Assembly (NCBI RefSeq): GCF_009931435.1
Contig: NZ_CP043414.1
Direction: 5' to 3' (one strand)
Source of the DNA: Escherichia coli
GTDB lineage: Bacteria; Pseudomonadota; Gammaproteobacteria; Enterobacterales; Enterobacteriaceae
Length of the DNA stretch: 64,000 nt
Shown here: positions 1 through 64,000 of the stretch, one piece after another
How the letters are laid out: the number at the start of each line of letters is the position of its first letter
Numbering within the stretch: position 1 is the stretch's first letter
Position numbers and translations under genes: made by a program
Notes under the pieces: generated by a model
What the model was told of the DNA's origin: nothing
What the model saw: only the letters and a program-made list of their open reading frames with translations
Databases searched by the model: none

Positions 1-296
1 GTCTGCTGCCAGTCCTCCTTGCTGAGCTGATCGGTCGCGCCCATGCGCAAAATTCCCGCCGCATTGACCAGCACGTCCAGTCGCTCCGTTTGCGCTAACA
101 GTCGCTGACACACTTGCGCCACCTGCGCAGCGTCGGCTACATCCATTACTTCGGTCGCAAAGGGATATTGCTCCAGAGTGAACGCTTGATCAAAACCTGT
201 AACTTTCGCTCCGGCCTCAACAAATGCCAGCGCCGTGGCGTAGCCAATACCTTTCCCCGCGCCGGTTACCCAGACATTTTTGCCGCTGAAATCCAT
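1..296 (-). CDS. entA: 2,3-dihydro-2,3-dihydroxybenzoate dehydrogenase EntA, N-terminal part only (gene continues beyond the window start)
   Basis: Reverse-strand translation from the ATG at 296-294 gives MDFSGKNVWVTGAGKGIGY...AGILRMGATDQLSKEDWQQT; the start overlaps the entB stop (ATGA). Confidence 0.9.
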   Translation of the reverse strand, partial: MDFSGKNVWVTGAGKGIGYATALAFVEAGAKVTGFDQAFTLEQYPFATEVMDVADAAQVAQVCQRLLAQTERLDVLVNAAGILRMGATDQLSKEDWQQ

Positions 297-1153
297 CATT
301 TCACCTCGCGGGAGAGTAGCTTCCACCAGGCGTCGATGGTCGGATTTTTCGCCAGCATGACAAAATCGATATCGCCATGCACTTTGCGCCAGCGCGCCGC
401 CAGCGCCATCATGCGCACCGAATCCAGACCGTAATCAATTAGGTTGTCGTCATCGAAGGGTTCATCGGACTCGTCCAGCAACGGCAGGATCACCTCACGC
501 AGCGCCGATTTGCTGGCGGGGATAGGTGCTGGCAGCAATTCTTCGGTCATCACCACCCGGCCAGAACGTCCGGCCACATATTTCAGCGACATCAAATGCT
601 CGTCACGGCTGAAATCGGCCAGCGCATCTGCCACCATAAACGGTTTAATATCGCGCATAAATGCGTCGGTTGCGGTGGTCATACAGCCAATGTGGGCGTA
701 CACCCCGGTTATAATCAGTTGGTTACGTCCACTCTCTTTGAGCATTTGTTCCAGCGGAGAACGATGAAACGCGCTGTAGCGCCACTTCACCAACACCGTG
801 TCGTCGGCATCTGGCGTCAGGCGATCCACCACCTTTTGCTGTTCCGGTGAACGGGTCAGGCCCGGTCCCCACATATCATTCAACAGCGCCCGATCTTCAT
901 CGCTCTGCTCTTTCGGCTGGGCGGTGTAATAAACCGGAATATTGTGCTGTTTGCAGTAGTCGCGTAGTGCCGCAATATTCGCGATCACCTGCTCCATCAT
1001 CGGGCAGTTCTCGCCCCAGAAGCTAACAAAATAGTCCTGCATATCATGGATTAACAACGCGGCACGTTGCGGCTCAAAGGCCCAGTTGACTTTATTGTGC
1101 GGAATATCGTGAGACTCCGGCAGTGCGTAAGCCTGTAATTTTGGAATAGCCAT
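296..1153 (-). CDS. entB: Isochorismatase / aryl carrier protein EntB
   Basis: 285-aa ORF MAIPKLQAYALPESHDIPHNKVNW... recognised as EntB; position between entE and entA. Confidence 0.95.
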   Translation of the reverse strand: MAIPKLQAYALPESHDIPHNKVNWAFEPQRAALLIHDMQDYFVSFWGENCPMMEQVIANIAALRDYCKQHNIPVYYTAQPKEQSDEDRALLNDMWGPGLTRSPEQQKVVDRLTPDADDTVLVKWRYSAFHRSPLEQMLKESGRNQLIITGVYAHIGCMTTATDAFMRDIKPFMVADALADFSRDEHLMSLKYVAGRSGRVVMTEELLPAPIPASKSALREVILPLLDESDEPFDDDNLIDYGLDSVRMMALAARWRKVHGDIDFVMLAKNPTIDAWWKLLSREVK

Positions 1154-1166
1154 CGTGTTCTCTCCT

Positions 1167-2777
1167 TCAGGCTGATGCGCGTGACGCCAGCCACTGACGT
1201 AATTGTTTTTTATCGACTTTCCCGACCGCCGTCAGCGGAAGTGAATCTACACACTCCACGCGATCCGGTAATTTAAATTCGGCAATACCCTGTTCACGCA
1301 GGAAACGACGCACCTGTACCGCACGCAGTGGTTCTTTTACCACCAGATAAGCACAGCTTTTTTCGCCCATCAGCTCATCTTCCATGCTCACCAGTGCGGC
1401 GTAGATCACTGCCGGATGGCGCAGTAACAGGTTTTCGATCTCTTCGGCAGCGATCTTCTCGCCGCCACGGTTGATCTGATCTTTCTCGCGCCCCTGCACG
1501 GTGATGTACCCCTCTGGATCAATAGAGATCAGATCGCCGGAACAGTAAAAACCGTTGGCATCAAAGGCGCTGGCATTGTGCTGTGGACTTTTGTAATAGC
1601 CGCGGAAGGTGTACGGCCCGCGCGTCATCAGGCGTCCAACCTCCCCTTGCGGCAGTGGATTTCCGTCAGCATCGGCAACCCACACTTCATCATCCGGACA
1701 CATTGGATAGCCCTGGGTATGGATAATTTTTTCCGCGCTATCATCAAGACGGGTGTAGTTCACCAGCCCTTCCGCCATGCCGAATACCTGCTGTAACTGG
1801 CAGCCAATCTCTGCGGGAATACGCGCCGCAAGCGTGGCAGAAAGACGTGCGCCACCGACCTGTAACAGTTTCAGCGAGGCAAGCTGCGCCCGGCTTTCGC
1901 CTTCAGCCAGTGCCTGCAACCACAGGCTGACTGCTGGCGGCACCAGCGCGGTGACGTTCACCTGATGTTTTTCAATCAATGGGAAACAAAGCGTGGCGCT
2001 GGGGTCGGCAGCCAGAACGACAGTGCCGCCAGCGAGAAATACCCCCAACGATCCCGGCGAACTCATGGCGTAGTTATGAGCCGCCGGGATCGCGCACAGG
2101 TAGCGCGTTTGTTGCGTGAACTGACAAATCTCGACGCTACGACGCACGCTGTAGTAGTAGTCGTTATGAGTGCGCGGGATCAGTTTCGGTGTGCCGGTGG
2201 TGCCGCCGGAAAGCTGGAAATAGGCCACTTCATCAGCAGGAGATGGCGTGGCAGTAAAATCCTCAGCCGGATGGTTAATCGCATCCTGCAAGTTATGCTC
2301 ACCGCTGTCGTTCAGCAGTTGCACCACGCGAATGGAAGAATGCTCTGCAACAAATGTGTTGAGGAAATCATCCCCGCTAAACAGCGCATGTTGGCGATCG
2401 GCAATCAGTAACGCCGGTTCAATCTGGCTGGCATAGGCGTTCAGTTCACTACGCTGATGGCTGAACAGCGCCAGCACCGGCGCAACGCCCAGTTTCAGCA
2501 GCGCGAAAAAGGTAATATACAATTCAGCGACGTTACCCAGTTGTACCAGTGCGGTTTCACCGGGTTTAATGCCCTGACGACGCAAGCTACAGGCGAGATT
2601 ATCCGCCGCCTGATTCAGTTCCCGGTAACTCAACTGACGCTCGCCGTCGATGACCGCGATGCTGTCGCTCGCGGCATGACGGGTCAGAATGTCGGTCAGC
2701 GGCAAATCCTGCCAGTAGCCTTTTTCCCGATAGCGACGGGCAAACTCTTCCGGCCAGCGGGTGAATGGAATGCTCAT
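1167..2777 (-). CDS. entE: 2,3-dihydroxybenzoate-AMP ligase EntE
   Basis: 536-aa ORF with adenylation-domain motifs ([14 protein letters not shown]); operon context. Confidence 0.95.
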
Positions 2778-2786
2778 CCTCGCTCC

Positions 2787-3962
<1,176 letters not shown>

Positions 3963-3976
3963 ATCATCCTCCACAA

Positions 3977-4010
3977 AATGATAAAGGCTTTAATAATGAT
4001 TATCATTTAT
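3977..4010. promoter_or_regulatory. Fur box in the divergent entCEBA / fepB promoter region
   Basis: Sequence aatgataaaggctttaataatgattatcatttat contains a near-consensus Fur site (ATAATGATTATCATT); a second weaker match (acaatgaaaatgagaagcattaac) lies at about 4100-4126. Confidence 0.6.
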
Positions 4011-4150
4011 ATTTTCGGTCGCTAACCTAAAAGCAAACGAGCACTATGTCAACTCTTGAGGTAACGCAATCTGCAAGTCGGGGTTGCATCTGCTTGTGGT
4101 TACAATGAAAATGAGAAGCATTAACTTCATTAATAACAGGAAGCTGATTT

Positions 4151-5107
4151 GTGAGACTCGCCCCGCTCTACCGCAACGCCCTTCTTTTAACCGGACTTTT
4201 GCTTTCAGGAATATCTGCAGTTCAGGCTGCCGACTGGCCGCGTCAGATTACTGACAGTCGTGGTACTCATACCCTGGAAAGCCAGCCGCAGCGTATTGTT
4301 TCCACCAGCGTCACCCTGACCGGCTCACTGCTGGCGATTGATGCACCAGTGATCGCTAGCGGCGCGACCACGCCGAATAACCGCGTAGCGGATGACCAGG
4401 GTTTTTTACGCCAGTGGAGCAAGGTGGCGAAAGAACGCAAACTGCAACGGCTCTATATCGGTGAACCAAGTGCCGAAGCGGTGGCCGCGCAAATGCCGGA
4501 TCTGATTTTAATTAGCGCAACCGGCGGTGATTCGGCGCTGGCGCTATACGATCAGCTTTCCACTATCGCACCAACGTTAATCATCAATTACGACGATAAA
4601 AGCTGGCAGTCGCTGTTAACGCAACTTGGCGAAATTACCGGGCATGAGAAACAAGCGGCAGAGCGGATCGCGCAGTTTGATAAGCAACTGACGGCGGCGA
4701 AAGAGCAAATCAAATTACCGCCGCAGCCGGTCACTGCCATTGTCTATACCGCCGCCGCGCACAGTGCCAATCTCTGGACAGCTGAATCAGCACAAGGGCA
4801 GATGCTGGAACAACTCGGCTTTACGCTGGCCAGGTTGCCCGCAGGCTTAAACGCCAGCCAAAGCCAGGGCAAACGCCATGACATCATTCAGCTTGGTGGG
4901 GAAAATCTGGCGGCAGGGTTAAATGGCGAGTCGCTATTCCTGTTCGCCGGTGATCAGAAAGACGCCGATGCGATTTATGCCAATCCACTGCTCGCGCACC
5001 TGCCTGCAGTACAAAACAAGCAGGTTTATGCGCTGGGAACCGAGACGTTCCGACTGGATTACTACAGCGCCATGCAAGTGCTGGATCGGCTTAAGGCGCT
5101 GTTCTAA
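4151..5107 (+). CDS. fepB: Ferric enterobactin periplasmic binding protein FepB
   Basis: 318-aa [23 protein letters not shown]... with GTG start and signal peptide; recognised as FepB. Confidence 0.92.
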
Positions 5108-5110
5108 GCA

Positions 5111-6361
5111 TTAACTGTCAGACGCTGTCACCTGCGGCGGCGTCTGGCGAAAACGACGCAACTCCACCAGTACCAGCAACAACAACACGCCGATAATCAA
5201 CAAACCAAAACCACTCGCGCTTGCGGAGGCCACCGGCGTCATCATCGCTCCCAGACCGCCCAACAGCGCTGCGCCTATAGCATCGCCCGTCACGTTTTGT
5301 GCCGTCCACAAACCGTTAATCCGCCCTAACATCGCTTCCGGGGTTTGCGTTTGCAGCATTGTGTATTGCAGCAACGAACTAACCGCGCTCAACCAGCCGA
5401 ACAGCGCCAGACAAACCACGCCTAAAATCCACATCGGCATCAGGCCAAACAAACCAATGGCGAGGAACGATCCCAGAGTGGAGAGCAGCATCAATAACCC
5501 TGGTCGCGCACTATGTGCCAGCTTCCCGCTGGTTAACGCGCCAATAGCTGCACCGAGCGGGATCGCCGCATAGAGAAAACCAATCTGTGCCGCCGACATC
5601 TGCCAGTTGTCAGCCAGCGCCGGATACAGTACCCGTACCGCGCTCGCCATCGTCAATAATCCCCCCAGCAGTGCAATCCCTCCCACCAGCGGGCTGGCGA
5701 GCAGAAAACGAAATCCTGCCAGTAATGATTTCAACGGATGCTCACGCGGTTGCGGTGGCGGAGGTAGCGCCGGAAGGCTTAACAACGGTAGCAAGGTAAT
5801 AAACGTGCCCGCCGCCGCCAGCCCGTAGTTCCAGGCTACGCCGCCAGTCGCCAGCAGTAAGCCGCCAATCATGGGCGAAATTACCGATCCCAGCCGCACG
5901 GTCAACATGGTGATTGCCCCGGCCTGCATTAAATTTTCACGCCCAACTAATGCCGGAGTCGCCGCCAGAAGCGCCGTAACGCCAAGTGACGCGAAAAAGC
6001 CATCCCATAATCCGAGTAAATAGATTGCCAGCAAAGACGGCTCCGGCAGCAACGCGTTCAGGCACAGACCAATGAAGCCAATGCCACAGGTGCCGCGCGC
6101 CAGCAAAATCACTTTTTTGCGCTCATAGCGATCCGCCAGCACACCGCCGACCATCAAGCCGACAAACATCGCCCCGCCGGTCAGCGTCACCGAAAGCCCC
6201 ACCTGCCAGGTAGAATGCGTCATCATCTGGATCTGCACTGGCACCGCGACGCCGAGCAAACCCAGAGAAACAATAGAGATAAAACGAGCGAGGAATACTG
6301 CGCGAAACGCCGGGTGCGTTTTCAACAGGCTGAGGTTAAGCAGCCAGGATTGTTTATTCAT
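5111..6361 (-). CDS. entS: Enterobactin exporter EntS (MFS transporter)
   Basis: 416-aa hydrophobic multi-pass [30 protein letters not shown]...; locus context. Confidence 0.92.
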
Positions 6362-6434
6362 TACAATGCCTTGCCATCAAATATTTTAAATACCTATTCT
6401 TAGGCTGCACATGCTAACATATCCAAATAAGATC

Positions 6435-6459
6435 GATAACGATAATTAATTTCATTATC
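6435..6459. promoter_or_regulatory. Fur box in the divergent entS / fepDGC promoter region
   Basis: gataacgataattaatttcattatc resembles the Fur consensus GATAATGATAATCATTATC. Confidence 0.6.
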
Positions 6460-6471
6460 ATGGAAGTTCGT

Positions 6472-7476
6472 ATGTCTGGTTCTGTTGCCGTGACACGCGC
6501 CATTGCCGTGCCCGGATTGCTGTTATTACTGATTATCGCGACGGCATTAAGCCTGCTCATTGGGGCAAAATCACTCCCCGCTTCCGTAGTACTGGAGGCC
6601 CTCTCCGGCACCTGCCAGAGCGCCGACTGCACCATCGTGCTCGACGCGCGACTGCCGCGCACCCTTGCCGGTTTACTGGCAGGCGGCGCGCTTGGGCTTG
6701 CCGGGGCGTTAATGCAAACCCTCACCCGAAACCCACTTGCCGACCCCGGCTTGCTTGGCGTGAACGCCGGGGCCAGCTTTGCCATTGTGCTGGGCGCGGC
6801 GCTGTTTGGTTACTCATCCGCGCAGGAACAACTGGCGATGGCCTTCGCCGGGGCGCTGGTGGCCTCGTTGATTGTTGCCTTTACTGGCAGCCAGGGCGGT
6901 GGGCAGTTAAGTCCGGTGCGTTTAACTCTGGCGGGCGTGGCGCTGGCGGCAGTGCTGGAAGGGCTGACCAGCGGCATCGCCCTGCTTAATCCCGACGTCT
7001 ACGATCAACTGCGTTTCTGGCAAGCCGGTTCGCTGGATATTCGTAATTTACACACCTTAAAAGTAGTGCTGATCCCGGTGCTGATCGCTGGAGCAACTGC
7101 ACTATTACTGAGCCGCGCGCTGAACAGTTTAAGCCTCGGCAGTGACACCGCGACGGCGCTGGGCAGTCGCGTAGCACGCACGCAGTTGATTGGCCTACTG
7201 GCGATTACCGTGCTTTGTGGTAGTGCGACGGCGGTAGTTGGCCCGATTGCCTTTATTGGCCTGATGATGCCGCATATGGCGCGCTGGCTGGTAGGTGCCG
7301 ATCATCGCTGGTCGCTGCCCGTCACGCTGCTCGCCACACCTGCCCTGCTGCTGTTTGCCGATATTATCGGGCGGGTGATTGTTCCCGGCGAACTGCGCGT
7401 TTCTGTAGTCAGTGCCTTTATTGGCGCACCAGTGCTGATCTTCCTTGTACGACGTAAAACGCGAGGTGGCGCATGA
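6472..7476 (+). CDS. fepD: Ferric enterobactin ABC transporter permease FepD
   Basis: ORF containing MSGSVAVTRAIAVPGLLLLLIIATALS...; start placed at the internal ATG at 6472; stop overlaps the fepG start. Confidence 0.9.
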   Translation: MSGSVAVTRAIAVPGLLLLLIIATALSLLIGAKSLPASVVLEALSGTCQSADCTIVLDARLPRTLAGLLAGGALGLAGALMQTLTRNPLADPGLLGVNAGASFAIVLGAALFGYSSAQEQLAMAFAGALVASLIVAFTGSQGGGQLSPVRLTLAGVALAAVLEGLTSGIALLNPDVYDQLRFWQAGSLDIRNLHTLKVVLIPVLIAGATALLLSRALNSLSLGSDTATALGSRVARTQLIGLLAITVLCGSATAVVGPIAFIGLMMPHMARWLVGADHRWSLPVTLLATPALLLFADIIGRVIVPGELRVSVVSAFIGAPVLIFLVRRKTRGGA

Positions 7477-8465
7477 TTTACGTCTCTCGTCGATTAATTA
7501 TCACCTGTCTGCTGTTGCTAATAGCTTGTGTGATGGCAAGCGTGTGGGGATTACGCAGCGGTGCCGTCACGCTGGAAACCTCTCAGGTATTTGCCGCGCT
7601 GATGGGTGACGCACCGCGCAGTATGACAATGGTGGTCACCGAATGGCGTTTACCGCGGGTACTAATGGCACTGTTGATTGGTGCGGCACTGGGCGTCAGC
7701 GGCGCGATTTTTCAGTCGTTGATGCGTAACCCACTCGGCAGCCCTGACGTAATGGGCTTTAACACCGGAGCGTGGAGCGGCGTGCTGGTAGCGATGGTGC
7801 TGTTTGGTCAGGACCTGACGGCTATCGCACTGGCAGCAATGGCGGGCGGCATTGTCACTTCGCTGTTAGTCTGGCTGCTTGCCTGGCGTAACGGTATCGA
7901 CACTTTTCGGTTGATTATTATCGGCATCGGTGTTCGCGCCATGCTGGTGGCCTTTAATACCTGGCTGTTGCTGAAAGCGTCATTAGAAACGGCGCTAACA
8001 GCGGGTTTGTGGAATGCCGGATCGCTCAATGGCCTGACGTGGGCAAAAACCTCGCCCTCCGCGCCCATCATTATATTGATGCTAATTGCCGCCGCCTTAC
8101 TGGTAAGGCGGATGCGCTTGCTGGAGATGGGTGATGACACCGCGTGTGCGTTAGGCGTCAGCGTCGAACGTTCACGGCTGTTAATGATGCTGGTCGCCGT
8201 AGTACTTACCGCAGCTGCCACTGCCCTGGCGGGGCCGATTTCCTTTATTGCTTTAGTCGCGCCACACATTGCCCGCCGTATCAGCGGCACCGCTCGCTGG
8301 GGTCTAACCCAGGCAGCGCTGTGCGGTGCGCTGTTACTGCTGGCAGCCGATCTCTGTGCTCAACAACTGTTTATGCCGTATCAACTTCCGGTTGGCGTTG
8401 TTACCGTCAGCCTCGGCGGTATTTACCTTATCGTCTTGTTAATTCAGGAGTCTCGCAAAAAATGA
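7473..8465 (+). CDS. fepG: Ferric enterobactin ABC transporter permease FepG
   Basis: 330-aa ORF; ATGA overlap with the fepD stop and the fepC start. Confidence 0.92.
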   Translation: MIYVSRRLIITCLLLLIACVMASVWGLRSGAVTLETSQVFAALMGDAPRSMTMVVTEWRLPRVLMALLIGAALGVSGAIFQSLMRNPLGSPDVMGFNTGAWSGVLVAMVLFGQDLTAIALAAMAGGIVTSLLVWLLAWRNGIDTFRLIIIGIGVRAMLVAFNTWLLLKASLETALTAGLWNAGSLNGLTWAKTSPSAPIIILMLIAAALLVRRMRLLEMGDDTACALGVSVERSRLLMMLVAVVLTAAATALAGPISFIALVAPHIARRISGTARWGLTQAALCGALLLLAADLCAQQLFMPYQLPVGVVTVSLGGIYLIVLLIQESRKK

Positions 8466-9277
8466 CCGAATCAGTAGCCCGTTTGCGCGGCGAACAGTTA
8501 ACCCTCGGATATGGCAAATATACCGTTGCGGAAAATCTGACTGTAGAAATTCCTGATGGTCACTTCACAGCGATTATCGGGCCAAATGGCTGCGGTAAAT
8601 CCACGTTACTGCGTACCTTAAGCCGCCTGATGACGCCTGCTCACGGGCATGTCTGGCTGGATGGCGAGCACATTCAACATTACGCCAGTAAAGAGGTCGC
8701 ACGCCGGATTGGTTTACTGGCGCAAAACGCCACCACGCCGGGAGATATCACCGTGCAGGAGTTAGTAGCGCGCGGGCGTTACCCGCATCAACCGCTGTTT
8801 ACCCGCTGGCGTAAAGAAGATGAAGAAGCGGTAACGAAAGCGATGCAGGCCACAGGAATAACTCATCTGGCAAATCAAAGCGTTGATACCCTCTCCGGTG
8901 GGCAACGTCAGCGAGCGTGGATCGCGATGGTGCTGGCCCAGGAAACGGCAATTATGCTACTCGACGAACCCACCACCTGGCTGGATATCAGTCATCAGAT
9001 TGATTTGCTGGAATTGTTAAGCGAACTGAACCGCGAGAAAGGCTATACCCTGGCGGCGGTACTGCACGATCTTAATCAGGCCTGTCGGTACGCTAGCCAT
9101 TTGATTGCATTACGTGAAGGGAAAATTGTCGCTCAAGGAGCACCAAAAGAAATAGTCACTGCTGAACTGATTGAGCGTATTTATGGTTTGCGTTGCATGA
9201 TCATTGACGATCCGGTAGCCGGAACTCCGCTTGTGGTGCCGCTCGGACGAACGGCACCTTCAACCGCGAAGATTTAA
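8462..9277 (+). CDS. fepC: Ferric enterobactin ABC transporter ATPase FepC
   Basis: Internal ATG at 8462 gives MTESVARLRGEQLTLGYGKYTV... with Walker A GPNGCGKST and signature LSGGQRQR; the longer 8144 ORF start was rejected because it lies inside fepG. Confidence 0.92.
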   Translation: MTESVARLRGEQLTLGYGKYTVAENLTVEIPDGHFTAIIGPNGCGKSTLLRTLSRLMTPAHGHVWLDGEHIQHYASKEVARRIGLLAQNATTPGDITVQELVARGRYPHQPLFTRWRKEDEEAVTKAMQATGITHLANQSVDTLSGGQRQRAWIAMVLAQETAIMLLDEPTTWLDISHQIDLLELLSELNREKGYTLAAVLHDLNQACRYASHLIALREGKIVAQGAPKEIVTAELIERIYGLRCMIIDDPVAGTPLVVPLGRTAPSTAKI

Positions 9278-10407
9278 ACTAAGTGGTCTGCCATCATGGC
9301 ATCCTGTTTTCTGGATGCCATGGCATGGCGCAACAGCACGCTACCACAAGCCACCATACCGCCGATCAACGCAGAAAGGATCACGATAATCGCCTTACCC
9401 GGACCATCTTTTTTTACCGGTAATGACGGACGCAACTGATATTTAAACGGCGTAAAATTCACATCGTTGACATTTGTTTTTGTTAATTGCTCGACTAGAT
9501 ACTGACGATTACGTAATTCACCATTCAGCTCCGCAACGTCAGTGACCGCTTTTTCAATTTCCAGTTTACGTTCAATACCGTCTGCGCCGAGAGAAATAGA
9601 AAAGTCGGGGTCATCTTTAACTGCCTGACCATTGCTATAAACGGGCTTTTTAATTCCTGCCGCGTTGGCAATGTCGAGTGAATAATTGAGGCGCTGAATG
9701 TTTGCATCAAGTTGGTTTTTCGTTTTAATGCGATCCTGAGCCAGTTTTTCTTTTTCAAACTGGGTTTTGATTTCCAGTTTATTACGGACGTTTTCTAGCG
9801 ACTCTTTCACCACCAACGCAGAGATATAATCGATATACCCGCTCAAAACGGTCTGCGCCTCTTCACTGGTTGGCGCGGTGAAACTTAGCGTCCAGGAGGC
9901 ATACAGTGACGGTTCATCTTTTTTCTTACTGGCATTGTCATCAACCGCTTTCATTTTTTCGCTCAATGCGACGATAGCGCGATGCAAATCCAGTTCGTCG
10001 ATTTTCGCCTCTTTTAATTGGTCCATCACATAAGGTGATGAGCGCAGGTACTCTTCCAGTAAGCTAACAGACTGAAACTTCTTGATAAACAGGTTAAATG
10101 CTTCTGTACGATCAATTTTGATATCCAGATCCAGCACACGAAGCTTAGTGAATGTTTTCTCAAGCGCCTGCCACTGAACAGGTTCTGGAGGCGTGACAAC
10201 CGCCGCGCTGGTCCATTTTTGCGGCAGGATGAAAGAGATCAGTAAACCTGCGCAGGCAAACGCAAAAACGACCGCCATGACCGTTTTTTTGGCCCGCCAT
10301 AAAACTTCAATTAGATTAAGTAAATCAATTTCATTATTACTGGGCGACGCCAGAGGATACTCGGGAAAATGAGCGTCACTTCCCTGTTTAATATTCAGTG
10401 ATGACAT
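9274..10407 (-). CDS. fepE: Polysaccharide co-polymerase family protein FepE
   Basis: ORF containing MSSLNIKQGSDAHFPEYPLASPSNNEIDLLNLIEVLW...; start at the ATG at 10407-10405; convergent 4-nt overlap with the fepC stop. Confidence 0.88.
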   Translation of the reverse strand: MSSLNIKQGSDAHFPEYPLASPSNNEIDLLNLIEVLWRAKKTVMAVVFAFACAGLLISFILPQKWTSAAVVTPPEPVQWQALEKTFTKLRVLDLDIKIDRTEAFNLFIKKFQSVSLLEEYLRSSPYVMDQLKEAKIDELDLHRAIVALSEKMKAVDDNASKKKDEPSLYASWTLSFTAPTSEEAQTVLSGYIDYISALVVKESLENVRNKLEIKTQFEKEKLAQDRIKTKNQLDANIQRLNYSLDIANAAGIKKPVYSNGQAVKDDPDFSISLGADGIERKLEIEKAVTDVAELNGELRNRQYLVEQLTKTNVNDVNFTPFKYQLRPSLPVKKDGPGKAIIVILSALIGGMVACGSVLLRHAMASRKQDAMMADHLV

Positions 10408-10571
10408 GCGGTATAACCTGAAATGGGTCCAATAAGAGTAAATCTCCACGGCCCCCACTTTACCAGTTGGTGAGATTTATCCGAAGCTGAAGTTTGTAAA
10501 TTCCTCCCACTGAATGCAACATTCACTCTATTTCAGAGAAATATCCGTTAAATTGATAAATTAAATAAATA

Positions 10572-10608
10572 ATAAACCCATAATCATTTATTGTAATTAT
10601 GGGTTTAT
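10572..10608 (-). terminator. Perfect 13-bp inverted repeat hairpin downstream of entF (candidate intrinsic terminator)
   Basis: ataaacccataat (10572-10584) and attatgggtttat (10596-10608) are exact reverse complements with an 11-nt loop, in an AT-rich spacer immediately after the entF stop. Confidence 0.5.
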
Positions 10609-10621
10609 AGATAATATAAAT

Positions 10622-13600
10622 TTACTTATTTAGCGCCGCACGAATAATTGGCCCTATTTTTTCAAACGCCATCGGCGAGATAATATCCACATGCGCGCAA
10701 TCATGACGATAGATATCCAGCTCCGCAATCCATGGTGCCCAGGCCCGTTCGGGAGTCATCCCCTCCTGAAGCGTGCGTTCGGCAACAAACAGCGTCGCTT
10801 TTCCATCAAACGGAACACTATGGGCAGTGGTCAACAAGCGCACTGCATCAGCGTAGTTGCCTTCAATGGTGGTAAACAGCTCCGTTGAAGTATTTCCCTG
10901 CTGTGCCGCCAGGAAAGCTTCACGTTCGCGGTTAATCTCCGCCAACACTTCCGGGTCCAGACCATTAGCTTCTTTTTCCTGCCAGTTCTGCGTTTCTGGC
11001 GGCCAGGTATCCAGCAAGCCAAGAAATGCCACCTGTTCGCCACGGGCACGCAGCCGTGCCGCAATCCCCTGCGCCAGCGTACCGCCCAGCGAATACCCCA
11101 GCAGGTAATAAGGGCCGTGCGGTTGTTGTTCAAGTAACGTTGCCAGATGCGCTTCGCAGACTTCATCCAGGTTTGCCGCCGTCTGCATGGGGCCATGAGG
11201 GCGCGGAGACTGGATGCCAATAATCGACCATTGAGGATCGAGATAACGCGAGAGCACGCTAAACTGCCAGGCAAAACCAGATGCTGGATGGAAACAAAAC
11301 AGCGTCGGGCCATTACCTTCACGCAACGGCAGGATGGTTTCAAATCCCATGCGCTGGGTGCTGTCTTCTTCACCATCAATAACCGTTGCCAGTTTGGCGA
11401 CGGTTGACGCGACCATCACCTGCCCCGGCGTCACCTGACGGGCAAACTGTCGACTGAGTTGTGCTGCCAGTTTCATTGCCAGTAGCGAATGACCGCCAAG
11501 CGCGAAGAAATCAGCGTCAGCATCCTGCACGTCACAACCCAGTAATGACGAGAACGCCGCGGCGATAATCGTTTCACTGCCCGCTTTCGGCGCACGCCCC
11601 GACGCTTGTGCCTTCAGTTCCGGCAACGGTAAGGCTTTGCGATCCAGCTTACCGTTGGCGCTAAGTGGTAACTGCGGCAGTTGCAGCAGAACCACGGGCA
11701 CCATATGCGGTGGCAATTTTTCGCGAAGCTGCGCCTGCAATGCGCTGGTATCCAGCGGCAGGCCCGATTGCGACACCAGATAGCCCACCAATTGACGCGC
11801 ATCCCCTCCGGTGGCTGCCGCCTGATTAATCACACAAGCGTGGGTAACTGCTTGCTCGACATCCGGCAGCGCCTGCATCACACGATCGATTTCGCCCAGT
11901 TCAATCCGCTGACCACGAATTTTTAGCTGATCATCACTACGCCCGAGATACTCCGCCGCGCCGTTATCCAGCCAGCGGGCAACATCTCCGGTACGGTACA
12001 TGCGTTCACCGGGCGCGAAAGGATCGGCAATAAAGCGGCTGGCGGTCAGATCGGGTCGTCCAAGATACCCCTGCGCCAGTTGAATACCGGTGAGATAGAG
12101 ATCGCCTGCCACACCCGGCGGCACCGGATGCATCATCGCATCGAGAATGCGCAGGCCCGTGTTCCACACCGGGTAGCCAATCGGCACACTGCTGCCGCGT
12201 ACCGCTGCAAGTTCAGCACCAAAGGCTGGATACCAGCTCACATCCACCGCCGCTTCCGTCGGGCCATAAAGATTATGTAACGGCGCGCCGGTTAACTGCT
12301 GCCATTCGCGACATAAATCGGCTGGTAAGGCTTCTCCGCTACAGAAAACCTGTTTCAACGTCGCGCAACTCTGGCGAGCGGTTTCCGACGTCAGCGAAGC
12401 AACAAACGCCGCCAGCATCGACGGCACAAAATGCGTGGTCGTTACGCCATATTCGGCAAAGAATTGTTGCATAGCGAGCGGATCGCGGTGCGCTTCCGGT
12501 TCAGCCATCACCAGTTTCGCCCCAGCAATAAACGGCCAGAAAAACTCCCACACCGAGACATCAAAACTGCACGGCGTTTTTTGGGCAACAACATCTTCGC
12601 CTGTGAGCGGGTAGTGGTTTTGCATCCATAACAGGCGGTTAACGATAGCCGTCTGCCCGACCATCACCCCTTTCGGCCTGCCGGTGGAACCGGAGGTAAA
12701 GATGATATAAGCCGTGTGGTGCGGTTGTGAAAGTTGCAGCGGCGCACTGCCCTGCGGTGTAAGCGGGGCGTTATAGCAAAGACTGGTTAAATTGGGGATA
12801 TCGCTAAAGCGCGGCAGTTGATCATCGGTGGTGATTAACAGTGACGGACGCGCATCTTCCAGCATCATTTTCAGGCGATCGTCCGGATAGCCCGTATCCA
12901 GCGGTAGCCAGGCCGCACCTGCTTCAACTATCGCATGTAGCGCCATAGTCAAAAAGACCGAGCGCGGTAGTGCCACCGCTACGCTGTCGCCAGGTTTAAC
13001 GCCGCGCTCACGCAGCAGATTCGCCAGCGCCACCACCTGCTCGCGCATTTCCCGATAGCTAAACTGGTAACGCGCATCTGCCAGCGCCGGAGCATCCGGT
13101 GTTTTTGCCGCTTGTTCTGCCACCAGCGCGCTAAGCGTAGTTTCTGGAATCTCAACCTGAGTGGCGTTGATCTGCGCCAGCTGTGCATACTCTTCTGGCA
13201 GCAGAATATCGACATCGCCGCACAACCGCGCCGGATCCGCGGCAAACTGCGCCGTCAGCATTTTCAGCCGTTCAGCATGCTTGATTAACGTTGGCTCATC
13301 GTAACGCTGTTTATTGGCGAGGATCTCAATACTCAAATCACCGTTTTCATCCGGGAAAAGGGCCAGTTCAAGGTCATTAACCGGACCGGTTGCCAGGGTA
13401 TGGGTTTGCGTCTGTACCCCCGGAATATCTAACTGATAATCAAATACTTTAATATTGAGCACCGGACCGAACAGCGGTTCCTCTCCCGCCGCGCGCCCGC
13501 TGTCACGGACAATTTGTTCGGCATCGTAACGTTGATGACGACGCATTTTTTTCAGTTGAGCGGCCAGTCGGGATGCCAGTTGCGGCAATGTTTCTTGTGC

Positions 13601-14503
13601 CTCAATGTGAATACCCAACGGCAACACGTTGAGCACAGGTCCGGTAGCCGTCAGCGCAGCTGAGCCCAGTCGACGCATAAAGATAAATCCGGCGGCATAG
13701 TCCATGTGGTTGCACAATCGCCCCAGCCACAAAGCCGCCAGCGCAAGGGCTATATCGGTACGTTGTACACCTGAAAGTTGCGTAGCCAACTGGCGGAATT
13801 CCCCGCCGTTAAATTCCAGTTTCAGACGCAAAATATCTGCCGAGGCGCTGCGCCCAGGTAAAGGGGCTGGAGAAAGTGACGCGGGCGGTGGTAGTTGACG
13901 ACGTTGCTCCGCCCAGAATGCCGCATCACGCTGCCAGGCTTCGCTTTCGCGATACTGCTGGTACTCTTCCACGACATCAGCGAAAGGCGTAAACGGCGAA
14001 GCCGGTGTTGGTTCGCCACGCATCCATGCACAGTAAATGTTGGCGATCTGGCGGGTAATGACCGGGAAACTGAAGCCATCGACCAGCAAATGGTGGTAAC
14101 GCTGATACCAGTACCAGCGGTTATCTGCCACCTGTATCAGTTGATGAAAAACCAGAGGTTTACCGCTATCGACGCGCAGATCTTGTTGCAAATCCGCCTG
14201 CATTAATGCCTGCGCAATACCGTGCGGATCAATGTTAGTTCGCAGGTCGATAATTTCTGGCAGTTCGAACGTCAGCGCATCATCGACCCATTGCCAGACT
14301 TCGCCGTTATCTTCCGTAAAACGCATCCGCAGCGTATCTGCTTGCGCTAATCCGGCAACCACCGCGCGAGCCAGTAATGGCGCATCAACATCTCCGGTTA
14401 ACTCAACGTAATGCGCCACGCTCCAGGCGGAGGGTAAATCCGACAGTTTTTCTGCCATCCAGATGCCGGGCTGTGCGGCAACTAAAGGTAAATGCTGGCT
14501 CAT
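10622..14503 (-). CDS. entF: Enterobactin synthase component F (NRPS: C-A-PCP-TE)
   Basis: 1293-aa product from the ATG at 14503-14501 (MSQHLPLVAAQPGIWMAEKL...); adenylation motifs (FTSGSTGRPKG), PCP (GGHSLLA) and thioesterase (GYSLGG); the ORF extension to 14641 was rejected. Confidence 0.95.
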   Translation of the reverse strand: MSQHLPLVAAQPGIWMAEKLSDLPSAWSVAHYVELTGDVDAPLLARAVVAGLAQADTLRMRFTEDNGEVWQWVDDALTFELPEIIDLRTNIDPHGIAQALMQADLQQDLRVDSGKPLVFHQLIQVADNRWYWYQRYHHLLVDGFSFPVITRQIANIYCAWMRGEPTPASPFTPFADVVEEYQQYRESEAWQRDAAFWAEQRRQLPPPASLSPAPLPGRSASADILRLKLEFNGGEFRQLATQLSGVQRTDIALALAALWLGRLCNHMDYAAGFIFMRRLGSAALTATGPVLNVLPLGIHIEAQETLPQLASRLAAQLKKMRRHQRYDAEQIVRDSGRAAGEEPLFGPVLNIKVFDYQLDIPGVQTQTHTLATGPVNDLELALFPDENGDLSIEILANKQRYDEPTLIKHAERLKMLTAQFAADPARLCGDVDILLPEEYAQLAQINATQVEIPETTLSALVAEQAAKTPDAPALADARYQFSYREMREQVVALANLLRERGVKPGDSVAVALPRSVFLTMALHAIVEAGAAWLPLDTGYPDDRLKMMLEDARPSLLITTDDQLPRFSDIPNLTSLCYNAPLTPQGSAPLQLSQPHHTAYIIFTSGSTGRPKGVMVGQTAIVNRLLWMQNHYPLTGEDVVAQKTPCSFDVSVWEFFWPFIAGAKLVMAEPEAHRDPLAMQQFFAEYGVTTTHFVPSMLAAFVASLTSETARQSCATLKQVFCSGEALPADLCREWQQLTGAPLHNLYGPTEAAVDVSWYPAFGAELAAVRGSSVPIGYPVWNTGLRILDAMMHPVPPGVAGDLYLTGIQLAQGYLGRPDLTASRFIADPFAPGERMYRTGDVARWLDNGAAEYLGRSDDQLKIRGQRIELGEIDRVMQALPDVEQAVTHACVINQAAATGGDARQLVGYLVSQSGLPLDTSALQAQLREKLPPHMVPVVLLQLPQLPLSANGKLDRKALPLPELKAQASGRAPKAGSETIIAAAFSSLLGCDVQDADADFFALGGHSLLAMKLAAQLSRQFARQVTPGQVMVASTVAKLATVIDGEEDSTQRMGFETILPLREGNGPTLFCFHPASGFAWQFSVLSRYLDPQWSIIGIQSPRPHGPMQTAANLDEVCEAHLATLLEQQPHGPYYLLGYSLGGTLAQGIAARLRARGEQVAFLGLLDTWPPETQNWQEKEANGLDPEVLAEINREREAFLAAQQGNTSTELFTTIEGNYADAVRLLTTAHSVPFDGKATLFVAERTLQEGMTPERAWAPWIAELDIYRHDCAHVDIISPMAFEKIGPIIRAALNK

Positions 14504-14718
14504 TGCGCCTCCTGCTGCTGGATGAAATTCGCCGGTGTCAGAGTACGCCAGTGGGCGTCCAGCCACTGCTGGCAGGACGCCTGTGACTGCGGCTGACACA
14601 CAACATCCCAGCCTGCCGGTAAGGCGCACTGTTGCGGCCACAGACTGAATTGCCCCTGCGCATTGCGTAAAATGTAAAACACGCCCTGCGGATCATCGAA
14701 GGGATTACTGAATGCCAT
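14500..14718 (-). CDS. ybdZ: MbtH-like protein YbdZ
   Basis: 72-aa MAFSNPFDDPQGVFYILRNAQGQFSLWP... from the ATG at 14718; the stop overlaps the entF start (ATGA). Confidence 0.9.
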   Translation of the reverse strand: MAFSNPFDDPQGVFYILRNAQGQFSLWPQQCALPAGWDVVCQPQSQASCQQWLDAHWRTLTPANFIQQQEAQ

Positions 14719-14720
14719 AT

Positions 14721-15923
14721 TCAACTCCTGTCATGGAAAAGTGGTTGCCAGAGGTCGATTAGCCCCTGCATCAAGCCACCGCGCCAACAAAGCGCATCAT
14801 GTCCGCCGTCAACCTGACGCCAGAAAATGGATTCTTTTAGGGGGGGTAATTGCGCATACAGCGCCTGATTGGCCCGCATAATCATCGGCTCGCGAAGACC
14901 CGCTTCCAGCACAATGCGCAGACCTTCGGCGCTAACTTCACCAGCTTTGAGCTGTTCAAGTAACATGCCCTCTTGCTGACCGCTCCGGTGCGGCCACCAG
15001 TACGATCCCGACTGGCTTAATACACAGCCAAAGCGTTCAGGCCAGTGCAGTCCGGCATACAGCGCGGAAAGCCCACCAAAACTCTGCCCGGCGACCACAG
15101 TACGATCGGCGCGATCGCTAAAGGGGGCGATAGTTTTCACCTGGGGTAATAACTCTTGCTGTACTGCCAGCCAGAAATCCGCATTACATGGCAGTTCGTG
15201 GGCACGTTGCGTGGTGTCGATAGCGTCGATCAACACGTACACGGCGGGAGGAAGTTGCTGACGATGGGTCAACGAAGTCAGCGCAGGCCAGACGGGCATA
15301 CTCTGCGCCCAAAATTCGCCATCAAGTAAAACTGCCAGCGGACGTTCTTCTGCTGTTGCATCGCCGGTGGTAAAAATCCATACACGGCGTGAATTTTTCA
15401 ACCGTTCACTTTTCCAGATAATTTCTTTGGCAGGCGTTTCTGGCGCTTGCGGACAATCCCATCCTGGTTGCAGGGGCGCTTGCGGCATTTCGAGTGCAGA
15501 AACAGCGTGCCCTCGCCCGCCTTTCCAGCTTTGTGGATTCAGCGGATCGGCTATCGCCAGGGGTAATAGTTTTCGCCAGCCTTCGCGCAATTCGAGGCGA
15601 TCAGGTGATGGAGCAGAAAAAATGTCATCACGTTCGGTAGGAATAAAACAGTAGCTGCCGCGCCAGTTGGCATTGAGTTGTGTCGTCCACTGCCAGACAT
15701 CGGTCCCTGCAATTCGCTGCATCGACTGGGGCTGGCTGTTCTGATGGTGATCGGTCACGCCAGTGATATAGACCCATACGCGCTTTATCGTCGAGTGGTC
15801 TTCAGAACCTTGTGGATCACGCCACCAGAAAGTGACCTGATACATTTCGTCATTCAGACGCTGACATTCCGGGCCATGTTTCGACTGCCACCAGCTCTCA
15901 CTTCCTACTTTTAACGCCGTCAC
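14721..15923 (-). CDS. fes: Enterochelin esterase Fes
   Basis: 400-aa ORF MTALKVGSESWWQSKHGPE... with serine hydrolase motif GQSFGG; directly upstream of ybdZ-entF. Confidence 0.92.
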   Translation of the reverse strand: MTALKVGSESWWQSKHGPECQRLNDEMYQVTFWWRDPQGSEDHSTIKRVWVYITGVTDHHQNSQPQSMQRIAGTDVWQWTTQLNANWRGSYCFIPTERDDIFSAPSPDRLELREGWRKLLPLAIADPLNPQSWKGGRGHAVSALEMPQAPLQPGWDCPQAPETPAKEIIWKSERLKNSRRVWIFTTGDATAEERPLAVLLDGEFWAQSMPVWPALTSLTHRQQLPPAVYVLIDAIDTTQRAHELPCNADFWLAVQQELLPQVKTIAPFSDRADRTVVAGQSFGGLSALYAGLHWPERFGCVLSQSGSYWWPHRSGQQEGMLLEQLKAGEVSAEGLRIVLEAGLREPMIMRANQALYAQLPPLKESIFWRQVDGGHDALCWRGGLMQGLIDLWQPLFHDRS

Positions 15924-15967
15924 ACCATAACCCCATGTTTACTGTGCAATTTTTCATTGATTGCAGA

Positions 15968-16004
15968 AATATATTGATAATATTATTGATAACTATTTGC
16001 ATTT
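15968..16004. promoter_or_regulatory. Fur box(es) in the divergent fes / fepA promoter region
   Basis: atattgataatattattgataactatttgc contains overlapping GATAAT hexamer repeats typical of Fur operators. Confidence 0.6.
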
Positions 16005-16165
16005 GCAATAGCGTAATGGCGCGCCGTGGGAAGCGCGGACATTAATTAACCAACTGCACTGCGTGTCTTTCAGGATCAAAGGTTTTCGCGGTAGCGGGAT
16101 ACGTCGTATTGATGACGACTACGCCCGACAGTTGCAATTCGTGGCAAAAATGCAGGAATAAAACA

Positions 16166-18406
16166 ATGAACAAGAAGATTCATTCCCTGGCCTTGTTGGT
16201 CAATCTGGGGATTTATGGGGTAGCGCAGGCACAAGAGCCAACCGATACTCCTGTTTCACATGACGATACTATTGTCGTTACCGCCGCCGAGCAGAACTTG
16301 CAGGCGCCAGGCGTTTCGACCATCACCGCAGATGAAATCCGCAAAAACCCGGTTGCCCGCGATGTATCGGAGATCATTCGTACCATGCCTGGCGTTAACC
16401 TGACAGGTAACTCCACTAGTGGTCAGCGTGGTAATAACCGCCAGATTGATATTCGCGGCATGGGTCCGGAAAACACGCTGATTTTGATTGACGGTAAGCC
16501 TGTCAGCAGCCGTAACTCGGTGCGTCAGGGCTGGCGTGGCGAGCGTGATACCCGTGGTGATACCTCCTGGGTGCCGCCTGAAATGATTGAACGTATTGAA
16601 GTTCTGCGTGGTCCGGCAGCTGCGCGTTATGGCAACGGCGCGGCGGGCGGCGTGGTTAACATCATTACCAAAAAAGGCAGCGGCGAGTGGCACGGCTCCT
16701 GGGATGCTTATTTCAATGCGCCAGAGCATAAAGAGGAAGGTGCCACCAAACGCACCAATTTCAGCTTGACCGGTCCGCTGGGCGACCAATTCAGCTTCCG
16801 TTTATATGGCAACCTCGACAAAACTCAGGCTGATGCGTGGGATATTAACCAGGGCCATCAGTCAGCGCGTGCCGGAACGTATGCCACGACGTTACCAGCC
16901 GGGCGCGAAGGGGTGATCAACAAAGATATCAATGGCGTGGTGCGTTGGGACTTCGCCCCTATGCAATCACTCGAACTTGAAGCGGGCTACAGCCGCCAGG
17001 GTAACCTGTATGCAGGTGATACCCAAAACACCAACTCCGATTCCTATACGCGCTCGAAATATGGCGATGAAACCAACCGCCTGTATCGCCAGAACTACTC
17101 GCTGACCTGGAACGGTGGCTGGGATAACGGCGTGACCACCAGCAATTGGGTGCAGTACGAACACACCCGTAACTCGCGTATACCGGAAGGTTTGGCGGGC
17201 GGCACCGAAGGGAAATTTAACGAAAAAGCGACACAAGATTTCGTCGATATCGATCTTGATGACGTGATGTTGCACAGCGAAGTTAACCTGCCGATTGATT
17301 TCCTCGTTAACCAGACGCTGACGCTGGGGACTGAGTGGAATCAGCAGCGGATGAAGGACTTAAGTTCCAACACCCAGGCGCTGACCGGAACGAATACCGG
17401 CGGTGCTATTGATGGTGTGAGTGCCACCGACCGTAGCCCATATTCAAAGGCAGAAATTTTCTCGCTATTTGCCGAAAACAACATGGAGCTGACTGACAGC
17501 ACCATCGTAACGCCGGGGCTGCGTTTCGATCATCACAGCATTGTCGGCAATAACTGGAGTCCGGCGCTGAATATATCGCAAGGTTTAGGCGATGACTTCA
17601 CGCTGAAAATGGGCATCGCCCGTGCTTATAAAGCGCCGAGCCTGTACCAGACTAACCCGAACTACATTCTCTACAGTAAAGGTCAGGGCTGCTATGCCAG
17701 CGCGGGCGGCTGCTATTTGCAGGGTAACGACGACCTGAAAGCGGAAACCAGTATCAACAAAGAGATTGGGCTGGAGTTCAAACGCGACGGCTGGCTGGCT
17801 GGCGTCACCTGGTTCCGTAACGATTATCGCAATAAGATTGAAGCGGGCTATGTGGCTGTAGGGCAAAACGCAGTCGGCACCGATCTCTATCAGTGGGATA
17901 ACGTGCCGAAAGCGGTGGTTGAAGGTCTGGAAGGATCGTTAAACGTACCGGTTAGCGAAACGGTGATGTGGACCAACAACATCACTTATATGCTGAAGAG
18001 TGAAAACAAAACTACGGGCGACCGTTTATCGATCATCCCGGAATATACGTTGAACTCAACGCTGAGCTGGCAGGCACGGGAAGATTTGTCGATGCAAACG
18101 ACCTTCACCTGGTACGGCAAGCAGCAGCCGAAGAAGTACAACTATAAAGGTCAGCCAGCGGTTGGCCCGGAAACCAAAGAAATCAGTCCGTACAGCATTG
18201 TGGGTCTGAGCGCGACCTGGGATGTGACGAAGAATGTCAGTCTGACCGGCGGCGTGGACAACCTGTTCGACAAACGTTTGTGGCGTGCGGGTAATGCCCA
18301 GACCACGGGCGATCTGGCAGGAGCCAACTATATCGCCGGTGCCGGGGCGTATACCTATAACGAGCCGGGACGTACATGGTATATGAGCATTAATACGCAC
18401 TTCTGA
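16166..18406 (+). CDS. fepA: TonB-dependent ferric enterobactin outer membrane receptor FepA
   Basis: 746-aa product from the ATG at 16166 (MNKKIHSLALLVNLGIYGVAQAQEP...), TonB box DTIVVTA, C-terminal ...TWYMSINTHF. Confidence 0.95.
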   Translation: MNKKIHSLALLVNLGIYGVAQAQEPTDTPVSHDDTIVVTAAEQNLQAPGVSTITADEIRKNPVARDVSEIIRTMPGVNLTGNSTSGQRGNNRQIDIRGMGPENTLILIDGKPVSSRNSVRQGWRGERDTRGDTSWVPPEMIERIEVLRGPAAARYGNGAAGGVVNIITKKGSGEWHGSWDAYFNAPEHKEEGATKRTNFSLTGPLGDQFSFRLYGNLDKTQADAWDINQGHQSARAGTYATTLPAGREGVINKDINGVVRWDFAPMQSLELEAGYSRQGNLYAGDTQNTNSDSYTRSKYGDETNRLYRQNYSLTWNGGWDNGVTTSNWVQYEHTRNSRIPEGLAGGTEGKFNEKATQDFVDIDLDDVMLHSEVNLPIDFLVNQTLTLGTEWNQQRMKDLSSNTQALTGTNTGGAIDGVSATDRSPYSKAEIFSLFAENNMELTDSTIVTPGLRFDHHSIVGNNWSPALNISQGLGDDFTLKMGIARAYKAPSLYQTNPNYILYSKGQGCYASAGGCYLQGNDDLKAETSINKEIGLEFKRDGWLAGVTWFRNDYRNKIEAGYVAVGQNAVGTDLYQWDNVPKAVVEGLEGSLNVPVSETVMWTNNITYMLKSENKTTGDRLSIIPEYTLNSTLSWQAREDLSMQTTFTWYGKQQPKKYNYKGQPAVGPETKEISPYSIVGLSATWDVTKNVSLTGGVDNLFDKRLWRAGNAQTTGDLAGANYIAGAGAYTYNEPGRTWYMSINTHF

Positions 18407-18443
18407 TGCTAACGTCAGATTGTTGACAAAGTGCGCGTCGTTC

Positions 18444-18545
18444 ATGCCGGATGCGGCGTGAACGCCTTATCCGGCCTACAAAAATTTTGCCAATTCAATA
18501 TATTGCAGGATAGTGTAGGCCTGATAAGCGTAGCGCATCAGGCAG
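18444..18545. repeat. BIME: two inversely oriented REP palindromic units between fepA and entD
   Basis: gccggatgcggcgtgaacgccttatccggcctaca followed by taggcctgataagcgtagcgcatcaggc; REP consensus recognised by eye. Confidence 0.7.
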
Positions 18546-18580
18546 TTTTGCGTTTGTCATCAGTCTCTAATATGGTCGAC

Positions 18581-19201
18581 ATGAAAACTACGCATACCTC
18601 CCTCCCCTTTGCCGGACATACGCTGCATTTTGTTGAGTTCGATCCGGTGAGTTTTCGCGAGCAGGATTTACTCTGGCTGCCACACTACGCACAACTGCAA
18701 CACGCTGGACGTAAACGTAAAACAGAGCATTTAGCCGGACGGATCGCTGCTGTTTACGCCTTGCGGGAATATGGCTATAAATGTGTGCCCGCAATCGGCG
18801 AGCTACGCCAACCTGTGTGGCCTGCGGAGGTATACGGCAGTATTAGCCACTGCGGGACTACGGCATTAGCCGTGGTATCTCGTCAACCGATTGGCATTGA
18901 TATCGAAGAGATTTTCTCTGTACAAACCGCAAGAGAATTGACAGACAACATTATTACACCAGCAGAACACGAGCGACTCGCAGAATGCGGTTTAACCTTT
19001 TCTCTGGCGCTGACACTGGCATTTTCCGCCAAAGAGAGCGCATTTAAGGCAAGCAAGATACAGGCCGCTCAAGGTTTTCTGGATTATCAGATAATTAGCT
19101 GGAATAAACAGCAGATCATCATTCGACTAGAGGATGAGCAGTTTGCTGTGCACTGGCAGATAAAAGAAAAAATAGTCATAACGCTGTGCCAACACGATTA
19201 A
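18581..19201 (+). CDS. entD: Enterobactin synthase 4'-phosphopantetheinyl transferase EntD
   Basis: 206-aa product from the ATG at 18581 (MKTTHTSLPFAGHTLHFVEFDP...). Confidence 0.9.
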   Translation: MKTTHTSLPFAGHTLHFVEFDPVSFREQDLLWLPHYAQLQHAGRKRKTEHLAGRIAAVYALREYGYKCVPAIGELRQPVWPAEVYGSISHCGTTALAVVSRQPIGIDIEEIFSVQTARELTDNIITPAEHERLAECGLTFSLALTLAFSAKESAFKASKIQAAQGFLDYQIISWNKQQIIIRLEDEQFAVHWQIKEKIVITLCQHD

Positions 19202-19322
19202 TTGACAACATCTGGTACGATTCGCCCGCAGCCATCACTGACCACGGGCGAAAGTGTAAAGCAGGTGCCTTACCATCCTGACCTGACAACCGGATATGCG
19301 GGGATTGCTCCCCGCACAACGG

Positions 19323-19475
19323 CTACTTCTTCGGTTCGTAAGCGAGAACAGCCCTGAACTCAATATTACGTTCCTTTACGGTGAACTCACACAGCGAGTC
19401 GCCGACCAGAAGCGTAAATCCCAGCACTGTCAAACACAGCACTATGACTGCCACAAGGGCATATTTCGTCAGCAT
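19323..19475 (-). CDS. hokE: Hok family toxin, copy 1 (entD-proximal)
   Basis: [50 protein letters not shown] (50 aa); a 1-nt deletion upstream breaks the in-frame mok-like extension seen in copies 2 and 3. Confidence 0.8.
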
Positions 19476-19554
19476 GTTTATATTGCCTCCATGCGAAGAA
19501 GGGACTACCATCCAAATTGTCTGGTTTGGAGTGGCGGCCCCAGGGTTGATAGAA

Positions 19555-19618
19555 ATATCTCCTGGGGCTTCATCTTTCCAGACCTCAGAGTTAACCGGAA
19601 AGCTTCAGGCACCCGCCG
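19555..19618 (+). ncRNA. sokE: Putative Sok antisense RNA, copy 1 (position inferred from plasmid R1 hok/sok architecture)
   Basis: Antisense to the mok start and ribosome-binding region; boundaries are approximate and not verified. Confidence 0.25.
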
Positions 19619-19817
19619 TTATCTTACCCTTCCTTAGCAAAATGGCTGTTTATTTATACAGTAAATCCTGTTCCGGACTTTTCATTGGTATTATCGCCCA
19701 TGCCAGTTAAACGAAATCGCCCGCAGCCATTGCTGACCGCGGGCGAAAATGTAAAGCAGGAGCCTTACCATCCTGACCTGACAACCGGATATGCGGGGAT
19801 TACTCCCCGCACAACGG

Positions 19818-19970
19818 CTACTTCTTCGGTTCGTAAGCGAGAACAGCCCTGAACTCAATATTACGTTCCTTTACGGTAAACTCACACAGCGAGTCGCCGA
19901 CCAGAAGTGTAAATCCCAGCACCGTTAAACACAGCACTATGACTGCCACAAGGGCATATTTCGTCAGCAT
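19818..19970 (-). CDS. hokE: Hok family toxin, copy 2, with in-frame mok-like leader ORF extending to 20069
   Basis: Same 50-aa Hok sequence (R at residue 41); the 83-aa in-frame ORF starts [33 protein letters not shown]. Confidence 0.8.
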
Positions 19971-20050
19971 GTTTATATTGCCTCCATGCGAAGAAGGGAC
20001 TACCATCCGAGTTGTTGAGGTTCGGAGTGGCAGCCCCAGGGTTGATAGAA

Positions 20051-20114
20051 ATATCTCCTGGGGCTTCATCTTTCCAGACCTCAGAGTAAACCTGAAACAG
20101 GAAAGCTTCAGGCA
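20051..20114 (+). ncRNA. sokE: Putative Sok antisense RNA, copy 2 (inferred)
   Basis: Same reasoning as copy 1; approximate. Confidence 0.25.
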
Positions 20115-20320
20115 CCCGCCGTTATCTTACCCTTCCTTAGCGAAATAGCTGTTTATTTATACAGTGAGTCCTGTTTCGGACTTCTGTTGGCAAAACTGAT
20201 CATTGCCCTTAAAACGACATCGCCCGCAGCCATCACTGACCGCGGGCGAAAGTGTAAAACAGGTGCCTTACCACCCTGACCTGACAACCGGATATGCGGG
20301 AATTACTCCCCGCACAACGG

Positions 20321-20473
20321 CTACTTCTTCGGTTCGTAAGCGAGAACAGCCTTAAACTCAATATTACGTTCCTTCACCGTAAACTCACACAGCGAGTCTC
20401 CGACCAGAAGCGTAAATCCCAGCACCGTCAAACACAGCACTATGACTGCCACAAGGGCATATTTCGTCAGCAT
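20321..20473 (-). CDS. hokE: Hok family toxin, copy 3 (ybdK-proximal), with in-frame mok-like leader ORF extending to 20572
   Basis: [50 protein letters not shown]; this copy matches my recollection of K-12 HokE (K at residue 41). Confidence 0.85.
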
Positions 20474-20553
20474 GTTTATATTGCCTCCATGCGAAGAAGG
20501 GACTACCATCCAAATTGTTCGGGTTTGGAGTGGCAGCCCCAGGGTTGATAGAA

Positions 20554-20617
20554 ATATCTCCTGGGGCTTCATCTTTCCAGACCTCAGAGTAAACCTGAAA
20601 CCGGAAAGCTTCAGGCA
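20554..20617 (+). ncRNA. sokE: Putative Sok antisense RNA, copy 3 (inferred)
   Basis: Same reasoning as copy 1; approximate. Confidence 0.25.
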
Positions 20618-20911
20618 CCCGCAGTCATCTTACCCTTCCTTAGCAAAATAGCTGTTTATTTATACAGTTGGTCTTATTTCGGACTTCTCACTACGCATTA
20701 GATCAACCGAAACTAAGCCAGTTTTTCCTTCGCCCCTCAATCATCAAAATTCTCCGCCGCCAGCCAGCTCTGCCATAACCTGGCACATTGCAAAGTAGCC
20801 AAACTTCTTCAGTCACAATCAGTTCACCATCACCAAAAAAAAACATTCCAGAACTTCCGCATCTCGCCCAGTCGCTCCCACTTCTATACTCAAATGAAAA
20901 CGCCAACATAA

Positions 20912-22039
<1,128 letters not shown>

Positions 22040-22104
22040 GTCGGGAATTGCCTTACAGAAGAATATCCCTGACAATGGTGTTTTAACTTACATTTAACAA
22101 TGTT

Positions 22105-22353
22105 ATGAAACACCCTTTAGAAACCTTAACCACCGCAGCAGGCATTTTGCTGATGGCTTTCCTCTCTTGCCTGCTGCTGCCCGCCCCCGCACTGGGGCTG
22201 ACGCTGGCACAAAAACTGGTGAGCACGTTCCATCTGATGGATCTTAGCCAGCTTTACACTTTATTGTTTTGCCTGTGGTTTTTAGTGCTGGGCGCAATTG
22301 AGTATTTTGTTCTGCGCTTTATCTGGCGACGCTGGTTCTCGCTGGCGGATTAA
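22105..22353 (+). CDS. ybdJ: Small inner membrane protein YbdJ
   Basis: 82-aa hydrophobic [32 protein letters not shown]... Confidence 0.8.
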
Positions 22354-22417
22354 ACGTCGATTATCGCCGTACTTCACGGCATACTTTGCTTATTCTCCTT
22401 CGCCTAAAGGAACGTTT

Positions 22418-22786
22418 ATGGATAAGCAATCACTGCACGAAACGGCGAAACGCCTGGCCCTTGAGTTACCCTTTGTCGAGCTTTGCTGGCCTTTTGGCCC
22501 GGAGTTCGATGTTTTTAAAATTGGCGGCAAGATTTTTATGCTGTCGTCGGAGCTGCGCGGCGTCCCCTTTATCAATTTGAAGTCCGATCCACAAAAATCC
22601 CTGTTAAATCAGCAGATATACCCGAGCATTAAGCCAGGATATCACATGAATAAGAAGCACTGGATTTCAGTGTATCCAGGCGATGAGATCTCCGAAGCGT
22701 TACTGCGCGATCTTATCGATGATTCATGGAATTTAGTGGTTGATGGCTTATCTAAACGCGATCAAAAAAGATTGCGCCCAGACTAA
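22418..22786 (+). CDS. ybdF: Uncharacterised protein YbdF
   Basis: 122-aa product from the ATG at 22418 ([34 protein letters not shown]...); the longer ORF start overlaps ybdJ. Confidence 0.8.
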
Positions 22787-22880
22787 AAGCGAAAATCTAT
22801 AGCGCATTTTTCTCGCTTACCATTTCTCGTTGAACCTTGTAATCTGCTGGCACGCAAAATTACTTACACATGGAGTCTTT

Positions 22881-23534
22881 ATGGATATCATTTCTGTCGC
22901 CTTAAAGCGTCATTCCACTAAGGCATTTGATGCCAGCAAAAAACTTACCCCGGAACAGGCCGAGCAGATCAAAACGCTGCTGCAATACAGCCCATCCAGC
23001 ACCAACTCCCAGCCATGGCATTTTATTGTTGCCAGCACGGAAGAAGGCAAAGCGCGTGTTGCCAAATCCGCTGCCGGTAATTACGTGTTCAACGAGCGCA
23101 AAATGCTTGATGCCTCGCACGTCGTGGTGTTCTGCGCGAAAACCGCGATGGACGATGCCTGGCTGAAACAGGTTGTTGACCAGGAAGATGCCGATGGCCG
23201 CTTTGCCACGCCGGAAGCGAAAGCCGCGAACGATAAAGGCCGCAAATTCTTCGCCGATATGCACCGTAAAGATCTGCATGATGATGCTGAGTGGATGGCA
23301 AAACAGGTTTACCTCAATGTCGGTAACTTCCTGCTGGGCGTTGCGGCGCTGGGTCTGGACGCGGTGCCAATCGAAGGTTTTGACGCAGCAATCCTCGATG
23401 AAGAATTTGGTCTGAAAGAGAAAGGCTACACCAGCCTGGTGGTTGTTCCGGTAGGTCATCACAGCGTCGAAGATTTCAACGCTACACTGCCGAAATCCCG
23501 TCTGCCGCAAGACATCACCATAACTGAAGTGTAA
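22881..23534 (+). CDS. nfsB: Oxygen-insensitive NAD(P)H nitroreductase NfsB
   Basis: 217-aa product from the ATG at 22881 ([31 protein letters not shown]...). Confidence 0.92.
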
Positions 23535-23593
23535 TTCTCCTTTGCCGGGCATCCGCCCGGCTATTTCCCCTCAGATTATCCTGATTTGCATAA

Positions 23594-24889
<1,296 letters not shown>

Positions 24890-24896
24890 TTAAAAA

Positions 24897-24927
24897 ATCC
24901 GCTCTCATCGAATGGATGAGAGCGGAT
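24897..24927 (-). terminator. Perfect 13-bp stem hairpin between convergent ybdG and pheP (intrinsic terminator; the U-tract is on the pheP strand)
   Basis: atccgctctcatc (24897-24909), loop gaatg, gatgagagcggat (24915-24927); preceded on the plus strand by aaaaaa, giving a T-run on the minus strand. Confidence 0.6.
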
Positions 24928-24947
24928 TCAGATGGTTGACTTCGTTT

Positions 24948-24978
24948 TGTCGGATGCGGCGTGAACGCCTTATTTCCG
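24948..24978. repeat. REP-like palindromic unit overlapping the pheP stop
   Basis: tgtcggatgcggcgtgaacgccttatttccgac resembles the REP consensus. Confidence 0.5.
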
Positions 24979-26346
24979 ACGCAGCGTTTTAAACGCCACA
25001 AACAGGAATACAATCCACACCGGCAGCAAAATTGCCGACAAGCGCATATCATCCAACGTGCACATCAGCAGCAAAATCATGCCGAGGAAGGCAATGCAGA
25101 GATAGTTGCCGAACGGATAGAGCAGCGCTTTAAACTGTGTTTCTCGTCCCTGACGTCGCATCGCCGCGCGAAAACGCAGATGCGCCAGACAGATCATAAT
25201 CCAGTTCAACAGCAACGTTGCCACCACCAGCGCCATCAGCAGACCAAATGCTTTTTGCGGCAGCAGATAGTTGATCAACACCACCAGCGAAGTGATAGCC
25301 CCGGAAAGCATCAGCGAGTTAATCGGCACGCCGCGACGGCTGACGCGAGTCAAAAATTTCGGTGCATTACCCTGCACAGAAAGACCAAACAGCATCCGGC
25401 TGTTGGAGTAAACCCCACTGTTGTATACCGATAATGATGCTACCAGAATGACGAAATTCAGCGCAGAAGCCACCACATTGCTGTCGAGATTATGGAAAAT
25501 CATCACAAACGGGCTACTGTTAGATTTCACTTCCACCCACGGATAGAGCGCCAGTAAAACCACCAGTGAACCGATATAAAACAGCAGGATGCGATAAACC
25601 ACCTGATTTACCGCTTTTGGAATACTTTTTTCCGGATCGCGCGCTTCAGCGGCAGTAATCCCAATCAGCTCCAGACCGCCGAAGGAAAACATGATCACCG
25701 CCAGCGACAAAATCAGCCCATTCCAGCCCGTGGCGAAGAAACCACCGTAGCGCCAGAGGTTGTCGATACTGGCTTTCTCGCCGCCGTGACCAGAAAACAG
25801 CAGCCACAGGCCAAAGCCGATCATGCCGATGATCGCCAGCACTTTAATCAGCGCAAACCAGAACTCGGTTTCGCCATATAAGCGCACGTTCACCAGGTTA
25901 ACGGCGTTGATGATAATAAAGAAGGCGGCAGCCCAAATCCACGTTGGAACATCCGGGAACCAGTACTGCATATAGATGCCCGCAGCGGTCAGCTCAGCCA
26001 TCCCCACCAGTACGAACATCACCCAGTAGTTCCAGCCTGAGAGAAAGCCCGCAAACGGTCCCCAGTATTTATAGGCAAAGTGGGCAAACGAACCGGATAC
26101 CGGCTCCTCAACCACCATCTCGCCAAGCTGGCGCATAATCAGGAAAGCAATGATCCCGGCGACGCCGTAGCCCAACAATACAGCCGGACCTGCCATCTGA
26201 ATCGCCGGGCCAATGCCAAGAAACAGACCAGTACCAATAGCGCCACCCAGCGCAATCAGTTGAATATGACGGTTATGTAATCCGCGATGAAGCGTCGGCT
26301 CTTTATTCGACGCAGTATCTTCCGATACGGTTGACGCGTTTTTCAC
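24970..26346 (-). CDS. pheP: Phenylalanine-specific permease PheP (APC family)
   Basis: 458-aa product from the GTG at 26346 (MKNASTVSEDTASNKEPTLHRGLHNRHIQLIALGGAIGTGLF...). Confidence 0.92.
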   Translation of the reverse strand: MKNASTVSEDTASNKEPTLHRGLHNRHIQLIALGGAIGTGLFLGIGPAIQMAGPAVLLGYGVAGIIAFLIMRQLGEMVVEEPVSGSFAHFAYKYWGPFAGFLSGWNYWVMFVLVGMAELTAAGIYMQYWFPDVPTWIWAAAFFIIINAVNLVNVRLYGETEFWFALIKVLAIIGMIGFGLWLLFSGHGGEKASIDNLWRYGGFFATGWNGLILSLAVIMFSFGGLELIGITAAEARDPEKSIPKAVNQVVYRILLFYIGSLVVLLALYPWVEVKSNSSPFVMIFHNLDSNVVASALNFVILVASLSVYNSGVYSNSRMLFGLSVQGNAPKFLTRVSRRGVPINSLMLSGAITSLVVLINYLLPQKAFGLLMALVVATLLLNWIMICLAHLRFRAAMRRQGRETQFKALLYPFGNYLCIAFLGMILLLMCTLDDMRLSAILLPVWIVFLFVAFKTLRRK

Positions 26347-26447
26347 GCCTTTCCCCTGTGTGACTTTTTTGTTGAGGGGCACCTTTTAACATTTAGTGCC
26401 CATCGTCGCAAGACACAATCCACGCGGTTAAACCGGGTATCCTGCTT

Positions 26448-29400
26448 TTATTTCCGTACCCGGTGTCGGTGCAGCCACATCAGCTTATACGCCGCCGGAA
26501 TAATAAACAGCGACAGCAAAGGTGCGGTGATCATGCCGCCAATCATCGGCGCGGCAATCCGGCTCATCACCTCTGAACCTGCCCCCGTTCCCCACAAAAT
26601 CGGCAGCAGACCCGCGATAATCACCGCCACCGTCATCGCTTTCGGGCGCACGCGCAGTACCGCGCCGTGATATAACGCTTCATCCAGCTTCTGCTCGCTG
26701 AATGTTTGCGGATTATCCAGGGATGGATCTGCCTCTATGGCGTGACGTAAATACATCAACATCACCACGCCAAATTCGGCGGCGACCCCGGCGAGGGCGA
26801 TAAAGCCAGTGCCCGTCGCCACGGAAAGATGAAAGCCCATCCACCACAGCAACCAGATGCCGCCCACCAGCGCAAACGGTACGCTGCTGATAATCAGCAA
26901 CGCTTCGCCCACGCGACGGAACGCCAGATACAACAGCACGAAGATGATCATCAACGTCATCGGCACCATGAGTTTCAGCTTATGGTTGGCGCGCTCCAGT
27001 AGCTCGAACTGCCCGGAGAATGCCACGCTGGTGCCCGGTTTTAACTGCACTTTCCCGGCAATCGCTTTTTGCAAATCGTGAACCACCGACACCATGTCAC
27101 GATCGCGGGCATCGATATAAATCCAGCTTGTCGGGCGCGCATTCTCGGTTTTCAGCATCGACGGTCCGGTAGAGACTTTAACGTCGGCCACGTCTGCCAG
27201 GGTAATTTGCTGCTTCATTGGCGTCAGGATCGGCAGCTGGCGCAGCGCCTGTGGGCTATCGCGCCAGCTTTGCGGATAACGCAGATTAATTGGATAACGG
27301 GCAATCCCTTCCACCGTTTCACCAACCATCGCACCGCCCACCGCAGAAGTCACAAACAACTGCACATCCGCCACCGTCATACCGTAACGGGCGGCTTTTT
27401 CACGGTTGATCTCAACGTTGATATAGCGCCCACCTTCCAGACGTTCAGCAAGGGCAGAAGCCACGCCTGGCACCGTTCGCGCCACTTCTTCAATTTGCTC
27501 CGCCATCGCGTCGATATCCGCCAGCACAGTGCCGGAAACTTTAATGCCGATGGGGCTTTTAATGCCGGTCGAGAGCATATCGATACGGTTACGGATTGGC
27601 GGCACCCACAGATTCGCCAGCCCCGGCAGACGCACGGTGTTGTCCAGTTCCTCAATGATTTTGTCCATCGTCATGCCTGGCCGCCACTGATCCTGTGGCT
27701 TAAGCTGGATGGTCGTTTCTACCATCTCCAGCGGTGCGGAGTCGGTGGCGGTTTCCGCTTTCCCGGTTTTGCCAAACACCCGCGCCACTTCCGGCACGCT
27801 CATAATCAGCTTGTCGGTTTTTTGCAGCATACTCGCCGCCTCTGCTGCGGAAATCCCCGGCAGCGTCGATGGCATATACAACAAGTCGCCTTCATTGATC
27901 TGCGGTAAAAATTCCCCGCCAACTTTATTGAGCGGCCAGAGAACCGTAAGCACCGAAAGCGCTGCCACCAGCAGCGTGGTTTTCGGCCAGTGTAGTACTT
28001 TCAGCAACAGCGGATGATAAACACGAATCAAAAAGCGATTGAGCGGGTTACTGCTTTCTGGCGGAATTTTGCCACGGATCCAGTAGCCCATCAGGATGGG
28101 GATCACCACGATCGCCAGCAGCGCCGCGCCCGCCATCGCATACGTTTTGGTGAACGCCAGCGGGCCAAACAGACGCCCTTCCTGCCCTTCCAGGGTGAAG
28201 ATCGGGATAAACGACAGCGTGATAATCAGCAGACTGATAAACAGCGCCGGACCTACTTCAACAGATGCATCGGTGATCACCTGCCAGCGCGTTTTATTAT
28301 CCAGCGTGGCGTCAGGATGCTGGTGCTGCCACTCTTCCAGCCGTTTATGCGCATTCTCGATCATGACGATAGCGGCATCGACCATCGCCCCGACGGCAAT
28401 CGCAATACCGCCCAGCGACATAATATTGGCATTCAGTCCCTGGAAGTGCATGACAATAAAAGCAATACACAACCCCAGCGGCAACGAAATAATCGCCACC
28501 AGTGCCGAGCGCACATGCCAGAGAAACAGCGCGCAGACCATCGCCACCACAATAAACTCTTCCAGCAACTTGCCGCTGAGGTTGTCGATGGCGCGGTCAA
28601 TAAGCTGGCTGCGATCGTATGTTGTAACTATCTCCACGCCTTCCGGCAGACTGCTTTTCAGCGTTTCCAGTTTGTCCTTCACGGCGGCGATCACTTCACG
28701 GGCGTTTTTGCCGGAACGCAGGATCACCACCCCACCCGCCACTTCTCCTTCGCCATTCAGTTCGGCAATGCCCCGGCGCATTTCCGGGCCAACCTGGACC
28801 TTCGCAACATCACGCAGATAAACGGGCACGCCATTTTCACTGGCTTTTAAAACGATGTGATTAAAGTCGTCGAGCGTTTGCAGATAGCCGCTGGCGCGCA
28901 CCATATATTCCGCTTCCGCCAGTTCGATCGACGAACCGCCCGCTTCCTGGTTTGAAGCATCCAGCGCGCTTTTTACTTCGGCGAGACTGATGCCATATTG
29001 CGCCAGGCGCTGGGGATCGATAACCACCTGATACTCTTTCACCACACCACCTACCGACGCCACTTCCGCAACGTCAGGGATAGTTTTTAACTCATATTTG
29101 AGAAACCAGTCCTGCAATGAGCGTAAATCGGCCAGATCGTGCTTACCGCTGCGATCCACCAGTGCATATTCATAGATCCAGCCAACACCTGTGGCATCTG
29201 GTCCCAGCTCGGCGCTGACTCCCGCAGGCAGCTTACCCTGTACCTGGTTGAGGTACTCCAGCACCCGCGAGCGCGCCCAGTACGGATCGGTGCCATCTTC
29301 GAAAATGACATATACATAAGAGTCGCCAAACTGCGAGAAACCGCGCACAGTCTTCGCGCCAGGTACTGACAACATGGTGGTGGTTAGCGGATAAGTCACC

Positions 29401-29591
29401 TGATTTTCAACGATTTGCGGTGCCTGACCGGGATAGCTGGTTTTAATAATCACCTGCACATCGGAGAGATCCGGCAGCGCATCCACTGGCGTGTTAATGA
29501 TAGTCCAGGTGCCCCAGATACTCAGAAACAACGCGCCGATCAGCACCAGAAAACGGTTCGCCACCGAGCGACGAATAATCCATTCAATCAT
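26448..29591 (-). CDS. cusA: Copper/silver efflux RND transporter CusA
   Basis: 1047-aa [50 protein letters not shown]... Confidence 0.95.
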
Positions 29592-29602
29592 TGGTTATTC
29601 CC

Positions 29603-30826
29603 TCAATGCGCATGGGTAGCACTTTCAGAGCGCATCCGCTCCAGTGCGCCAGAAATATTGGCTTCAGAATCAATCAGGAACAGGCCGCTGGAAACCACCT
29701 TTTCACCTTCCGCCAGACCAGAACGTAGCGCGGTGACGCCTTGCGACGCCTGGAAAACAGCAACGCGTTTCGGTACAAAGCGCCCGTCGGCATCAACGGT
29801 AATCACCCGCTGTTCGTTACCAGTATCAATCAGTGCCTGTGACGGAATGAGCAGCATCGGTTCGCTGGCGGTGTTGAGTTGCAACCAGGCGTTCATTCCC
29901 GGTTTTAGCGCCTCGTCGGCGTTGTCGACTTCCAGACGCAGTTGCAGCGTGCGGGTCGCGGCATCCACGCCGGGTAGAAGGGTCCATTTGCGGATGCTGA
30001 GCGTTTTATCCGGTCGCGCCGGAACGGTGAGCGTAAACTGCGAGGCATCTTTCACCAGCCAGGCGATGGACTCCGGGATCGCAGCAGTGACCCACACCGG
30101 GTCCATACCCTGAATTTTCGCGACCACGTTATCTTTGGCGATATTCATTCCCGCGCGCAGATCAAACGCGGTGATCACGCCATCAATGGGCGCTTTGAGC
30201 GTAAAGCGAGTCTGGATTTTTTGCGTGGCGATCAGGCGGCGAATATCGGCCTCCGGCATTCCCGCCAGCCGCAGGCGTTCAAGAATACCGTCGGTCTGGG
30301 TCGCCGTCCCGCCGGTTTCGCGCAGCAGTAAATACTCACTCTGCGCTTCCACCCAGTCGGGAATGGTCAGGTCGAGAAGCGGTGTGCCCTTTTGCACTTT
30401 ATCGCCTACGGTAAGCGGATACACCTTGTCGATAAACCCGGCTGCGCGGGCCTGCACAATGGCAAACTGATACTCGTTGTAACTCACATTCGCTGGGAAA
30501 CTCTGGGCAAAAGTCAGCGGCCCGCGCGTGACGGTCGCCGTTTTCACCCCCAGATTTTGCGTCTGGGTCGGGTCAATGCGCACACCAGACGCAGAAGTCT
30601 CTTCATCGGCATATTTCGGCACCAGATCCATATCCATAAACGGCGATTTACCTGGTTTATCGAACCGCGTATTGGGATACATCGGGTCGTACCAGAATAA
30701 TATTTTACGTTCTGCGGTCGACGTTTTTTCTGCGGGCGGTTCAGCCTTTGCAAACCAGGTAAAACCTGCCGCAGAAATAATACCGCCCGCGATCATGCTG
30801 CCGATAATAAGCGCGATTTTTTTCAT
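29603..30826 (-). CDS. cusB: Copper/silver efflux membrane fusion protein CusB
   Basis: 407-aa ORF MKKIALIIGSMIAGGIISAAGFTWF...; operon context. Confidence 0.93.
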   Translation of the reverse strand: MKKIALIIGSMIAGGIISAAGFTWFAKAEPPAEKTSTAERKILFWYDPMYPNTRFDKPGKSPFMDMDLVPKYADEETSASGVRIDPTQTQNLGVKTATVTRGPLTFAQSFPANVSYNEYQFAIVQARAAGFIDKVYPLTVGDKVQKGTPLLDLTIPDWVEAQSEYLLLRETGGTATQTDGILERLRLAGMPEADIRRLIATQKIQTRFTLKAPIDGVITAFDLRAGMNIAKDNVVAKIQGMDPVWVTAAIPESIAWLVKDASQFTLTVPARPDKTLSIRKWTLLPGVDAATRTLQLRLEVDNADEALKPGMNAWLQLNTASEPMLLIPSQALIDTGNEQRVITVDADGRFVPKRVAVFQASQGVTALRSGLAEGEKVVSSGLFLIDSEANISGALERMRSESATHAH

Positions 30827-30841
30827 CTCATTAAACCTGGG

Positions 30842-31174
30842 TTACTGGCTGACTTTAATATCCTGTAATAAAGAAAGGTTGCCCTGCTGGACAAAATTAA
30901 ACGCTACTTTGTCGCCAGTTTTAATTTCACTCATTTTCGTCTGCGGGGTGATGGTAAAGCGCATGGTCATCTCCGGCCAGTTCACGGCGGCAATCGGATC
31001 GTGGTGGATGGTGATTTTTTTGCTTTCCAGATCAATACTTTTTACCACACCGGTGGCACTAATGACCTGCGGTTGTGCTTCGTTCATGGTTTCATGATGA
31101 TGTTCGTTAGCCTGGGCATTAAAGCCAATAACGGTAAACAGACTGAACATTACGACTTGCAGTGCTTTTTTCAT
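30842..31174 (-). CDS. cusF: Periplasmic copper/silver chaperone CusF
   Basis: 110-aa ORF MKKALQVVMFSLFTVIGFNAQANEHHHETMNEAQPQV... Confidence 0.93.
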   Translation of the reverse strand: MKKALQVVMFSLFTVIGFNAQANEHHHETMNEAQPQVISATGVVKSIDLESKKITIHHDPIAAVNWPEMTMRFTITPQTKMSEIKTGDKVAFNFVQQGNLSLLQDIKVSQ

Positions 31175-31197
31175 TTATTCTCTCCTGGAGTTAAAAT

Positions 31198-32580
31198 TTA
31201 TTGCTGCCAACCGCCACCCAGGGCGGTATATAAGGAAACTTCGTTAACCTGACGGGCATAATTCAGGTCGAGTAAAGTTTGTCGGGTTGCAAATAAGGAA
31301 CGCTCGGCATCCAGCACTTCCAGATAACTTACCGCGCCGTGCTGATATAATGCCCGCGCCCGTTGCAAAGTAATTTGCAGCGACGCCAGATAACGCTGCT
31401 GGGCGCTGATTTGATCGTTCAGGCTTTGACGTAATGCAAGCGCATCTGCCACTTCTTTAAAGGCGTTCTGGATTTTCTGTTCATAATTCACCACCGACTG
31501 CTGCTGGCGAATTTCGGCGATATCCAGATTGGCCTGGTTGCGTCCGGCATTAAAAATGGGGATCTCAATTTTGGGAATAAAATTCCACATCCCGCTGCTG
31601 GCGTTAAATAATGATGACAGATCGCTGCTGGCGGTTGATATTCCACTGGTCAGGCTTATAGACGGGAAAAATGCCGCACGCGCAGCACCAATATTGGCAT
31701 TAGCCGCCATTAACGCGTGTTCAGCTTCCATAATATCCGGGCGCTGCAACAAGATTTGCGAAGACAAGCCCGCCGGTAATTTAACGCTTTGCAGGCTGTC
31801 GCTGTTTACTGTCTGCGCTTGCGGCAGTTTGCCGTAGTTTCCCAATAACAGTTGCAATGCATTATTCGCCTGCGCCAGTTCCCCCTGACGTTTAGCGATA
31901 TCACTGCGGGTACTTTCTATCACCCCGCGAGCCTGTTCCAGCGCCAGAACATTGCTGCTACCGGTCAACAGTTGTTTTTCAACAAACGCATATGACTGCT
32001 GATAATTACGCAGCGTTTCTTCGGCTATTTGTAATTGCGCATAAGCCAGTTGCTGATTGAAATAGCTTTGCGCGACATTAGAAACCAGCAGAATATGCAC
32101 CGCGCGCTGAGCTTCCTCAGTAGCTAAATAATTTTGTCGCTCGGCTTCGCTCATATTCTTTAAGCGACCGAAAAAATCGAGATCAAAGCTGGCGTTAAGG
32201 CCAGTCGAGAACTCCCGCGTCGTGGCGGTATTCCCTTTAAGATTGCCGCTCCAGCTGCCGCTACCCTCGCCATTGAGCTGTGGGTAGCGGTCGGCATCGG
32301 TCAGACGATATTGCGCCCGCGCTTCCTGCACTTTCAGCGTCGCCATGCGCAAATCCCGGTTATTCACCAGCGCCTCGCTAATCAGCGTCTTCACCTGATT
32401 ATCAACAAAAAAGGTGCGCCAGCCCGCGTTCTGGTAGTTATCTACCGCGTTAACCAGGCCGTTCTGGCTGAGTGAGAACTGCTGCGGCACGGGCATTGCC
32501 GGACGCTGATAATCCGGTGCCAGTGAACAACCGGTTAGCGCAAGGGCCACACAAAATGGCAGAAGTTTACAAGGAGACAT
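31198..32580 (-). CDS. cusC: Copper/silver efflux outer membrane factor CusC
   Basis: ORF containing MSPCKLLPFCVALALTGCSLAP... (lipoprotein signal with Cys); start taken at the ATG at 32580-32578, exact start uncertain by a few codons. Confidence 0.9.
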   Translation of the reverse strand: MSPCKLLPFCVALALTGCSLAPDYQRPAMPVPQQFSLSQNGLVNAVDNYQNAGWRTFFVDNQVKTLISEALVNNRDLRMATLKVQEARAQYRLTDADRYPQLNGEGSGSWSGNLKGNTATTREFSTGLNASFDLDFFGRLKNMSEAERQNYLATEEAQRAVHILLVSNVAQSYFNQQLAYAQLQIAEETLRNYQQSYAFVEKQLLTGSSNVLALEQARGVIESTRSDIAKRQGELAQANNALQLLLGNYGKLPQAQTVNSDSLQSVKLPAGLSSQILLQRPDIMEAEHALMAANANIGAARAAFFPSISLTSGISTASSDLSSLFNASSGMWNFIPKIEIPIFNAGRNQANLDIAEIRQQQSVVNYEQKIQNAFKEVADALALRQSLNDQISAQQRYLASLQITLQRARALYQHGAVSYLEVLDAERSLFATRQTLLDLNYARQVNEVSLYTALGGGWQQ

Positions 32581-32649
32581 AGGCACATAATTTCTGGTGA
32601 TTTTATGCCGCCAACTTTACACGCCAGGCTCTGATTTTCCGGTGACAGG

Positions 32650-32671
32650 AAAATGACAAAATTGTCATTTT
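32650..32671. promoter_or_regulatory. CusR-box palindrome in the cusC / cusR divergent promoter region
   Basis: aaaatgacaaaattgtcatttt is a perfect inverted repeat (AAAATGACAA / TTGTCATTTT) matching the CusR binding site as I recall it. Confidence 0.75.
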
Positions 32672-32736
32672 GCCAATAAGCGATTGCCATCTGATCCCGC
32701 TACTCTAGAATTGCCCGGGCAACATGCGGAGGAAAT

Positions 32737-33420
32737 ATGAAACTGTTGATTGTCGAAGATGAAAAGAAAACCGGCGAATACTTAACCAAAGGGTTAACCG
32801 AGGCCGGTTTTGTGGTTGATTTGGCCGATAACGGGCTGAATGGATATCATCTGGCGATGACAGGTGATTATGACCTGATAATCCTCGATATTATGCTGCC
32901 GGACGTGAACGGCTGGGATATTGTGCGCATGTTGCGTTCCGCCAATAAAGGGATGCCGATTCTGTTGCTTACCGCGCTTGGCACCATTGAACATCGCGTC
33001 AAGGGGCTGGAGCTGGGAGCGGATGACTATCTGGTGAAGCCGTTCGCTTTTGCTGAACTGCTGGCACGGGTGCGCACTCTACTGCGGCGCGGGGCGGCGG
33101 TAATTATCGAAAGTCAGTTTCAGGTTGCCGATTTAATGGTTGATCTGGTCAGCCGCAAAGTCACCCGCAGCGGCACGCGCATCACTTTGACCAGTAAAGA
33201 ATTTACTCTGCTGGAGTTTTTCCTCCGCCATCAGGGTGAAGTGCTGCCCCGCTCGCTTATCGCCTCGCAGGTGTGGGACATGAATTTCGACAGCGACACT
33301 AACGCTATTGATGTGGCGGTGAAGCGGCTACGCGGCAAAATCGACAATGATTTCGAGCCAAAGTTAATTCAGACCGTACGCGGCGTAGGTTACATGCTTG
33401 AGGTGCCGGATGGCCAGTAA
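32737..33420 (+). CDS. cusR: Copper-responsive response regulator CusR (OmpR family)
   Basis: 227-aa [31 protein letters not shown]... Confidence 0.93.
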
Positions 33421-34852
33421 GCCGTTTCAGCGCCCGTTTTCGCTGGCAACCCGCCTGACCTTTTTTATCAGCCTTGCCACCATTGCAGCGTTTTTCGTCT
33501 TTGCCTGGATCATGATCCACTCGGTAAAAGTGCATTTTGCCGAGCAGGATATTAATGATTTAAAAGAGATTAGCGCCACATTCAAGCGCGTTCTTAATCA
33601 TCCCGAAGAGACACAAGCCCGACGCTTAATGACGCTGGAAGATATCGTCAGTGGTTATTCCAACGTGTTGATTTCTCTGGCAGATAGCCACGGTAAAACG
33701 GTGTATCACTCCCCCGGTGCGCCGGATATCCGCGAGTTTGCACGTGATGCCATACCCGATAAAGACGCTCGGAGCGGCGAGGTGTATCTCCTTTCCGGCC
33801 CGACAATGATGATGCCAGGCCACGGTCACGGGCATATGGAACACAGCAACTGGCGGATGATTAACTTGCCGGTTGGCCCGTTGGTGGACGGCAAACCGAT
33901 TTATACGCTCTACATCGCGCTGTCTATCGATTTTCATCTTCATTACATTAATGATTTGATGAATAAACTTATTATGACCGCATCGATCATCAGCATCCTG
34001 ATCGTCTTTATCGTGCTGCTGGCGGTACATAAAGGCCACGCGCCAATTCGCAGCGTCAGCCGTCAAATCCAGAACATTACCTCGAAAGATCTCGACGTTC
34101 GCCTCGATCCACAGACCGTGCCCATTGAACTCGAACAACTGGTGCTGTCGTTCAACCATATGATCGAGCGTATCGAGGATGTCTTTACCCGCCAGTCCAA
34201 TTTCTCAGCGGATATCGCCCACGAAATTCGCACGCCGATTACGAATCTTATAACGCAAACGGAAATCGCCCTCAGCCAGTCGCGCAGCCAGAAGGAGCTG
34301 GAAGATGTGCTCTACTCTAATCTCGAAGAGCTGACGCGAATGGCGAAAATGGTCAGCGATATGCTGTTTCTCGCTCAGGCCGATAACAACCAGTTAATCC
34401 CCGAAAAGAAAATGCTCAACCTGGCGGATGAAGTCGGCAAAGTGTTCGATTTTTTCGAGGCGTTAGCGGAAGATCGCGGCGTGGAGTTGCGGTTTGTTGG
34501 TGACGAGTGTCAGGTTGCGGGCGATCCGCTGATGTTGCGTCGGGCGTTAAGCAACCTGCTTTCTAACGCCCTGCGTTATACGCCGCCCGGAGAGGCAATT
34601 GTAGTGCGCTGCCAGACGGTCGATCACCAGGTGCAAGTTACCGTCGAAAACCCCGGTACGCCCATTGCGCCCGAGCATTTACCGCGTTTGTTTGACCGTT
34701 TCTACCGCGTTGATCCTTCCCGCCAGCGAAAAGGTGAAGGTAGCGGTATTGGGCTGGCGATAGTGAAATCGATTGTTGTCGCGCATAAAGGCACGGTTGC
34801 GGTAACGTCAGATGCGCGGGGAACAAGGTTTGTTATCATATTACCCGCTTAA
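33410..34852 (+). CDS. cusS: Copper-sensing histidine kinase CusS
   Basis: 480-aa product from the ATG at 33410 ([29 protein letters not shown]...), H-box [10 protein letters not shown]; start overlaps the cusR stop. Confidence 0.92.
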
Positions 34853-35001
34853 TCCTTCAGCAATCGGCAACTTTTATAACCAGTGTAAAAATAACGTGCC
34901 GCAATAATCCTACCTATTAATGATAAAAAGCTGTCACAATTCATAAAAAACTTTAATATACGCCACCCTAAACATAACCAGCGTTAATGTAAGGTTTTTG
35001 T

Positions 35002-37239
35002 GTGGACTGGCTTCTTGATGTTTTTGCAACCTGGCTATATGGCTTAAAAGTAATCGCGATAACGTTAGCGGTCATCATGTTCATCAGCGGGCTGGACGAT
35101 TTTTTTATTGATGTCGTCTACTGGGTACGCCGCATTAAACGCAAGTTGAGTGTTTATCGCCGCTACCCGCGAATGAGTTACCGCGAACTGTATAAACCAG
35201 ATGAAAAACCGTTAGCGATTATGGTTCCGGCGTGGAATGAAACGGGCGTCATCGGCAATATGGCCGAGCTGGCGGCGACCACGCTCGACTATGAAAACTA
35301 TCATATCTTTGTTGGCACCTACCCCAACGACCCCGATACTCAGCGTGATGTTGACGAAGTGTGCGCTCGCTTCCCAAACGTGCATAAGGTAGTCTGCGCT
35401 CGTCCTGGCCCCACCAGCAAAGCCGACTGCCTGAACAACGTGCTGGACGCCATCACCCAGTTTGAGCGTAGCGCCAATTTCGCTTTTGCTGGTTTTATTC
35501 TGCATGACGCCGAAGACGTAATTTCACCGATGGAATTGCGTCTGTTCAACTATCTGGTCGAGCGTAAAGATCTGATTCAGATCCCGGTATACCCATTCGA
35601 ACGCGAATGGACGCACTTCACCAGCATGACTTACATTGATGAGTTTTCAGAACTGCATGGCAAAGATGTTCCGGTGCGTGAAGCCCTCGCCGGACAGGTG
35701 CCCAGCGCAGGCGTCGGTACTTGTTTCAGCCGCCGCGCCGTGACCGCACTGTTAGCTGACGGTGACGGTATTGCTTTCGACGTGCAGAGTCTTACTGAAG
35801 ATTACGACATTGGTTTCCGCCTGAAAGAAAAAGGTATGACGGAAATTTTTGTCCGTTTTCCGGTGGTGGACGAAGCCAAAGAACGCGAGCAGCGTAAATT
35901 TTTACAGCACGCGCGGACGTCAAACATGATCTGCGTGCGCGAATATTTCCCCGATACCTTTTCGACGGCGGTTCGACAAAAGTCTCGCTGGATCATCGGC
36001 ATTGTTTTCCAGGGCTTTAAAACCCATAAATGGACCTCCAGCCTGACACTCAACTACTTTCTCTGGCGCGACCGCAAAGGGGCAATCAGTAACTTTGTCA
36101 GCTTCCTCGCGATGCTGGTGATGATCCAGCTTTTGCTGTTACTGGCGTATGAAAGTTTGTGGCCCGATGCCTGGCATTTCCTTTCTATTTTCAGCGGCAG
36201 CACATGGTTAATGACCCTGCTGTGGCTAAACTTTGGTTTGATGGTTAACCGCATCGTGCAGCGGGTGATTTTTGTCACTGGCTACTACGGTCTGACGCAG
36301 GGGCTGCTATCTGTCCTGCGTCTTTTCTGGGGCAACCTGATTAACTTCATGGCCAACTGGCGCGCGTTAAAACAGGTGCTTCAACACGGCGATCCACGTC
36401 GCGTCGCGTGGGATAAAACAACGCATGACTTCCCCAGCGTCACTGGCGATACCCGCTCGTTGCGCCCGTTAGGTCAAATTCTGCTGGAAAATCAGGTCAT
36501 CACTGAAGAACAACTCGATACGGCACTGCGTAATCGTGTCGAAGGTCTACGCCTGGGCGGTTCAATGCTGATGCAGGGGCTGATTAGCGCCGAACAGCTG
36601 GCACAGGCACTGGCAGAGCAAAACGGCGTGGCGTGGGAGTCCATCGATGCCTGGCAGATCCCTTCTTCGCTGATTGCCGCGATGCCGGCCTCCGTGGCGC
36701 TGCATTATGCGGTGCTACCGCTGCGTCTGGAAAATGATGAGTTAATTGTCGGCAGTGAAGATGGTATTGACCCGGTTTCGCTGGCAGCCCTGACGCGTAA
36801 AGTTGGACGCAAAGTGCGTTACGTCATTGTTCTGCGAGGACAAATTGTCACCGGATTACGTCACTGGTATGCACGTCGACGCGGTCACGATCCACGGGCA
36901 ATGTTGTACAATGCGGTTCAGCATCAGTGGCTCACGGAACAACAGGCCGGTGAAATCTGGCGGCAATATGTGCCGCATCAGTTCCTGTTCGCCGAAATAC
37001 TGACCACGCTCGGTCATATTAATCGTTCAGCAATTAACGTGTTGTTATTGCGCCATGAACGCAGTTCTCTGCCGCTCGGCAAGTTTTTGGTCACCGAAGG
37101 CGTTATCAGCCAGGAAACGTTGGATCGCGTCCTGACAATTCAGCGCGAATTACAAGTTTCGATGCAATCACTATTACTCAAAGCAGGTTTAAACACAGAA
37201 CAGGTTGCGCAACTGGAGTCCGAAAATGAAGGAGAATAA
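35002..37239 (+). CDS. nfrB: Phage N4 adsorption protein NfrB (inner membrane glycosyltransferase-like)
   Basis: 745-aa ORF with GTG start, MDWLLDVFATWLYGLKVIAITLAVIMF... Confidence 0.9.
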   Translation: MDWLLDVFATWLYGLKVIAITLAVIMFISGLDDFFIDVVYWVRRIKRKLSVYRRYPRMSYRELYKPDEKPLAIMVPAWNETGVIGNMAELAATTLDYENYHIFVGTYPNDPDTQRDVDEVCARFPNVHKVVCARPGPTSKADCLNNVLDAITQFERSANFAFAGFILHDAEDVISPMELRLFNYLVERKDLIQIPVYPFEREWTHFTSMTYIDEFSELHGKDVPVREALAGQVPSAGVGTCFSRRAVTALLADGDGIAFDVQSLTEDYDIGFRLKEKGMTEIFVRFPVVDEAKEREQRKFLQHARTSNMICVREYFPDTFSTAVRQKSRWIIGIVFQGFKTHKWTSSLTLNYFLWRDRKGAISNFVSFLAMLVMIQLLLLLAYESLWPDAWHFLSIFSGSTWLMTLLWLNFGLMVNRIVQRVIFVTGYYGLTQGLLSVLRLFWGNLINFMANWRALKQVLQHGDPRRVAWDKTTHDFPSVTGDTRSLRPLGQILLENQVITEEQLDTALRNRVEGLRLGGSMLMQGLISAEQLAQALAEQNGVAWESIDAWQIPSSLIAAMPASVALHYAVLPLRLENDELIVGSEDGIDPVSLAALTRKVGRKVRYVIVLRGQIVTGLRHWYARRRGHDPRAMLYNAVQHQWLTEQQAGEIWRQYVPHQFLFAEILTTLGHINRSAINVLLLRHERSSLPLGKFLVTEGVISQETLDRVLTIQRELQVSMQSLLLKAGLNTEQVAQLESENEGE

Positions 37240-40198
37240 CCTTAATCGCGTCATCGGATGGTCTGGTTTACTGCTGACGTCTTTATTGAGTACCAGCGCA
37301 CTCGCAGACAATATCGGCACCAGCGCAGAAGAGCTGGGGCTGAGCGATTATCGCCATTTTGTTATTTATCCCCGTCTCGATAAGGCGCTGAAGGCACAGA
37401 AAAATAACGACGAAGCAACCGCCATCCGCGAATTTGAATATATACACCAGCAGGTGCCGGATAATATTCCGCTGACTTTATACCTTGCGGAAGCCTATCG
37501 CCATTTTGGTCATGATGACCGGGCGCGGCTGTTGCTTGAGGATCAACTGAAACGTCACCCAGGAGATGCCCGACTTGAGCGCAGTCTGGCGGCTATTCCA
37601 GTTGAAGTGAAAAGCGTTACGACTGTTGAAGAACTGCTTGCCCAGCAAAAAGCGTGCGACGCTGCGCCGACCCTGCGTTGTCGCAGTGAAGTCGGGCAGA
37701 ATGCCCTGCGGCTGGCACAATTACCTGTCGCCAGAGCGCAACTGAACGATGCGACGTTTGCTGCATCGCCGGAAGGAAAAACGCTGCGAACCGATCTGCT
37801 GCAACGCGCAATCTACCTGAAACAATGGTCCCAGGCAGATACGCTATACAATGAAGCACGCCAGCAGAACACATTAAGCGCGGCAGAACGCCGTCAGTGG
37901 TTTGACGTGCTTCTTGCCGGGCAGCTGGATGATCGGATCCTGGCGCTGCAATCACAGGGGATCTTCACCGATCCGCAGTCATATATTACTTACGCGACCG
38001 CGCTGGCTTATCGTGGCGAGAAAGCACGCCTCCAGCATTATCTCATTGAAAATAAGCCGCTGTTTACCACGGACGCACAAGAGAAAAGTTGGCTCTATCT
38101 GTTATCTAAATACAGCGCCAACCCCGTTCAGGCGTTGGCGAATTATACGGTACAGTTTGCCGATAACCGCCAGTATGTTGTTGGCGCGACGCTACCGGTG
38201 CTGTTAAAAGAAGGTCAGTACGACGCAGCGCAAAAACTGCTCGCCACCCTCCCCGCCAATGAAATGCTTGAGGAGCGTTATACCGTCAGCGTGGCGACTC
38301 ATAACAAGGCTGAAGCTCTGCGTCTGGCACGATTGCTGTATCAGCAAGAACCGACAAATCTTACCCGCCTGGATCAACTGACCTGGCAACTGATGCAGAA
38401 CGAGCAGTCACGCGAAGCTGCCGATTTGTTGCTGCAACGCTATCCCTTCCAGGGCGATGCGCGCGTCAGCCAGACTTTAATGACGCGACTAGCGTCTCTG
38501 CTGGAAAGTCATCCTTACCTGGCAACTCCGGCGAAGGTGGCGATTTTATCGAAACCCTTACCGCTGGCGGAGCAACGTCAGTGGCAAAGTCAGTTGCCGG
38601 GTATTGCAGATAATTGCCCAGCAATCGTTCGCTTGCTGGGCGATATGTCGCCTTCCTACGATGCCGCCGCCTGGAACCGTCTGGCAAAGTGTTATCGGGA
38701 CACGCTACCCGGTGTGGCGTTGTATGCATGGCTTCAGGCCGAACAACGGCAACCGAACGCCTGGCAACATCGTGCGGTAGCCTATCAGGCGTATCAGGTT
38801 GAGGATTACGCCACCGCACTGGCGGCCTGGCAGAAAATCAGTCTTCACGACATGAGCAATGAGGATCTGCTTGCTGCTGCCAATACCGCCCAGGCGGCAG
38901 GAAATGGTGCGGCTCGCGATCGCTGGCTTCAGCAGGCAGAACAACGTGGGCTGGGAAACAATGCCCTCTACTGGTGGCTGCATGCGCAACGTTACATTCC
39001 TGGTCAGCCGGAACTCGCACTGAACGATCTCACGCGCTCAATCAATATTGCGCCTTCTGCCAACGCTTACGTTGCGCGGGCGACAATTTATCGCCAACGT
39101 CATAATGTCCCGGCGGCGGTGAGTGATTTGCGCGCCGCTCTGGAACTGGAACCGAATAATAGCAACACCCAGGCAGCGCTCGGTTACGCCTTGTGGGATA
39201 GCGGTGATATCGCACAGTCGCGGGAAATGCTCGAACAGGCGCATAAAGGGCTACCGGACGATCCGGCACTTATCCGACAACTGGCCTACGTGAACCAGCG
39301 TCTGGATGATATGCCTGCGACGCAGCACTACGCCCGTCTGGTGATTGATGACATTGATAATCAGGCGCTGATAACCCCACTGACCCCAGAGCAAAATCAG
39401 CAACGCTTCAATTTCCGCCGTCTGCATGAGGAGGTCGGTCGCCGCTGGACGTTCAGTTTCGATTCTTCTATCGGCTTGCGTTCCGGCGCAATGAGTACCG
39501 CTAACAATAATGTTGGCGGCGCAGCGCCAGGGAAAAGCTATCGTAGCTACGGGCAACTGGAAGCCGAGTACCGCATCGGACGCAATATGCTGCTGGAAGG
39601 CGACCTGCTCTCGGTTTACAGCCGTGTATTTGCCGATACCGGAGAAAACGGGGTGATGATGCCGGTGAAAAATCCGATGTCCGGCACCGGTCTGCGCTGG
39701 AAGCCGCTGCGCGATCAGATCTTTTTCCTCGCCGTCGAACAGCAATTGCCGCTGAACGGACAAAACGGCGCATCCGATACCATGCTGCGCGCCAGCGCCT
39801 CATTCTTTAATGGCGGCAAATACAGCGACGAATGGCACCCGAACGGTTCAGGCTGGTTTGCCCAAAACCTGTACCTCGATGCGGCGCAATATGTCCGCCA
39901 GGATATTCAGGCGTGGACGGCAGATTATCGCTTAAGCTGGCATCAGAAGGTGGCGAACGGACAGACTATTGAGCCTTACGCTCACGTTCAGGACAACGGT
40001 TATCGTGATAAAGGCACTCAGGGCGCGCAGCTTGGCGGTGTCGGGGTCCGCTGGAATATCTGGACCGGCGAGACGCACTACGACGCCTGGCCGCACAAAG
40101 TCAGTCTCGGCGTCGAATATCAACATACCTTTAAGGCGATTAATCAACGTAACGGAGAGCGCAACAACGCGTTTCTCACCATTGGAGTGCACTGGTAA
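37226..40198 (+). CDS. nfrA: Phage N4 adsorption outer membrane protein NfrA
   Basis: 990-aa product from the ATG at 37226 (MKENNLNRVIGWSGLLLTSLLSTSALA...); overlaps the nfrB 3' end. Confidence 0.9.
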   Translation: MKENNLNRVIGWSGLLLTSLLSTSALADNIGTSAEELGLSDYRHFVIYPRLDKALKAQKNNDEATAIREFEYIHQQVPDNIPLTLYLAEAYRHFGHDDRARLLLEDQLKRHPGDARLERSLAAIPVEVKSVTTVEELLAQQKACDAAPTLRCRSEVGQNALRLAQLPVARAQLNDATFAASPEGKTLRTDLLQRAIYLKQWSQADTLYNEARQQNTLSAAERRQWFDVLLAGQLDDRILALQSQGIFTDPQSYITYATALAYRGEKARLQHYLIENKPLFTTDAQEKSWLYLLSKYSANPVQALANYTVQFADNRQYVVGATLPVLLKEGQYDAAQKLLATLPANEMLEERYTVSVATHNKAEALRLARLLYQQEPTNLTRLDQLTWQLMQNEQSREAADLLLQRYPFQGDARVSQTLMTRLASLLESHPYLATPAKVAILSKPLPLAEQRQWQSQLPGIADNCPAIVRLLGDMSPSYDAAAWNRLAKCYRDTLPGVALYAWLQAEQRQPNAWQHRAVAYQAYQVEDYATALAAWQKISLHDMSNEDLLAAANTAQAAGNGAARDRWLQQAEQRGLGNNALYWWLHAQRYIPGQPELALNDLTRSINIAPSANAYVARATIYRQRHNVPAAVSDLRAALELEPNNSNTQAALGYALWDSGDIAQSREMLEQAHKGLPDDPALIRQLAYVNQRLDDMPATQHYARLVIDDIDNQALITPLTPEQNQQRFNFRRLHEEVGRRWTFSFDSSIGLRSGAMSTANNNVGGAAPGKSYRSYGQLEAEYRIGRNMLLEGDLLSVYSRVFADTGENGVMMPVKNPMSGTGLRWKPLRDQIFFLAVEQQLPLNGQNGASDTMLRASASFFNGGKYSDEWHPNGSGWFAQNLYLDAAQYVRQDIQAWTADYRLSWHQKVANGQTIEPYAHVQDNGYRDKGTQGAQLGGVGVRWNIWTGETHYDAWPHKVSLGVEYQHTFKAINQRNGERNNAFLTIGVHW

Positions 40199-41089
40199 AT
40201 GCGTAAGTTCATTTTCGTATTGCTGACACTGCTTTTGGTCAGCCCTTTTTCCTTTGCGATGAAAGGTATTATCTGGCAACCACAAAACCGTGATAGTCAG
40301 GTTACCGATACCCAGTGGCAGGGGCTGATGAGTCAGTTACGTTTGCAAGGCTTCGATACCCTGGTTTTGCAATGGACCCGTTACGGCGATGCATTCACCC
40401 AGCCAGAACAGCGCGCGTTATTGTTTAAGCGTGCCGCAGCTGCGCAACAGGCTGGCCTGAAGCTGATTGTCGGGCTGAATGCCGATCCGGAATTTTTTAT
40501 GCACCAGAAACAGTCATCCGCGGCGCTGGAAAGCTATCTTAATCGCCTGCTGGCTGCCGATCTCCAGCAAGCCAGATTATGGAGCGCCGTACCTGGCGTA
40601 ACGCCGGATGGCTGGTACATCAGCGCGGAAATTGACGACCTGAACTGGCGCAGCGAAGCCGCCCGTCAGCCTTTGCTGACATGGTTAAACAACGCGCAGC
40701 GGTTGATTAGCGATGTTTCAGCAAAACCGGTTTATATCAGTAGTTTTTTCGCCGGAAACATGTCGCCCGATGGCTATCGCCAACTGCTGGAACACGTTAA
40801 AGCAACCGGCGTTAATGTCTGGGTACAGGATGGCAGCGGCGTGGATAAACTTACTGCTGAACAGCGTGAACGTTATCTACAGGCCAGCGCCGATTGCCAA
40901 AGCTCCGCCCCAGCAAGCGGCATTGTTTATGAACTGTTTGTCGCCGGCAAAGGCAAAACCTTTACAGCGAAACCGAAACCGGATGCAGAGATCGCCTCGC
41001 TGTTAGCGAAACGTTCCTCTTGTGGTAAAGACACGCTCTATTTCTCTCTGCGCTATTTGCCCGTCGCGCACGGCATTCTCGAGTATTAA
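40199..41089 (+). CDS. ybcH: Uncharacterised protein YbcH
   Basis: 296-aa ORF MRKFIFVLLTLLLVSPFSFAMKGIIWQPQNRDSQ... starting directly after the nfrA stop. Confidence 0.85.
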   Translation: MRKFIFVLLTLLLVSPFSFAMKGIIWQPQNRDSQVTDTQWQGLMSQLRLQGFDTLVLQWTRYGDAFTQPEQRALLFKRAAAAQQAGLKLIVGLNADPEFFMHQKQSSAALESYLNRLLAADLQQARLWSAVPGVTPDGWYISAEIDDLNWRSEAARQPLLTWLNNAQRLISDVSAKPVYISSFFAGNMSPDGYRQLLEHVKATGVNVWVQDGSGVDKLTAEQRERYLQASADCQSSAPASGIVYELFVAGKGKTFTAKPKPDAEIASLLAKRSSCGKDTLYFSLRYLPVAHGILEY

Positions 41090-41271
41090 ATCTCCTCCAG
41101 GTAAGTCGGGTACGACCTGGCTTACCTCTTTCGCTCTCGTCAGAATTCCATCAAGATTAATTGCTAAAAAGCGTGCTAAAGAAAGAAGATCGTTATCGGC
41201 GAACGGGCCGATCACTCATGCAGGAAGCATAGATCCTTTGAGCGGAGTTTCTGATATCTGAGGAGTGCGAA

Positions 41272-42033
41272 ATGCAATTGAGCAGCAGTGAACCTTGCGT
41301 GGTGATCCTGACCGAAAAAGAGGTAGAGGTAAGCGTCAATAACCATGCCACGTTTACCCTTCCGAAAAATTACCTGGCCGCCTTCGCGTGCAACAATAAC
41401 GTCATTGAACTCTCAACGTTAAATCACGTATTAATCACCCACATCAACCGTAACATCATCAACGATTATCTGTTGTTTTTAAATAAGAACTTAACCTGTG
41501 TAAAGCCCTGGTCGCGGCTGGCTACCCCGGTTATCGCTTGTCATAGCCGTACACCGGAAGTGTTCCGGCTAGCCGCCAACCACAGCAAGCAGCAACCCAG
41601 CAAACCCTGCGAAGCGGAGTTGACGCGCGCATTGCTTTTTACCGTATTGTCTAACTTTCTTGAGCAATCGCGGTTTATTGCCCTACTGATGTATATCTTA
41701 CGCAGCAGCGTCCGCGACAGCGTCTGCCGCATTATTCAAAGCGATATTCAGCATTACTGGAATCTGCGAATTGTCGCCAGTTCGCTCTGTTTAAGCCCCA
41801 GCCTGCTCAAAAAGAAATTAAAAAACGAAAATACCAGCTATAGCCAGATTGTCACAGAGTGTCGTATGCGTTACGCCGTACAGATGTTATTGATGGATAA
41901 CAAAAATATCACTCAGGTGGCACAATTGTGTGGGTATAGCAGCACGTCGTACTTTATCTCTGTTTTTAAGGCGTTTTACGGCCTGACACCGTTGAATTAT
42001 CTCGCCAAACAGCGACAAAAAGTGATGTGGTGA
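41272..42033 (+). CDS. envY: AraC-family transcriptional regulator EnvY
   Basis: 253-aa ORF with C-terminal AraC helix-turn-helix (...VAQLCGYSSTSYFISVFKAFYGLTPLNY); AT-rich. Confidence 0.85.
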   Translation: MQLSSSEPCVVILTEKEVEVSVNNHATFTLPKNYLAAFACNNNVIELSTLNHVLITHINRNIINDYLLFLNKNLTCVKPWSRLATPVIACHSRTPEVFRLAANHSKQQPSKPCEAELTRALLFTVLSNFLEQSRFIALLMYILRSSVRDSVCRIIQSDIQHYWNLRIVASSLCLSPSLLKKKLKNENTSYSQIVTECRMRYAVQMLLMDNKNITQVAQLCGYSSTSYFISVFKAFYGLTPLNYLAKQRQKVMW

Positions 42034-42078
42034 AGGGCAAAGCGGAAACAGATAAGACTGGCATAAATGAAGAAGAAA

Positions 42079-42123
42079 TGGCGCGCCCTGCAGGATTCGA
42101 ACCTGCGGCCCACGACTTAGAAG
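42079..42123 (-). pseudogene. pauD: 3' fragment of tRNA-Arg(UCU) argU (pauD-like), the prophage attachment-site core (attR)
   Basis: Reverse complement CTTCTAAGTCGTGGGCCGCAGGTTCGAATCCTGCAGGGCGCGCCA matches the 3' 45 nt of argU as I recall it (anticodon loop through the acceptor CCA); the 5' half of the tRNA is absent. Confidence 0.8.
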
Positions 42124-42546
42124 TTCCTAGAACGACATTTTAAGTCAACAACTTACCGCGCCATCTCTGCGCTCACACGTCCCACTACCTCAAAACATGT
42201 AAAGCCTTGCAAGCCATTGCGAGGCCTTATGTGTCTCAGTTTTGTCCCTCTTTTTTGTACTAAAAAACATAGTAATTGAGGATAAACCTCATGCTATTTT
42301 CGCTTATATGCCTCTAAAGGCATGGCACTTAAATAGATAAAAGCACCACAAAAGCATAAAAAAACCACACAGTAAAACCGAAATATGAAACAATAACAGA
42401 TAATTAAACCAAAAACAGATAGCGCATTGTGATAATCATTCAATACTAAACAAAATATAAACAGTGGAGCAATATGTAATTGACTCATTAAGTTAGATAT
42501 AAAAAATACATATTCAATCATTAAAACGATTGAATGGAGAACTTTT

Positions 42547-43500
42547 ATGCGGGCGAAACTTCTGGGAATAGTCCTGACAACCCCTATTGCGATCAGCTCT
42601 TTTGCTTCTACCGAGACTTTATCGTTTACTCCTGACAACATAAATGCGGACATTAGTCTTGGAACTCTGAGCGGAAAAACAAAAGAGCGTGTTTATCTAG
42701 CCGAAGAAGGAGGCCGAAAAGTCAGTCAACTCGACTGGAAATTCAATAACGCTGCAATTATTAAAGGTGCAATTAATTGGGATTTGATGCCCCAGATATC
42801 TATCGGGGCTGCTGGCTGGACAACTCTCGGCAGCCGAGGTGGCAATATGGTCGATCAGGACTGGATGGATTCCAGTAACCCCGGAACCTGGACGGATGAA
42901 AGTAGACACCCTGATACACAACTCAATTATGCCAACGAATTTGATCTGAATATCAAAGGCTGGCTCCTCAACGAACCCAATTACCGCCTGGGACTCATGG
43001 CCGGATATCAGGAAAGCCGTTATAGCTTTACAGCCAGAGGTGGTTCCTATATCTACAGTTCTGAGGAGGGATTCAGAGATGATATCGGCTCCTTCCCGAA
43101 TGGAGAAAGAGCAATCGGCTACAAACAACGTTTTAAAATGCCCTACATTGGCTTGACTGGAAGTTATCGTTATGAAGATTTTGAACTCGGTGGCACATTT
43201 AAATACAGCGGCTGGGTGGAATCATCTGATAACGATGAACACTATGACCCGGGAAAAAGAATCACTTATCGCAGTAAGGTCAAAGACCAAAATTACTATT
43301 CTGTTGCAGTCAATGCAGGTTATTACGTCACACCTAACGCAAAAGTTTATGTTGAAGGCGCATGGAATCGGGTTACGAATAAAAAAGGTAATACTTCACT
43401 TTATGATCACAATAATAACACTTCAGACTACAGCAAAAATGGAGCAGGTATAGAAAACTATAACTTCATCACTACTGCTGGTCTTAAGTACACATTTTAA
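42547..43500 (+). CDS. ompT: Outer membrane protease OmpT (omptin)
   Basis: 317-aa ORF MRAKLLGIVLTTPIAISSFASTETLSFTPDNINADISLG... ending ...ITTAGLKYTF. Confidence 0.93.
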   Translation: MRAKLLGIVLTTPIAISSFASTETLSFTPDNINADISLGTLSGKTKERVYLAEEGGRKVSQLDWKFNNAAIIKGAINWDLMPQISIGAAGWTTLGSRGGNMVDQDWMDSSNPGTWTDESRHPDTQLNYANEFDLNIKGWLLNEPNYRLGLMAGYQESRYSFTARGGSYIYSSEEGFRDDIGSFPNGERAIGYKQRFKMPYIGLTGSYRYEDFELGGTFKYSGWVESSDNDEHYDPGKRITYRSKVKDQNYYSVAVNAGYYVTPNAKVYVEGAWNRVTNKKGNTSLYDHNNNTSDYSKNGAGIENYNFITTAGLKYTF

Positions 43501-43749
43501 GAACGCCAACTAAAATTTCCCCGAGGTGAAAATCGCCCCGGGGAATAACTAGCCATTTCAATGTAACAATTAACCCTTAAAATAAACCCAGAAGGTTATT
43601 AACTAAATCACATAGAAAACCATCAATTATAGTATGTATAAAATAGGCGACAGCAACCCAATTACAAATTAATGGTTCCAGAATATCACATCAAAAAAAA
43701 CGCTGTATAATATTATAATTAACATGTAGACAACTTGTAATAAACATTA

Positions 43750-44499
43750 TCAGTCAATTGTTTTGTTTATTCCATCTGTGACGCCGATTATTTTCTCAAA
43801 ATAATGAGATGGCGTGACACCATAATAATCTTTAAATGCACATATGAAATATGAAGTACTGTTATAGCCACATTTCTGGGCTACGACATTGATAGAATAA
43901 GAGTTTGAAGTTATGAGTTTTTTTGCATACCTCATCCTAGTATCTCTCAATATTTCAGTAAATGACGTTCCTTCATCCCTTAATCTTTTTTTTATTAAAC
44001 TTTCACTCGTATAAATCAATTCCGCAATATCTTTTAAATGCCATTGCCGCTCAATATTAAAACTGATTATTCCAGTAATTTTACAGGTAAATGTATTTAT
44101 ATTTGTTAGTATAAATGAATTTACACTTTCGCGTTTTTTGAACATGGCAAGTAAGGATATACATAGTCTTTCTTTTAACCAAAGGGAGTGTGAGTCTGCT
44201 ATTTTAATCCCTTCAAACAGAGAAAAAACAAGCGATAATGGAGGTTCCTCTTCAGCAATATAGCCATTCTTATCAAGAGTAAATTTGCCAGGCAGCTCAT
44301 TATTCACGTCGATAAAAAAGGATAAACATGTTTTCTTATCTATATCAACAATTCTTAGTTTAGAGGGGCATACTGGTAACTCCCTTCTAATTTTGTCGCT
44401 TACAATAAACAATGAATTTTTTTTGAACGAGATAACTCTCCTGTTTATAATTAAATCAAATGATTGACAGATGAAAACTACGGAGCAAACATAATCCAT
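43750..44499 (-). CDS. appY: AraC-family transcriptional regulator AppY
   Basis: 249-aa [36 protein letters not shown]...; very AT-rich, with a long AT-rich upstream region (44500-45100). Confidence 0.88.
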
Positions 44500-45058
44500 C
44501 TTGCACCTATCATAAAATTAAAACAAGTTGATAGTAGTCAAATAACAACCAATTAAATACACAATCATAATCAGGATGATGTGCATTTATATTTTTATAC
44601 ACAAAATTATAGTTTGCAAATTTTAATAAATTTCATTTAAGATTAAATTATTATATGTATGTTGTTTTTTATTCTAACTTATTTCAAAGTTACATTTTTC
44701 AACGCTTACTATGCTTTTTATTAACATAAACTCACTACAACGCACCTGAAACCTCTTGCTATATATATGTCAACCGTTTGAATTTAAAATAAAAAGAGTA
44801 TCATTTTTACTTGCATTTCTTATCAAGTCACATTCAACAACAGTAAAAAAACATTATTAGAACCATTCAATTAACAAAAAACCAACATCCAGCTTGCTTA
44901 ATTTTTCTTTATTAAACGATATTGAAAATCAATTGATAAAATACATCTAAACAACCTTTTGGGGCGCAAAAGCATAACATCAAACAAACAAATAACACAC
45001 CGAAAAAACTCACAATTAATAACCTATGATATACATACTGTTTATTATGGTTGAATAA

Positions 45059-45200
45059 GCCACTCGATATCTGGTGCTACGGAAGTGTCCACACGGTTTA
45101 GCAGCACCCGATACTTTTTTCAGGCTTCCAGCAACGATCTTTCTTCCTCCGTTGCGATTTCCAGATCTACAGCATCCTGCAGTGGCGCAATATACTCACT
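45059..45200. repeat. Direct repeat copy A of the tfa 3'-end segment (partner at 46119-46260)
   Basis: About 140 bp at roughly 85-90 percent identity to 46119-46260, by manual alignment. Confidence 0.7.
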
Positions 45201-45305
45201 GAATTCCTGGATGTAGAACTGTGTAGTGACGGTCTTCCAGCCATTCGGCTCCTGCTGTATTGAAGCATACCAGGCTATTTCAATATCGCTATGCTGCGGC
45301 AGCAT
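45120..45305 (-). pseudogene. tfaX: Tail fibre assembly protein C-terminal remnant (tfaX-like)
   Basis: 61-aa ORF ending ...[23 protein letters not shown], homologous only to the C-terminal part of the intact Tfa at 46095-46679; lies in a duplicated roughly 140-bp segment. Confidence 0.7.
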
Positions 45306-45443
45306 TTAACCCCTTGTAATTCATTGCCATAATTGATTTAATTCACAAATAAAACTATAACATGGTGAAATTAATAAAAAAACACAGATGATGGGGCTAG
45401 AATTTACACACCACTTACCCTAAAGCTTTATGACTGGTGGGTT

Positions 45444-46040
45444 TTGGGAGTATCAAATCGGCTTGCATGGGGATGTCCTACAAAGGAACACCTTCTTCCA
45501 CACCTTCTTCCACACTTTCTGGAACATTTAGGTAACAACCATCTGGATATTGGTGTTGGAACTGGGTTTTACCTTACTCACGTACCTGAGAGTAGTCTGA
45601 TATCTTTAATGGATTTGAACGAAGCTAGCCTGAACGCGGCATCTACAAGGGCTGGGGAATCAAAAATTAAACATAAAATTAGCCATGATGTTTTTGAACC
45701 TTATCCCGCGGCGTTACATGGTCAATTTGATTCCATTTCCATGTCTTACCTTCTTCACTGCCTGCCTGGAAATATATCTACAAAAAGCTGTGTAATACGC
45801 AATGCGGCGCAGGCCTTAACTGACGATGGAACTCTATACGGAGCCACAATTCTTGGCGATGGAGTTGTGCACAATAGCTTCGGTCAAAAACTGATGCGCA
45901 TTTACAATCAGAAAGGCATCTTTTCAAACACAAAAGATTCCGAAGAAGGCTTAACACATATACTCTCAGAGCATTTCGAGAATGTTAAAACCAAGGTTCA
46001 AGGTACTGTAGTAATGTTTTCCGCTTCAGGAAAAAAATAG
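45444..46040 (+). CDS. ybcY: Putative class I SAM-dependent methyltransferase (YbcY-like), possibly N-terminally truncated or a pseudogene
   Basis: 198-aa ORF with glycine-rich motif I (LDIGVGTGFY); the only in-frame start is a TTG, with no upstream ATG or GTG before the stop at 45375. Confidence 0.55.
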   Translation: MGVSNRLAWGCPTKEHLLPHLLPHFLEHLGNNHLDIGVGTGFYLTHVPESSLISLMDLNEASLNAASTRAGESKIKHKISHDVFEPYPAALHGQFDSISMSYLLHCLPGNISTKSCVIRNAAQALTDDGTLYGATILGDGVVHNSFGQKLMRIYNQKGIFSNTKDSEEGLTHILSEHFENVKTKVQGTVVMFSASGKK

Positions 46041-46094
46041 CATCCAACCGCAGCATGTTCTTGCTTAAGACGTGCTGCGGCATAATCCCAATGA

Positions 46095-46679
46095 TTACTC
46101 CCTGACAGGGTTCGTAGGCCACTCAATATCAGGTGCAGTTGATGTATCAACACGGTTCAGCAACACCCGATATTTTTTCCAGGCTTCCAGCAATGAGGTT
46201 TCTTCCTCCGTTGCGATTTCCAGATCTACAGCATCCTGAAGTGGCGCAATATGCTCACTGGCTACCTGCATCAGGCTGTTTTTTGTTTCTTCCGCCTCCC
46301 GAATCCGGAACAGTTTTTCTGCTTCTGCATCTTTCACCCAGGCTGTACCGTTCCACTTCTGAAACTCCCCTTCCGGCGATAACCAGGTAACATTTTCCGG
46401 TAACGGACCGAGTTCAGAAATAAATAACGCGTCCCCTGACGCTACGTCATAAACCGTTTTACCCCGATGATCTTCAACGAGATGCCACGATGACTCATCA
46501 CTGTTGAAAACAGCCACGAAGCCAGCTGGAATATCTGGCGGTGCAATGTCGGTACTGTTTGCTGGCAGACCTGTATGAGGCGGAATATATGCGTCACCTT
46601 CACCAATAAATTCATTAGTTCCGGCCAGCAGATTATAAATTGTTATGGTCCGTGGTTGTTCACTCATTCTGAATGCCAT
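46095..46679 (-). CDS. tfa: Tail fibre assembly protein Tfa
   Basis: 194-aa [56 protein letters not shown]...; start overlaps the stf stop. Confidence 0.9.
46119..46260. repeat. Direct repeat copy B of the tfa 3'-end segment (inside the intact tfa)
   Basis: Partner of 45059-45200. Confidence 0.7.
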
Positions 46680-49600
46680 TATGCAAGCCTCACAATATAG
46701 TTAAATGCGATGTTTTTGACGGTGTTTTCCGCGTTACCAGCAGCGTTAACGGTGATGGTGTGTCCATGTGAGCCAATCGCAACCGAGTGCGTATGAGCAC
46801 CAATACCGACAGTATGTGCGTGTGCACCTGCGCTTGCTGCAGTGCCGGACAGTGAGTGGGTATGAGCACCATCTGATGATGTCTTCCCTGCATTACGAGT
46901 CTGGCCACTACCGCTTGTTGTGCTCATAATCCCCGCGCTTGGATTTGAAATCGCGGTATAACCATTAGGGAAAATGCTCGTGTTCGTGCCACCAAATGCA
47001 CCGGAACTCTTGTGTTGGTGCGCACCGGCACTATTTGCGGTCCCGCTAATACTATGGGTATGCGCCCCGGTGTTATTCGTGGATTTGGTTCCGTAATCAA
47101 ACGACGATGTGGTTTTCGTCCCCAAATCCGTACTGGATGCGCTGGCGCTGTGGGTATGCGATTTAATGCCGTCCTGTTCCTGAGACAATACGGCCCGACC
47201 ACTGGCAGGTTTGCCCTTAATCGTCCAGCCACGCATATCAGGGATCACGCCTGACGGATAAGCCGCTGCAAGTTTCGGGTAGGCAGATTTGTCAAAAGCC
47301 TGCCCCTGCATCAGGGCATAGCCAGACGGAACGGTATCTGATGGCCACGGGATTGGTGCGCCGACTGGGTAGCTTTCTGGTGGAAGATTTTTCGAGGTAT
47401 AAACTTCTGCCCAGTCTTCCTCAAAACCATAGCCATCTCTTGAGGAACGGTAGAACAGACCTCCATTTCTGTAATGCGCCTTCATCTGCAGGGTCCGGCA
47501 ACTTCCGACTCCGGTATAGAAGTTAACCAGAATATAGCTGTCGCCAGAGCGGGTGACATTGTAAGCGCCTGATTCGGCATTCCAGGGAACGCCACCATCC
47601 GCATCGGCATATGTATCCGTTGCCCTTCTGGCAAAAGCAGCCACATGCGCGGCGGTTAAAGTAATATCTTTGGAACCATCAAACTCAACACCAGAAACCA
47701 GTCTTGGCGTTTGCAGCTTTGTTGCTGTTAATGCATTACCGTTCAGACTTGCGGACAGTTTGGTTCCAATAATCAGTTCGCCGGTTGCGTTATCAATAGC
47801 AAACGGTCTTAATGTATTCCAGCCACCATAAACATCACCTTGATTGGTAAGCAGCAGGTAAGTTTTAGCGCCATCATTACGCCATAATGCACCATACTCC
47901 CCACCTATCATTCGAATCTGATTACCACCACGCGCTACAATTTCGTCTGTGGCAAAAAGTTTTTTGCACGACAAGTTATCGTTAACGATTAACGAATGAG
48001 ACTCATAAAAACCACGCCCACTCTTAAAATCAAGGATAACGTCCGCCGCGATACATTCAGTCGCCGGATTTGTTGCCCCAAACTTATAGGTCGTATCATT
48101 AACAACGAGATCAGCACCAGGTGCGGATATTGACAGGCCATCTTCGATAAACGCAAAAACAGGGAAAGCAGCGCCATCAACATAGAACACAGAGCGCAAA
48201 TCATCGCCCTTATTACTCATCATTATTGAGTGGATGGCTCGTTCATTGTTTTGATATTGCCAGAACATTCCATAAGCATAACGCCCCCTGTCAGTCCAGC
48301 CACCAGGCATAACAAATCCGTTAAACTCGCAGTTATTCATCGGATCGCCTGCGGTTCGCGTTGCCGTGGTGATAATGACCCTTGATGCCAGTTCGCTTAC
48401 TGAGCCAGCAGAACGCATAACAACAACAGGGTAATATTTTCCAGATGTTGCACCTGCAGGAGCGTTAACCCGCACATAACGCATACCACGCTTATCAGCA
48501 AAGTCTGTTTTACTGACCGCGTTAATGTTGTTCAGGAAGCGTCCCTTATCGGGTATATCAGCGCCGTTCTGGTCTTTCTGCAGACGTTTCTCTGCATTGT
48601 CATAGGCTGATTTTACTGCCTTTGGCGTTGCCGCCAGCGTTTCAGACGTACTGTTGGTCGCACTGCTGAGCTGTACTACCCCCTTTTTCGTCGTGCTCGC
48701 ATCCTCAAGCGCCACGGCGGATGCAATATCCTCTGCCCGTTTTGCCGCTGTCTCGGCGCGCGTTGCCGCGGATTCCGCCGTACTTTTGCTCTGAGCTGCC
48801 GCCGTCGCACTGCCAGCTGCCTCTGTCGCCTTCGTGGATGCCGTCGTGGCGCTGCTCTTCGCTGCTGACGCTTGTCTGGTCGCCTCATCTTTTGAAGCAG
48901 ACGCAGATGATGCCGATGACGCCGCCGAACTGGCTGACGATGCGGCAGCCGTTTTTGAGGATTCTGCGCTGGTTTCCGACGCTTTCGCGTTCGTTTCGGA
49001 TGTCTTCGCTGCGGAAGCAGAACTCGCTGCTGCGCTGGCCTGTTCAGTGGCTTCGCCAGCCTTCGTTGTGGCTGTTGAAGCAGACGATGCGGCACTTTCT
49101 GCCGACTTTCCGGCAGCGGTGGCACTGGCTGAGGCCTGCCCGGCACTTGTTGACGCGGCGCTGGCAGATGATGCAGCCGCTGTTTTTGAGTCTGCTGCTG
49201 CGGAGGCACTCTGTTCCGCTGCCGTCTCAGAAGACTTAGCGTTCGTCTCGGACGTTTTTGCCGCCTTCGCGGAATTTCCTGCCGCCGTTGCCGAGGAAGC
49301 TGCGCTACTGGCGCTCGAGGATGCGTTCGTTTCTGATGATTTCGCTGCCTCTTTTGAGGCCGCCGCATCCCTGGCTGAGGTGGCAGCTTCTGACGCTTTC
49401 CTGGTCGCGGTGGATGCAGAAGTGGCTGCTGATTGTTGTGACGCTGCGGCATTCGTTTCTGACGTTTTCGCCGCACCGGCACTGGTGGCCGCCGCGCTTT
49501 TTGAGGACTCTGCAGCGGCAGCACTTTTTTCCGCTTCAGTGGCCTTTGCTGATGCCGTTCCTGCGCTGGAAGATGCTGACTGAGCCGACGACGCGGCCTG

Positions 49601-50086
49601 TCCGGCTGACGTGCTGGCTGCGCGTGCTGAGCCTGCAGCATCAGTCGCATGGGTTGCCGCCTCACTGGCAGATGTGCTGGCATCGCCGGCTGACTTCTTC
49701 GCGGCTGCCGTGTTTTGTGCCACCGCGGACGCGTTACGCGCCACCTCTTCCACCATCAGTTCAAAACGGCGCAGAGCCTCCGGACGGGCATCATCCTCCG
49801 TCATGGCACCGAGAAAATCATTCAGCGTACCGGGTCGGGAATCTTCATACACGGTGATGGTCCCGGCATGTGACGGCGGGAATCCTTCCACCAACAGAAT
49901 AACGCTGTACTGACCGTACTCAACGTCCATGCTGTAACGCCCGGCTTCATCCGGATTTTCTGAGGCCAGCGTGTTCACCACCACCGCGGTGCTGTTACGT
50001 TTTGCTTTCAGCTGGATTGTGCAGTTCTGTACCGGTTTTCCTGTGCCGTCTTTCAGTACACCTGAAATCTTTACTGCCATATTCAC
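46679..50086 (-). CDS. stf: Side tail fibre protein Stf (lambda Stf / StfR-like)
   Basis: 1135-aa [40 protein letters not shown]...; long Ala/Ser/Thr-rich repetitive shaft; C-terminal His-rich GAHTHS-type motifs and ...[13 protein letters not shown]. Confidence 0.9.
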
Positions 50087-50096
50087 CCCACAAAAA

Positions 50097-50118
50097 AGCC
50101 CGCCTGAACAGGCGGGCT
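50097..50118 (-). terminator. Intrinsic terminator hairpin between lom and stf
   Basis: agcccgcct / aggcgggct stem with a 4-nt loop, preceded on the plus strand by aaaaaa (a U-tract on the minus-strand transcript). Confidence 0.6.
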
Positions 50119-50144
50119 GTCATAACACTGTGTTACCTGGCTAA

Positions 50145-50744
50145 TCAGAACTTATAACCGACACCCACGATGAAACCGTCAGTGCGCCAGTCGCCACTGC
50201 CGGAGCCTTCATAAGCAATATCAATGGCCACGGATTCGGTCGGGTTAAACTACACGCCAGCTCCCCACGCCAGAGACGTGTTGCTGTGGCGACCGTCATC
50301 ACTTCCGGTCAGCACGTCGTGCGTTTTCCCCTTGTTGTCAGTTACGCGGAGATAATCCCCGGAGAAAGTCGACACACGGCTGTAAGCCATACCCGCCATC
50401 GCATACGCGCTGAACCATTCATTCACGCGCACAGACGGCCCCACCATCACGCTGAACCAGCGGTTACGCACGGAATCTTCATGCCAGCGGGTATTGCTGT
50501 AACGGGTAAGCTGGCGATTCTTGTCTCCTGCATAGCTGAATGACGTCACCAGCCCCAGTGTGTCCGTAAACTCATAACGGTATTTCACGTTAATCCCGTT
50601 AAGATCATCGCTGCCGGGAACGTTCGTCGAGGCATGAAGATACCCCGCGCTCAGCGTGGACTGATGTTCAGATGCCCATGCAGGCGCACCGGATACGGTC
50701 AGACAAATGGCTGCGGACAAAATGGCGGCATAAAGTTTACGCAT
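50145..50744 (-). pseudogene. lom: Lom-like outer membrane protein gene interrupted by an in-frame amber codon
   Basis: 164-aa ORF MRKLYAAILSAAICLTVSGAPAWASEHQSTLSAGY... stops at TAG (50252-50250); the same frame continues FNPTESVAIDIAYEGSGSGDWRTDGFIVGVGYKF to a TGA at 50147-50145, with Q expected at the TAG position. Confidence 0.75.
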
Positions 50745-50813
50745 AATTACCTCTCGCTTTTCTGCAATAAAAAAGGCACCATTTCTGGTGCCCTTATATG
50801 GGTTATAACAATT

Positions 50814-53800
50814 TCAACGAATACTGATGCCGGAAGCGGCTTTTTTGGTCACAATCACCGTACAGTCGGTGATATTACCTGCCCACTGATTGCCTTTATG
50901 GAAAACCTTAAACTCCAGAGTGACGCTTCCCCTGCCACTCGGCATATCAATAACCGCACTGTAGCTACCGGGAATGGCCCCTTTAGTTTCTCTGGATGCG
51001 ATTAATACACCGTTTTTGCGAACTTCAAAACCATAACCCGTGTATCTTGTACCTCCCGGGTTATTACCACTTCCCGGATCGCTATACGCTATTCCGTTAA
51101 AGATAATGGGCGGAATAATGATTTGACGGTCAAAGTTATGATCATCGCTGATGGTGACTGTAACCGTCCCGTTTGGTGTTTCCGTGTTACCCCACGTACC
51201 AGCCTGTTTCGGAAATGATTTGGATACAGCTTTAACGAAGTCACCTCTGACCTGAGTCGCCTCCAGCATGCCCTTAATTGTACAGTTTTCATTTACCGTG
51301 ACATTGTTGAGCGTCCCGGCGTTCGCATTCACACTGCCACTGATATCCGCATTTTTAGCGGTCAGCTTTCCGTCTGATGTCAGGGAAAATACCGGTGGAT
51401 TTCCACCGCTGGTAATGGTGGGGGCCGTCAGGCGCTTCAGGAACACGTCGTTCATGAATATCTGGTTGCCCTGCGCCACAAACATCGGCGTTTCATTCCC
51501 GTTTGCCGGGTCAATAAACGCGATACGATTGGCGGCAACCAGAAACTGGCTCAGCTTGCCTTCCTCCGTGTCCTCCATGCTGAGGCCAATACCCGCGACA
51601 TAATGTTTGCCGTCTTTGGTCTGCTCAATTTTGACGCCCCACATCGCATTCCATTTATCGTTAGCGTCCTTCCACTCTTTCGAAAACTCATCCAGTCTGC
51701 TGGCGTTATCCTCCGTCAGATCAACTTTTTCCAGCAGCTCTTTACCGAGATGGGATTCGGTTATCTTGCCTTTGAAAAAATCCAGGTAACCTTCCGCATC
51801 ATCGCTCGCCCGACCAACAGCCTCCACGAATGCCGATTTGCCAACGGTGTTCACACTGCGAACGTAAAAATAATAATCATGGCCCGGTTTGATATTGATA
51901 CTGGCGGCTATCCAGTACAGTGCCGTACCAAGATAACGCGCGCTGGTTTCAACCTGCCTGATATCCGCAATCCGTTTTTCCGAGAACCAGAACTCAAACT
52001 GTACCGTCGGGTCATAAACCGCAAGATGCGGCGTGGCGGTTATCTGAAAATAGCCCGGCGTCAGCTCAATCCGCGACGGCGCTGCCGGTGCGGCAATCCG
52101 GAACGATACCGACGCCGGATCGCCCTGCTGTCCCCACGCATTTACCGCCCGGACTGTCAGCGTGTACCGTCCCAGCGCCAGTTGCGTGAAGCGGTATGTG
52201 GTTTCCGTCGTCCGGGCCGTGCTGACCAGCCGCTCACTGCCGTCATCCGCTGTTACGGTCAGACGGAGCAGGAAGCTCACGCCCTTCACCACCTTCGGCG
52301 TGTCCCAGCGCGCCAGCACCTGATATTCCCCGCTGTCTGCGGTGACTTCGGCAGTCAGGTGCTGCACCGCTGGCGGCGTGACACCATTCACCGTGCCGCT
52401 CTGGTCGCCGTCAAAGTGCGCCCCGTTATCCACGATGGCTTCTTTTTCCGGTACATGCTGCACGGCGGTGATGGCATACGTGCCGTCGTCGTTCTCACGG
52501 ATACTCACGCAGCGGAACAGGCGCTGGCGCAGCGTCGGCAGCTTCAGCCCCCACACGCTGTATTCAGCAACGCCGTCAGGAACACGGCTCACTTTCACCT
52601 TCACGCCGTCGGTGACGGACTGAACCTCCACGCTGACCGGATTGCCACTTCCGTCAACCAGGCTTATCAGCGTGGTACCGGAGGATGGCAGCGTGATTTC
52701 ACGGTCGAGCGTCAGCGTCCGGGTCTGGCTGTTTACCGCCAGCACGCGCCCGCCGGTGCTGATACCGGCATAGTCATCATCACAGATTTCAATGACATCG
52801 CCCGGCACATGGCGAAGCCCTTCTGCGCCCACGCTGAAGTCCACGGTCTGCGTTTCCAGCAGTTCTGTTTTAATCAGCCATAGCCCGGCGCGATGTGCCT
52901 GCCCCCGGCTGGTACAGCCAAAGGCATCCATCTTCGTGACGTTACGACCGTAACGGGCAATGGCCTGCGTGTCCTCCACAAGCTCTGTCGCCGTCTCCCA
53001 GCCGTTATTCGGGTCAATCCAGTTCACCTCAACGGCATTATGGCGGTCCTTCAGGGCGCTGAAGCTGTAGCGGAACGGCGCGCCATCATCCGGCATCACC
53101 ACATTACTGCGGTTATAGGTCCACACCTTATCCGATGGTCGGTCCTGCACGAACGTCAGCGTCTGCCCGTTCCATACCGGCATACAGCGCATCGCCGAGC
53201 AGAAATCACTGAGCACATCCCACGCCTTGCGCTGTGTGGTCAGGTACGCATTACAGGTGATGCGCGGCTCCGTGCCGCCAAAGCCGTCCGGCACTGACTG
53301 GTCGCAGTACTGGCCGATGACATACAGCGCCCATTTATCCACATCCGCCGCACCAAGACGTTTCCCCATGCCGTAGCGCGGATGGGTCAGCATATCCCAC
53401 AGACACCAGGCCATGTTGTTGCTGTATGCCGGTTTAAACGTTCCGTCCCAGATACCGCTGTATTGCCGCGTCTGCGGGTTATAGTTCGACGGCACCTGCA
53501 GAATGCGCCCGCGCAGATGATAATTACGGCTCACCTGCTGGCTGCCGAACTGCTCCGAATCCACCTGCACGCCGACCAGTGCCGTGTTCGGGTAGCCCTG
53601 TTTCACATCGATGATTTCGGTGTATGACGACCAGAGCGTTTTGTTCTGCAGCTGGTCTGTGGTGCTGTCCGGCGTCATCCTGCGCATCCGGATATTGAAC
53701 GGGCGCGGCGGCAGGTTACCCACCACCACCGAGGCCAGATACTGCGAGGTGGTTTTGCCCTTAATGGTGATGTCTTTTTCCGTCACCCAGCCACCATTAC

Positions 53801-54227
53801 GCTGGATCTGAACCAGCAGGCGGACTTCCGACGGATTCCTGTCCCCCTTTGAGGTGGTTTCCACCAGTGCCTGCACGCCGAAGGTAAAACGCAGTCGGTC
53901 AATGTTTGCCGACGTGATGGTCCGGGTGATCGGCGTGTCGTATTTCACTTCCGTACCCAGCACCGTCTCGGAGCCGGAGGATTCAAATCCCTCCGGCGGT
54001 GTCTGCTCCTGCTCACCGGCCCGGAACACCACCGTGACGCCGGAGATATTGGTATTCCCCTCACTGTCCAGCACTGGCGTACTGTTCAGCAGCACGCTTT
54101 TTAATCCATCCACCGGACCTTCAACCGGCCCTTCGCTGATGGCATCGATCACACTCAGCAACTGCGTGGACTTCAGGTTGTCCTTCGCTTCGCGCGGAGT
54201 ATGCCCCTTACTGCTGCCTTTACCCAT
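50814..54227 (-). CDS. J: Tail tip / host specificity protein J
   Basis: 1137-aa [57 protein letters not shown]..., lambda J-like over most of its length with a diverged C-terminus. Confidence 0.93.
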
Positions 54228-54286
54228 TCCTCACGCTCCATAAACGACAAAACCGCCCGGAGGCGGTTTCACATAAACGTTTTTCA

Positions 54287-54958
54287 TCAGCGACCAATCA
54301 CCACAACCTGACCACCATCCCCTTCGTCTGCCGTGCTGATCTCCTGAGAGACCACCCGCGACCCCACGCGCATTTCACCGTACAGAACCGGCAGAACATT
54401 GCCCTGGGCAACCATGTTATCCAGTGAGGAGAAATAGGTGTTCTGTTTGCCGTTATCCGTTGTCTGTGTACGGGGAGTTCTGGCTTTCGGTGCCAGCATC
54501 TGCGCCACACCACCGAGCACCATACTGGCACCGAGAGAAAACAGGATGCCGGTCATACCACCGGCCCCAATGGCTGCCCCCCATGCTGCAAGGGTGGCCC
54601 CGGCGGTAAAGAATGATCCGGCAATGGCGGCAGCCCCCAGGACAATCTGGAATACGCCACCTGACTTGGCCCCGGCGACTCTGGGAACAATATGAATCAC
54701 AGCGCCATCAGGTAGAGTCTCATGTAACTGCGCCGTTAATCCGGACGTGCTGACATCCTGCCCGGCAATCCGTACCTGATACCAGCCGTCGCTCAGTTTC
54801 TGACGAAACGCCGGGAGCTGTGTGGCCAGCGCCCGAATGGCTTCAGCCCCCGTTTTCACACGAAGGTCGATGCGGCGGCCAAATCGTTGCAAATCCCCGT
54901 AAAGGCAGATGCGCGCCATGCCCGGTGACGCCAGAGGGAGTGTGTGCGTCGCTGCCAT
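54287..54958 (-). CDS. I: Tail tip assembly protein I
   Basis: 223-aa ORF MAATHTLPLASPGMARICLYGDLQRFGRRIDLRV... (lambda gpI-like). Confidence 0.9.
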   Translation of the reverse strand: MAATHTLPLASPGMARICLYGDLQRFGRRIDLRVKTGAEAIRALATQLPAFRQKLSDGWYQVRIAGQDVSTSGLTAQLHETLPDGAVIHIVPRVAGAKSGGVFQIVLGAAAIAGSFFTAGATLAAWGAAIGAGGMTGILFSLGASMVLGGVAQMLAPKARTPRTQTTDNGKQNTYFSSLDNMVAQGNVLPVLYGEMRVGSRVVSQEISTADEGDGGQVVVIGR

Positions 54959-55599
54959 TTGTCGGTATACCTCTCTCGTTTGCTCAGTTGTTCAGGAATA
55001 TGGTGCAGCAGCTCGCCATCACCACAGTAAATGGCGGCATGATTCGGCACCGATGAACCAAAACAGCACAGCAGCACATCGCCCGGTTGTGCTGATGACA
55101 ACGGCACCTGATACAGCCCTGTGGCCTCCAGATTATCCAGATAGAGATTCTGACCGTGACGCCACCAGTCATCCTCGCGATGAAAATCCGGCATCTCAAT
55201 CCCCGCCAGATGATAAGCATCCCGGAATAGCGTGTAACAGTCCGTCACCCCGTGTTCAAAGCGCCGCCCGGTGAGATGCGGCACACAGCGGAACTTATGA
55301 ATCGTCCCCCGGCAGACCAGCCACCACGGCAAATCACTCTGCACCTGCAGCCGCCGGTCAGCCTCACTCAGCCAGGGCAGACCACCGGGGTGGCTGTGGA
55401 CCAGCGCCACAATCTCACCCTGCATCTCTGCCCGCAGCCAGTCCTCCGGCGACATCCGGAAATACTCCTCCGGCTCACCGGAGATATTCACGCAGGGAAA
55501 ATATCTTTCCCCTTCCGGCGTTCTCACCACGAAGCCGCACGACTCCGCTGGCGCACATCGCCGGGCGTGCGCCAGAATCGCTGATTCTGTCTCTGTCAT
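54856..55599 (-). CDS. K: Tail tip assembly protein K (JAMM/MPN plus NlpC/P60 domains); 3' boundary relative to lambda K uncertain
   Basis: 247-aa ORF MTETESAILAHARRCAPAESCGFVV... with HSHP motif; starts 5 nt after the L stop and overlaps I by 103 nt. Confidence 0.8.
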   Translation of the reverse strand: MTETESAILAHARRCAPAESCGFVVRTPEGERYFPCVNISGEPEEYFRMSPEDWLRAEMQGEIVALVHSHPGGLPWLSEADRRLQVQSDLPWWLVCRGTIHKFRCVPHLTGRRFEHGVTDCYTLFRDAYHLAGIEMPDFHREDDWWRHGQNLYLDNLEATGLYQVPLSSAQPGDVLLCCFGSSVPNHAAIYCGDGELLHHIPEQLSKRERYTDKWQRRTHSLWRHRAWRASAFTGICNDLAAASTFV

Positions 55600-55604
55600 G
55601 GGAT

Positions 55605-56303
55605 TTACTGCGAAAGTTTGTTAATGGAAAGGAAGCCGCCAAAGTTGCCGACATTATTGCGGAACTTACAGCCACTCAGGCATTTGCTGCATTTATCCTT
55701 CGTGATATCGGACGTCGGCTGATCATATTCATCCGCGACAGCCGGACCTTGATAACCGCACTCATCACCGCGATAGGTCCAGGTGCAGGTATTAGCCAGC
55801 ATGATGCGCCCCGGAAAAACGGCACCATCCGTTTCCGTCGGTGTGGACAACACAAAGGAGGCACTGACCGCACTCAGTTCGCTGCACTGCTCGATGCGCC
55901 AGCGGCTGATCACCTCCTGCTCCGGATCGGCGTCGCTGTTTCCGTTGACGAAGTTCACCGCATCCAGAAAACGGGCGTAAACCTTACGCCTGACCACCGT
56001 TCCGCCGACCAGACTCTGCAGGTCTTCCGCCATCCCCGTGACCATGCCGTGCAGGTTAGAAACCGTCAGTATCGGACGGGCAGCACTGCCCTTGCCGTTC
56101 AGTTCAAATCCCGTCCCCTGAATGGGGTATGCCTGATACTGCCGCCCCTGCCAGGTAACCGGCTCACCTTTTTCGTTTTGCTCATTACAGAAAAAATAAC
56201 GTTCTCCACCGACCTCTGTCAGGTCGATTTCCCAGAGCACCACGCTGGCCGACTGCTCCGCACGGGTGCATTCATTCAGTGTTTCCTGCCGGATATCCTG
56301 CAT
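55605..56303 (-). CDS. L: Tail tip assembly protein L
   Basis: 232-aa ORF MQDIRQETLNECTRAEQSASVVLWEIDLTEVGGERYFFCNEQ... Confidence 0.9.
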   Translation of the reverse strand: MQDIRQETLNECTRAEQSASVVLWEIDLTEVGGERYFFCNEQNEKGEPVTWQGRQYQAYPIQGTGFELNGKGSAARPILTVSNLHGMVTGMAEDLQSLVGGTVVRRKVYARFLDAVNFVNGNSDADPEQEVISRWRIEQCSELSAVSASFVLSTPTETDGAVFPGRIMLANTCTWTYRGDECGYQGPAVADEYDQPTSDITKDKCSKCLSGCKFRNNVGNFGGFLSINKLSQ

Positions 56304-56632
56304 CAGTTCACCACCTGTTCAAACTCTGCGCTGAACTCAACACGCAGCATACTGACCCGCGACGACCATTTTGCGCAGGTCACCTTTATCTGCCGCCACT
56401 CATAAGGCGGCGTCCACAGAAAGGATTTCCAGCCCCCGTGCTCTTCCAGAAACGACTCCAGTACCGTGGCCTCCTCACGGGGGACAGAAAGCGTCACGCT
56501 GTACGTTTTCAGGTTGGCATTCAGCCCGGCAGGCGCTCGCTGGGAATAGCCATCACCAAAGCGCACCTTTCTTACAGAAGGGACCGAAGCCACATCCATA
56601 CCGGGTTTCACTTTCCAGCGGAAGGTCTTCAT
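56303..56632 (-). CDS. M: Tail tip assembly protein M
   Basis: 109-aa ORF MKTFRWKVKPGMDVASVPSVRKVRFGDGYSQRAPAG... Confidence 0.9.
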   Translation of the reverse strand: MKTFRWKVKPGMDVASVPSVRKVRFGDGYSQRAPAGLNANLKTYSVTLSVPREEATVLESFLEEHGGWKSFLWTPPYEWRQIKVTCAKWSSRVSMLRVEFSAEFEQVVN

Positions 56633-59208
56633 CGTCCACCTCCGGAGAACAGGCCACCATCACGCATCTGTGTCTGAATTTCATCACGGGCACCCTTGCG
56701 GGCCATGTCATACACTGCTTTCATCATCTGTGGACCTGGCAGACCATTCGTACCGTCGTTCTGAATCACCACGTTGTTGTTCTGCTCAAACCTGATACCC
56801 TCTGAACGCCGCATTTGCGCCGGACTTCCGGTGCCACCGACATAACCGCCGGTGGCATAGCCGCGCATCAGCCGGTAGAGATTTCCCACGCCAATCCGGC
56901 TGGTTGCCTCCTTCGTGAAGACAAATTCACCACGGTGAACAATCCCCGCTGGCTCATATTTGCCGCCGGTTCCCGTAAATCCTCCGGTTGCAAAATGGAA
57001 TTTCGCCGCAGCGGCCTGAATGGCTGTGCCGCCTGACGCGGATGCGCCGCCACCAACAGCCCCGCCAATGGCGCTGCCGATACTCCCGACAATCCCCACC
57101 ATTGCCTGCTTAAGCAGAATTTCTGTCATCATGGACAGCACGGAGCGGGTGAAGCTGCGCCAGTTCTGCTCACTGCCGGTCAGCATCGCCGCCATATTCT
57201 GTGCAATACCATCAAAGGTCTGCGTGGCTGCACTTTTTACCTGCGACATACTGTCCGTGGCGCTCTCTTCCCACTCACTCCAGCCGGACTTCAGGCCTGC
57301 CATCCAGCTCCCGCGAAGCTGGTCTTCAGCCGCCCAGGTCTTTTTCTGCTCTGACATGACGTTATTCAGCGCCAGCGGATTATCGCCATACTGTTCCTTC
57401 AGGCGCTGTTCCGTGGCTTCCCGTTCTGCCTGCCGGTCAGTCAGCCCCCGGCTTTTCGCATCAATGGCGGCCCGTTTTGCCCGTTGCTGCTGTGCGAATT
57501 TATCCGCCTGCTGCGCCAGCGCGTTCAGGCGCTCCTGATACGTAACCTTGTCGCCAAGTGCAGCCAGCTGGCGTTTGTACTCCATCGTCTCATCTTTATG
57601 CGCCAGCAGGGATTTCTCCTGTGCGGACAGCTGGCGACGTTGTGCCGCCTCCTCCAGTACCGCGAACTGACTTTCTGCCTTCCACAAATCCCGGCGCTGC
57701 TGGCTGATTTTCTCATTTGCTCCGGCATGCTTCTCCAGCGTCCGGAGTTCAGCCTGAAGCGTCAGCAGGGCAGCATGAGCACTGTCTTCCTGACGATCGC
57801 CCGCAGACACCTTCACGCCGGACTGTTTCGGCTTTTTCAGCGTCGCTTCATAATCCTTTTTCGCCGCCGCCATCAGCGTGTTGTAATCCGCCTGCAGGAT
57901 TTTCCCGTCTTTCAGTGCCTTATTCAGTTCTTCCTGACGGGCGGTATATTTCTCCAGCGGCGTCTGCAGGCGTTCGTAAGCCTTCTGCGCCTCTTCGGTA
58001 TATTTCAGCCGTGATGCCTCAGACTCGACCCAGTCCTTTGCTGCCATCTCTCTGGCCTTTTCAAGATCGGCCTGCAACGTGGCGGCTGAAAGCCCAAGTT
58101 GCGCATTCGCTCTGTCCTCCCATGCTCCCCGGAGATTGGCAAGAAATGCTGAGGTTTTACCGCGCCGGTGGCTCCGGCTCTGATACCACTGCCATTTTTT
58201 GTCCGCCTCATCAAAAGCCTTTTCTGCTTTCTCCAGCATTCCCTGGGCAGTGTCCGGGCGACCAATATCCAGCACCGAATCCCACATGGATTTGAATGCC
58301 CGTGCTGTCCTGTCTGCCCAGGTCTCCAGCGTGCCCATGTTCTCTTTCAGGCGGCGGGTCTGGTCATCAAACCCTTTCGTTGCGGCCTCGTTCGCCGCCT
58401 GCAATGCCCCGGCTTCATCGCCGGAACGCTGCAACTGAGCAACATACGCAATCTGCTCCGCCGTCACGTTATGGAACTGGCGTGCCATCGCCGTCAGCCC
58501 CGACGTCGGGTCTGTGGTCAGCTTCCCGAAGGCTTCAGCGACCTTGTCCACCTCCACGCCGGATGCAGAGGAGAAACGCGCCACACTCTGGCTGATGGAC
58601 GCAATCTGAGCCTCACCGCTTACCCCCGCCTTAACCAGTGCGCTGAGTGACTCGCTGGTCTGGTTAAACGTCAGCCCTGCCGCCTGCCCGGCTCTGGACA
58701 GGACCAGCATGCGATCTGCCGTCAGACCCGACTGATTGCCGGAAAGGACCAGCGTTTTGTTGAAATCGGACAGGGTTGAGTTGCCCTGATACCAGGCATA
58801 CGCCAGCGCACCGGTCGCCACCGCCAGCGAGGTGGCCCCGACCATCGGCAGGGTGATCGCACCGGCAAGCCCCCTGAACATGGGGATCATCCCGCCGAAG
58901 GAGTCCTTAACCTGACCACCCTGTTGCAGCAGGATCAGCCACGGACTTTGCCCGCCTGCAAACTGCGTGGCCACGTCGGTGAACTGTGCAGGCAGCATAC
59001 GCATGGCGGCTTTATACTGCCCGACGGAAATCCCCGCTTTCTGTGCAGCCAGCGCCTGTCGGCTCAGCGACTGTTCAACGACTGCCGCTGTTTTTTTCGC
59101 ATCAGTTTCCGTACCGGAAAAATGACGCCTGACTCTGGCCATCTGCTCGTCAAATCTGGCCGCATCCAGACTTAAATCAACGACCAGATCGCCTACCGGT
59201 TCAGCCAT
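56629..59208 (-). CDS. H: Tail tape measure protein H
   Basis: 859-aa ORF MAEPVGDLVVDLSLDAARFDEQMARVRRHFSGTETDAKK... Confidence 0.93.
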   Translation of the reverse strand: MAEPVGDLVVDLSLDAARFDEQMARVRRHFSGTETDAKKTAAVVEQSLSRQALAAQKAGISVGQYKAAMRMLPAQFTDVATQFAGGQSPWLILLQQGGQVKDSFGGMIPMFRGLAGAITLPMVGATSLAVATGALAYAWYQGNSTLSDFNKTLVLSGNQSGLTADRMLVLSRAGQAAGLTFNQTSESLSALVKAGVSGEAQIASISQSVARFSSASGVEVDKVAEAFGKLTTDPTSGLTAMARQFHNVTAEQIAYVAQLQRSGDEAGALQAANEAATKGFDDQTRRLKENMGTLETWADRTARAFKSMWDSVLDIGRPDTAQGMLEKAEKAFDEADKKWQWYQSRSHRRGKTSAFLANLRGAWEDRANAQLGLSAATLQADLEKAREMAAKDWVESEASRLKYTEEAQKAYERLQTPLEKYTARQEELNKALKDGKILQADYNTLMAAAKKDYEATLKKPKQSGVKVSAGDRQEDSAHAALLTLQAELRTLEKHAGANEKISQQRRDLWKAESQFAVLEEAAQRRQLSAQEKSLLAHKDETMEYKRQLAALGDKVTYQERLNALAQQADKFAQQQRAKRAAIDAKSRGLTDRQAEREATEQRLKEQYGDNPLALNNVMSEQKKTWAAEDQLRGSWMAGLKSGWSEWEESATDSMSQVKSAATQTFDGIAQNMAAMLTGSEQNWRSFTRSVLSMMTEILLKQAMVGIVGSIGSAIGGAVGGGASASGGTAIQAAAAKFHFATGGFTGTGGKYEPAGIVHRGEFVFTKEATSRIGVGNLYRLMRGYATGGYVGGTGSPAQMRRSEGIRFEQNNNVVIQNDGTNGLPGPQMMKAVYDMARKGARDEIQTQMRDGGLFSGGGR

Positions 59209-59641
59209 ACCGGACTCCTCCTGCGATCCCTTCTGATACTGTCATCAGCATTACGTCATCCTCCGTCATGTCCGCCACATCCGGGGAAGCGGGGATAACT
59301 TCATTCCCGTCCGGGCCAAAGCGGACACCTCCGGCAAGCCCTGCCGCTTTCTGCATCAGCACATCATCTTCAGGCTCTTCGTCAGCCTCGCGCCGGTTAA
59401 GCAGACTGAAATCCAGCGGATGCATATCCGGATCGCTGAAAAACAGGCTGAGCACGGTGTACGTCAGCCCGGAAAAGTGCATATCCAGCAGAACATCATG
59501 AAAATAATGGGTACTGTAAAAGCGGTGCCAGTCGGCATACTCCGTGGATGACATCCCGGCAAGCATGGCACGCCAGTCGGGTCGCCCCATCTCACGCGCC
59601 AGTTTCAGGGCAAAACTCAGCTCACCGTCGAACACTTTCCC
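59201..59641 (-). CDS. T: Tail assembly chaperone T segment, expressed as a G-T fusion by -1 programmed ribosomal frameshift
   Basis: ORF in the -1 frame relative to G, beginning at the slippery site; no independent ribosome-binding site or ATG is expected. Confidence 0.8.
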   Translation of the reverse strand, partial: GKVFDGELSFALKLAREMGRPDWRAMLAGMSSTEYADWHRFYSTHYFHDVLLDMHFSGLTYTVLSLFFSDPDMHPLDFSLLNRREADEEPEDDVLMQKAAGLAGGVRFGPDGNEVIPASPDVADMTEDDVMLMTVSEGIAGGVRYG

Positions 59642-60039
59642 GCAGAAACAGGCTCTGCAGGCCCGGCGTCCTCTGTCTGTTCAGGGGTATTATTCACAAC
59701 AAACTCATACATTCCGGACAGCCGGTACACCACGTTTTCAGCATGAGAAATTGCCTCTGTGGGCCAGGTGGTAAGCACTTCCTGTTCAATCTGTTTAACG
59801 GCTTCATTCATGGACGGCATCTGCGTCTTCTTCGGATGGTTATGCCACAGGGACATCGCCACCACACAAGCACCGGTTCTGATGACGTCTTCCACAGTAA
59901 CCTGCCGGTTGCTGTCTGACTCCGCCTGTTCTGCCTGCCGTTTCATCAGGGCGAGATGCTCAATACGCTGCAGGGCTGACAGTTCAGAAAGCGTGACGGT
60001 CACGCCGTTATGTTCAAATGATTCGGTTTTCAGGAACAT
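59617..60039 (-). CDS. G: Tail assembly chaperone G
   Basis: 140-aa ORF MFLKTESFEHNGVTVTLSELSALQRIEHLALMKRQAEQ... ending ...SAGKCSTVS. Confidence 0.9.
   Translation of the reverse strand: MFLKTESFEHNGVTVTLSELSALQRIEHLALMKRQAEQAESDSNRQVTVEDVIRTGACVVAMSLWHNHPKKTQMPSMNEAVKQIEQEVLTTWPTEAISHAENVVYRLSGMYEFVVNNTPEQTEDAGPAEPVSAGKCSTVS
59635..59641 (-). other. Slippery heptamer G GGA AAG for the G/GT -1 frameshift
   Basis: Minus-strand reading GCG GGA AAG in the G frame, with the T frame reading GGG AAA GTG; identical in form to the canonical lambda G-T slip site. Confidence 0.8.
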
Positions 60040-60054
60040 CGCTGACTCTCCGGA

Positions 60055-60795
60055 TTAACTGGCGGTGACGGTGATTTCTGCAACCGCAGCAAACTCACCA
60101 TTACCGGATACGACCGGAATGTTGACCTTACCTGCAGCAACGCCATTCACGGTGATGGTCATACCACTGACCGACACGGTGGCTTTTGTTTTATCCGCTG
60201 ACACCGCACGGAAGCTCTTGTCGGTTGCGCCTTCCGGCTGGAATGCCACGGTCAGCGTGGTGCTCTGCCCTTTCACCACCGAGGTGCTGGCAGGCGTCAC
60301 AGTCATGCCGGTTGTCGCCGTCACCGTGCTGCGATCTTCTGCCATCGACGGACGGCCCACATTGGTGACCTTCACCGTGCGGGTGATCACTTCCTTCGCC
60401 GTCACCGCCTTACCGATACTGCTGACCCAGCCGCGGAACACATCGACCGTGCCGTTCGGGAAGCGGATTTTATAGGCTCGGGTATCCCCTTCATTAAACC
60501 ACGCCAGCAGCGCCTGCTGCCCCTGCTCTCCGGGCATCCACGCCAGCGTGAAGCTGGTATCTCCGGCAGATTTCTGCCCCTGTCCGGTCGCGGTCCAGTC
60601 CGCATCTTCATCATCGAGATAACTGTCGTCATAGGACTCAGCGGTCAGTTCGCCGGGCGTCAGGTCTTTAACTTTAGCCAGACGCGACCAGTCAACGTCT
60701 GAAAGCGGGTTCGCATAAGGGTCACCGTTCCCCTTATAAACCCACAGTGTGGTCCCGGCCCCTTTCACCGGTGCCAGAGGATTTGGTGTTGGCAT
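60055..60795 (-). CDS. V: Major tail tube protein V
   Basis: 246-aa product from the ATG at 60795 ([34 protein letters not shown]...); C-terminal Ig-like region. Confidence 0.92.
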
Positions 60796-60802
60796 ATCGT
60801 CC

Positions 60803-61198
60803 TCACATTTCATAGGTAATGACATAAGTCAGATCGGCTGAACTCCACAGGCCCGCATCATCGTCGCGCCGGTAGTCATAGCCACTGGCCACCATACTGG
60901 TGATCAAATCTGACAGTGCCGGGATATCGCTCATCACCGGATAAATCCGGGACTCCATCCACGAATCCAGCTCTGAATCCGGCACCTGAGCAGGCAGGAA
61001 AACTTCAATATGCAGCTCCGCCTGCCAGGTATCGCTGTCCAGCTCTTCGCCCGTGTATTCAGCGCCGGTGAGATAAACGGCAACTGCCGGAAAATCCGCC
61101 TCATCAAAAACAGCGGGGCGACCATCAAAAAACGTCGCCCCGGTGTCATGCTTCTCCAGTGCATCCAGTACGGCTGCACGGAGTTCAGTATGTTTCAT
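60803..61198 (-). CDS. U: Tail terminator protein U
   Basis: 131-aa [39 protein letters not shown]... Confidence 0.9.
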
Positions 61199-61773
61199 CG
61201 CTTTATTACCATCCTCAGTTGATGCTGCAGCGCATAGCCCAGCTCTTTCGGAAGACGCTCACGCCGTATCCGCTCAATATTCTGTTTAAACGCCGTGGTC
61301 AGCGGCACCGCCATCGGAATTTTCACCACATCAATGGGGTAACGATTTTTCCCGGCCACACGCTGCATAACATGCCAGCGGCCATTTTTCAGTTGCTGAA
61401 TAAACGCGCCGGGAATACGACGGTTTCCCACCACAAGCACGCTGCCGCCACCTTTCAGGGCTGAACGCTGCCCCTTTTTACGACGCCTGCGTCGGGACAG
61501 GACAATCCGCGCGTTACCCAGCTTTATTACGGGCAAATCCCCCCGGTTAACCTTGATTCTGGCCTGCGGATTTTTGACCGTGGCCCTTTTCAGCCTGGCC
61601 CTTTCCTTTACCAGTTTCCGGCGTACCTTTGTCTCACGGGCAACCTGTGACGCCGACTGCGATATCGCGGATGAAGCAACGCGGTTAATGGCCATTGCGG
61701 CGGCACCGGGCACCGCCGTTCTGCTGATACGGCTGAGGTTTTCAACGGCCTGCTCAAGACCTTTTATGGCCAT
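61195..61773 (-). CDS. Z: Tail completion protein Z
   Basis: 192-aa ORF MAIKGLEQAVENLSRISRTAVPGAAAMAINRVASS... Confidence 0.9.
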   Translation of the reverse strand: MAIKGLEQAVENLSRISRTAVPGAAAMAINRVASSAISQSASQVARETKVRRKLVKERARLKRATVKNPQARIKVNRGDLPVIKLGNARIVLSRRRRRKKGQRSALKGGGSVLVVGNRRIPGAFIQQLKNGRWHVMQRVAGKNRYPIDVVKIPMAVPLTTAFKQNIERIRRERLPKELGYALQHQLRMVIKR

Positions 61774-61784
61774 ACATCCCCCTT

Positions 61785-62138
61785 TCAGCGGCGACGGTTA
61801 ACGGCAGGCGGTACGCCCCGCCCAAGCCAGAGATGACAGCTTCCGCCATCATCCGGCGAAATCCGGTCTATCCAGAAGTTTTCCTCACCGATGGTCAGCG
61901 TGTCGCCGCGCCGCAGCTGCCGCACATCATCAGTCCGGACAAACAGGAACGGGCTGGAGCCTTCAACGCGCACGCCCTGTCCGGCATAGCTGATATTTTC
62001 AGGATCATCAAAAACACCACGTATCACAGCACCGGACTGCTCACCGGATGTCATGGTGGCTGACGTTCCCATGTACCCGCGTATCGTTTCATCGGCGCGG
62101 GCAATGGCAGCATCGAACAGGTTATCGAAATCAGCCAC
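61785..62138 (-). CDS. FII: Head-tail joining protein FII
   Basis: 117-aa ORF MADFDNLFDAAIARADETIRGYMGTSATMTSGEQ... Confidence 0.9.
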   Translation of the reverse strand: MADFDNLFDAAIARADETIRGYMGTSATMTSGEQSGAVIRGVFDDPENISYAGQGVRVEGSSPFLFVRTDDVRQLRRGDTLTIGEENFWIDRISPDDGGSCHLWLGRGVPPAVNRRR

Positions 62139-62149
62139 AGCGCCTCCCG

Positions 62150-62545
62150 TTATTGCATTCTGGCCAGGCCGCGCTCTGTCATTTCAGCTGCCACACCGGC
62201 AGAGACACGGAACGCCGTTCCCGGCAGCACAAATGCCACAGCCTCATCCCGCGTGGCGTGAAGTGCATCAGTATGCAGCGTCACCAGTGCCACAACCGTG
62301 ACCAGATCAGCCGTATCAGTCACGGTATCCGGCTGCGCTGATACAACCTCATTTTCATGTCCGGTCAGCGCATTTTCCGGGCTGACAGATGTGTCCTGAC
62401 CAGCAGCGTCATCCGTGTCATCAAGCTCCTCTTCCAGCTCTGCCACACGGAGTGCCAGTTCTTCTTTCGTCCCCGTCAGGCTGACATCACGGTTCAGTTG
62501 CTCACCCAGCACCTGAAGACGGGCAATCAGTTCATCTTTCGTCAT
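62150..62545 (-). CDS. FI: DNA packaging / head assembly protein FI
   Basis: Start taken at the internal ATG at 62545 (MTKDELIARLQVLGEQLNRDVSLTGTKEELALRVAEL...), giving 131 aa; the longer ORF start at 62584 was rejected. Confidence 0.85.
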   Translation of the reverse strand: MTKDELIARLQVLGEQLNRDVSLTGTKEELALRVAELEEELDDTDDAAGQDTSVSPENALTGHENEVVSAQPDTVTDTADLVTVVALVTLHTDALHATRDEAVAFVLPGTAFRVSAGVAAEMTERGLARMQ

Positions 62546-62586
62546 GGACTCCTCCACAGAGAGAAAATGGCCCCGAAGGGCCATGA

Positions 62587-63612
62587 TTACGCCAGTTGTA
62601 CGGACACGAACGCATCAGGATCAGCCAGCAGCATCAGCGGTGCTGACTGAATCATGGTGAACTCACGCGCCGGATCGCCGGTGGTCACCCAGTTTTTCGG
62701 GTAGCGGGCAGAGGCGTTAATACCTTCGCGCTGTGCGTCCGCATCCTGAATGCAGCCATAGGTGCGCAGACCGCGTGCCTGAGTGTTCCCCAGCACCATC
62801 GTGTTGTCCGGCAGGAAGTTCTTTTTGACGTCGTTTTCCACGTACTGTCCGGAATACACGACGATCGCCGTATCGCCATACATCCCCTTATAGGACACCG
62901 CTTCGCCCAGATCTTTTACCGCTGTCTCCAGCTCGGAATGAGAGCCGCGACGGGTATCCAGCTTCTCCTTGACGGCTTTGAAGGAACGGAACAGCGCCCA
63001 GCCTTTCGGATCAAACACGATGATATTCACCACACCGCTGGCGTTCAGCGCGTAGGCTTCGATATCGTCGGTCGGGTCATACGTGGACTTGTCACGCTTG
63101 CTCCACTCCGTACCGCCGGACTGCGTGATGTTGTTCGCCACACTGCGGCCCATATCCACTTCAACCGGATCGAAGGCTTCACCGGTCATGGTATATTTGC
63201 CCTTAAGCACGGCAGAAACGGCCTGCATCTCTTCGACCTGAGCAATGGCCAGCTCTTCGTCTCGCATGTTCTGCAGAATGATGCGACGGCGGCGGTAAGC
63301 CGGGTCCGCCAGATTCTGTGGATCTTCATCCGGCAGGCGACGCAGGGTCATCTGCGGATTCACCTCATGCTTCGGCTTGACATATCCCGGTGTAAATTCA
63401 GAGGTGGAGCCGCCACGGGAGCGGATAACCTCACCGGAAACAATCGGCGAAACGTACAGCGCCATGTTTACCAGTCCCGGAATTTGTGAGAGATAGACTT
63501 TCTCCGTGGTGAAGGGATAGCTCTCACGGAAAAAGAGACGCAGAAACAGCGGATCAAACTTAAATTTCTTCTCATTTGCCGCCAGCAGCTGGGCGGTTGT
63601 GTACATCGACAT
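62587..63612 (-). CDS. E: Major capsid protein E
   Basis: 341-aa product from the ATG at 63612 (MSMYTTAQLLAANEKKFKFDPLFLRLFFRESYPFTTEKVYL...). Confidence 0.93.
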   Translation of the reverse strand: MSMYTTAQLLAANEKKFKFDPLFLRLFFRESYPFTTEKVYLSQIPGLVNMALYVSPIVSGEVIRSRGGSTSEFTPGYVKPKHEVNPQMTLRRLPDEDPQNLADPAYRRRRIILQNMRDEELAIAQVEEMQAVSAVLKGKYTMTGEAFDPVEVDMGRSVANNITQSGGTEWSKRDKSTYDPTDDIEAYALNASGVVNIIVFDPKGWALFRSFKAVKEKLDTRRGSHSELETAVKDLGEAVSYKGMYGDTAIVVYSGQYVENDVKKNFLPDNTMVLGNTQARGLRTYGCIQDADAQREGINASARYPKNWVTTGDPAREFTMIQSAPLMLLADPDAFVSVQLA

Positions 63613-63667
63613 AAAAAAATCCCGTAAAAAAAGCCGCACAGGCGGCCTTTAGTGATGAAGGGTAAGG

Positions 63668-64000
63668 TTAAACGATGCTGATTGCCGTTCCGGCAAACGC
63701 GGTCCGTTTTTTCGTCTCGTCGCTGGCAGCCTCCGGCCAGAGCACATCCTCATAACGGAACGTGCCGGACTTGTAGAACGTCAGCGTGGTGCTGGTCTGG
63801 TCAGCAGCAACCGCCAGAATGCCAACGGCAGCACCGTCGGTGGTGCCATCCCACACAACCAGCTTACGGGTGGAGGTGTCCAGCATCAGCGGGGTCATTG
63901 CAGGCGCTTTCGCACTCAATCCGCCGGGCGCGGTTGCCGTATGTGCCGGGTCACTGTTGCCCAGCGGCTGGTAATGGGTAAAGGTTTCTTTGCTCGTCAT
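63668..64000 (-). CDS. D: Head decoration protein D
   Basis: 110-aa [55 protein letters not shown]...; the ATG is the last three bases of the window. Confidence 0.92.

Follow-up and report, generated by a model that had tools for sequence, protein, structure and literature searches.

Intrinsic terminators of the Enterobacteriaceae provide the closest described counterpart to the element that we analyze here. They form a stem-loop on the sense strand with a directly adjoining U-rich tract just past the stop codon, they show compensatory changes in the stem, and they have an A-rich 5′ flank able to pair with the first U residues. The hairpin found between entF and fepE resembles them in each of these respects. 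It departs from the usual members of the class in being unusually A-U-rich (3 G-C pairs of 15), in the interruption of its U-tract and in its position only 13 nt from the stop codon, and it is known here from sequence. The effect of such proximity has been described for the lambda terminator tR2, which is nearly inactive when placed 8-9 bp from a stop codon, reaches 0.12-0.8 at 17-18 bp depending on the sequence, and is maximal beyond 30 bp (PMC4824070). By analogy with a stop-proximal tR2, the 13-nt distance may provide a mechanism for leakiness of the entF hairpin, with the difference that the tR2 figures come from a synthetic reporter (PMC4824070). REP/BIME and ERIC elements are likewise intergenic palindromes at the 3′ ends of genes, and GC-rich REP-like repeats occupy the entF-fepC spacer of Klebsiella and Leclercia. 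Unlike these repeats, the entF hairpin is a single-copy element of AT-rich sequence that leads into a U-tract, and it has no sequence similarity to them.

The gene downstream is itself known to be regulated. Footprinting in Salmonella placed an RcsB box between -36 and -22 relative to the fepE start site mapped there (PMC7913699), and in EHEC H-NS acts as a repressor that binds the promoter region of fepE, where its DNase I footprint is TTTGCTGGTTATT (PMC8669466). In papers with EcoCyc-style operon names the four genes appear as a single unit, fes-ybdZ-entF-fepE. We searched the literature for an entF terminator and came across no relevant description, and a terminator at the entF-fepE junction appears to be previously undescribed. 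In the 64-kb window (the whole stretch of E. coli DNA that was analyzed), we consider it likely that the palindrome at 10572-10608 is an intrinsic terminator of the fes-ybdZ-entF transcript, a leaky one that insulates fepE; its activity in termination, its independence of Rho and its leakiness are what we infer from the features described below.

The entF-fepE junction and its palindrome

The Fur-regulated fes-ybdZ-entF transcript ends with entF, which lies on the minus strand at 10622-14503 with its stop codon at 10622-10624 (NCBIfam EntF equivalog, 2812 bits). Family searches confirmed fes upstream of it (14721-15923) and the divergent fepA (16109-18406), while the putative ybdZ open reading frame (14500-14724) is named by its position, the family search having given no match. 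Downstream of the hairpin lies fepE, or wzz(fepE), at 9274-10407 on the minus strand, identified as a Wzz(fepE) equivalog (623 bits) and by the RefSeq annotation of matching genomes. The next gene, fepC, converges on fepE: the fepE stop at 9274 on the minus strand and the fepC stop at 9277 on the plus strand produce a convergent overlap of 4 nt. Just beyond the fepC stop, inside the 3′ end of fepE, there is a perfect 10-bp inverted repeat (9295-9304 and 9313-9322), and this sequence at 9295-9322 is a candidate for a terminator of fepC that lies within a coding region.

The spacer between entF and fepE (10408-10621) is 214 bp long with a GC content of 33%, in agreement with the AT-rich spacer of roughly 200 bp described in a first-pass annotation made from the sequence alone. 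RefSeq annotates no feature in this spacer in the matching E. coli genomes. The same annotation had reported an exact 13-bp inverted repeat with an 11-nt loop, and this is indeed present at 10572-10608, as ATAAACCCATAAT-CATTTATTGTA-ATTATGGGTTTAT, with perfect 13-bp arms at 10572-10584 and 10596-10608 and a gap of 11 nt. Its close placement after entF also holds, although the distance to the stop codon is 13 nt (10609-10621) and not the 14 nt initially given, a figure that was either off by one or counted differently. On the minus strand, the RNA stem gains an A-U and a G·U pair inward, resulting in 15 pairs (3 G-C, 11 A-U and 1 G·U) around a CCC/GGG core and leaving a loop of 7 nt. This sense-strand hairpin has a predicted folding energy of -15.4 kcal/mol and a z-score of -4.7, the plus strand folding slightly more poorly. 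When the spacer was shuffled with its dinucleotide composition preserved, none of 5000 shuffles contained a perfect inverted repeat of at least 13 bp, and the longest, found twice, reached 12 bp. Two perfect inverted repeats of at least 13 bp were observed in the whole window against 0.017 expected. The sole other one is a 14-bp repeat at 24896-24928, AATCCGCTCTCATC-GAATG-GATGAGAGCGGATT.

The hairpin is followed on the minus strand by a U-rich tract, UUUAUUAUUUAUUUAAUUU (10558-10576), which begins right after the GGG core and is supported by the terminator scan and by T counts in 24 sequences. Its first 5 nt double as the outer A-U pairs of the stem: the sequence downstream of the stem reads UAUUUAUUUAAUUU, and the tract counted from the GGG core reads UUUAUUAU. 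U occupies 6 of the 8 positions after the core in the window, where A residues break the tract, and 7 of 8 in K-12; runs of 6-8 U are found in Salmonella, in Citrobacter and in a second type of E. coli spacer. A consensus terminator scan of 10200-10900 returned the hairpin and its tract as the only terminator-like match. Folding and terminator prediction, the checks that had been proposed for the palindrome, thus both came out in favor of a terminator. By classical criteria it would be a weak one, given a stem with no more than 3 G-C pairs and a broken U-tract.

Conservation and covariation of the hairpin

A FepE-based scan with one genome per species yielded 77 loci, in 21 of which entF lies directly upstream of fepE. 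These 21 loci come from Escherichia, Citrobacter, Salmonella arizonae and diarizonae, and Intestinirhabdus, and every one of them has a hairpin 13-56 nt past the entF stop. In 20 of the 21 the hairpin is homologous to that of the window, with the core CCATAAT...ATTATGG, folding energies of -10 to -19 kcal/mol and T-rich tails. The distance from stop codon to hairpin is 13 nt in the Escherichia type represented by the window and 21-39 nt in Citrobacter and Salmonella. The remaining locus, from Citrobacter sp. MGH106 (L016:1185-1280), has kept the hairpin only in a decayed form, separated from the entF stop by an inserted ERIC-like element that contains AAGTAAGTGACTGGGGT.

Conservation across the Enterobacteriaceae had been suggested as a further check, and the homologous hairpin is in fact kept with compensatory changes in Escherichia, Citrobacter, Salmonella and Intestinirhabdus. 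In an alignment of 24 sequences covering a 12-pair helix, 97.2% of the cells are paired and 8 of the 12 pairs have changed on both sides. None of 500 shuffles reached the observed values, slid controls were only 37-50% paired, and RNAalifold independently recovered the same 12-pair helix. Read on the sense strand, these 24 sequences contain 29 G·U cells versus 3 A·C cells, and the 10 nt on the 3′ side of the helix contain on average 6.9 T versus 2.9 A in the 10 nt of the 5′ flank. The covariation, the sense-strand bias toward G·U and the one-sided T-tract together argue for an RNA hairpin on the entF-sense strand and not for a DNA operator. Neither an operator nor a cruciform would tolerate G·U positions or need a T-tract on one side, and both are therefore disfavored.

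Since the hairpin is absent both from fepE elsewhere and from entF without fepE, it belongs to the entF-fepE junction. The possibility that it travels with fepE was rejected, as it is missing from the upstream region at over 50 loci where a fepE homologue lies away from entF, among them loci in Enterobacter, Lelliottia, Buttiauxella and Cedecea. Its being a property of entF that does not depend on an adjacent fepE was rejected as well, since Klebsiella, Leclercia and their relatives (L085-L090), in which entF and fepC converge directly and are separated by a short, REP-like and GC-rich spacer, have no homologous hairpin. In Serratia another gene lies downstream of entF. These arrangements give fepE, together with its AT-rich spacer, the appearance of having been inserted into the enterobactin cluster in the Escherichia/Salmonella/Citrobacter lineage.

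Within E. coli, the spacer was matched, always in a single copy, in about 4880-4890 of 5426 complete genomes. Only about 140 genomes have a spacer at least 99% identical to that of the window, most being 80-90% identical. Of six representative spacer variants, five share the same stem arms, and the loop and flanks vary among them. The K-12 type has one mismatch in an outer pair together with a better tail, GGGUUUUUUAUUUGUUUG, and the perfect 13-bp symmetry is thus a detail of the lineage of the window and not a conserved feature. About 10% of the E. coli genomes have a second, unalignable spacer type of 246 bp (an example is E. coli THO-006, L091:2701-2946). It contains AAAACCATAAT-N11-ATTATGGTTTT followed by TTTTTATTC, 36 nt after the stop. 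Compared with the hairpin of the window, this version shows a compensatory change from C-G to A-U and a longer U-run (U8), and the spacer retains the RcsB box.

Two further observations concern the history of this region. In E. coli 2021CK-01361 (L006:767-1366) an IS1 borders the fepE promoter region on its upstream side, and the IS1 junction falls just past the T-tract of the hairpin; the hairpin and the entF side are not adjacent there. The region 9274-13000 of the window also diverges from other E. coli genomes in a mosaic manner. Identity over 2 kb of entF amounts to only 90-95% with 5396 of 5414 genomes, and over fepE to 95-99% with 3919 genomes, and only about 146 genomes have an identical spacer. 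This pattern of divergence suggests recombination or a divergent lineage.

Expression across the junction and competing explanations

Published RNA-seq data from UPEC CFT073 report ratios between a fur mutant and the wild type of 388 for fes, 158 for ybdZ, 294 for entF and 4.9 for fepE (PMC7157518 Table S1), a fall in Fur-dependent induction of roughly 60-fold from entF to fepE. Exposure of ExPEC to serum raises fes, ybdZ and entF at least 2-fold, with fepE responsive to complement only, while in MG1655 under mild pressure entF is up 13.7-fold and fepE is not among the listed genes. These data indicate that attenuation between entF and fepE is strong but incomplete. A high basal level of fepE could partly account for the gap in fold change between the two genes, but fepE mRNA is undetectable in K-12 grown in rich medium, which counts against a high basal level hiding read-through. 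The residual 5-fold effect of Fur on fepE is most simply explained by read-through. When we looked for 3′ ends at entF and fepE, neither gene appeared in the Term-seq supplements of Adams 2021 or TERMITe (E. coli), the probable reason being that iron-replete media leave entF silent.

The reading of the palindrome as the terminator of fes-ybdZ-entF, which had been put forward as the probable one in the first-pass annotation, is thus supported from several sides. The terminator scan, the covariation in four genera and the restriction of G·U pairs and T-tract to the sense side point to a stem-loop on the sense strand with a U-rich tract at its 3′ side and selection at the level of RNA. This stem-loop lies past the stop codon, with a conserved promoter-like block for the next gene about 90 bp downstream, and the published RNA-seq data show the corresponding drop.

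The drop from entF to fepE would fit equally well if the hairpin were a protective 3′ stem-loop, transcription stopping further downstream (for instance by Rho in the untranslated AT-rich spacer) and exonuclease trimming then stabilizing the entF message. Rho-terminated RNAs are trimmed by exonucleases back to stable hairpins, and the GC-poor stem and the interrupted U-tract in the lineage of the window would suit such a process. One study places Rho-dependent 3′ ends at stable structures (PMC6061677). Yet a T-rich tract lies directly 3′ of the stem in all the lineages and genera compared, and K-12 and the second spacer type have near-canonical runs of 6-8 U. A block to exonucleases has no need of such a tract, whereas intrinsic termination does, and we consider a purely protective role unlikely.

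Whether the palindrome acts as DNA depends on how it is placed relative to the known regulator sites. An alignment of the whole spacer shows two conserved blocks, namely the hairpin with its tail and, about 90 bp downstream, a block with an RcsB box and a -10 element that is kept across Escherichia, Citrobacter and Salmonella. This second block (10457-10484, minus strand) comprises the RcsB-box homologue TCGGATAAATCTCA at 10471-10484, an exact match to the Salmonella box, followed by the extended -10-like sequence TGgTAAAGT at 10457-10465. Its homology to the mapped Salmonella site, the motif match and the cross-genus conservation suggest that it probably marks fepE's own promoter, with a predicted transcription start near 10448. 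The position homologous to the H-NS footprint, placed by alignment and motif scan at 10540-10552 on the minus strand, reads TTTAACGGATATT and lies 20 nt downstream of the hairpin and outside it (PMC8669466). Judging from the positions of the conserved blocks and of the homologues of mapped sites, the spacer is ordered as stop codon, putative terminator, AT-rich H-NS region, promoter and fepE. Control of fepE, an O-antigen length gene, would be separate from that of the iron-regulated entF message. Beside the hairpin, the sequence TTGATAAATT at 10553-10562 is similar to tCGATAAATT, the high-affinity motif of H-NS. Another palindrome, TGAATG-CAA-CATTCA at 10511-10525, lies upstream of the putative fepE promoter; it is Escherichia-specific, is unchanged in six E. 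coli spacer variants, and may be a transcription-factor site.

The palindrome could in principle be a DNA site for a dimeric regulator, or for H-NS nucleation, that controls fepE, and a protein-binding site upstream of this gene had indeed been offered as the second reading of its perfect symmetry. The AT-rich DNA, the perfect dyad in the lineage of the window and the repression of the fepE promoter region by H-NS in EHEC (PMC8669466) are in its favor. The stem bases nonetheless covary with pairing kept, and G·U positions break the dyad symmetry in many species, such that the sequence is not conserved together with its symmetry. Nor does the hairpin match a Fur or RcsB site or overlap an H-NS footprint: a Fur-box scan gave no match within 7 of 19 mismatches, the H-NS footprint homologue is 20 nt further downstream and the RcsB box about 90 bp away. 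The hairpin would also be about 124-160 bp upstream of the predicted fepE start site, and the more than 50 fepE homologues found apart from entF have no such hairpin upstream of them. All of this makes control of fepE through a DNA site at the palindrome very improbable, and the protein-binding suggestion did not hold up. A PmrA site was rejected: a scan with a PmrA-like motif gave one weak, degenerate match in AT-rich sequence, and K-12 fepE is not PmrA-induced.

Although enterobacterial intergenic palindromes are often REP or ERIC elements and one Citrobacter genome has an ERIC-like insertion in this very spacer, a dispersed repeat (REP/BIME, ERIC or MITE-like) or a chance palindrome in AT-rich DNA is hardly tenable, as the element occupies a median of 1 and a maximum of 2 places per genome in 4890 E. 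coli genomes, has no second copy within the 64-kb window, matched no family at the hairpin in an Rfam 15 covariance-model scan of 9000-12000 with E up to 10, and exceeds in arm length anything found in the shuffled spacers.

A probable leaky terminator upstream of fepE

If the palindrome is a leaky intrinsic terminator, transcription from the Fur-controlled fes promoter would run through ybdZ and entF to the hairpin. Once the polymerase has passed 10572 on the minus strand, the RNA would fold into the 15-bp A-U-rich stem with its CCC/GGG core, and this stem with the directly adjoining U-rich stretch would release most transcripts within the U-tract, at roughly 10560-10572. Expression of fepE would then depend mainly on a promoter of its own about 90-125 bp downstream, which has the RcsB box and would be silenced by H-NS, and a small, iron-dependent read-through into fepE would persist. 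Termination is probably incomplete because the U-tract is interrupted by A and because the stem lies only 13 nt from the stop codon, where a trailing ribosome could hinder its folding. The analogy with tR2 at this distance and the interrupted tract both make partial read-through plausible.

A more speculative extension, to which we give a small but real chance, is that the hairpin is a deliberately leaky and tunable insulator, in which the distance to the stop codon and the polymorphism of the U-tract set the amount of Fur-dependent read-through to fepE. The U-tract does vary, from UUUAUUAU in the window to UUUUUUAU in K-12 and U8 in the second spacer type. If this were true, the production of very-long O-antigen chains would be tied to iron starvation, to a degree differing by lineage. 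More generally, an fepE gene that is largely insulated from the Fur-controlled transcript would affect how expression data on the iron regulon and on O-antigen chain length are to be read.

Follow-up and report, generated by a model that had tools for sequence, protein, structure and literature searches.

The question raised by this locus is whether an enterobactin gene cluster of E. coli has the expected iron-regulated architecture, with Fur operators in its divergent promoter regions, and whether these operators are those known from K-12. The DNA analysed is a stretch of 64,000 nucleotides, referred to as the window. Four clusters of Fur sites were found in it, and these are very probably (about 95%) the classical Fur operators known for the enterobactin genes of E. 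coli. Both the observation and its interpretation hold good; this is textbook biology, already known. The sequence points to the standard iron- and Fur-controlled wiring of the enterobactin system in this strain, which adds little beyond annotation, and the analysis gives the exact coordinates of the four operators (Table 1).

The window contains the ent/fep/fes cluster of E. coli, as seen from the annotation of an identical match and of K-12 MG1655 and from the list of open reading frames (ORFs). Of 5426 complete E. coli genomes, 5414 have a match at fes/fepA to a 701-bp query around the sites there. The orientation of the cluster is opposite to that in K-12; over 19.3 kb, the window shows collinearity with both K-12 and strain Z0117EC0005, and the divergent junctions are entC/fepB, entS/fepD, and fes/fepA. 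The gene identities and the order given in the preliminary description are thus borne out by the annotation of the matching genomes and by the ORFs. All cluster genes wholly within the window are uninterrupted ORFs of the annotated lengths, whereas entA is truncated at the first position of the window and entH is not included in it. It should be mentioned that the Fur boxes had been taken to show that the locus is intact. This does not follow from the boxes: intactness, with the exception of the cut entA, comes separately from the uninterrupted ORFs.

Comparison of the window with K-12 revealed 1058 differences at 19,312 positions, or 5.5%. The divergence per gene ranges from 3.4 to 8.6%, and that of the spacer between fepE and entF, which is non-regulatory, is 11.7%. 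For E. coli core genes, the 5.5% divergence of the ent locus (1-19312) from K-12 is high; the most divergent genes are fepG (8.6%) and entF (7.3%). The identity of the ent locus to that of strain Z0117EC0005 is 98.7%.

Several features in the surroundings of the cluster are recorded here. In the fepA-entD spacer, the plus strand of 18481-18522 matches the ES036 (CssrF) sRNA family with 46.7 bits (Rfam). Beside entD, the hokE/sok toxin-antitoxin segment is present in three tandem copies, approximately 500 bp apart, at 19301-20690 (BLAST and Rfam), and Rfam places three sok antitoxin RNAs on the minus strand at 19467-19614, 19962-20117, and 20465-20620. The nearest annotated strain has one hokE and one frameshifted fragment. 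Tandem Repeats Finder returned nothing for the hok/sok triplication, the period of which is close to the 500-bp limit of the tool. The interval between entD and hokE is free of IS186/IS421 here, unlike in K-12 and strain Z0117EC0005. Collinearity with the closest annotated strain stops at 45155, beside prophage-remnant genes of that strain.

Table 1. Genes, operators, candidate promoters, and best matrix positions of the enterobactin locus (window coordinates)
Feature	Position	Strand	Score (bits)	Basis
entA (cut by window start)	1-295	-		
entB	296-1153	-		
entE	1167-2777	-		
entC (start codon at 3961)	2787-3961	-		
fepB	4151-5107	+		
entS	5111-6361	-		
fepD (ATG at 6472)	6472-7476	+		
fepG	7473-8465	+		
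fepC	8462-9277	+		
fepE	9274-10407	-		
entF	10622-14503	-		
ybdZ	14500-14718	-		
fes, enterochelin esterase, 400 aa; first gene of the leftward fes-ybdZ-entF unit	14721-15923	-		ORF, annotation
fepA, ferric enterobactin outer-membrane receptor (ATG at 16166); entD next	16166-18406	+		ORF, annotation
entD	18581-19201	+		
entC Fur operator	3968-4016	.		K-12 footprint equivalent, identical
fepB Fur operator	4101-4128	.		alignment with K-12, matrix sites at 4104 and 4110
Empty site (TTA) of the 186-bp repeat	4120-4122	.		186-column alignment gap relative to K-12
entS/fepD Fur operator (core 6432-6462)	6422-6490	.		K-12 primary plus secondary footprint equivalent
fes/fepA Fur operator	15968-16015	.		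K-12 footprint equivalent; 48/48 identical to K-12
Candidate fepA sigma-70 promoter	15957-15986	+		consensus scan, 9/12 matches
Candidate fes promoter	15980-16009	-		inference from reading of sequence
Matrix rank 1 in 64 kb, entC	site start 3989		25.4	
Matrix rank 2 in 64 kb, entS/fepD	site start 6438		20.6	
Matrix rank 3 in 64 kb, fes/fepA	site start 15985		16.6	
Matrix rank 4 in 64 kb, entC	site start 3995		15.6	
Matrix rank 5 in 64 kb, entS/fepD	site start 6432		13.8	
Matrix rank 6 in 64 kb, fepB	site start 4104		13.7	

A Fur matrix was built from 15 experimentally supported K-12 sites (fhuA, yahA, fur, gpmA, tonB, nohA, fadD, yoeA, cir, exbB, ryhB, sodA, fhuF, fecA, and fecI), none of which is from the enterobactin locus. 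The coordinates of these footprinted or gel-shifted sites were taken from Tables 3 and 4 of Chen et al. 2007 (PMC2189734). Segments were centred on the palindrome, and the resulting symmetric 19-bp matrix has the consensus AATGATAATCATTATCATT and an information content of 23 bits. With this matrix, the six best positions of the 64 kb are all within the three divergent regions. The matrix scan named as a check in the preliminary description was thus run with a matrix free of ent sites, and its top positions are in the regions that had been pointed out.

Every top site is flanked by weaker ones in a 6-bp register, so that clusters are formed; this architecture of overlapping dimers was described by Chen et al. 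2007 (PMC2189734). In the entC cluster, a site starting at 3977 (10.2 bits) accompanies the two in the table, and 3992 is also a site start. The entS/fepD cluster is completed by a site starting at 6444 (7.3 bits), and the fes/fepA cluster by those starting at 15973 (9.4 bits) and 15979 (6.2 bits). All sites are located between divergent genes, at distances of 10-170 bp from the start codons. In addition, consensus promoter scans found -10-like hexamers inside the fes/fepA, entC, and entS/fepD clusters. Two overlapping weak matches to the matrix, with 9.8 and 8.4 bits, are also observed at the very start of the fepE gene, on the side facing entF (10317-10341).

The K-12 DNase I footprints listed in Table 3 of Chen et al. 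2007 (PMC2189734) are, in NC_000913.2 coordinates, 611868-611915 for fes/fepA, 621394-621462 for entS/fepD (primary plus secondary), 624054-624102 for entC, and 623939-623969 for fepB (31 bases). Conversion to NC_000913.3 was made by adding 777. In the window, the first three correspond to the whole operators of Table 1 and the fepB footprint corresponds to 4101-4123, its eight further bases being without counterpart. The four footprint-equivalent segments show zero differences from K-12, as against 5.5% over the locus; nowhere in the intergenic regions is conservation higher than in the operators. The centres of the matrix peaks, 15994, 6447, and 3998, fall exactly on the strongest-site coordinates in Table 4 of the same work, namely, 611889, 621437, and 624072, and this agreement validates the coordinate mapping.

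This means that the comparison with footprinted K-12 sites, which had also been proposed, gives identity in all four segments except for the distal 8 bp of the fepB footprint. Fur sites had been described in all three divergent regions, and matrix peaks are indeed found there, in sequences that are the published K-12 footprint segments. Identity of the operators to footprinted sequences supports the expected iron-regulated architecture at the sequence level. The count of three operators needs correction, however: entC and fepB each have their own cluster, approximately 115 bp apart, and therefore four clusters are located in the three regions.

The fepB operator is where the window departs from K-12. 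Of the 31 bases footprinted in K-12, the first 23 recur here at 4101-4123, and the other eight are replaced by a different sequence. The two matrix sites at 4104 and 4110 have scores of 13.7 and 10.7 bits, as compared with 13.7 and 17.5 bits in K-12. A TACAAT -10 candidate at 4101-4106 abuts the operator. The K-12 fepB leader contains a 186-bp palindromic multi-copy repeat that is absent from the window, and the leader is accordingly about 186 nt shorter here. In K-12, it is the beginning of this element (TTGAT...) that completes the second overlapping Fur site. As a result of the absence of the element, the distal 8 bp of the K-12 footprint are replaced in the window and the overlapping site falls from 17.5 to 10.7 bits. 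The element has imperfect terminal inverted repeats and folds into a single long hairpin of -91 kcal/mol; the median number of places with a copy is six per E. coli genome. A full-length element is present in 2721 of the 5426 genomes (50%), a count in which its location in the fepB leader is not confirmed genome by genome, and an empty junction like that of the window is present in 2495 (46%). A literature search for a description of the repeat in the K-12 fepB leader found nothing relevant.

From these differences, a somewhat weaker distal end is predicted for the fepB operator of the window strain. An alternative reading goes further: three operators would work as in K-12, but the fepB operator would be functionally weaker or differently wired, with looser repression or different translation. 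The drop in score of the second overlapping site, the replacement of 8 of the 31 footprinted bases, and the absence of the hairpin of the K-12 insert all point in this direction. On the other hand, no change is seen in the 13.7-bit site or in the part of the footprint nearest the -10 element. With 46% of E. coli genomes carrying it, the insert-free form is to be regarded as normal and viable. Furthermore, Fur regulation of the fep operon (there fepABCD) has been published for nine other E. coli strains, in nine out of nine, unsorted by insert status (PMC10164565). A functional change at fepB thus seems rather unlikely.

The same applies to a broader proposal, namely, that the strongest predicted fepB Fur site of K-12 owes half of its sequence to the end of a 186-bp palindromic mobile repeat, and that the two roughly equal halves of E. 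coli may therefore differ in Fur affinity at fepB and in the length and structure of the leader. This is doubtful as it stands. If true, it would be a natural, repeat-driven polymorphism in the repression or translation of the periplasmic enterobactin-binding protein. What can be said of the sequences is that the forms with and without the repeat in the fepB leader have different distal ends of the fepB operator, and that each accounts for approximately half of E. coli genomes.

The matches might also be a by-product of AT-rich promoter DNA, their conservation being due to promoter elements for RNA polymerase and not to a Fur operator. The intergenic regions have a G+C content of 37.5%, as compared with 52.7% for the window, and promoter-like hexamers overlap the sites. 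Moreover, the surroundings of appY, which have no known Fur role, reach 13.6 bits: weak matches of 10.7-13.6 bits are clustered in the AT-rich flanks of this gene at 43736-44933. These matches (43.7-44.9 kb) were rejected as further Fur sites and are ascribed to compositional background, since they are AT-rich and do not exceed 13.6 bits. It follows that a score of about 13 bits alone is not diagnostic, and the 13.7-bit site of fepB, when considered by itself, does not rise above the AT-rich background (13.6 and 13.5 bits in the appY flanks).

The higher scores are hardly explained in this manner. In first-order Markov nulls, the best chance score per 64 kb has a mean of 12.4 bits and a 95th percentile of 17.4 bits. 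The best fes/fepA score, 16.6 bits, is lower than this percentile and is thus significant only given its position. With a null of intergenic composition, the chance of the best score per region is approximately 5e-3 for fes/fepA and 1.5e-4 for entS/fepD, and a score equal to the best of entC was found nowhere in 5 Mb of simulated sequence. Scores of 16.6-25.4 bits are therefore unlikely under such a composition (at most 5e-3 per region); the sequences match the Fur matrix far above chance. The arrays are phased by 6 bp, as expected for Fur, and the sequences are identical to segments for which Fur protection against DNase I is reported (PMC2189734, Table 3). In addition, the two functions, promoter and operator, coincide in part here, and one does not rule out the other. 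An origin of the matches in base composition is thus highly improbable, and they are best regarded as Fur operators.

The classical 19-mer GATAATGATAATCATTATC was scored at every position of the window by Hamming distance. Only four positions in the 64 kb have four mismatches or fewer, namely, 6441 (three mismatches), 3992, 4107, and 6435, as against 0.1 expected in a first-order Markov null, and all of them belong to entC/fepB or entS/fepD. At six mismatches or better, the window has 27 positions, as against 6.3 expected. The individual sites match at 13 to 16 of the 19 bases, and none is a perfect box. The match is 15/19 for entC (at 3992) and 16/19 for entS/fepD (at 6441). The sites had been called near-consensus, which is generous for fes/fepA (13/19), a site that is prominent by the matrix only. 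With six mismatches and 27 positions equally good, the 19-mer was rejected as a sufficient test for fes/fepA, and the matrix was used.

The core of the fes/fepA operator is GATAAT-ATTATT-GATAAC at 15976-15993, with the hexamers at 15976-15981, 15982-15987, and 15988-15993. These had been described as overlapping GATAAT repeats. The hexamers are in fact adjacent, and it is the 19-bp sites that overlap, in the 6-bp register. The span of 15968-16004 that had been assigned to the site begins exactly at the start of the K-12 footprint, but the footprint extends to 16015.

Candidate promoters for both genes overlap this operator. The fepA candidate consists of the -35 element TTGATT (15957-15962), an 18-nt spacer, and the -10 element TATTAT (15981-15986), the last of which is within the Fur cluster. 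This assignment is tentative, because the -35 element is not conserved across genera. On the minus strand, the fes candidate consists of the -35 element TTGCAA (16009-16004), an 18-nt spacer, and the -10 element TAATAT (15985-15980). The latter overlaps the candidate fepA -10 element on the opposite strand, and the fes candidate as a whole lies within the block conserved across species, which is described below. The start points of fepA and fes are stated to be 19 bp apart, with promoters overlapping almost completely (PMC4469952, citing Pettis et al. 1988); the position of the fes candidate is consistent with this distance.

The operator itself is strongly conserved. Within E. coli, 4951 of the 5426 genomes (91%) have an identical copy of the 48-bp fes/fepA operator, and 438 more have a match of 95-99%. 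A 48-mer of the fepA leader (16090-16137) was intended as a conservation control, and only 16 of the 5426 genomes were matched by megablast. Four lineage-specific substitutions block the seeding of megablast in this segment, which is therefore an unfair control, and the table of divergence from K-12 was used instead. The substitutions lie within 22 bp of the fepA leader (16101-16122), beside the invariant operator.

Across species, the pattern GATAATN6GATAACNATTTGCA was searched in one genome per bacterial species, and 80 loci were found. In 70 of them, all from Enterobacteriaceae, fes or fepA, and mostly both, adjoin the match: the start of fes is approximately 53 bp away on one side and that of fepA 100-333 bp away on the other. 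The genera include Citrobacter, Enterobacter, Kluyvera, Lelliottia, Raoultella, Salmonella, Leclercia, and Kosakonia, and other Escherichia species are likewise represented. The remaining 10 loci were rejected as operators, being chance matches in unrelated taxa.

When 68 other Enterobacteriaceae species were anchored on the match, the continuous run of at least 90% identity to the window was 15972-16015. This block is essentially the fes/fepA DNase I footprint. The search pattern fixes 19 operator positions, and the set of species is thus biased toward those that keep the operator. In the columns left free by the pattern, however, the identity of the 68 species to the window amounts to 95% within the footprint, as against 49% beyond it. 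Selection bias cannot explain the sharp edges of the block or the conservation of these unconstrained columns. At 16004-16015, it may be promoter elements, and not contacts with Fur, that are conserved. Just past the footprint, a G+C-rich stretch of the fepA leader at 16017-16035 (GGCGCGCCGTGGGAAGCGC) is 50-90% conserved per column across the 68 species and could form a short hairpin.

That the sites are mere relics of a regulon rewired in this lineage, for example by loss of fur or by another regulator, is hardly credible: the operators have no differences from K-12 on a 5.5% divergent background and are conserved deeply across genera, and both facts argue for continuing selection. Nothing in favour of such a rewiring was found; the fur gene itself is outside the window.

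For the Fur operators, a mechanism can be inferred from the sequence identity together with the published work on K-12. When iron is plentiful, Fe2+-loaded Fur dimers would occupy arrays of overlapping 19-bp sites phased by 6 bp. At fes/fepA, a single array (15973-16003) would cover the overlapping back-to-back -10 regions. Both candidate -10 elements are inside this array, so that it would block transcription in both directions. At entS/fepD, a single array just upstream of the fepD start codon would serve both genes. The fepD ATG is 10-40 bp downstream of this array, and the cluster was located between the promoter and the start codon by Chen et al. 2007 (PMC2189734). For entC and fepB, each gene would be controlled by its own array. 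When iron is scarce, Fur would leave the arrays, and the six transcription units, entCEBA(H), fepB, entS, fepDGC, fes-ybdZ-entF, and fepA-entD, would be expressed together.

The operators can be compared with the systems characterized in K-12. With respect to the fepA-fes promoter-operator region (Pettis et al. 1988; Hunt et al. 1994), the 48-bp footprint segment and its distance to fes are identical, and the centre of the strongest matrix site is the same (15994 in the window, 611889 in K-12). The operator is without differences, whereas the fepA leader of the window is substituted at 16101, 16108, 16120, and 16122. The fepDGC-entS (ybdA) region (Christoffersen et al. 2001; Lavrrar et al. 2002) shows no detected differences: the 110-bp intergenic region is fully identical, as is the total of 230 bp including the flanks, and the cluster is just upstream of the fepD start codon in both. 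In the fepB-entC region (Brickman et al. 1990), the entC operator is identical, and so are the first 23 footprinted bases of fepB and the TACAAT -10 candidate. The intergenic region is 374 bp in K-12 and 189 bp in the window, however, and the repeat and the last eight footprinted bases belong to K-12 only. Finally, the sites of the window share with the generic Fur box, the 19-bp GATAATGATAATCATTATC in its hexamer, 6-1-6, and 7-1-7 readings, the inverted-repeat core. As in the model of Chen et al. 2007, they are also arranged in 6-bp-phased arrays in the promoter regions of iron-uptake genes. They probably overlap or directly follow the promoters, and they are imperfect, with 13 to 16 of the 19 bases matched.

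Follow-up and report, generated by a model that had tools for sequence, protein, structure and literature searches.

Introduction

The closest described relatives of the locus studied here are the hok/mok/sok (parB) system of plasmid R1 and the chromosomal hok loci of Escherichia coli K-12. In R1, the mok start codon occupies nt 116-118 and the hok start codon nt 174-176, and Mok has a length of 70 aa (PMC9841398). Translation of hok depends on translation of mok, at least as far as the hok Shine-Dalgarno (SD) sequence. The mutations that cost the system its toxicity included five premature stops in mok ahead of the hok start; stops in mok downstream of that start have no effect on Hok (PMC9841398). 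From the start positions, the 70-aa Mok and the harmless downstream stops it follows that mok and hok of R1 are read in different frames. With the locus described here, the R1 system shares a Hok/Gef toxin and a leader ORF with a GAGG SD, which a complementary box further upstream masks in R1 and is predicted to mask in our copies 2 and 3. The antisense RNA of R1, whose 5' tail and terminator hairpin cover the mok start, has a predicted counterpart here, and the two ends of the full-length mRNA are predicted to pair over a long range.

In K-12, mok of the mokC/hokC (gef) locus is in frame with hokC (curated annotation), shares its stop codon and adds a 19-codon extension. This is the arrangement of copies 2 and 3 below, although hokC is a different Hok paralogue at a different locus from hokE. 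The K-12 hokE/sokE locus has the same gene order as the DNA analyzed here (ybdK ... hokE ... entD-fepA), but it holds a single hokE copy followed by IS186, whereas our locus has three copies and no IS element. Tandem hok 'islets', in which 2-6 homologues lie less than 2 kb apart, contain 10% of Hok genes and originate by local duplication (bioRxiv 10.1101/2025.08.07.668861). The same preprint states that post-segregational killing is not shown for chromosomal hok loci and that HokE overexpression is reported to be toxic. Its authors left Mok ORFs unanalyzed, calling their identification not trivial, and the spacing polymorphism of 98, 99 and 100 nt described below is absent from it. The three-copy array is one such islet.

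Results

A three-copy hokE/sokE array

We analyzed a window of 64,000 nt from E. coli (assembly GCF_009931435.1, contig NZ_CP043414.1); all positions refer to this window. Three hokE/sokE units form head-to-tail direct repeats of about 500 nt, spaced 495 and 503 nt, and the alignment of the three units has a mean column identity of 94% (Table 1). The array is flanked by entD (18431-19201, + strand) on one side and by ybdK on the other, and comparison with the K-12 genome placed it at the hokE/sokE position. Homologous arrays of two or three copies are found in complete E. coli genomes, where RefSeq labels them hokE x2 or x3. Identity of the array to the collection of complete E. coli genomes searched was at most 98.1%; in the same collection the flanking fes-entF region reached identities of up to 99.1%.

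A 50-aa protein is encoded by each unit, as determined by ORF analysis. Pfam HOK_GEF (PF01848) matched Hok of copies 1 and 2 over model positions 1-42 of 42 (E=3.9e-8). The NCBIfam Hok models gave E values of 1e-10 to 1e-13, yet these matches stayed under the curated cut-offs. The same 50-aa Hok sequence is present in homologous units of strain WL297 (L001), where it is annotated as hokE. Between the mok and hok start codons the leader of K-12 hokE is identical to that of copy 3, and K-12 HokE is one residue apart (V8A in K-12). Copy 1 differs from K-12 hokE by a short-loop allele and by a rare 7-nt deletion, both described below.

As mok start we took the ATG that follows GAGG and 9 nt, at positions 19573, 20069 and 20572 for copies 1, 2 and 3. 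Two things support this putative assignment: R1 has a similar arrangement (GAGG, 8 nt, ATG), and the 3' end of the annotated SokE is 4 nt upstream of the ATG. With these starts, copies 2 and 3 have a mok ORF with its own SD that reaches the hok initiation region; copy 1 has the SD and the ATG but its mok stops 14 nt short of the hok SD, and 29 nt ahead of the hok ATG (19475). The hok SD GGAGG was unchanged in all sampled units.

Table 1. Features of the hokE/sokE array, in window coordinates
Feature	Position	Strand	Basis
hokE/sokE array, three tandem units (copy 1, 19206-19705; copy 2, 19701-20208; copy 3, 20204-20711)	19206-20711	-	
hok (HokE) coding sequence, copy 1, 50 aa, intact	19323-19475	-	ORF and Pfam match
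hok Shine-Dalgarno GGAGG, 10 nt ahead of hok ATG	19486-19490	-	read from sequence
mok leader ORF, copy 1, 22 codons and TAG (19507-19505)	19505-19573	-	ORF; putative start by R1 analogy and SokE 3' end
mok Shine-Dalgarno GAGG, copy 1	19583-19586	-	read from sequence
mok, copy 2, 83 codons, in frame through hok	19818-20069	-	ORF
mok, copy 3, 83 codons, in frame through hok, K-12-type leader	20321-20572	-	ORF
Length-difference site, 8-nt loop CCAGACAA in copy 1, 9-nt loop CCCGAACAA in copy 3 and K-12	19517-19524	-	alignment
Sok-target hairpin in hok mRNA leader, GCCA-C-UCCAAA / loop / UUUGGA-UGGU	19507-19535	-	folds and RF01794 consensus
Junction of 7-nt deletion (TTTCAGG) between GGTT microhomologies, copy 1	19593-19596	-	three-unit alignment
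Predicted Sok RNA, copy 1, 59 nt; single-stranded 5' tail GUCUGGUUUG..., terminator hairpin, U-tail	19519-19577	+	mapped from K-12 sokE
Predicted Sok RNA, copy 2, 60 nt	20014-20073	+	fold
Predicted Sok RNA, copy 3, 60 nt, 5' tail identical to annotated K-12 SokE	20517-20576	+	mapping and fold
Putative Sok promoter; -35 TTGCCT (19483-19488), 17-nt spacer, -10 TACCAT (19506-19511)	19483-19511	+	SokE 5' end and invariant columns

The conserved hok mRNA leader was also recognized by the Rfam model RF01794 ('sok'), with 74.6, 79.4 and 84.4 bits for copies 1, 2 and 3 at a gathering threshold of 59. Copy 1 has the lowest score because of its two deletions. The matches, listed by Rfam as 'sok antitoxin (CssrC)', cover 19467-19614, 19962-20117 and 20465-20620 on the - strand, which is the sense strand of the hok mRNA, and range from the 5' UTR to just beyond the hok ATG. 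Since they lie on the hok mRNA strand and the annotated K-12 sokE lies on the opposite one, the family appears to model the hok leader and not the antisense RNA itself.

On the other strand, RefSeq (PGAP) places spurious-looking 'hypothetical protein' ORFs over each hok leader (19381-19710, 19939-20148 and 20442-20651, + strand). The pipeline flags this antisense ORF as 'frameshifted' or 'internal stop' wherever a leader indel is present, also in the homologous loci L001, L003-L013 and L021. These ORFs look like spurious calls on the Sok strand.

A one-nucleotide length difference in the leader of copy 1

In copy 1 the mok ATG precedes the hok ATG by 98 nt; copies 2 and 3, like K-12, have a spacing of 99 nt. 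In the three-unit alignment copy 1 reads CCACTCCAAACC-AGACAATTTGG, copy 3 (and K-12) reads CCACTCCAAACCCGAACAATTTGG and copy 2 reads CCACTCCGAACCTCAACAACTCGG. Copy 1 thus differs from copy 3 by one gap and one substitution, which is no simple homopolymer slip. The copy 1 form CCAAATTGTCTGGTTTGGAGTGG (19512-19534, + strand) occurs a single time in the window. An invariant ATGGTAG supplies the stop codon of the copy 1 mok; it overlaps the complement of the putative Sok -10 box (ATGGTA complements TACCAT).

The first-pass annotation of this DNA had described copy 1 as one nucleotide shorter between the two starts and its upstream ATG as out of frame with hok. The alignment bears out both statements, the second in the form of a 22-aa ORF as opposed to the 83-aa in-frame ORF of copies 2 and 3. 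The account was right about the 1-nt indel and missed a second deletion of 7 nt in the same leader.

Frequency and spread of the leader alleles

A population comparison had been proposed together with these claims. Of 5426 complete E. coli genomes, 1120 contain a 36-mer with the short patch at its centre, 770 of them exactly and 350 with one mismatch at unchanged length; the one-mismatch matches that were sampled are O157 strains. Beside it stand the K-12 patch (2224 genomes) and the copy-2 patch (1246 genomes). A 73-mer across the site was identical in 61 independent complete E. coli genomes. The first-pass annotation had allowed for a sequencing error, and a sequencing or assembly error beside the short G/T run, for which the local sequence context alone speaks, can be set aside as having a negligible probability. 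The difference from copy 3 combines a gap with a substitution, and the recurrence of the 73-mer and the 36-mer in so many complete genomes, from many hosts and countries, means that the allele is no sequencing artefact.

Ten loci were taken at even steps among the 1120 short-patch genomes. Seven of them contained a true 98-nt unit; in two the short patch is accompanied by an upstream +1 insertion, which brings the spacing back to 99 nt, and the remaining locus is a decayed remnant. The short unit is proximal to entD in WL297 and SCU-105, proximal to ybdK in O157:H7 SS17, and represents both copies in 19KM1831. In 2016C-3878 the short patch together with this +1 insertion is the sole copy, and in the genomes L004 and L019 every copy is short. 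The designation 'copy-specific' given earlier therefore holds inside the window but fails elsewhere, where the allele is found as the only copy, as both copies or as the ybdK-proximal copy. We also considered the short allele as a derived deletion private to copy 1 and rejected this on the same distribution and on its presence in other Escherichia species. Aligned to the Rfam model, hairpin 3 of copies 2 and 3 has one inserted nucleotide relative to the consensus, which is absent from that of copy 1.

A separate +1 insertion in the leader (GGA-C-GATAT) was found in 2734 complete E. coli genomes. Where the patch is normal, the insertion raises the spacing to 100 nt, and mok becomes an ORF of 62 codons overlapping hok in a different frame. 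In the species representatives the spacing is 99 nt for E. albertii, 99 and 99 nt for E. whittamii, one of them via an insertion plus a deletion, and 98 and 98 nt for an Escherichia sp., one via an independent deletion (CCCAAC). The mok-hok spacing is a three-state polymorphism (98, 99 and 100 nt) in several Escherichia species, and because all three spacings are natural, mok has no conserved frame with respect to hok.

The -1 patch and the upstream +1 insertion (GGA-C-GATAT) occur together in L003, L008 and L012 (E. coli) and in L017 (E. whittamii), giving an 83-codon in-frame mok with an altered middle. Such haplotypes could reflect compensation or recombination between two common indel alleles. 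Selection for an in-frame mok was not accepted as their explanation, because both indels are common and recombination between them gives the same result. The ybdK-proximal short-leader unit of O157:H7 SS17 (L013) encodes a Mok with P3L and a Hok with L18P, which puts a proline into the predicted membrane helix; L18P may be an inactivating change of this 98-nt unit.

The reading frame of mok and the R1 paradigm

Units of hokE in E. coli come in three architectures. The first, seen in copy 1, has a 22-codon upstream ORF that stops short of the hok SD; in the second, that of copies 2 and 3, Mok is fused in frame to Hok; in the third, that of 100-nt units, mok overlaps hok out of frame in the manner of R1. 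The R1 arrangement was checked on R1-type plasmid loci standing in for plasmid R1. Two plasmids with a Hok identical to that of R1, pMTY1886_IncFII and pB2C_151 (L022, L023), differ in the frame of mok. In the R1-type plasmid, with a Mok containing Q15-G16-E17-E18 as in PMC9841398, mok starts 58 nt upstream of hok, is out of frame and encodes 70 aa; in the other plasmid with the same Hok it starts 57 nt upstream, is in frame and encodes 71 aa.

The dependence of R1 hok on mok translation, stated in the first-pass annotation, agrees with the published work (PMC9841398). The in-frame mok that had been made part of the paradigm does not, as the R1-type mok is out of frame and hokE spacings of 98, 99 and 100 nt are all common. 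Judged from these sequences, an in-frame mok is no part of the R1 paradigm, and lability of the frame is general, extending to plasmid loci. Being out of frame is then no defect per se, since the R1-type mok itself, 58 nt upstream, is out of frame. The relevant consequence of the indel is the mok stop 14 nt ahead of the hok SD, rather than the loss of frame.

The wide circulation of the 98-, 99- and 100-nt alleles, together with the out-of-frame mok of R1, makes the mok frame useless for calling hok copies: it is no guide to whether a chromosomal copy is dead or alive. These natural alleles are, however, a ready series for the question of how far mok translation must go to activate hok. The locus is annotated and the allele an ordinary one; the value of these observations is one of annotation and interpretation, a detail of a well-studied system rather than a wide open question.

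The indel lies in the loop of the Sok-target hairpin

In the Rfam alignment the indel falls within the apical loop of hairpin 3, the third of the leader. Across nine natural alleles, pairing in this hairpin was kept in 96.7% of cells, compared with at most 49% when the 3' partners were slid, and two pairs show an A-U to G-C change on both sides. In a sample as small as nine alleles this is modest covariation support for the hairpin. The annotated K-12 SokE begins with GUUCGGGUUUGG..., the complement of the hairpin loop and its 5' arm, and the indel maps to Sok nt +2 to +5.

Sok ends were mapped from the K-12 sokE annotation (607733-607792) and are, like the Sok promoter, putative. The predicted Sok consists of a tail of about 10 nt followed by a hairpin and a U-tail, in a sequence homologous to the annotated K-12 sokE. 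A consensus scan for sigma-70 promoters detected neither that of hok nor that of Sok, and the promoter positions in Table 1 are therefore tentative. The Sok promoter escaped the scan because only 8 of 12 positions match. All three copies of the window have the same proposed promoter boxes and the same terminator hairpin. Minimum free energy folds of five of six units, including all three window copies, pair GGCGGGUGCCU near the 5' end with AAGGCACCUGC near the 3' end, in single-sequence predictions with assumed transcript ends. The predicted pairing would correspond to the tac-fbi-type long-range pairing of the full-length mRNA.

We calculated duplexes between each Sok and the three targets. 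Cognate duplexes are perfect, that of copy 1 having -126.7 kcal/mol, and duplexes of copy 1 with the other two copies have -109 to -116 kcal/mol. When only the first 20 nt of Sok were considered, non-cognate targets were 8-19 kcal/mol weaker than cognate ones. On the copy 1 target, the 5' tails of Sok from copies 2 and 3 gave -24.7 and -28.9 kcal/mol, against -43.7 kcal/mol for the cognate tail. In the region from the hok -10 box to the hok stop, no 10-nt block varies as much as the patch, which has a mean entropy of 0.55 compared with at most 0.42 for every other block.

This pattern raises the idea that the patch is kept by selection for specificity, with the 5' recognition tail of Sok diversifying so that each Sok of a tandem array prefers its own hok mRNA. 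The high variability of the patch, its at least seven variants and the 8-19 kcal/mol gained by cognate 5'-tail duplexes would fit. On the other hand, a little-constrained hairpin loop would give the same pattern, the 3' UTR is nearly as variable as the patch, even non-cognate duplexes remain very stable over the full length (-109 to -119 kcal/mol), and the sample is enriched for short alleles. We regard such selection as unlikely. Under it the change of the mok frame would be a side effect; it is compatible with our preferred reading of copy 1 given below. A further reading, which we hold to be rather unlikely, is that the three mok-hok architectures of hokE differ in toxin output and that the patch, as the 5' tail of Sok, makes the Sok/hok pairs of tandem copies partly orthogonal. 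If this were true, the 98-nt class would be a naturally uncoupled or reinitiation-dependent hok variant, and the array a set of differently tuned toxins.

A second deletion upstream of the copy 1 mok

The second deletion of copy 1 removes seven nucleotides upstream of mok (Table 1). In folds of copies 2 and 3, UUUC from this stretch pairs with GAGG, so that the deleted bases correspond to the anti-SD (ucb-like) arm of the mok-SD hairpin; the Rfam alignment of copy 1 lacks the apical part of hairpin 1. Sequestration of the mok SD by an upstream anti-SD box is thus predicted for copies 2 and 3 but not for copy 1, and the predicted unpaired probability of the mok SD changes from 0.02-0.07 in copies 2 and 3 to 0.63 in copy 1. 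The deletion may let ribosomes and Sok reach the full-length mRNA of copy 1 sooner than they normally would.

The same junction was present in one other E. coli genome (SCU-171) among the 5426, on a different hokE allele with a 100-nt unit, and a scan of metagenome contigs found no such junction. The combination of the 7-nt deletion with a short mok appears unique to the source genome. That the deletion is tolerated only on an uncoupled 98-nt unit was considered and discarded, because the affected unit of SCU-171 has a spacing of 100 nt and a mok that overlaps hok.

The indel had also been suggested to release copy 1 from Sok control. Taken broadly, this would mean that the indel, perhaps with the anti-SD deletion, frees the copy from Sok or structural control and makes it more active. 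The lost anti-SD (unpaired probability of the mok SD up to 0.63, from 0.03-0.07) and the poorer 5'-tail pairing of the copy 1 target with Sok of copies 2 and 3 are in its favour. Copy 1, however, encodes its own perfectly complementary Sok behind unchanged putative promoter boxes and with an unchanged terminator, the early mok stop works against Hok synthesis, and a deregulated toxin is unlikely to persist in about a fifth of genomes. Release is thus very improbable. Sok and its target come from opposite strands of one piece of DNA, and the proposed promoter boxes and the terminator are intact, so Sok control of copy 1 in cis should be unaffected.

Expected effect on Hok synthesis

The explanation that we favour, and hold to be fairly probable, is that copy 1 represents a common natural 'short-loop' allele of hokE/sokE with weaker mok-coupled translation of hok and with Sok repression kept. 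The length change affects the apical loop of the Sok-target hairpin, which corresponds to the first five nt of Sok, a position that tolerates changes of length and sequence in the RNA. As a by-product, mok has turned from the 83-codon hok fusion of copies 2, 3 and K-12 into a 22-codon upstream ORF. Its UAG comes early, 14 nt ahead of the hok SD and 29 nt ahead of the AUG, and would weaken mok-coupled translation of hok, with an outcome anywhere from attenuation to silence. Repression of copy 1 by Sok in cis would stay, and the copy would not be deregulated. Silencing, which the first-pass annotation had suggested as an alternative to release, is plausible by analogy with the premature-stop suppressors of R1.

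We infer the effect on Hok synthesis from this R1 analogy, by which attenuated translation of hok in copy 1 is somewhat likelier to be true than false. We prefer attenuation, at the same degree of confidence, over full neutrality, which we hold to be possible but doubtful. In the neutral case a 22-codon mok would suffice to activate hok, through unfolding of the RNA just ahead of the terminating ribosome or through reinitiation at the strong hok SD and the AUG 29 nt further on, and copy 1 would act no differently from the other two copies. In favour of neutrality, the short allele is frequent, has at least two origins and is present in other Escherichia species, and some genomes (L004, L019) hold short units only. 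In addition, none of the 14 hok ORFs behind short leaders is disrupted, and synonymous variants prevail in them: variant sites comprise 5 nonsynonymous and 10 synonymous in hok behind short leaders and 6 and 12 in the in-frame units. The intact ORFs and the matching ratio argue against long-standing decay, but gene conversion between tandem copies of an array might account for the conservation of hok and weakens this argument.

Thermodynamic modelling bears on the same question. The hok SD GGAGG, at its 10-nt spacing, is predicted to be about half accessible in all alleles; the unpaired probabilities are 0.35-0.67, and none is strongly sequestered. With or without the mok region held open, accessibility of the hok SD ranged from 0.35 to 0.79 with no consistent trend. 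Since the hok SD is not strongly sequestered in any allele, the modelling predicts no clear effect of the early mok stop, which also suits neutrality. A ribosome terminating 14 nt before GGAGG could open the region or reinitiate, with coupling retained. Against neutrality stand the R1 data, where premature mok stops before the hok start abolish toxicity and translation as far as the hok SD is mandatory (PMC9841398). That the short allele is kept with an intact hok across species, and as the sole state in L004 and L019, could fit a functional and a neutral silent allele equally.

Surroundings of hokE units

IS186/IS421 is located just 3' of hokE units in unrelated strains, namely L002 (K-12), L010 and L011, and in L011 after both copies. 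This suggests that the 3' end of the hok transcript is an insertion hot spot for IS elements. In L005, L007 and L014, the hokE array is followed by genes for an SDR-family oxidoreductase and an ABC transporter instead of entD-fepA; L014 additionally has remnants of hokE in heavy decay and a Hok whose C-terminus is replaced. Other Rfam matches in the window were the ES036 (CssrF) sRNA at 18481-18522 (+ strand), just upstream of or inside the entD start, and IS009 at 46138-46336 (- strand).

Follow-up and report, generated by a model that had tools for sequence, protein, structure and literature searches.

Features and base composition at the attachment site

The window, i.e. the whole stretch of 64,000 nucleotides of Escherichia coli DNA that was analysed, carries the attR core of a prophage between the gene envY on the host side and the genes ompT and appY on the phage side. 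Gene identities were taken from the annotation of 99%-identical genomes, and the features are as follows.

40199..41089, + strand: ybcH (DUF4434), resident host gene; GC 0.524, GC3 0.562
41272..42033, + strand: envY, AraC-family regulator, host side of attR; GC 0.463, GC1 0.429, GC2 0.366, GC3 0.594
42077..42123, no strand: attR core, 47-bp copy of the 3' end of tRNA-Arg(UCU) argU; pauD in K-12
42124..42546, + strand: phage P' arm and ompT leader/promoter region; GC 0.338
42547..43500, + strand: ompT, omptin outer-membrane protease; GC 0.434, GC3 0.409
42124-43503: ompT module, occurring with or without appY
43504..45075, - strand: appY cassette, 1572 bp, coding sequence and an upstream region of about 550 bp (GC 0.27); GC 0.296
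43750-44499, - strand: appY coding sequence; GC 0.317, GC3 0.284
45045..45212, - strand: tfaX, tail-fibre-assembly remnant; GC climbs here, right edge of the deep AT trough
45362..46040, + strand: ybcY, class I SAM-dependent methyltransferase; GC about 0.42
46095..46679, - strand: tail fibre assembly gene; GC 0.479
46679..50086, - strand: stf, side tail fibre gene; GC 0.537, start of the GC-normal structural arm, which continues to 64000

The ybcY gene has a 2-bp deletion near its 5' end, identical to the deletion in K-12, and because of this deletion it is likely a pseudogene. The attR core lies on one side of the cargo genes ompT and appY (within 42124-45075), and the tail-fibre genes tfa and stf follow on the other side, from 46095.

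An earlier note on this DNA had described positions 41100-45450 as an AT-rich block, and the GC content bears this out, being 0.383 compared with 0.527 for the whole window. Twelve non-overlapping windows of 4351 bp taken elsewhere were used as a comparison set, having a mean GC content of 0.538 with a standard deviation of 0.029. The block lies about 5.4 standard deviations under the mean of these twelve windows, which is well beyond chance, and the 4351-bp window with the lowest GC content in the 64 kb begins at 41723.

The limits of the block were determined by a likelihood fit with three segments, which placed the low-GC block at 42227-46039 (GC 0.361), all on the phage side. Finer segment fits gave 0.469 for the envY region, 0.287 for the ompT leader, 0.435 for ompT and 0.287 for appY together with its upstream region, and direct GC values were 0.338 for the ompT leader, 0.434 for ompT, 0.317 for appY and 0.27 for the region upstream of appY. 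This means that the block is not uniform, and that the deep trough is confined to phage DNA, beyond the 47-bp argU fragment (42077-42123). Across 42200-42600 and 43300-45000 the GC content is 0.20-0.35, an AT content far over the host average for several hundred bp, and the minimum (0.20-0.30) is reached in the non-coding parts 42240-42540 and 44500-45000.

Every host window of equal size (minimum 0.406) has a higher GC content than the ompT module (0.404) or the appY cassette (0.296), and the cargo has a GC content of 0.30-0.40 versus 0.56 for the phage structural windows. The boundary in base composition falls at the att core. The description of the AT-rich island as spanning both sides of the core is weakly true, in that envY is mildly low, but the deep trough is all on the phage side.

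The att core and the unoccupied argU site

The argU 3' fragment covers 42079-42123, and counting two more bases (42077-42123) the identity between attL and attR is 47 bp, a length also given in PMC6379469. The boundary between host and phage is at 42123|42124. To the left of the core, the arm matches the empty site of strain ATCC 8739 identically. To the right, the sequence recurs without any difference as the P' arm of attP in Kati and 2G7b, two free phages with the arrangement int, core, ompT leader.

For the empty-site test, a synthetic query of ybcH-envY-argU-fimZ was compared with 5426 complete E. coli genomes. In 2406 of these the four genes are contiguous with no prophage, e.g. in ATCC 8739, and the site in this strain has neither ompT nor appY.

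A second att core was not found within the window at up to 3 mismatches, the core at 42077-42123 being the sole copy. A blastn-short search for a degenerate att remnant in 40000-47000 gave a next-best match of 10 bp with E = 0.37, which is at chance level. A scan for tRNA genes gave no call anywhere in the window; the length of the argU fragment does not suffice for a call, and attL is situated past position 64000. The proposal of successive insertions at this tRNA-derived site is not supported: there is a single att core in 40000-47000, and the DNA right of the core is the P' arm found in the attP of free phages. A composite tRNA-site island was tried as a candidate and rejected: the layers do not each have an att repeat of their own, and envY is present at empty sites.

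Origin of envY

On the host side of the core the GC content does dip mildly, envY (GC 0.463) ranking in the low 4% of equal-size host windows, at the 4th percentile and within the host range (minimum 0.406). The GC3 of envY (0.594) is mid-range among the 24 host ORFs of the window (0.476-0.655), and its GC1 of 0.429 is under the GC1 of every one of these ORFs. In Citrobacter and Salmonella the AdiY genes, flanked by adiA and adiC, resemble envY in this respect, having a GC1 of 0.42-0.47 and a GC2 of 0.34-0.37. Since these AdiY orthologues of other genera also have low GC1 and GC2, the low GC content of envY reflects protein composition.

EnvY and AppY are 44% identical over the C-terminal 96 residues, and both match the GadX, YdeO and HilD models under the equivalog cut-offs. 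By sequence they are members of the AdiY/EnvY/AppY group of AraC/XylS regulators with a C-terminal AraC-type double helix-turn-helix. EnvY-like genes of Citrobacter and Salmonella were considered as orthologues of envY and rejected, as their position between adiA and adiC identifies them as AdiY.

The envY gene was found in 4098 of the 5426 genomes and is missing from about a quarter of E. coli. The junction envY-attR-ompT occurs in 1583 genomes, and ompT without envY occurs in about 1047 genomes of B2 type, such as Nissle, so that envY and the phage cargo have distributions that vary independently. In E. albertii the gene order is nfrB-nfrA-ybcH-envY-argU-fimZ, with envY syntenic beside argU. 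An envY adjoining argU was found in E. coli and E. albertii only, the other close relatives being AdiY at the adi locus with 58-63% identity. In the E. albertii allele GC3 drops to 0.451, and between this gene and argU there is a 726-bp insert of 33% GC; a 160-aa ORF in this envY-argU spacer had no NCBIfam match. In B2 strains, the spacer still contains 34 bp with 85% identity to the envY 3' end, and this trace together with the E. albertii outgroup points to loss of envY in B2 rather than gain.

These data also bear on a different reading, which we consider unlikely, where envY was an ancient horizontal gain of AT-rich DNA in the Escherichia ancestor near argU, with silent sites that have since ameliorated. 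As a second part of this reading, of similarly low probability, the argU neighbourhood would be a hotspot of several ages and envY unrelated to the present prophage. The restriction of an argU-linked envY to two species, its GC1 below that of any host ORF in the window, the low GC3 and the AT-rich insert in E. albertii, and the absence of envY from B2-type strains all fit such a gain. However, the low GC1 and GC2 are common to chromosomal AdiY orthologues, so protein composition suffices, the B2 trace and the outgroup favour loss, and neither att nor integrase remnants are present. The data are accounted for equally well if adiY was duplicated within Escherichia.

We conclude that envY is an ordinary resident Escherichia gene outside the mobile element. 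The earlier note had placed it in the same AT-rich island as ompT and appY, which does not agree with its presence at the 2406 unoccupied argU sites or with its host-like GC3. An envY at unoccupied sites is the very result that the note had named as refuting its reading. This is a useful correction, as envY belongs to the resident chromosome and should not be counted in the mobile element.

The phage cargo, its probable silencing and related systems

Both ompT and appY are carried by the free phages Kati and PhiR68_2 with 98% identity, while the free phages 2G7b, ev243 and PhiR49_1 carry ompT together with an alpha/beta hydrolase. The two genes occur together in 822 genomes, and ompT without appY occurs in many more, with the break at position 43503. 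Elsewhere, in strains and phages, the appY slot holds a 1926-bp alpha/beta-hydrolase cassette or nothing. Because the ompT module and the appY cassette have unlike distributions among genomes, we regard them as separable cassettes that take part in modular exchange inside the phage. The two genes thus behave as phage cargo, being absent at empty att sites, present in free phages beside attP and int, and exchanged in a cassette-like manner.

Published K-12 data were used for H-NS. Table 1 of PMC3661553 lists three K-12 'promoter islands' that are H-NS-bound (column H = 'A', all ChIP-chip data sets). Converting the coordinates, the island tfaX/appY (1016 bp) corresponds to 43950-44965, appY/ompT to 43479-43801 and ompT/envY to 42232-42582; all three fall on the phage side of the att core, and 42124-45040 has 100% identity with K-12 derivatives. 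Expression of appY depends on H-NS, ArcA, RpoS and DpiAB (PMC10057817), and regulated expression of the cargo genes is described in PMC10057817 and PMC8544407. Two further papers (PMC4797297, PMC11228462) have envY and appY in lists only and add nothing on silencing. With respect to the suggestion that H-NS silences the whole block, these published data (PMC3661553, PMC10057817) support silencing for the phage-side AT-rich stretches, and nothing was found to indicate that it extends over envY.

A scan of 40000-47000 with sigma-70 and terminator consensus patterns gave 16 promoter-like sites versus 16.1 in composition-keeping shuffles. The high-affinity H-NS motif TCGATAAATT, allowing up to 2 mismatches, had 55 matches versus 54 expected from such shuffles and no local enrichment.

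The authors of PMC3661553 propose that such 'promoter islands' evolved in place. Applied here, the intergenic AT-richness would not be a mere reflection of the donor but would have arisen after transfer by selection for recruiting RNA polymerase and H-NS, in agreement with the lowest GC content (0.20-0.30) being in the non-coding parts 42240-42540 and 44500-45000. This is improbable, since the coding sequence of appY is itself AT-rich (GC 0.317, GC3 0.284), and the same sequences are present in free phages with 98% identity, so that the composition travels with the phage and does not arise in each host.

Integration always sets the phage ompT leader 513 bp downstream of the host gene envY. There is a slight chance, judging from this arrangement, that envY and ompT are coupled in their regulation as a host-phage unit spanning the att core, for which EnvY acting on ompT, read-through from envY, or an H-NS filament spreading from the phage arm into envY may be candidate routes. 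Both genes are strongly induced when the temperature is raised from 23 to 37 degrees C (PMC8544407), and among UPEC isolates higher ompT expression is correlated with having envY (PMC6854850). The latter correlation is confounded, as envY-less B2 strains carry a diverged ompT leader.

It is extremely improbable that a single AT-rich island straddles the att core and was built by successive site-specific insertions next to the argU fragment, envY representing an older layer of that process. In favour of this, the GC content of envY is under that of neighbouring host genes, envY is 46 bp from the core and argU is a known integration site. Against it, 2406 genomes have envY beside an unoccupied site, envY has the same gene neighbours in E. 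albertii, there is one att core and no remnant in 40000-47000, integrase is absent on the envY side, and envY has a host-like GC3 and varies independently of ompT/appY.

The AT-rich block is very probably the accessory-gene ('b-region' or moron) end of a DLP12-family lambdoid prophage at argU, and consists of foreign, unameliorated DNA brought into the site by the phage itself. The prophage would have entered by Campbell recombination into the 3' end of the tRNA-Arg gene argU. Right of the core, phage DNA begins with the cassette of ompT and its leader, followed by the cassette of appY and its long upstream region, the two being independently exchangeable, then by the moderately low-GC stretch tfaX'-ybcY-tfa and finally by the GC-normal tail genes. 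Left of the core, envY, ybcH, nfrA and nfrB are resident Escherichia chromosome, where the amino-acid composition of the AdiY/EnvY subfamily lowers GC1 and GC2 and the silent sites of envY stay host-like. As judged from the literature, H-NS on the very AT-rich intergenic stretches would keep appY and ompT low, and release would follow counter-signals such as anaerobiosis, starvation, stationary phase and 37 degrees C.

The locus is a textbook case of phage-borne lysogenic conversion by a protease (OmpT) and a regulator (AppY), whose genes arrive as unameliorated AT-rich DNA that H-NS would hold down. AT-rich ompT/appY cargo beside argU is already known and is no new biology.

Among the closest known systems is the right end of the K-12 cryptic prophage DLP12 (attR/pauD, ompT, appY, tfaX, ybcY), which has an identical gene order. 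The identity to K-12 derivatives is 99.1% over 40000-46500, with the same 47-bp attR and the same 2-bp frameshift in ybcY. The two differ in what adjoins the cargo end, which is a complete module of tail and head genes here (stf, J, tape measure, major capsid) and a fusion of a truncated tfa with a terminase remnant in K-12 DLP12. Kati, PhiR68_2, 2G7b, ev243 and PhiR49_1 share the layout int, attP core, ompT, appY or hydrolase, tfa', methyltransferase, tfa, stf at 97-98.5% identity, and the arms of their attP match attL and attR of this prophage identically; they differ in being free genomes, some with a DNA invertase between the methyltransferase and tfa.

The b region and morons of lambda (lysogenic-conversion genes such as lom and bor), whose map position is well established, are likewise non-essential AT-rich cargo located from the tail-fibre genes to attP, with host-interaction genes, which in the present prophage are those for an outer-membrane protease and a regulator. 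The gene content differs, since appY encodes a regulator of host operons (PMC10057817) and not a surface protein. With the H-NS-bound K-12 'promoter islands' (Panyukov and Ozoline 2013, PMC3661553) there is no difference, as the sequences are the same. Finally, tRNA-linked islands built by tandem integrations are alike in the neighbourhood of a tRNA fragment and in low GC content, but the present locus has a single att duplication and a single prophage, and envY is present when the site is empty.

Composition and gene order around the att core

The AT-rich stretch at 41100-45450 (the block) is a known ompT/appY cargo region of the type carried by DLP12, the K-12 cryptic lambdoid prophage; it holds nothing new and is of low interest. 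The window is E. coli chromosome, and the gene order was read from annotated genomes 99% identical over 40000-46500 as cus, nfrB, nfrA, ybcH, envY, ompT, appY, tfaX remnant, ybcY, tail-fibre assembly and side tail fibre. Past 46.7 kb the tail and head genes of a lambdoid phage follow as a complete module (J, tape measure, major capsid); this module (46700-64000) has only about 97% identity to other genomes.

Features around the att core (gene coordinates from the annotation of 99%-identical genomes)
40199-41089, ybcH
41272-42033, envY, GC 0.463
42079-42123, att core, a perfect copy of the argU (tRNA-Arg) 3' end between envY and ompT, GC 0.64
ompT leader, GC 0.338
42547-43500, ompT, GC 0.434
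ompT-appY spacer, GC 0.317
43750-44499, minus strand, appY, GC 0.317
appY upstream region, GC 0.27
Right of appY, in this order, tfaX remnant (tfaX'), ybcY methyltransferase, tail-fibre assembly gene and 1135-aa side tail fibre gene; GC of tfaX'-ybcY-tfa 0.42-0.48

The two ends of the integrated prophage, attL and attR, are identical over 47 bp, as published for DLP12 (PMC6379469). No complete tRNA was found by ARAGORN in the whole 64 kb, and attL therefore lies beyond 64000.

The earlier note had described one AT-rich block across both sides of the att core. The AT-richness is real: the GC content is 0.383 in the block and 0.527 over the window as a whole, and the block value is about 5.4 standard deviations below twelve other non-overlapping windows of the same size (mean 0.538, sd 0.029). 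Uniformity was not found: the block is heterogeneous, and a three-segment likelihood fit places the low-GC part at 42227-46039, essentially on the phage side (right of the core) only. Models with more segments divide it at 42240, 42540, 43560 and 45060. The GC content of the ompT module and the appY cassette is below every equal-size window in 41 kb of host DNA, and that of envY falls on the 4th percentile of such windows, within the host range.

Elsewhere in the window, GC also dips in the host part at 9000-11000, though less deeply (about 0.45); this patch includes a minus-strand ORF of 394 aa (9274-10458; GC 0.451, GC3 0.476). Within the stf tail-fibre gene, GC peaks at 0.59-0.61 over 48500-50000 and the AT skew is strongly negative, falling to -0.415, which suggests that this segment is repetitive or of unusual composition.

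Ancestry of envY at the argU site

The reading as an island built by successive insertions fails for envY, which was rejected as a compositional member of the block. Its GC3 of 0.594 is in the middle of the range of the 24 host ORFs of the window (0.476-0.655; ompT 0.409, appY 0.284), and the GC shortfall is confined to codon positions 1 and 2 (GC1 0.429, GC2 0.366). The nearest EnvY relatives outside Escherichia (58-63% identity) have their genes flanked by adiA and adiC in Citrobacter, Kosakonia and Salmonella arizonae/diarizonae, and are therefore AdiY, an AraC-family regulator encoded at the adi locus. Chromosomal AdiY genes are likewise low (GC1 0.42-0.47, GC2 0.34-0.37), so envY owes its mild AT-richness to its protein subfamily, and this is no mark of prophage cargo.

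The empty site, constructed as predicted from ybcH-envY, an intact argU and fimZ, was searched against 5426 complete E. coli genomes, and 2406 of them contain it without interruption. In these, envY, assigned by the earlier note to the same island as the phage cargo, is present at an unoccupied argU, precisely the outcome that the earlier note had named as refuting its reading. In ATCC 8739 the query matches in one piece (100% coverage, 99.5% identity), annotated as nfrB, nfrA, ybcH, envY, tRNA-Arg and fimZ. envY was found in 4098 genomes and the envY-attR-ompT junction in 1583; in the remaining envY-positive genomes the match ends exactly at 42123 and then runs on into an intact argU. A B2-type group of about 1047 genomes, Nissle 1917 among them, carries ompT with a diverged leader and without envY. 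These counts mean that envY and the phage cargo vary independently. Furthermore, nfrB-nfrA-ybcH-envY-argU-fimZ is syntenic in the E. albertii type strain, and the B2 spacer keeps a 34-bp remnant of the envY 3' end; envY is thus ancestral in Escherichia and was lost in B2.

B2-type strains, as at the A0 34/86 locus (6770-10400), lack both envY and the whole sfm-fimZ cluster, folD directly adjoining argU. Of the prophage these strains retain only ompT-ybcY-tfa'-int'; several positions of the attR core differ from argU, and the identity of the ompT leader to the window is no more than about 89%. In E. albertii NBRC 107761 (5452-6176) a 726-bp insert of 33% GC separates envY and argU, with a 160-aa ORF without NCBIfam match and no second att copy; the envY GC3 is 0.451 in the E. 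albertii allele versus 0.594 in E. coli.

Cargo exchange within phage genomes

Both ompT and appY are present, at about 98% identity, in the free temperate phages Kati and PhiR68_2; in phages 2G7b, ev243 and PhiR49_1 ompT is accompanied by an alpha/beta hydrolase. The order in Kati and 2G7b is exo/recT, int, att core, ompT, appY or hydrolase, tfa', methyltransferase, tfa, stf, lom and J, the cargo occupying the position of the b region of lambda. The attP sequence is made up of the left arm of attL, the core (45 bp) and the right arm of attR, which fits the prediction of the Campbell model. In Kati, the depositor-annotated 'tRNA-Pro' at attP (5936-6019) begins with 45 bases of argU 3' core and is probably a mis-called att fragment.

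In 822 E. coli genomes ompT and appY are present together; many more have ompT but lack appY, and there the match breaks off at 43503. The slot from the ompT stop codon to tfaX' has one of three contents: the appY cassette (1572 bp, GC 0.296), the hydrolase cassette (1926 bp, GC 0.404) or nothing. The three contexts were previously described for UPEC, EHEC and EPEC (PMC6854850). The window has only one att core, and no remnant was found between the ompT and appY modules. The successive insertions at one tRNA site that had been proposed are therefore replaced by cassette exchanges within phage genomes.

H-NS binding in K-12 and relation to DLP12

The proposal of H-NS silencing is already in the literature, and for the phage-side stretches is borne out by published K-12 binding data. 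Three 'promoter islands' have been reported in K-12, tfaX/appY (1016 bp), appY/ompT and ompT/envY, which overlap predicted genomic islands and are H-NS-bound in all ChIP-chip data sets (PMC3661553). Converted arithmetically to window coordinates they are located at 43950-44965, 43479-43801 and 42232-42582, respectively, all of them to the right of the att core, in phage DNA. appY is controlled by H-NS, ArcA, RpoS and DpiAB (summarised in PMC10057817). Strong induction at 37 degrees C is on record for both ompT and envY (PMC8544407); this is compatible with H-NS-type control but is no proof of it. Simple scans for the promoter consensus and the H-NS motif showed no enrichment over composition-matched shuffles. 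A possible terminator of envY transcripts in lysogens is located about 80 bp into the phage arm (42204-42225, plus strand), 3' of envY and 5' of the ompT promoter region: a GC-rich hairpin with a T-rich run behind it.

The sequence at 42124-45040 is 100% identical to that of K-12. The whole cargo end (42124-46500) is 99-100% identical, including the 2-bp frameshift in ybcY. Past the cargo end DLP12 is truncated, with a tfa'-terminase' deletion junction, whereas the window has the full tail and head module; the prophage here has the look of a DLP12 relative that is mosaic or less decayed.

Follow-up and report, generated by a model that had tools for sequence, protein, structure and literature searches.

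The attR of a prophage at the tRNA gene argU is already known in Escherichia coli, both as an annotated boundary of prophage DLP12 in strain K-12 and from a paper of 2019 (PMC6379469), which describes the other end of DLP12 as bearing a 47-bp region resembling the 3' end of argU. In the MG1655 annotation, the 'cryptic prophage DLP12' (564755..586056) begins within argU, at the first base of a 45-nt core, and its last base immediately precedes a second copy of this core at 586057-586101. Further, appY has been termed a DLP12 prophage gene (PMC11228462), the phage epsilon34 combines an argU attP with a DLP12-like integrase (PMC2629481), and pauD is listed among the K-12 pseudo-tRNAs in an E. coli tRNA sequencing study.

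Besides these integrated elements, the phages Kati, PhiR68_2, 2G7b and ev243 are represented by unintegrated genomes with an intact attP, in which int is followed by an attP with a 47-bp core and P arm, and then by ompT. The Salmonella phages SEN22 and BIS08P22 share the int-att cassette with a core that differs from that of E. coli at two positions, but the Salmonella argU phages have podovirus-type virion genes, and their att-adjacent cargo consists of O-antigen modification genes or a tailspike rather than ompT and appY. Lambda itself resembles these phages of E. coli in that non-essential cargo lies between stf/tfa and attP and that int lies beyond attP; however, it integrates between gal and bio through a 15-bp core without a tRNA gene. 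On the lambda map, the b region is the interval from the side tail fibre genes to attP, and its genes are unrelated to ompT and appY.

The window, that is, the whole stretch of 64,000 nt of E. coli DNA analyzed here, carries a fragment of argU at 42079-42123, where the plus-strand letters read TGGCGCGCCCTGCAGGATTCGAACCTGCGGCCCACGACTTAGAAG. Their reverse complement, CTTCTAAGTCGTGGGCCGCAGGTTCGAATCCTGCAGGGCGCGCCA, is identical to the 45 nt at the 3' end of the 77-nt argU gene as annotated in K-12 MG1655 (positions 1756-1800 of the extracted MG1655 locus, inside the tRNA gene at 1724-1800). The fragment thus covers the part of tRNA-Arg(UCU) that begins with the first anticodon-loop base and ends with the terminal CCA, and the absence of a 5' half, claimed in the earlier note together with the exact 45-nt match, is in line with the finding that no tRNA was called at this place. 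It was unique in the window even when three mismatches were permitted, and none of 100 dinucleotide-preserving shuffles matched the 45 nt at the argU 3' end. Identity to the copy in an intact argU extends 2 nt (TT) beyond the CCA, so that the att core repeat measures 47 bp and occupies 42077-42123 on the minus strand. We take this orphan argU 3' end to be the pseudo-tRNA pauD of K-12. As the ORFs and the annotation of relatives bear out, the fragment lies on the minus strand between envY (41272-42033, plus strand) and ompT (42547-43500, plus strand), and envY is identified as the bacterial flanking gene by its ORF, the annotation of relatives and the adjacency of argU and envY in strain 300709.

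The four types of att site were aligned in argU orientation, with strain 300709 representing attB, Kati representing attP, K-12 and FACU 2024 representing attL, and the window and K-12 representing attR. All four types contained an invariant 47-bp core made up of the 45 nt of argU and TT. Upstream of the core, the 5' half of argU was found in attB and attL, and one common phage arm was found in attP and attR; downstream of it, bacterial sequence leading toward envY was found in attB and attR, and phage sequence leading toward int was found in attP and attL. The arms were therefore swapped exactly as in the Campbell model, showing that the fragment in the window is the displaced original 3' end of argU. 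These results, together with the genomes with an empty site described below, agree with the proposal of the earlier note that an element had integrated into a tRNA gene and that the fragment marks one of its ends. The designation of this end as attR also holds, as it is the end on the J side, far from int, and the label follows the lambda convention. We conclude, with a probability of about 97%, that 42077-42123 is the attR of a lambda-like prophage of the DLP12 family that integrated site-specifically into the 3' part of argU. The family assignment is based on an argU site bounded by envY, on att-proximal ompT and appY and on lambda-like late genes, all of which were found in the window.

Genomes without the prophage fixed the position of the junction. 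When the element was excised in silico, so that argU was joined to the envY-side flank, the product was matched in 2532 of the 5426 complete E. coli genomes at a coverage of at least 80%, and the 20 matches listed were all 100% identical in one piece. In strain 300709, which has such an empty site, the gene order is fimZ, argU, envY, and ompT is absent between argU and envY. A 301-bp query covering the junction (41950-42250) had a full-length match in 1617 genomes, which share this attR. In the empty-site genomes, the match to this query ended at query position 174, which corresponds to window position 42123, with 'tRNA-Arg' annotated beneath it, indicating that the boundary of the prophage lies at 42123/42124. 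The core (42077-42123, minus strand) is thus delimited by an exact match, by its invariance in attB, attP, attL and attR, and by the limits of the alignments with the empty-site genomes and Kati.

On the bacterial side of the core, 42034-42076 (minus strand) is the B' arm, native bacterial DNA from downstream of argU that differs by three substitutions from the sequence following argU in the empty-site genome. This arm (TTTCTTCTTCATTTATGCC...CTTAT) retains a residual similarity to the phage sequence that follows the attP core (TTACAATTCAATCAGTTACGCC...TTTAT); the phage att region could go back to the host argU region, captured in the distant past, or the similarity could be due to chance. On the other side of the core, the att sites of SEN22 and BIS08P22 were conserved over about 75 contiguous nt and in patches up to about 130 nt. 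Based on the extent of this conservation among attP sites, the functional P arm, which is phage-derived, was placed at approximately 42124-42255 (minus strand), its outer limit being approximate. By analogy with lambda, binding sites for Int (arm-type), IHF or Xis presumably lie in the conserved P arm. In SEN22 and BIS08P22, attP has the same core with two substitutions, present in both Salmonella phages, and an attP combining the inner arms was also found in 2G7b, SEN22 and BIS08P22.

The integrase of Kati is 99% identical to IntD of K-12, and that of SEN22, a P22-like phage of Salmonella, is 85% identical. Both the Kati and the K-12 DLP12 integrases carry the Pfam Phage_integrase domain, which identifies the Kati enzyme as a tyrosine recombinase. 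Integration would start from a phage attP bearing a 47-bp copy of the argU 3' end, with an IntD-type tyrosine integrase exchanging strands between attP and argU. Judging from other integrases that target tRNA genes, this exchange would take place at the left edge of the core, in the anticodon loop or beside it. argU would then be completed by the phage-borne copy at the int end (attL), and the original bacterial 3' end would be moved about 45-48 kb away, where it would stay as the orphan at 42077-42123, followed by native DNA and envY. In the opposite direction, the element would run from 42124 through the P arm, ompT, appY, a tail-fibre assembly remnant and a methyltransferase gene to tfa, stf, lom, J and the tail and head genes.

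The gene content of the window agrees with this order. The genome of phage Kati (PP925833.1, 46,065 bp) carries the integrase at 4757-5920 and the attP core from 5934, and beyond attP it contains ompT, appY, a methyltransferase gene, tfa, stf, lom, J, and tail and head genes. It is collinear with the window from exactly 42077 to 64000, with an identity of 94-99%; an additional 1.76-kb segment of Kati holding a DNA invertase is absent from the window. The PHROGs families assigned to the ORFs of the window included tail-fibre assembly, tail fibre, Lom, J and minor tail proteins. Collinearity with Kati, these assignments and the late-gene annotation of FACU 2024 together indicate that the sequence from 42124 to the end of the window is phage-borne, as the earlier note had claimed.

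The first gene of the element, ompT, encodes an omptin outer-membrane protease and was identified from relatives and from phrog_19858 (E = 8.5e-192); it adjoins attP in Kati, PhiR68_2, 2G7b and ev243. It is followed by appY (43750-44499, minus strand), which encodes an AraC-family regulator and was recognized from its annotation, its GC profile and its counterparts in PhiR68_2 and in Kati, where it is called 'transcriptional regulator'. A tfaX-like tail-fibre assembly remnant (45120-45305, minus strand; phrog_2341, E = 4e-42) occupies the same relative position as tfaX in K-12. Next come a gene for a ybcY-like class I SAM-dependent methyltransferase (45444-46040, plus strand; phrog_2132, E = 1.7e-134), which is annotated as such in FACU 2024 and in phage 2G7b, and tfa, encoding a tail-fibre assembly protein (46095-46679, minus strand; phrog_105, E = 3e-101). 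A match to the Rfam family IS009 (46138-46336, minus strand, 227.8 bits) lies wholly within tfa, suggesting that this 'sRNA' family was modelled on prophage coding sequence.

The side tail fibre gene stf (46679-50080, minus strand), with hits to phrog_295 and other families, encodes a protein of 1133 aa, and exactly this protein was found in 23 draft-genome contigs in the same context; the look-up used the ATG start, and the ORF extends to an upstream GTG. The gene for the Ail/Lom outer-membrane protein, lom (50145-50744, minus strand), was identified from its translation, phrog_108 and the 199-aa versions in relatives. In the window it is interrupted by an in-frame premature stop after codon 164 of 199, whereas it is full-length in relatives and Kati. 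Given this stop, the prophage may be defective, which leaves the identity of the junction unaffected. J, encoding the central tail fibre and host-specificity protein, is located at 50814-54227 (minus strand; phrog_31, E = 0), and the remainder of the window (54287-64000, minus strand) holds lambda-like I, K, L, M, H, T, G, V, U, Z, FII, FI, E and D, assigned from the ORFs and the annotations of FACU 2024 and Kati, with 97% identity to Kati. The capsid protein E was very widespread, occurring in 4665 blocks of the searched collection.

The attR of K-12 DLP12 is the same in its site between envY and ompT, its 45-nt argU fragment, its 47-bp core and its ompT and appY cargo. Over about 880 aligned bp, seven substitutions separate the two; all of them are located in the bacterial flank, and the phage flank is identical. 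In contrast, DLP12 is a 21.3-kb remnant without tail and head genes, whereas the window keeps tfa through D, with lom interrupted. The MG1655 annotation and the published descriptions show that the junction is not new, and the element in the window is a less decayed member of the family than that of K-12.

The other end of the element was located in FACU 2024, a complete relative with 98.8% identity around the junction. In this genome, argU (1977850-1977926) and intD (1977942-1979105) are separated from the fragment by 47.7 kb that contain a full lambdoid gene set, and their equivalent position is about 26 kb past the end of the window. By analogy with FACU 2024 and from the length of the Kati genome, argU and intD of the source genome (attL) would be expected about 22-26 kb beyond the window end, a distance that falls within the 50 kb allowed in the earlier note.

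The closest sequences overall were drafts, with identities of 99.97% (in a contig that ends inside J) and 99.83%, and complete E. coli genomes reached at most about 98.8% identity over the att region and 97.4% over 25 kb. The chromosomal backbone at 1-41000 of the window, which includes entF, fepA, entD, the cus operon, nfrBA, ybcH and envY, had an identity of no more than about 98.2% to the complete RefSeq genomes of E. coli, indicating that this lineage is represented by drafts only (closest GCA_009898965.1 and GCA_037230235.1). Between entD and ybdK in this backbone, three tandem hokE-like hok/sok copies of about 500 bp each, 89-95% identical to one another, were observed at 19206-20690, with three Rfam sok matches and a Hok-like ORF in each copy.

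In the free phage genomes, ompT is located between the tail-fibre genes and attP, and Kati and PhiR68_2 have appY there too. The proposal of the earlier note that ompT and appY take the place of the lambda b region is thus matched by the slot that these genes occupy in free phages. In 2G7b (genus Nesevirus), ev243 and several PhiR phages, int, attP and ompT are followed by an alpha/beta hydrolase gene that replaces appY. The neighbor of ompT therefore varies and may be appY, the alpha/beta hydrolase gene or a methyltransferase gene. A search of the literature on ompT as a lambdoid 'moron' returned nothing directly relevant.

Could ompT and appY instead be chromosomal genes trapped between separate elements, with the true phage end between appY and tfa? 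ompT with its att-side flank (window 42124-43503, query positions 1-1380) was found in about 3700 of the 5426 genomes with 95-98% identity, far more often than ompT together with appY, which occurred in only 824 genomes. The break was directly after the ompT stop codon, so the ompT module persists independently of its neighbors, and appY is compositionally distinct, the gene and its flank having about 30% GC (25-33%), as is typical of acquired cargo. However, such a mosaic pattern also fits exchangeable cargo modules within a phage, the att core is located between ompT and envY, and argU is joined straight to envY in the empty-site genomes. Since free phages carry ompT, and in two cases also appY, between tail-fibre genes and attP, we rejected the idea of trapped chromosomal genes on the basis of these phages and the empty sites, and consider it extremely unlikely. 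A less remote alternative is that 42077-42123 is a true attR, but of a truncated and immobile remnant that has lost its left part in the source genome and carries neither int nor attL within 50 kb. Decay is frequent among argU prophages: DLP12 of K-12, with its 21.3 kb, has many pseudogenes, and Nissle 1917 keeps just a remnant of about 3 kb (locus 8760-12405), consisting of argU, an int fragment, a tfa fragment, the methyltransferase gene, ompT and a mutated argU fragment, at which envY is missing. Moreover, lom is interrupted in the window, and the far end of the element lies outside it. On the other hand, the late genes in the window show collinearity with a free phage over their entire 22 kb, close relatives with the same stf have the same layout, the complete FACU 2024 genome has the full gene set with intD and argU, and even the decayed remnant in Nissle 1917 retains argU and an int fragment. 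We therefore regard a truncated remnant as unlikely and favor an attR whose partner end is still in place. Across these genomes, ompT is a persistent att-proximal module in an otherwise exchangeable or decaying prophage.

The remaining question was whether the locus gives rise to a functional tRNA-like RNA or whether the fragment is inert. Two annotation pipelines name a tRNA at the fragment, as 'tRNA-Pro' in phage Kati and as 'tRNA-OTHER' in strain STEC306, and the E. coli tRNA sequencing study names pauD as one of the pseudo-tRNA genes with assigned reads, although argU itself could be the source of these reads. ARAGORN predicted no tRNA in the whole window, and neither did Rfam at the gathering threshold, so that a scan for an intact tRNA, proposed in the earlier note as a check, came out as that note had expected. 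A permissive Rfam scan gave a sub-threshold tRNA match at 42090-42173 (minus strand), with 24.8 bits against a gathering score of 29. This match covers only model positions 9-63, contains a 29-nt insertion and lacks an acceptor stem; it is composed of the true T-arm together with chance D-arm-like and anticodon-arm-like hairpins in the phage P arm, and it accounts for the labels in Kati and STEC306. A complete cloverleaf with an acceptor stem, scoring above the detection thresholds, is thus absent at the fragment. The fold of the tRNA-like region was no more stable than those of shuffled sequences (z = -0.37), and in the Salmonella copies, base changes in the look-alike stem break pairs without compensation, which makes an annotation artefact the probable explanation of the tRNA-like match. 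On the ARAGORN result, the Rfam score, the fold stability and the uncompensated changes, we therefore rejected a functional tRNA or tRNA-like gene and give it next to no chance. It is speculative, and with the structural evidence against it very unlikely, that the fragment and the tRNA-like phage arm are transcribed in the source genome into a tRNA-derived RNA with an effect, for example on ompT. The displaced 3' end of argU at a prophage attR is thus the reading that we retain.

The orphan fragment need not be inert as DNA. In STEC306 (NZ_CP091016.1, approximately 6040-18428), a 12.4-kb P4-like satellite interrupts the orphan argU fragment that lies between envY and ompT. The satellite, with hok and genes for two tyrosine integrases, a toprim protein, a P2-family capsid protein, an Icd-like protein and an ogr/Delta-like protein, is flanked by the short repeat TCCTGCAGGGG. 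In the ompT-side copy of the fragment, which PGAP labels tRNA-OTHER, the 3' end is replaced (CTGCAGGG|GACACCA). The presence of the satellite indicates that the pseudo-tRNA at attR can still serve as an attachment site for another element, and the orphan argU fragment can thus be a docking site for other integrative elements, as shown in STEC306 only.

The importance of the junction for the window is limited to annotation: the core sets the prophage boundary at 42123/42124. With the boundary fixed in this way, ompT and appY belong to the mobile element, and argU and intD are predicted about 22-26 kb past the end of the window. The biology is that of the textbook, namely phage integration into a tRNA gene, the boundaries of DLP12, and ompT and appY as prophage genes. 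The free phages with int, attP, ompT and appY confirm that these well-known 'E. coli' genes still move with temperate phages whose genomes are apparently complete.

Follow-up and report, generated by a model that had tools for sequence, protein, structure and literature searches.

The segment from 42079 to 64000 of the window (the whole 64,000-nucleotide stretch of Escherichia coli DNA that was analysed) very probably belongs to a lambda-like (Lambdavirus-type) siphovirus prophage inserted in the 3' end of argU, of which it forms the arm nearest the att site. With similarly high confidence, this arm can be assigned to the same family and the same site as the cryptic prophage DLP12 of E. coli K-12, in the state before the deletion that removed terminase A to tfa in K-12. 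The sequence-only reading had proposed a less decayed relative of DLP12. This interpretation is supported at the sequence level by the synteny, the att core, a single HSP that runs up to the K-12 deletion joint, and the ybcY loss and missing invertase segment that are common to both elements. No evidence that contradicts the identification as a DLP12-type lambda-like arm was found. The arrangement itself is of an already known kind and is not new.

On the chromosomal side, the flanking gene order is that of K-12 (ent/fep ... cus, nfrB, nfrA, ybcH, envY), and a copy of the end of argU sits between envY and ompT:

42079-42123, minus strand: att core, prophage/chromosome junction, 45-bp copy of the argU 3' end

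This copy matches both the argU 3' end and the right-end repeat of K-12 DLP12 exactly, and its outer edge is exactly coordinate 42079. In K-12 MG1655, DLP12 (NC_000913.3, 564755-586056) occupies the same chromosomal site with the same flanks and the same 45-bp argU-derived att repeat, and its annotation ends at 586056, between ompT and envY. No tRNA gene, argU included, is present within the 64-kb window. With argU itself lying outside, identification of the site relies on the att copy and the synteny, both of which agree with the DLP12-type argU site named in the sequence-only reading. The attR of DLP12 has been described as 47-bp and argU-like, and a locus-specific survey of five K-12 cryptic prophages found DLP12 most often, in 74% of 638 strains (PMC6379469).

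Between the att site and tfa, the same genes are found as in K-12:

42547-43500, plus strand: ompT, omptin outer-membrane protease, cargo (moron) gene adjoining att (NCBIfam NF008222)
43750-44499, minus strand: appY, AraC-family regulator, cargo gene, 249-aa ORF with AraC-family matches
45048-45227, minus strand: tfaX-like fragment, remnant of a tail-fibre assembly gene (tblastn, lambda Tfa residues 132-191, 73% identity)
45362-46040, plus strand: ybcY, SAM-dependent methyltransferase pseudogene with a frame change in translation

OmpT matches NF008222 with 706.6 bits, above the cut-off, and K-12 DLP12 and the phages Kati and PhiR49_1 have its gene at the same position. The appY gene, which is regarded as a DLP12 prophage gene (PMC10057817), is collinear with K-12 appY at 98.6% identity, and the tfaX-like fragment is the counterpart of K-12 tfaX. 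In ybcY, the frame is shifted after codon 7, as in K-12. The AATGAAAAAAAAC tract has lost 2 nt in both the window and K-12 but not in strain CD45 or phage Kati, whereas an extra 12-nt duplication in this gene distinguishes the window from K-12. Also, an invertase segment that is present in Kati and CD45 is absent from both the window and K-12.

The right end of K-12 DLP12 aligns to positions 36180-46533 of the window as one 10.35-kb HSP with 98.55% identity, reaching from nfrB to inside tfa and containing the right arm (ompT, appY, tfaX, ybcY, tfaD) in collinear order. Its end at 46533 corresponds to the K-12 joint of tfaD to the terminase pseudogene aaaD. K-12 DLP12 lacks everything from the 5' part of terminase A (the aaaD pseudogene) to about codon 50 of tfa, whereas the window keeps the 5' end of tfa, stf, the interrupted lom-like gene, J to Z, FII, FI, E and D. 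Since the match stops at the terminase-A'/tfaD deletion joint, the window can be read as the undeleted state and K-12 as a deletion derivative. The sequence-only reading was correct in stating that K-12 DLP12 lacks these genes and retains tfaD, ybcY, tfaX, appY and ompT.

Beyond the K-12 joint, the genes on the minus strand follow one another from the att side as tfa, stf, lom', J, I, K, L, M, H, T/G, V, U, Z, FII, FI, E and D:

46095-46679, minus strand: tfa, tail-fibre assembly protein, 194 aa, intact, 94% identity to full-length lambda Tfa
46679-50086, minus strand: stf, side tail fibre, uninterrupted 1135-aa ORF
50145-50744, minus strand: lom-like Ail/Lom outer-membrane protein gene (Ail/OmpX-family matches)
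50814-54227, minus strand: J, tail tip / host-specificity protein, 1137 aa (NCBIfam lambda_TipJ)
54287-54958, minus strand: I, tail tip assembly protein, 99% identity to lambda I over its full length
54856-55599, minus strand: K, tail tip assembly protein (JAB/NlpC-P60), 247-aa ORF, 97.5% identity to lambda K
55605-56303, minus strand: L, minor tail protein (TIGR01600, 329 bits), 96% identity to lambda L
56303-56632, minus strand: M, minor tail protein, 100% identity to lambda M
56629-59208, minus strand: H, tape measure protein, 859 aa (TIGR01541, 424 bits), 91% identity to lambda H
59201-59635, minus strand: T, tail assembly chaperone, 100% identity to lambda T
59617-60039, minus strand: G, tail assembly chaperone, 95% identity to lambda G
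60055-60795, minus strand: V, major tail protein, 97.6% identity to lambda V over its full length
60803-61198, minus strand: U, tail terminator, 99% identity to lambda U
61195-61773, minus strand: Z, 98% identity to lambda Z
61785-62138, minus strand: FII, head-tail joining, GTG start, 96% identity to lambda (NF049848 match)
62150-62545, minus strand: FI, DNA-packaging chaperone, 88% identity to lambda FI
62587-63612, minus strand: E, major capsid protein, 341 aa, 97% identity to lambda E
63668-64000, minus strand: D, head decoration protein, 110 aa, 97% identity to lambda D (residues 1-110)

Using tblastn with the lambda proteins, end-to-end coverage was obtained for D, E, FI, FII, Z, U, V, G, T, H, M, L, K, I, J and tfa, with identities of 88-100% and with the order and the minus-strand orientation of one lambda-type module. 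No internal stops occur in these structural genes, and the gene lengths are those of lambda except for H (+6 aa), J (+5 aa) and FI (-1 aa). The claim that D to J, stf and tfa run uninterrupted at this place was thus borne out; all of them lie on the minus strand. Chance or mis-annotated ORFs are ruled out as an explanation by full-length matches of 88-100% to an unbroken, collinear series of 16 lambda genes and by scores of curated HMMs above their cut-offs (G, T, H, L, J, FII and OmpT).

In bacteriophage lambda (NC_001416), the stretch from D to tfa (5747-22557) contains the same 16 genes with the same order and overlaps. The likeness extends to the start context of FII, which is identical to that of lambda, GTG included, and to the predicted site of the G-T -1 frameshift. 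The slippery heptamer GGGAAAG at 59635-59641 lies close to where G ends, T being in the -1 frame with respect to G, and has the same sequence and relative place as that at lambda 10109; the G and T models scored 212 bits (TIGR01674) and 189 bits (TIGR01715). For K, the 199-aa form annotated in lambda would start at 55455, and in relatives of the element PGAP places 744-nt C40 peptidase genes at this position.

There are also differences from lambda. Lambda integrates at attB between gal and bio, not at the argU tRNA gene, and has a different integration module, and the att arm of the window has ompT and appY where lambda has b-region genes. Stf and Tfa are encoded downstream of J, as in a lambda-type tail module, but Stf (about 1133 aa) is much longer than its lambda counterpart and partly unrelated. 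Its likely start is at 50080, where homology to lambda Stf begins; the protein shares 88% identity with lambda Stf over its N-terminal 285 aa and 69% with lambda orf-314 in its C-terminal part, while identity to the Stf of Kati and FACU 2024 is about 94%. J matches lambda_TipJ with 2290.7 bits (cut-off 1950) and has an overall identity of 89% to lambda J; in the last ~230 aa this drops to 30-36%, so the receptor may differ; identity to the J of phage PhiR49_1 is 98.5%. The lom-like gene, which lies between J and stf and was missing from the earlier gene list, encodes a product 44% identical to lambda Lom and is truncated at codon 165 of 199, where a translation compared with Kati Lom shows an in-frame TAG (50250-50252).

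Arms of this type are widespread. At least 80% of the stretch is present in one place in 407 of 5,426 complete E. coli genomes (about 7%), and the exact E protein was found in 4,665 blocks of the public collection. The deposited phages Kati (PP925833, 46 kb), PhiR49_1 (PV340568/9, 45 kb) and 2G7b (NC_049954) combine ompT with lambda-like morphogenesis genes, their viability being judged from the records alone (phage name, host and source fields). The argU-derived att core is found in Kati, where the integrase adjoins it, and in PhiR49_1; in 2G7b, an omptin is annotated under its match. Kati aligns to 98% of the stretch with 97.1% identity, homology beginning at 42077, but has an extra 1.76-kb ynaM/ydfK/DNA-invertase segment between ybcY and tfa and intact ybcY and lom genes. 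PhiR49_1 has another gene in the place of appY and different fibre genes. The argU prophages of CD45 and FACU 2024 share the site and the gene order of the att arm at 95-98% identity in a mosaic pattern, and FACU 2024 has the architecture of the window, also without the invertase segment. CD45 holds the whole element of about 47 kb, from argU-intD to ompT: int, exo/bet/gam, cI/cro, O/P, nin genes, QuuD, a porin, lysis genes, Nu1 to tfa, and ompT. The IntD-type integrase beside argU at the other prophage end is present in CD45.

The patchwork of similarities raises the possibility that an old DLP12-type remnant (att, ompT, appY, ybcY' and tfa) has not kept its morphogenesis module since integration but regained one by homologous recombination, the partner being a lambdoid phage that was either incoming or co-resident. 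The att-proximal 4.4 kb are 98.6-99.1% identical to K-12 and Kati, while identities of the tail and head part to any one relative are 95-98%, and breaks occur in stf, in H and in the C-terminus of J; D-FII is 99.0% identical to CP014092.2 and other segments are closest to other genomes. Lambdoid mosaicism via recombination with prophages is well documented (PMC3945230, PMC9836094). However, mosaicism is usual among these phages and does not tell regain from retention, and tfa runs on through the position of the K-12 break with nothing to suggest a new joint. In addition, Kati and PhiR49_1 share the overall layout, so that no special event is needed, and a regained module is considered unlikely. 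Retention of an undeleted DLP12-type arm is the preferred reading.

Whether this arm belongs to a working prophage depends on genes that the window only partly covers. D, E, FI and FII are the only head genes inside it; the start codon of D forms its final three bases, and Nu1, A, W, B and C/Nu3 would fall beyond 64000, as would the lysis, Q, replication, immunity and int/xis genes. Of the complete head and tail module proposed earlier, the window shows the tail genes and these four head genes; a complete head is not observable in it because five genes lie beyond its end. These upstream head genes are likely to be present, and most relatives have them. Among the matches listed, Nu1-through-C gene calls lie upstream in 17 of the 20 places with the exact E and FI proteins, and are fragmented in one. 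No record closer than ~98% to the stretch was found, and there is thus no near-identical prophage to stand in for the part beyond 64000.

The working of these genes can be inferred from lambda. After induction, the genes in the window would form the distal portion of a single late transcript that runs from Nu1 to tfa and starts upstream of the window at pR' under antitermination by a Q protein of the QuuD type. The capsid would be built and stabilised by E and D, and filled heads would be completed and joined by FI and FII. The tail would be formed from Z, U, V, G/G-T (through the -1 frameshift at GGGAAAG), H, M, L, K, I and J, with side fibres added by Stf and Tfa. By the same analogy, ompT, appY and the lom-like gene would be morons expressed in the lysogen from the arm adjoining att.

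That the whole prophage is functional is nevertheless rather doubtful. Slightly better than even chances are given to a defective, grounded prophage, in which the late arm is intact and a lesion outside the window (a deletion, IS or point mutation) has hit genes for the head, terminase, regulation or integration. Among the inspected relatives that share the arm, most show a deletion or damage to one or more essential genes: J is frameshifted in CD45, K is frameshifted and the portal gene has an internal stop in FACU 2024, an IS66 element lies in C of L020 and L025, and everything between int' and D is deleted in CP014092.2 (a loss of int' through C). Some of the annotated frameshifts may be assembly errors, and the frequent upstream gene calls beside the exact E and FI proteins also count against a defect there. 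The window has none of the J, K and portal lesions of CD45 and FACU 2024 in its visible genes. Every essential gene that it covers is intact, roughly half of the prophage lying outside, and over the 16 structural genes dN/dS relative to lambda is 0.24. Its own lesions are in two decayed accessory genes, the lom-like gene (nonsense) and ybcY (frameshift), which suggests some residence time without selection on both. Yet lom is dispensable for lytic growth in lambda and ybcY is a cargo gene.

Since full-length prophages of the DLP12 type occur often and some have been deposited as phages, the finding, while correct, is ordinary. If the prophage is grounded, its contribution would at most consist of donating genes to other lambdoid phages by recombination or of complementing them; the rescue of genes from defective prophages by temperate phages through recombination has been described (PMC3945230; PMC6379469).

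The chromosome in the window is collinear with that of K-12, in reverse orientation, up to the att core of a prophage. Its features and those of the prophage are:

1-21 kb, ent/fep cluster
after ent/fep and before nfrB, cus genes
between the cus genes and nfrA, nfrB
37205-40198, nfrA
40199-41089, ybcH
41272-42033, envY, directly before the att core
42079-42123, minus strand, att core, an exact 45-bp copy of the argU 3' end from anticodon loop to CCA
42547-43500, plus strand, ompT
43750-44499, minus strand, appY
45048-45227, minus strand, tfaX-like fragment
45362-46040, plus strand, ybcY, frameshifted
46095-46679, minus strand, tfa
46679-50086, minus strand, stf
50145-50744, minus strand, lom-like gene with an in-frame TAG
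50814-54227, minus strand, J
54287-54958, minus strand, I
54856-55599, minus strand, K
55605-56303, minus strand, L
56303-56632, minus strand, M
56629-59208, minus strand, H, tape-measure protein of 859 aa
59201-59635, minus strand, T
59617-60039, minus strand, G
60055-60795, minus strand, V
60803-61198, minus strand, U
61195-61773, minus strand, Z
61785-62138, minus strand, FII
62150-62545, minus strand, FI
62587-63612, minus strand, E
63668-64000, minus strand, D, its start codon at the window end

The 45-bp att core is identical to the repeat marking the right end of DLP12, the cryptic argU prophage of K-12, and its outer edge coincides exactly with the start at 42079 that the sequence-only reading had given the element. 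A 47-bp argU-like attR has been described (PMC6379469). A scan of the whole window with ARAGORN found no tRNA, the att copy being a 45-bp fragment only, and argU itself and the integrase end therefore lie elsewhere.

Several properties of the surrounding DNA were also recorded. The ompT-appY-tfaX-ybcY arm (window 42000-46000) is AT-rich, with a GC content of 0.35-0.39 against 0.50-0.60 in the neighbouring chromosome and tail genes; strong AT-richness is typical of foreign cargo genes. Among 5,426 complete RefSeq E. coli genomes, the best identity to the chromosomal part (1-42000) is about 98.4%, and 20000-42100 has about 96.7% identity to several other full-length matches listed. No complete RefSeq E. 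coli genome is closer than about 98%, in prophage or chromosome, and the 60-mer at 63881-63940 has no exact match in 100,044 GTDB species-representative genomes. The lineage of the source strain seems poorly represented among the 5,426 genomes. In addition, short matches recur very many times, at about 35 places per genome, which indicates REP-like repeats within 1-21000.

The gene set from D to tfa that had been read from the sequence was borne out. In tblastn searches, the lambda proteins from D to J and Tfa each had a full-length match, with identities of 88-100%, and the codon-level comparison with lambda found no internal stops in these homologues and an overall dN/dS of 0.24. Protein lengths are equal to those of lambda, except for H (6 aa longer), J (5 aa longer) and FI (1 aa shorter). 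The G-T slippery site is conserved (GGGAAAG, 59635-59641), T lying in the -1 frame, and FII starts with GTG in the same context as in lambda. Curated NCBIfam profiles were matched by G, T, H, L, J, FII and OmpT, with J scoring 2290.7 bits against lambda_TipJ (cut-off 1950). The same search gave no matching model for D, E, FI, Z, U, V, M, I, Stf and Tfa, which were identified by direct identity to the lambda proteins. An exact look-up of the 859-aa H found no identical protein in the public protein collection. The head module had also been called complete. Of its genes the window shows D, E, FI and FII and ends at the D start codon, with Nu1, A, W, B and C/Nu3 outside, so that completeness is not readable here.

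The last ~230 aa of J (window 50814-51500) share 30-36% identity with lambda J and are 100% identical to those of PhiR49_1, a deposited lambdoid phage. LamB is therefore not necessarily the receptor, and receptor specificity probably differs from the LamB binding of lambda.

Two genes of the element are broken, both accessory and none structural. Between J and stf, the lom-like gene, assigned to the Ail/Lom family, has an in-frame TAG at 50250-50252 (Q165* by the numbering of the 199-aa Lom in the lambdoid phage Kati). This stop would remove about the last 35 residues, and the product is probably inactive; the shortened 164-aa protein has no exact record in the public protein collection. The methyltransferase gene ybcY is frameshifted after codon 7 by a 2-nt loss in the AATGAAAAAAAAC tract. 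This loss is common to the window and the K-12 pseudogene, and the tract is intact in Kati and in the argU prophage of E. coli CD45. The window copy has an extra 12-nt duplication (LLPH repeated) that K-12 does not have. The common 2-nt loss is a possible lineage marker, although homopolymer slippage could recur independently.

K-12 DLP12 (564755-586056) is annotated with nohD, aaaD (a terminase-A pseudogene), tfaD, ybcY (pseudogene), tfaX, appY and ompT, and the head and tail genes are absent, in agreement with what the sequence-only reading said of it. The K-12 region from nfrB to tfaD aligns to window 36180-46533 as one 10.35-kb HSP at 98.55% identity, and the alignment ends inside tfa at the exact tfaD/aaaD joint of K-12. 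K-12 is therefore the deletion derivative, in which all the DNA between a point within A and codon ~50 of tfa is gone, and the window carries the undeleted arrangement. In Kati (9928-11686) and CD45, ybcY and tfa are separated by 1.76 kb of DNA carrying ynaM, ydfK and a Pin-like DNA invertase gene. This segment is absent from the window (46080-46117), from K-12 and from E. coli FACU 2024, whose invertase-less layout is the same as that of the window. The single HSP up to the tfaD joint, the common ybcY loss and the missing invertase segment are together good support for the proposal that the element is a relative of DLP12 that has decayed less. These comparisons place the window copy on the route that led to the K-12 remnant, with derived markers in common and the genes lost by K-12 kept.

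Full-length prophages of the DLP12 type are frequent among sequenced E. coli, and this kind of element was already known. Of 5,426 complete E. coli genomes, 407 have 80% or more of 42079-64000 in one place; for the D-to-H part alone, the same share is found somewhere in 3,124 genomes. Proteins identical to E and FI occur in 4,665 and 21,962 blocks, respectively, of a public collection. DLP12 is also the most prevalent of five K-12 cryptic prophages surveyed locus-specifically, being present in 74% of 638 strains (PMC6379469), and appY has been treated as a prophage gene (PMC10057817). The whole CD45 element spans ~47 kb, with the order argU, intD, exo/bet/gam, cI/cro-type regulators, O/P, nin genes, quuD, a porin gene, essD/rrrD/rzpD, iss/bor, Nu1 to tfa, the invertase, ybcY, appY, ompT and att. 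Kati (46,065 bp; host E. coli) and PhiR49_1 (45,270 bp; host ECOR13) both carry the att core, ompT and the same morphogenesis module as the window. Kati covers 98% of 42079-64000 at 97.1% identity, and the phage 2G7b matches 74% of it, with an omptin annotated under the match. A 'tRNA-Pro' in the Kati record (5936-6019) contains the 45-bp 3' copy of argU, a tRNA-Arg gene, as its att core (5936-5980), so that the tRNA call looks like a mis-annotated attP. Within the papers searched, there was no describing paper for Kati, PhiR29 and ev099, and mEp332 appeared only in a qPCR paper; the viability of these phages therefore rests on the database records' own fields.

Relatives also bear on what lies beyond the D start codon. 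Nu1-to-C gene calls lie upstream of D in 17 of the 20 places listed through the exact E and FI proteins; in one of the 17 (L011), these calls are split into several ORFs. J is frameshifted in CD45, FACU 2024 has a frameshifted K and an internal stop in the portal gene, and two further loci (L020 and L025) have an IS66 element in gene C. Some lesions annotated in these four may be assembly errors. Decay in the relatives is frequent and independent. The closest match found to D-FII of the window, at 99.0% identity, is CP014092.2 (L022, 7578-19100), where argU is followed by 0.3 kb of int and, ~0.6 kb further and thus ~0.9 kb from argU, by D, E, FI, a truncated FII (IS), Z to a truncated H (IS), and then ybcY and a truncated tfa, with a joint between H and ybcY; it represents a further decay state of the same argU prophage. 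A similar deletion may lie just beyond the D ATG of the window, a minority state seen in one of the 20 places sampled. From these base rates, with upstream calls common and lesions frequent, it is therefore quite likely that upstream head genes exist in this prophage, whereas its viability as a whole is rather doubtful. That it is a still-active lambdoid phage carrying ompT and appY and of the same lineage as K-12 DLP12 is unlikely; the same-lineage part of this reading comes from the ybcY frameshift and the loss of the invertase segment, which are common to both.

Gene order, gene integrity, the att core and the frameshift signal were observed, and the remaining mechanism is inferred from lambda biology. 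The minus-strand genes would form the distal part of one late transcript from pR', upstream of the window, under Q-type antitermination. D and E would make up the capsid and keep it stable, heads would be completed and joined by FI and FII, the tail would be assembled by Z, U, V, G/G-T, H, M, L, K, I and J, and Stf and Tfa would add the side fibres. In the arm adjoining att, ompT, appY and lom-type genes would act as lysogen-expressed morons.

The finding is real and was correctly read, but it concerns a common and known kind of element. It has little import beyond annotation and is not surprising, since full-length prophages of this type are common and have been deposited as phages. The only mildly useful extra is that derived markers of K-12 DLP12 are present together with genes that K-12 has lost, and the common ybcY frameshift, though a minor marker, can be used to put the steps of DLP12 decay in order. 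In this strain, the argU prophage does not have the terminase-to-tfa deletion of K-12, so that ompT and appY are on an element that is possibly mobile or may be a source of tail and head genes for other lambdoid phages, through recombination or complementation. If the element were active and of the same lineage, it would represent DLP12 alive and before its deletion; the steps by which the K-12 remnant decayed could then be put in order from it, and it could mobilise ompT and appY between strains.
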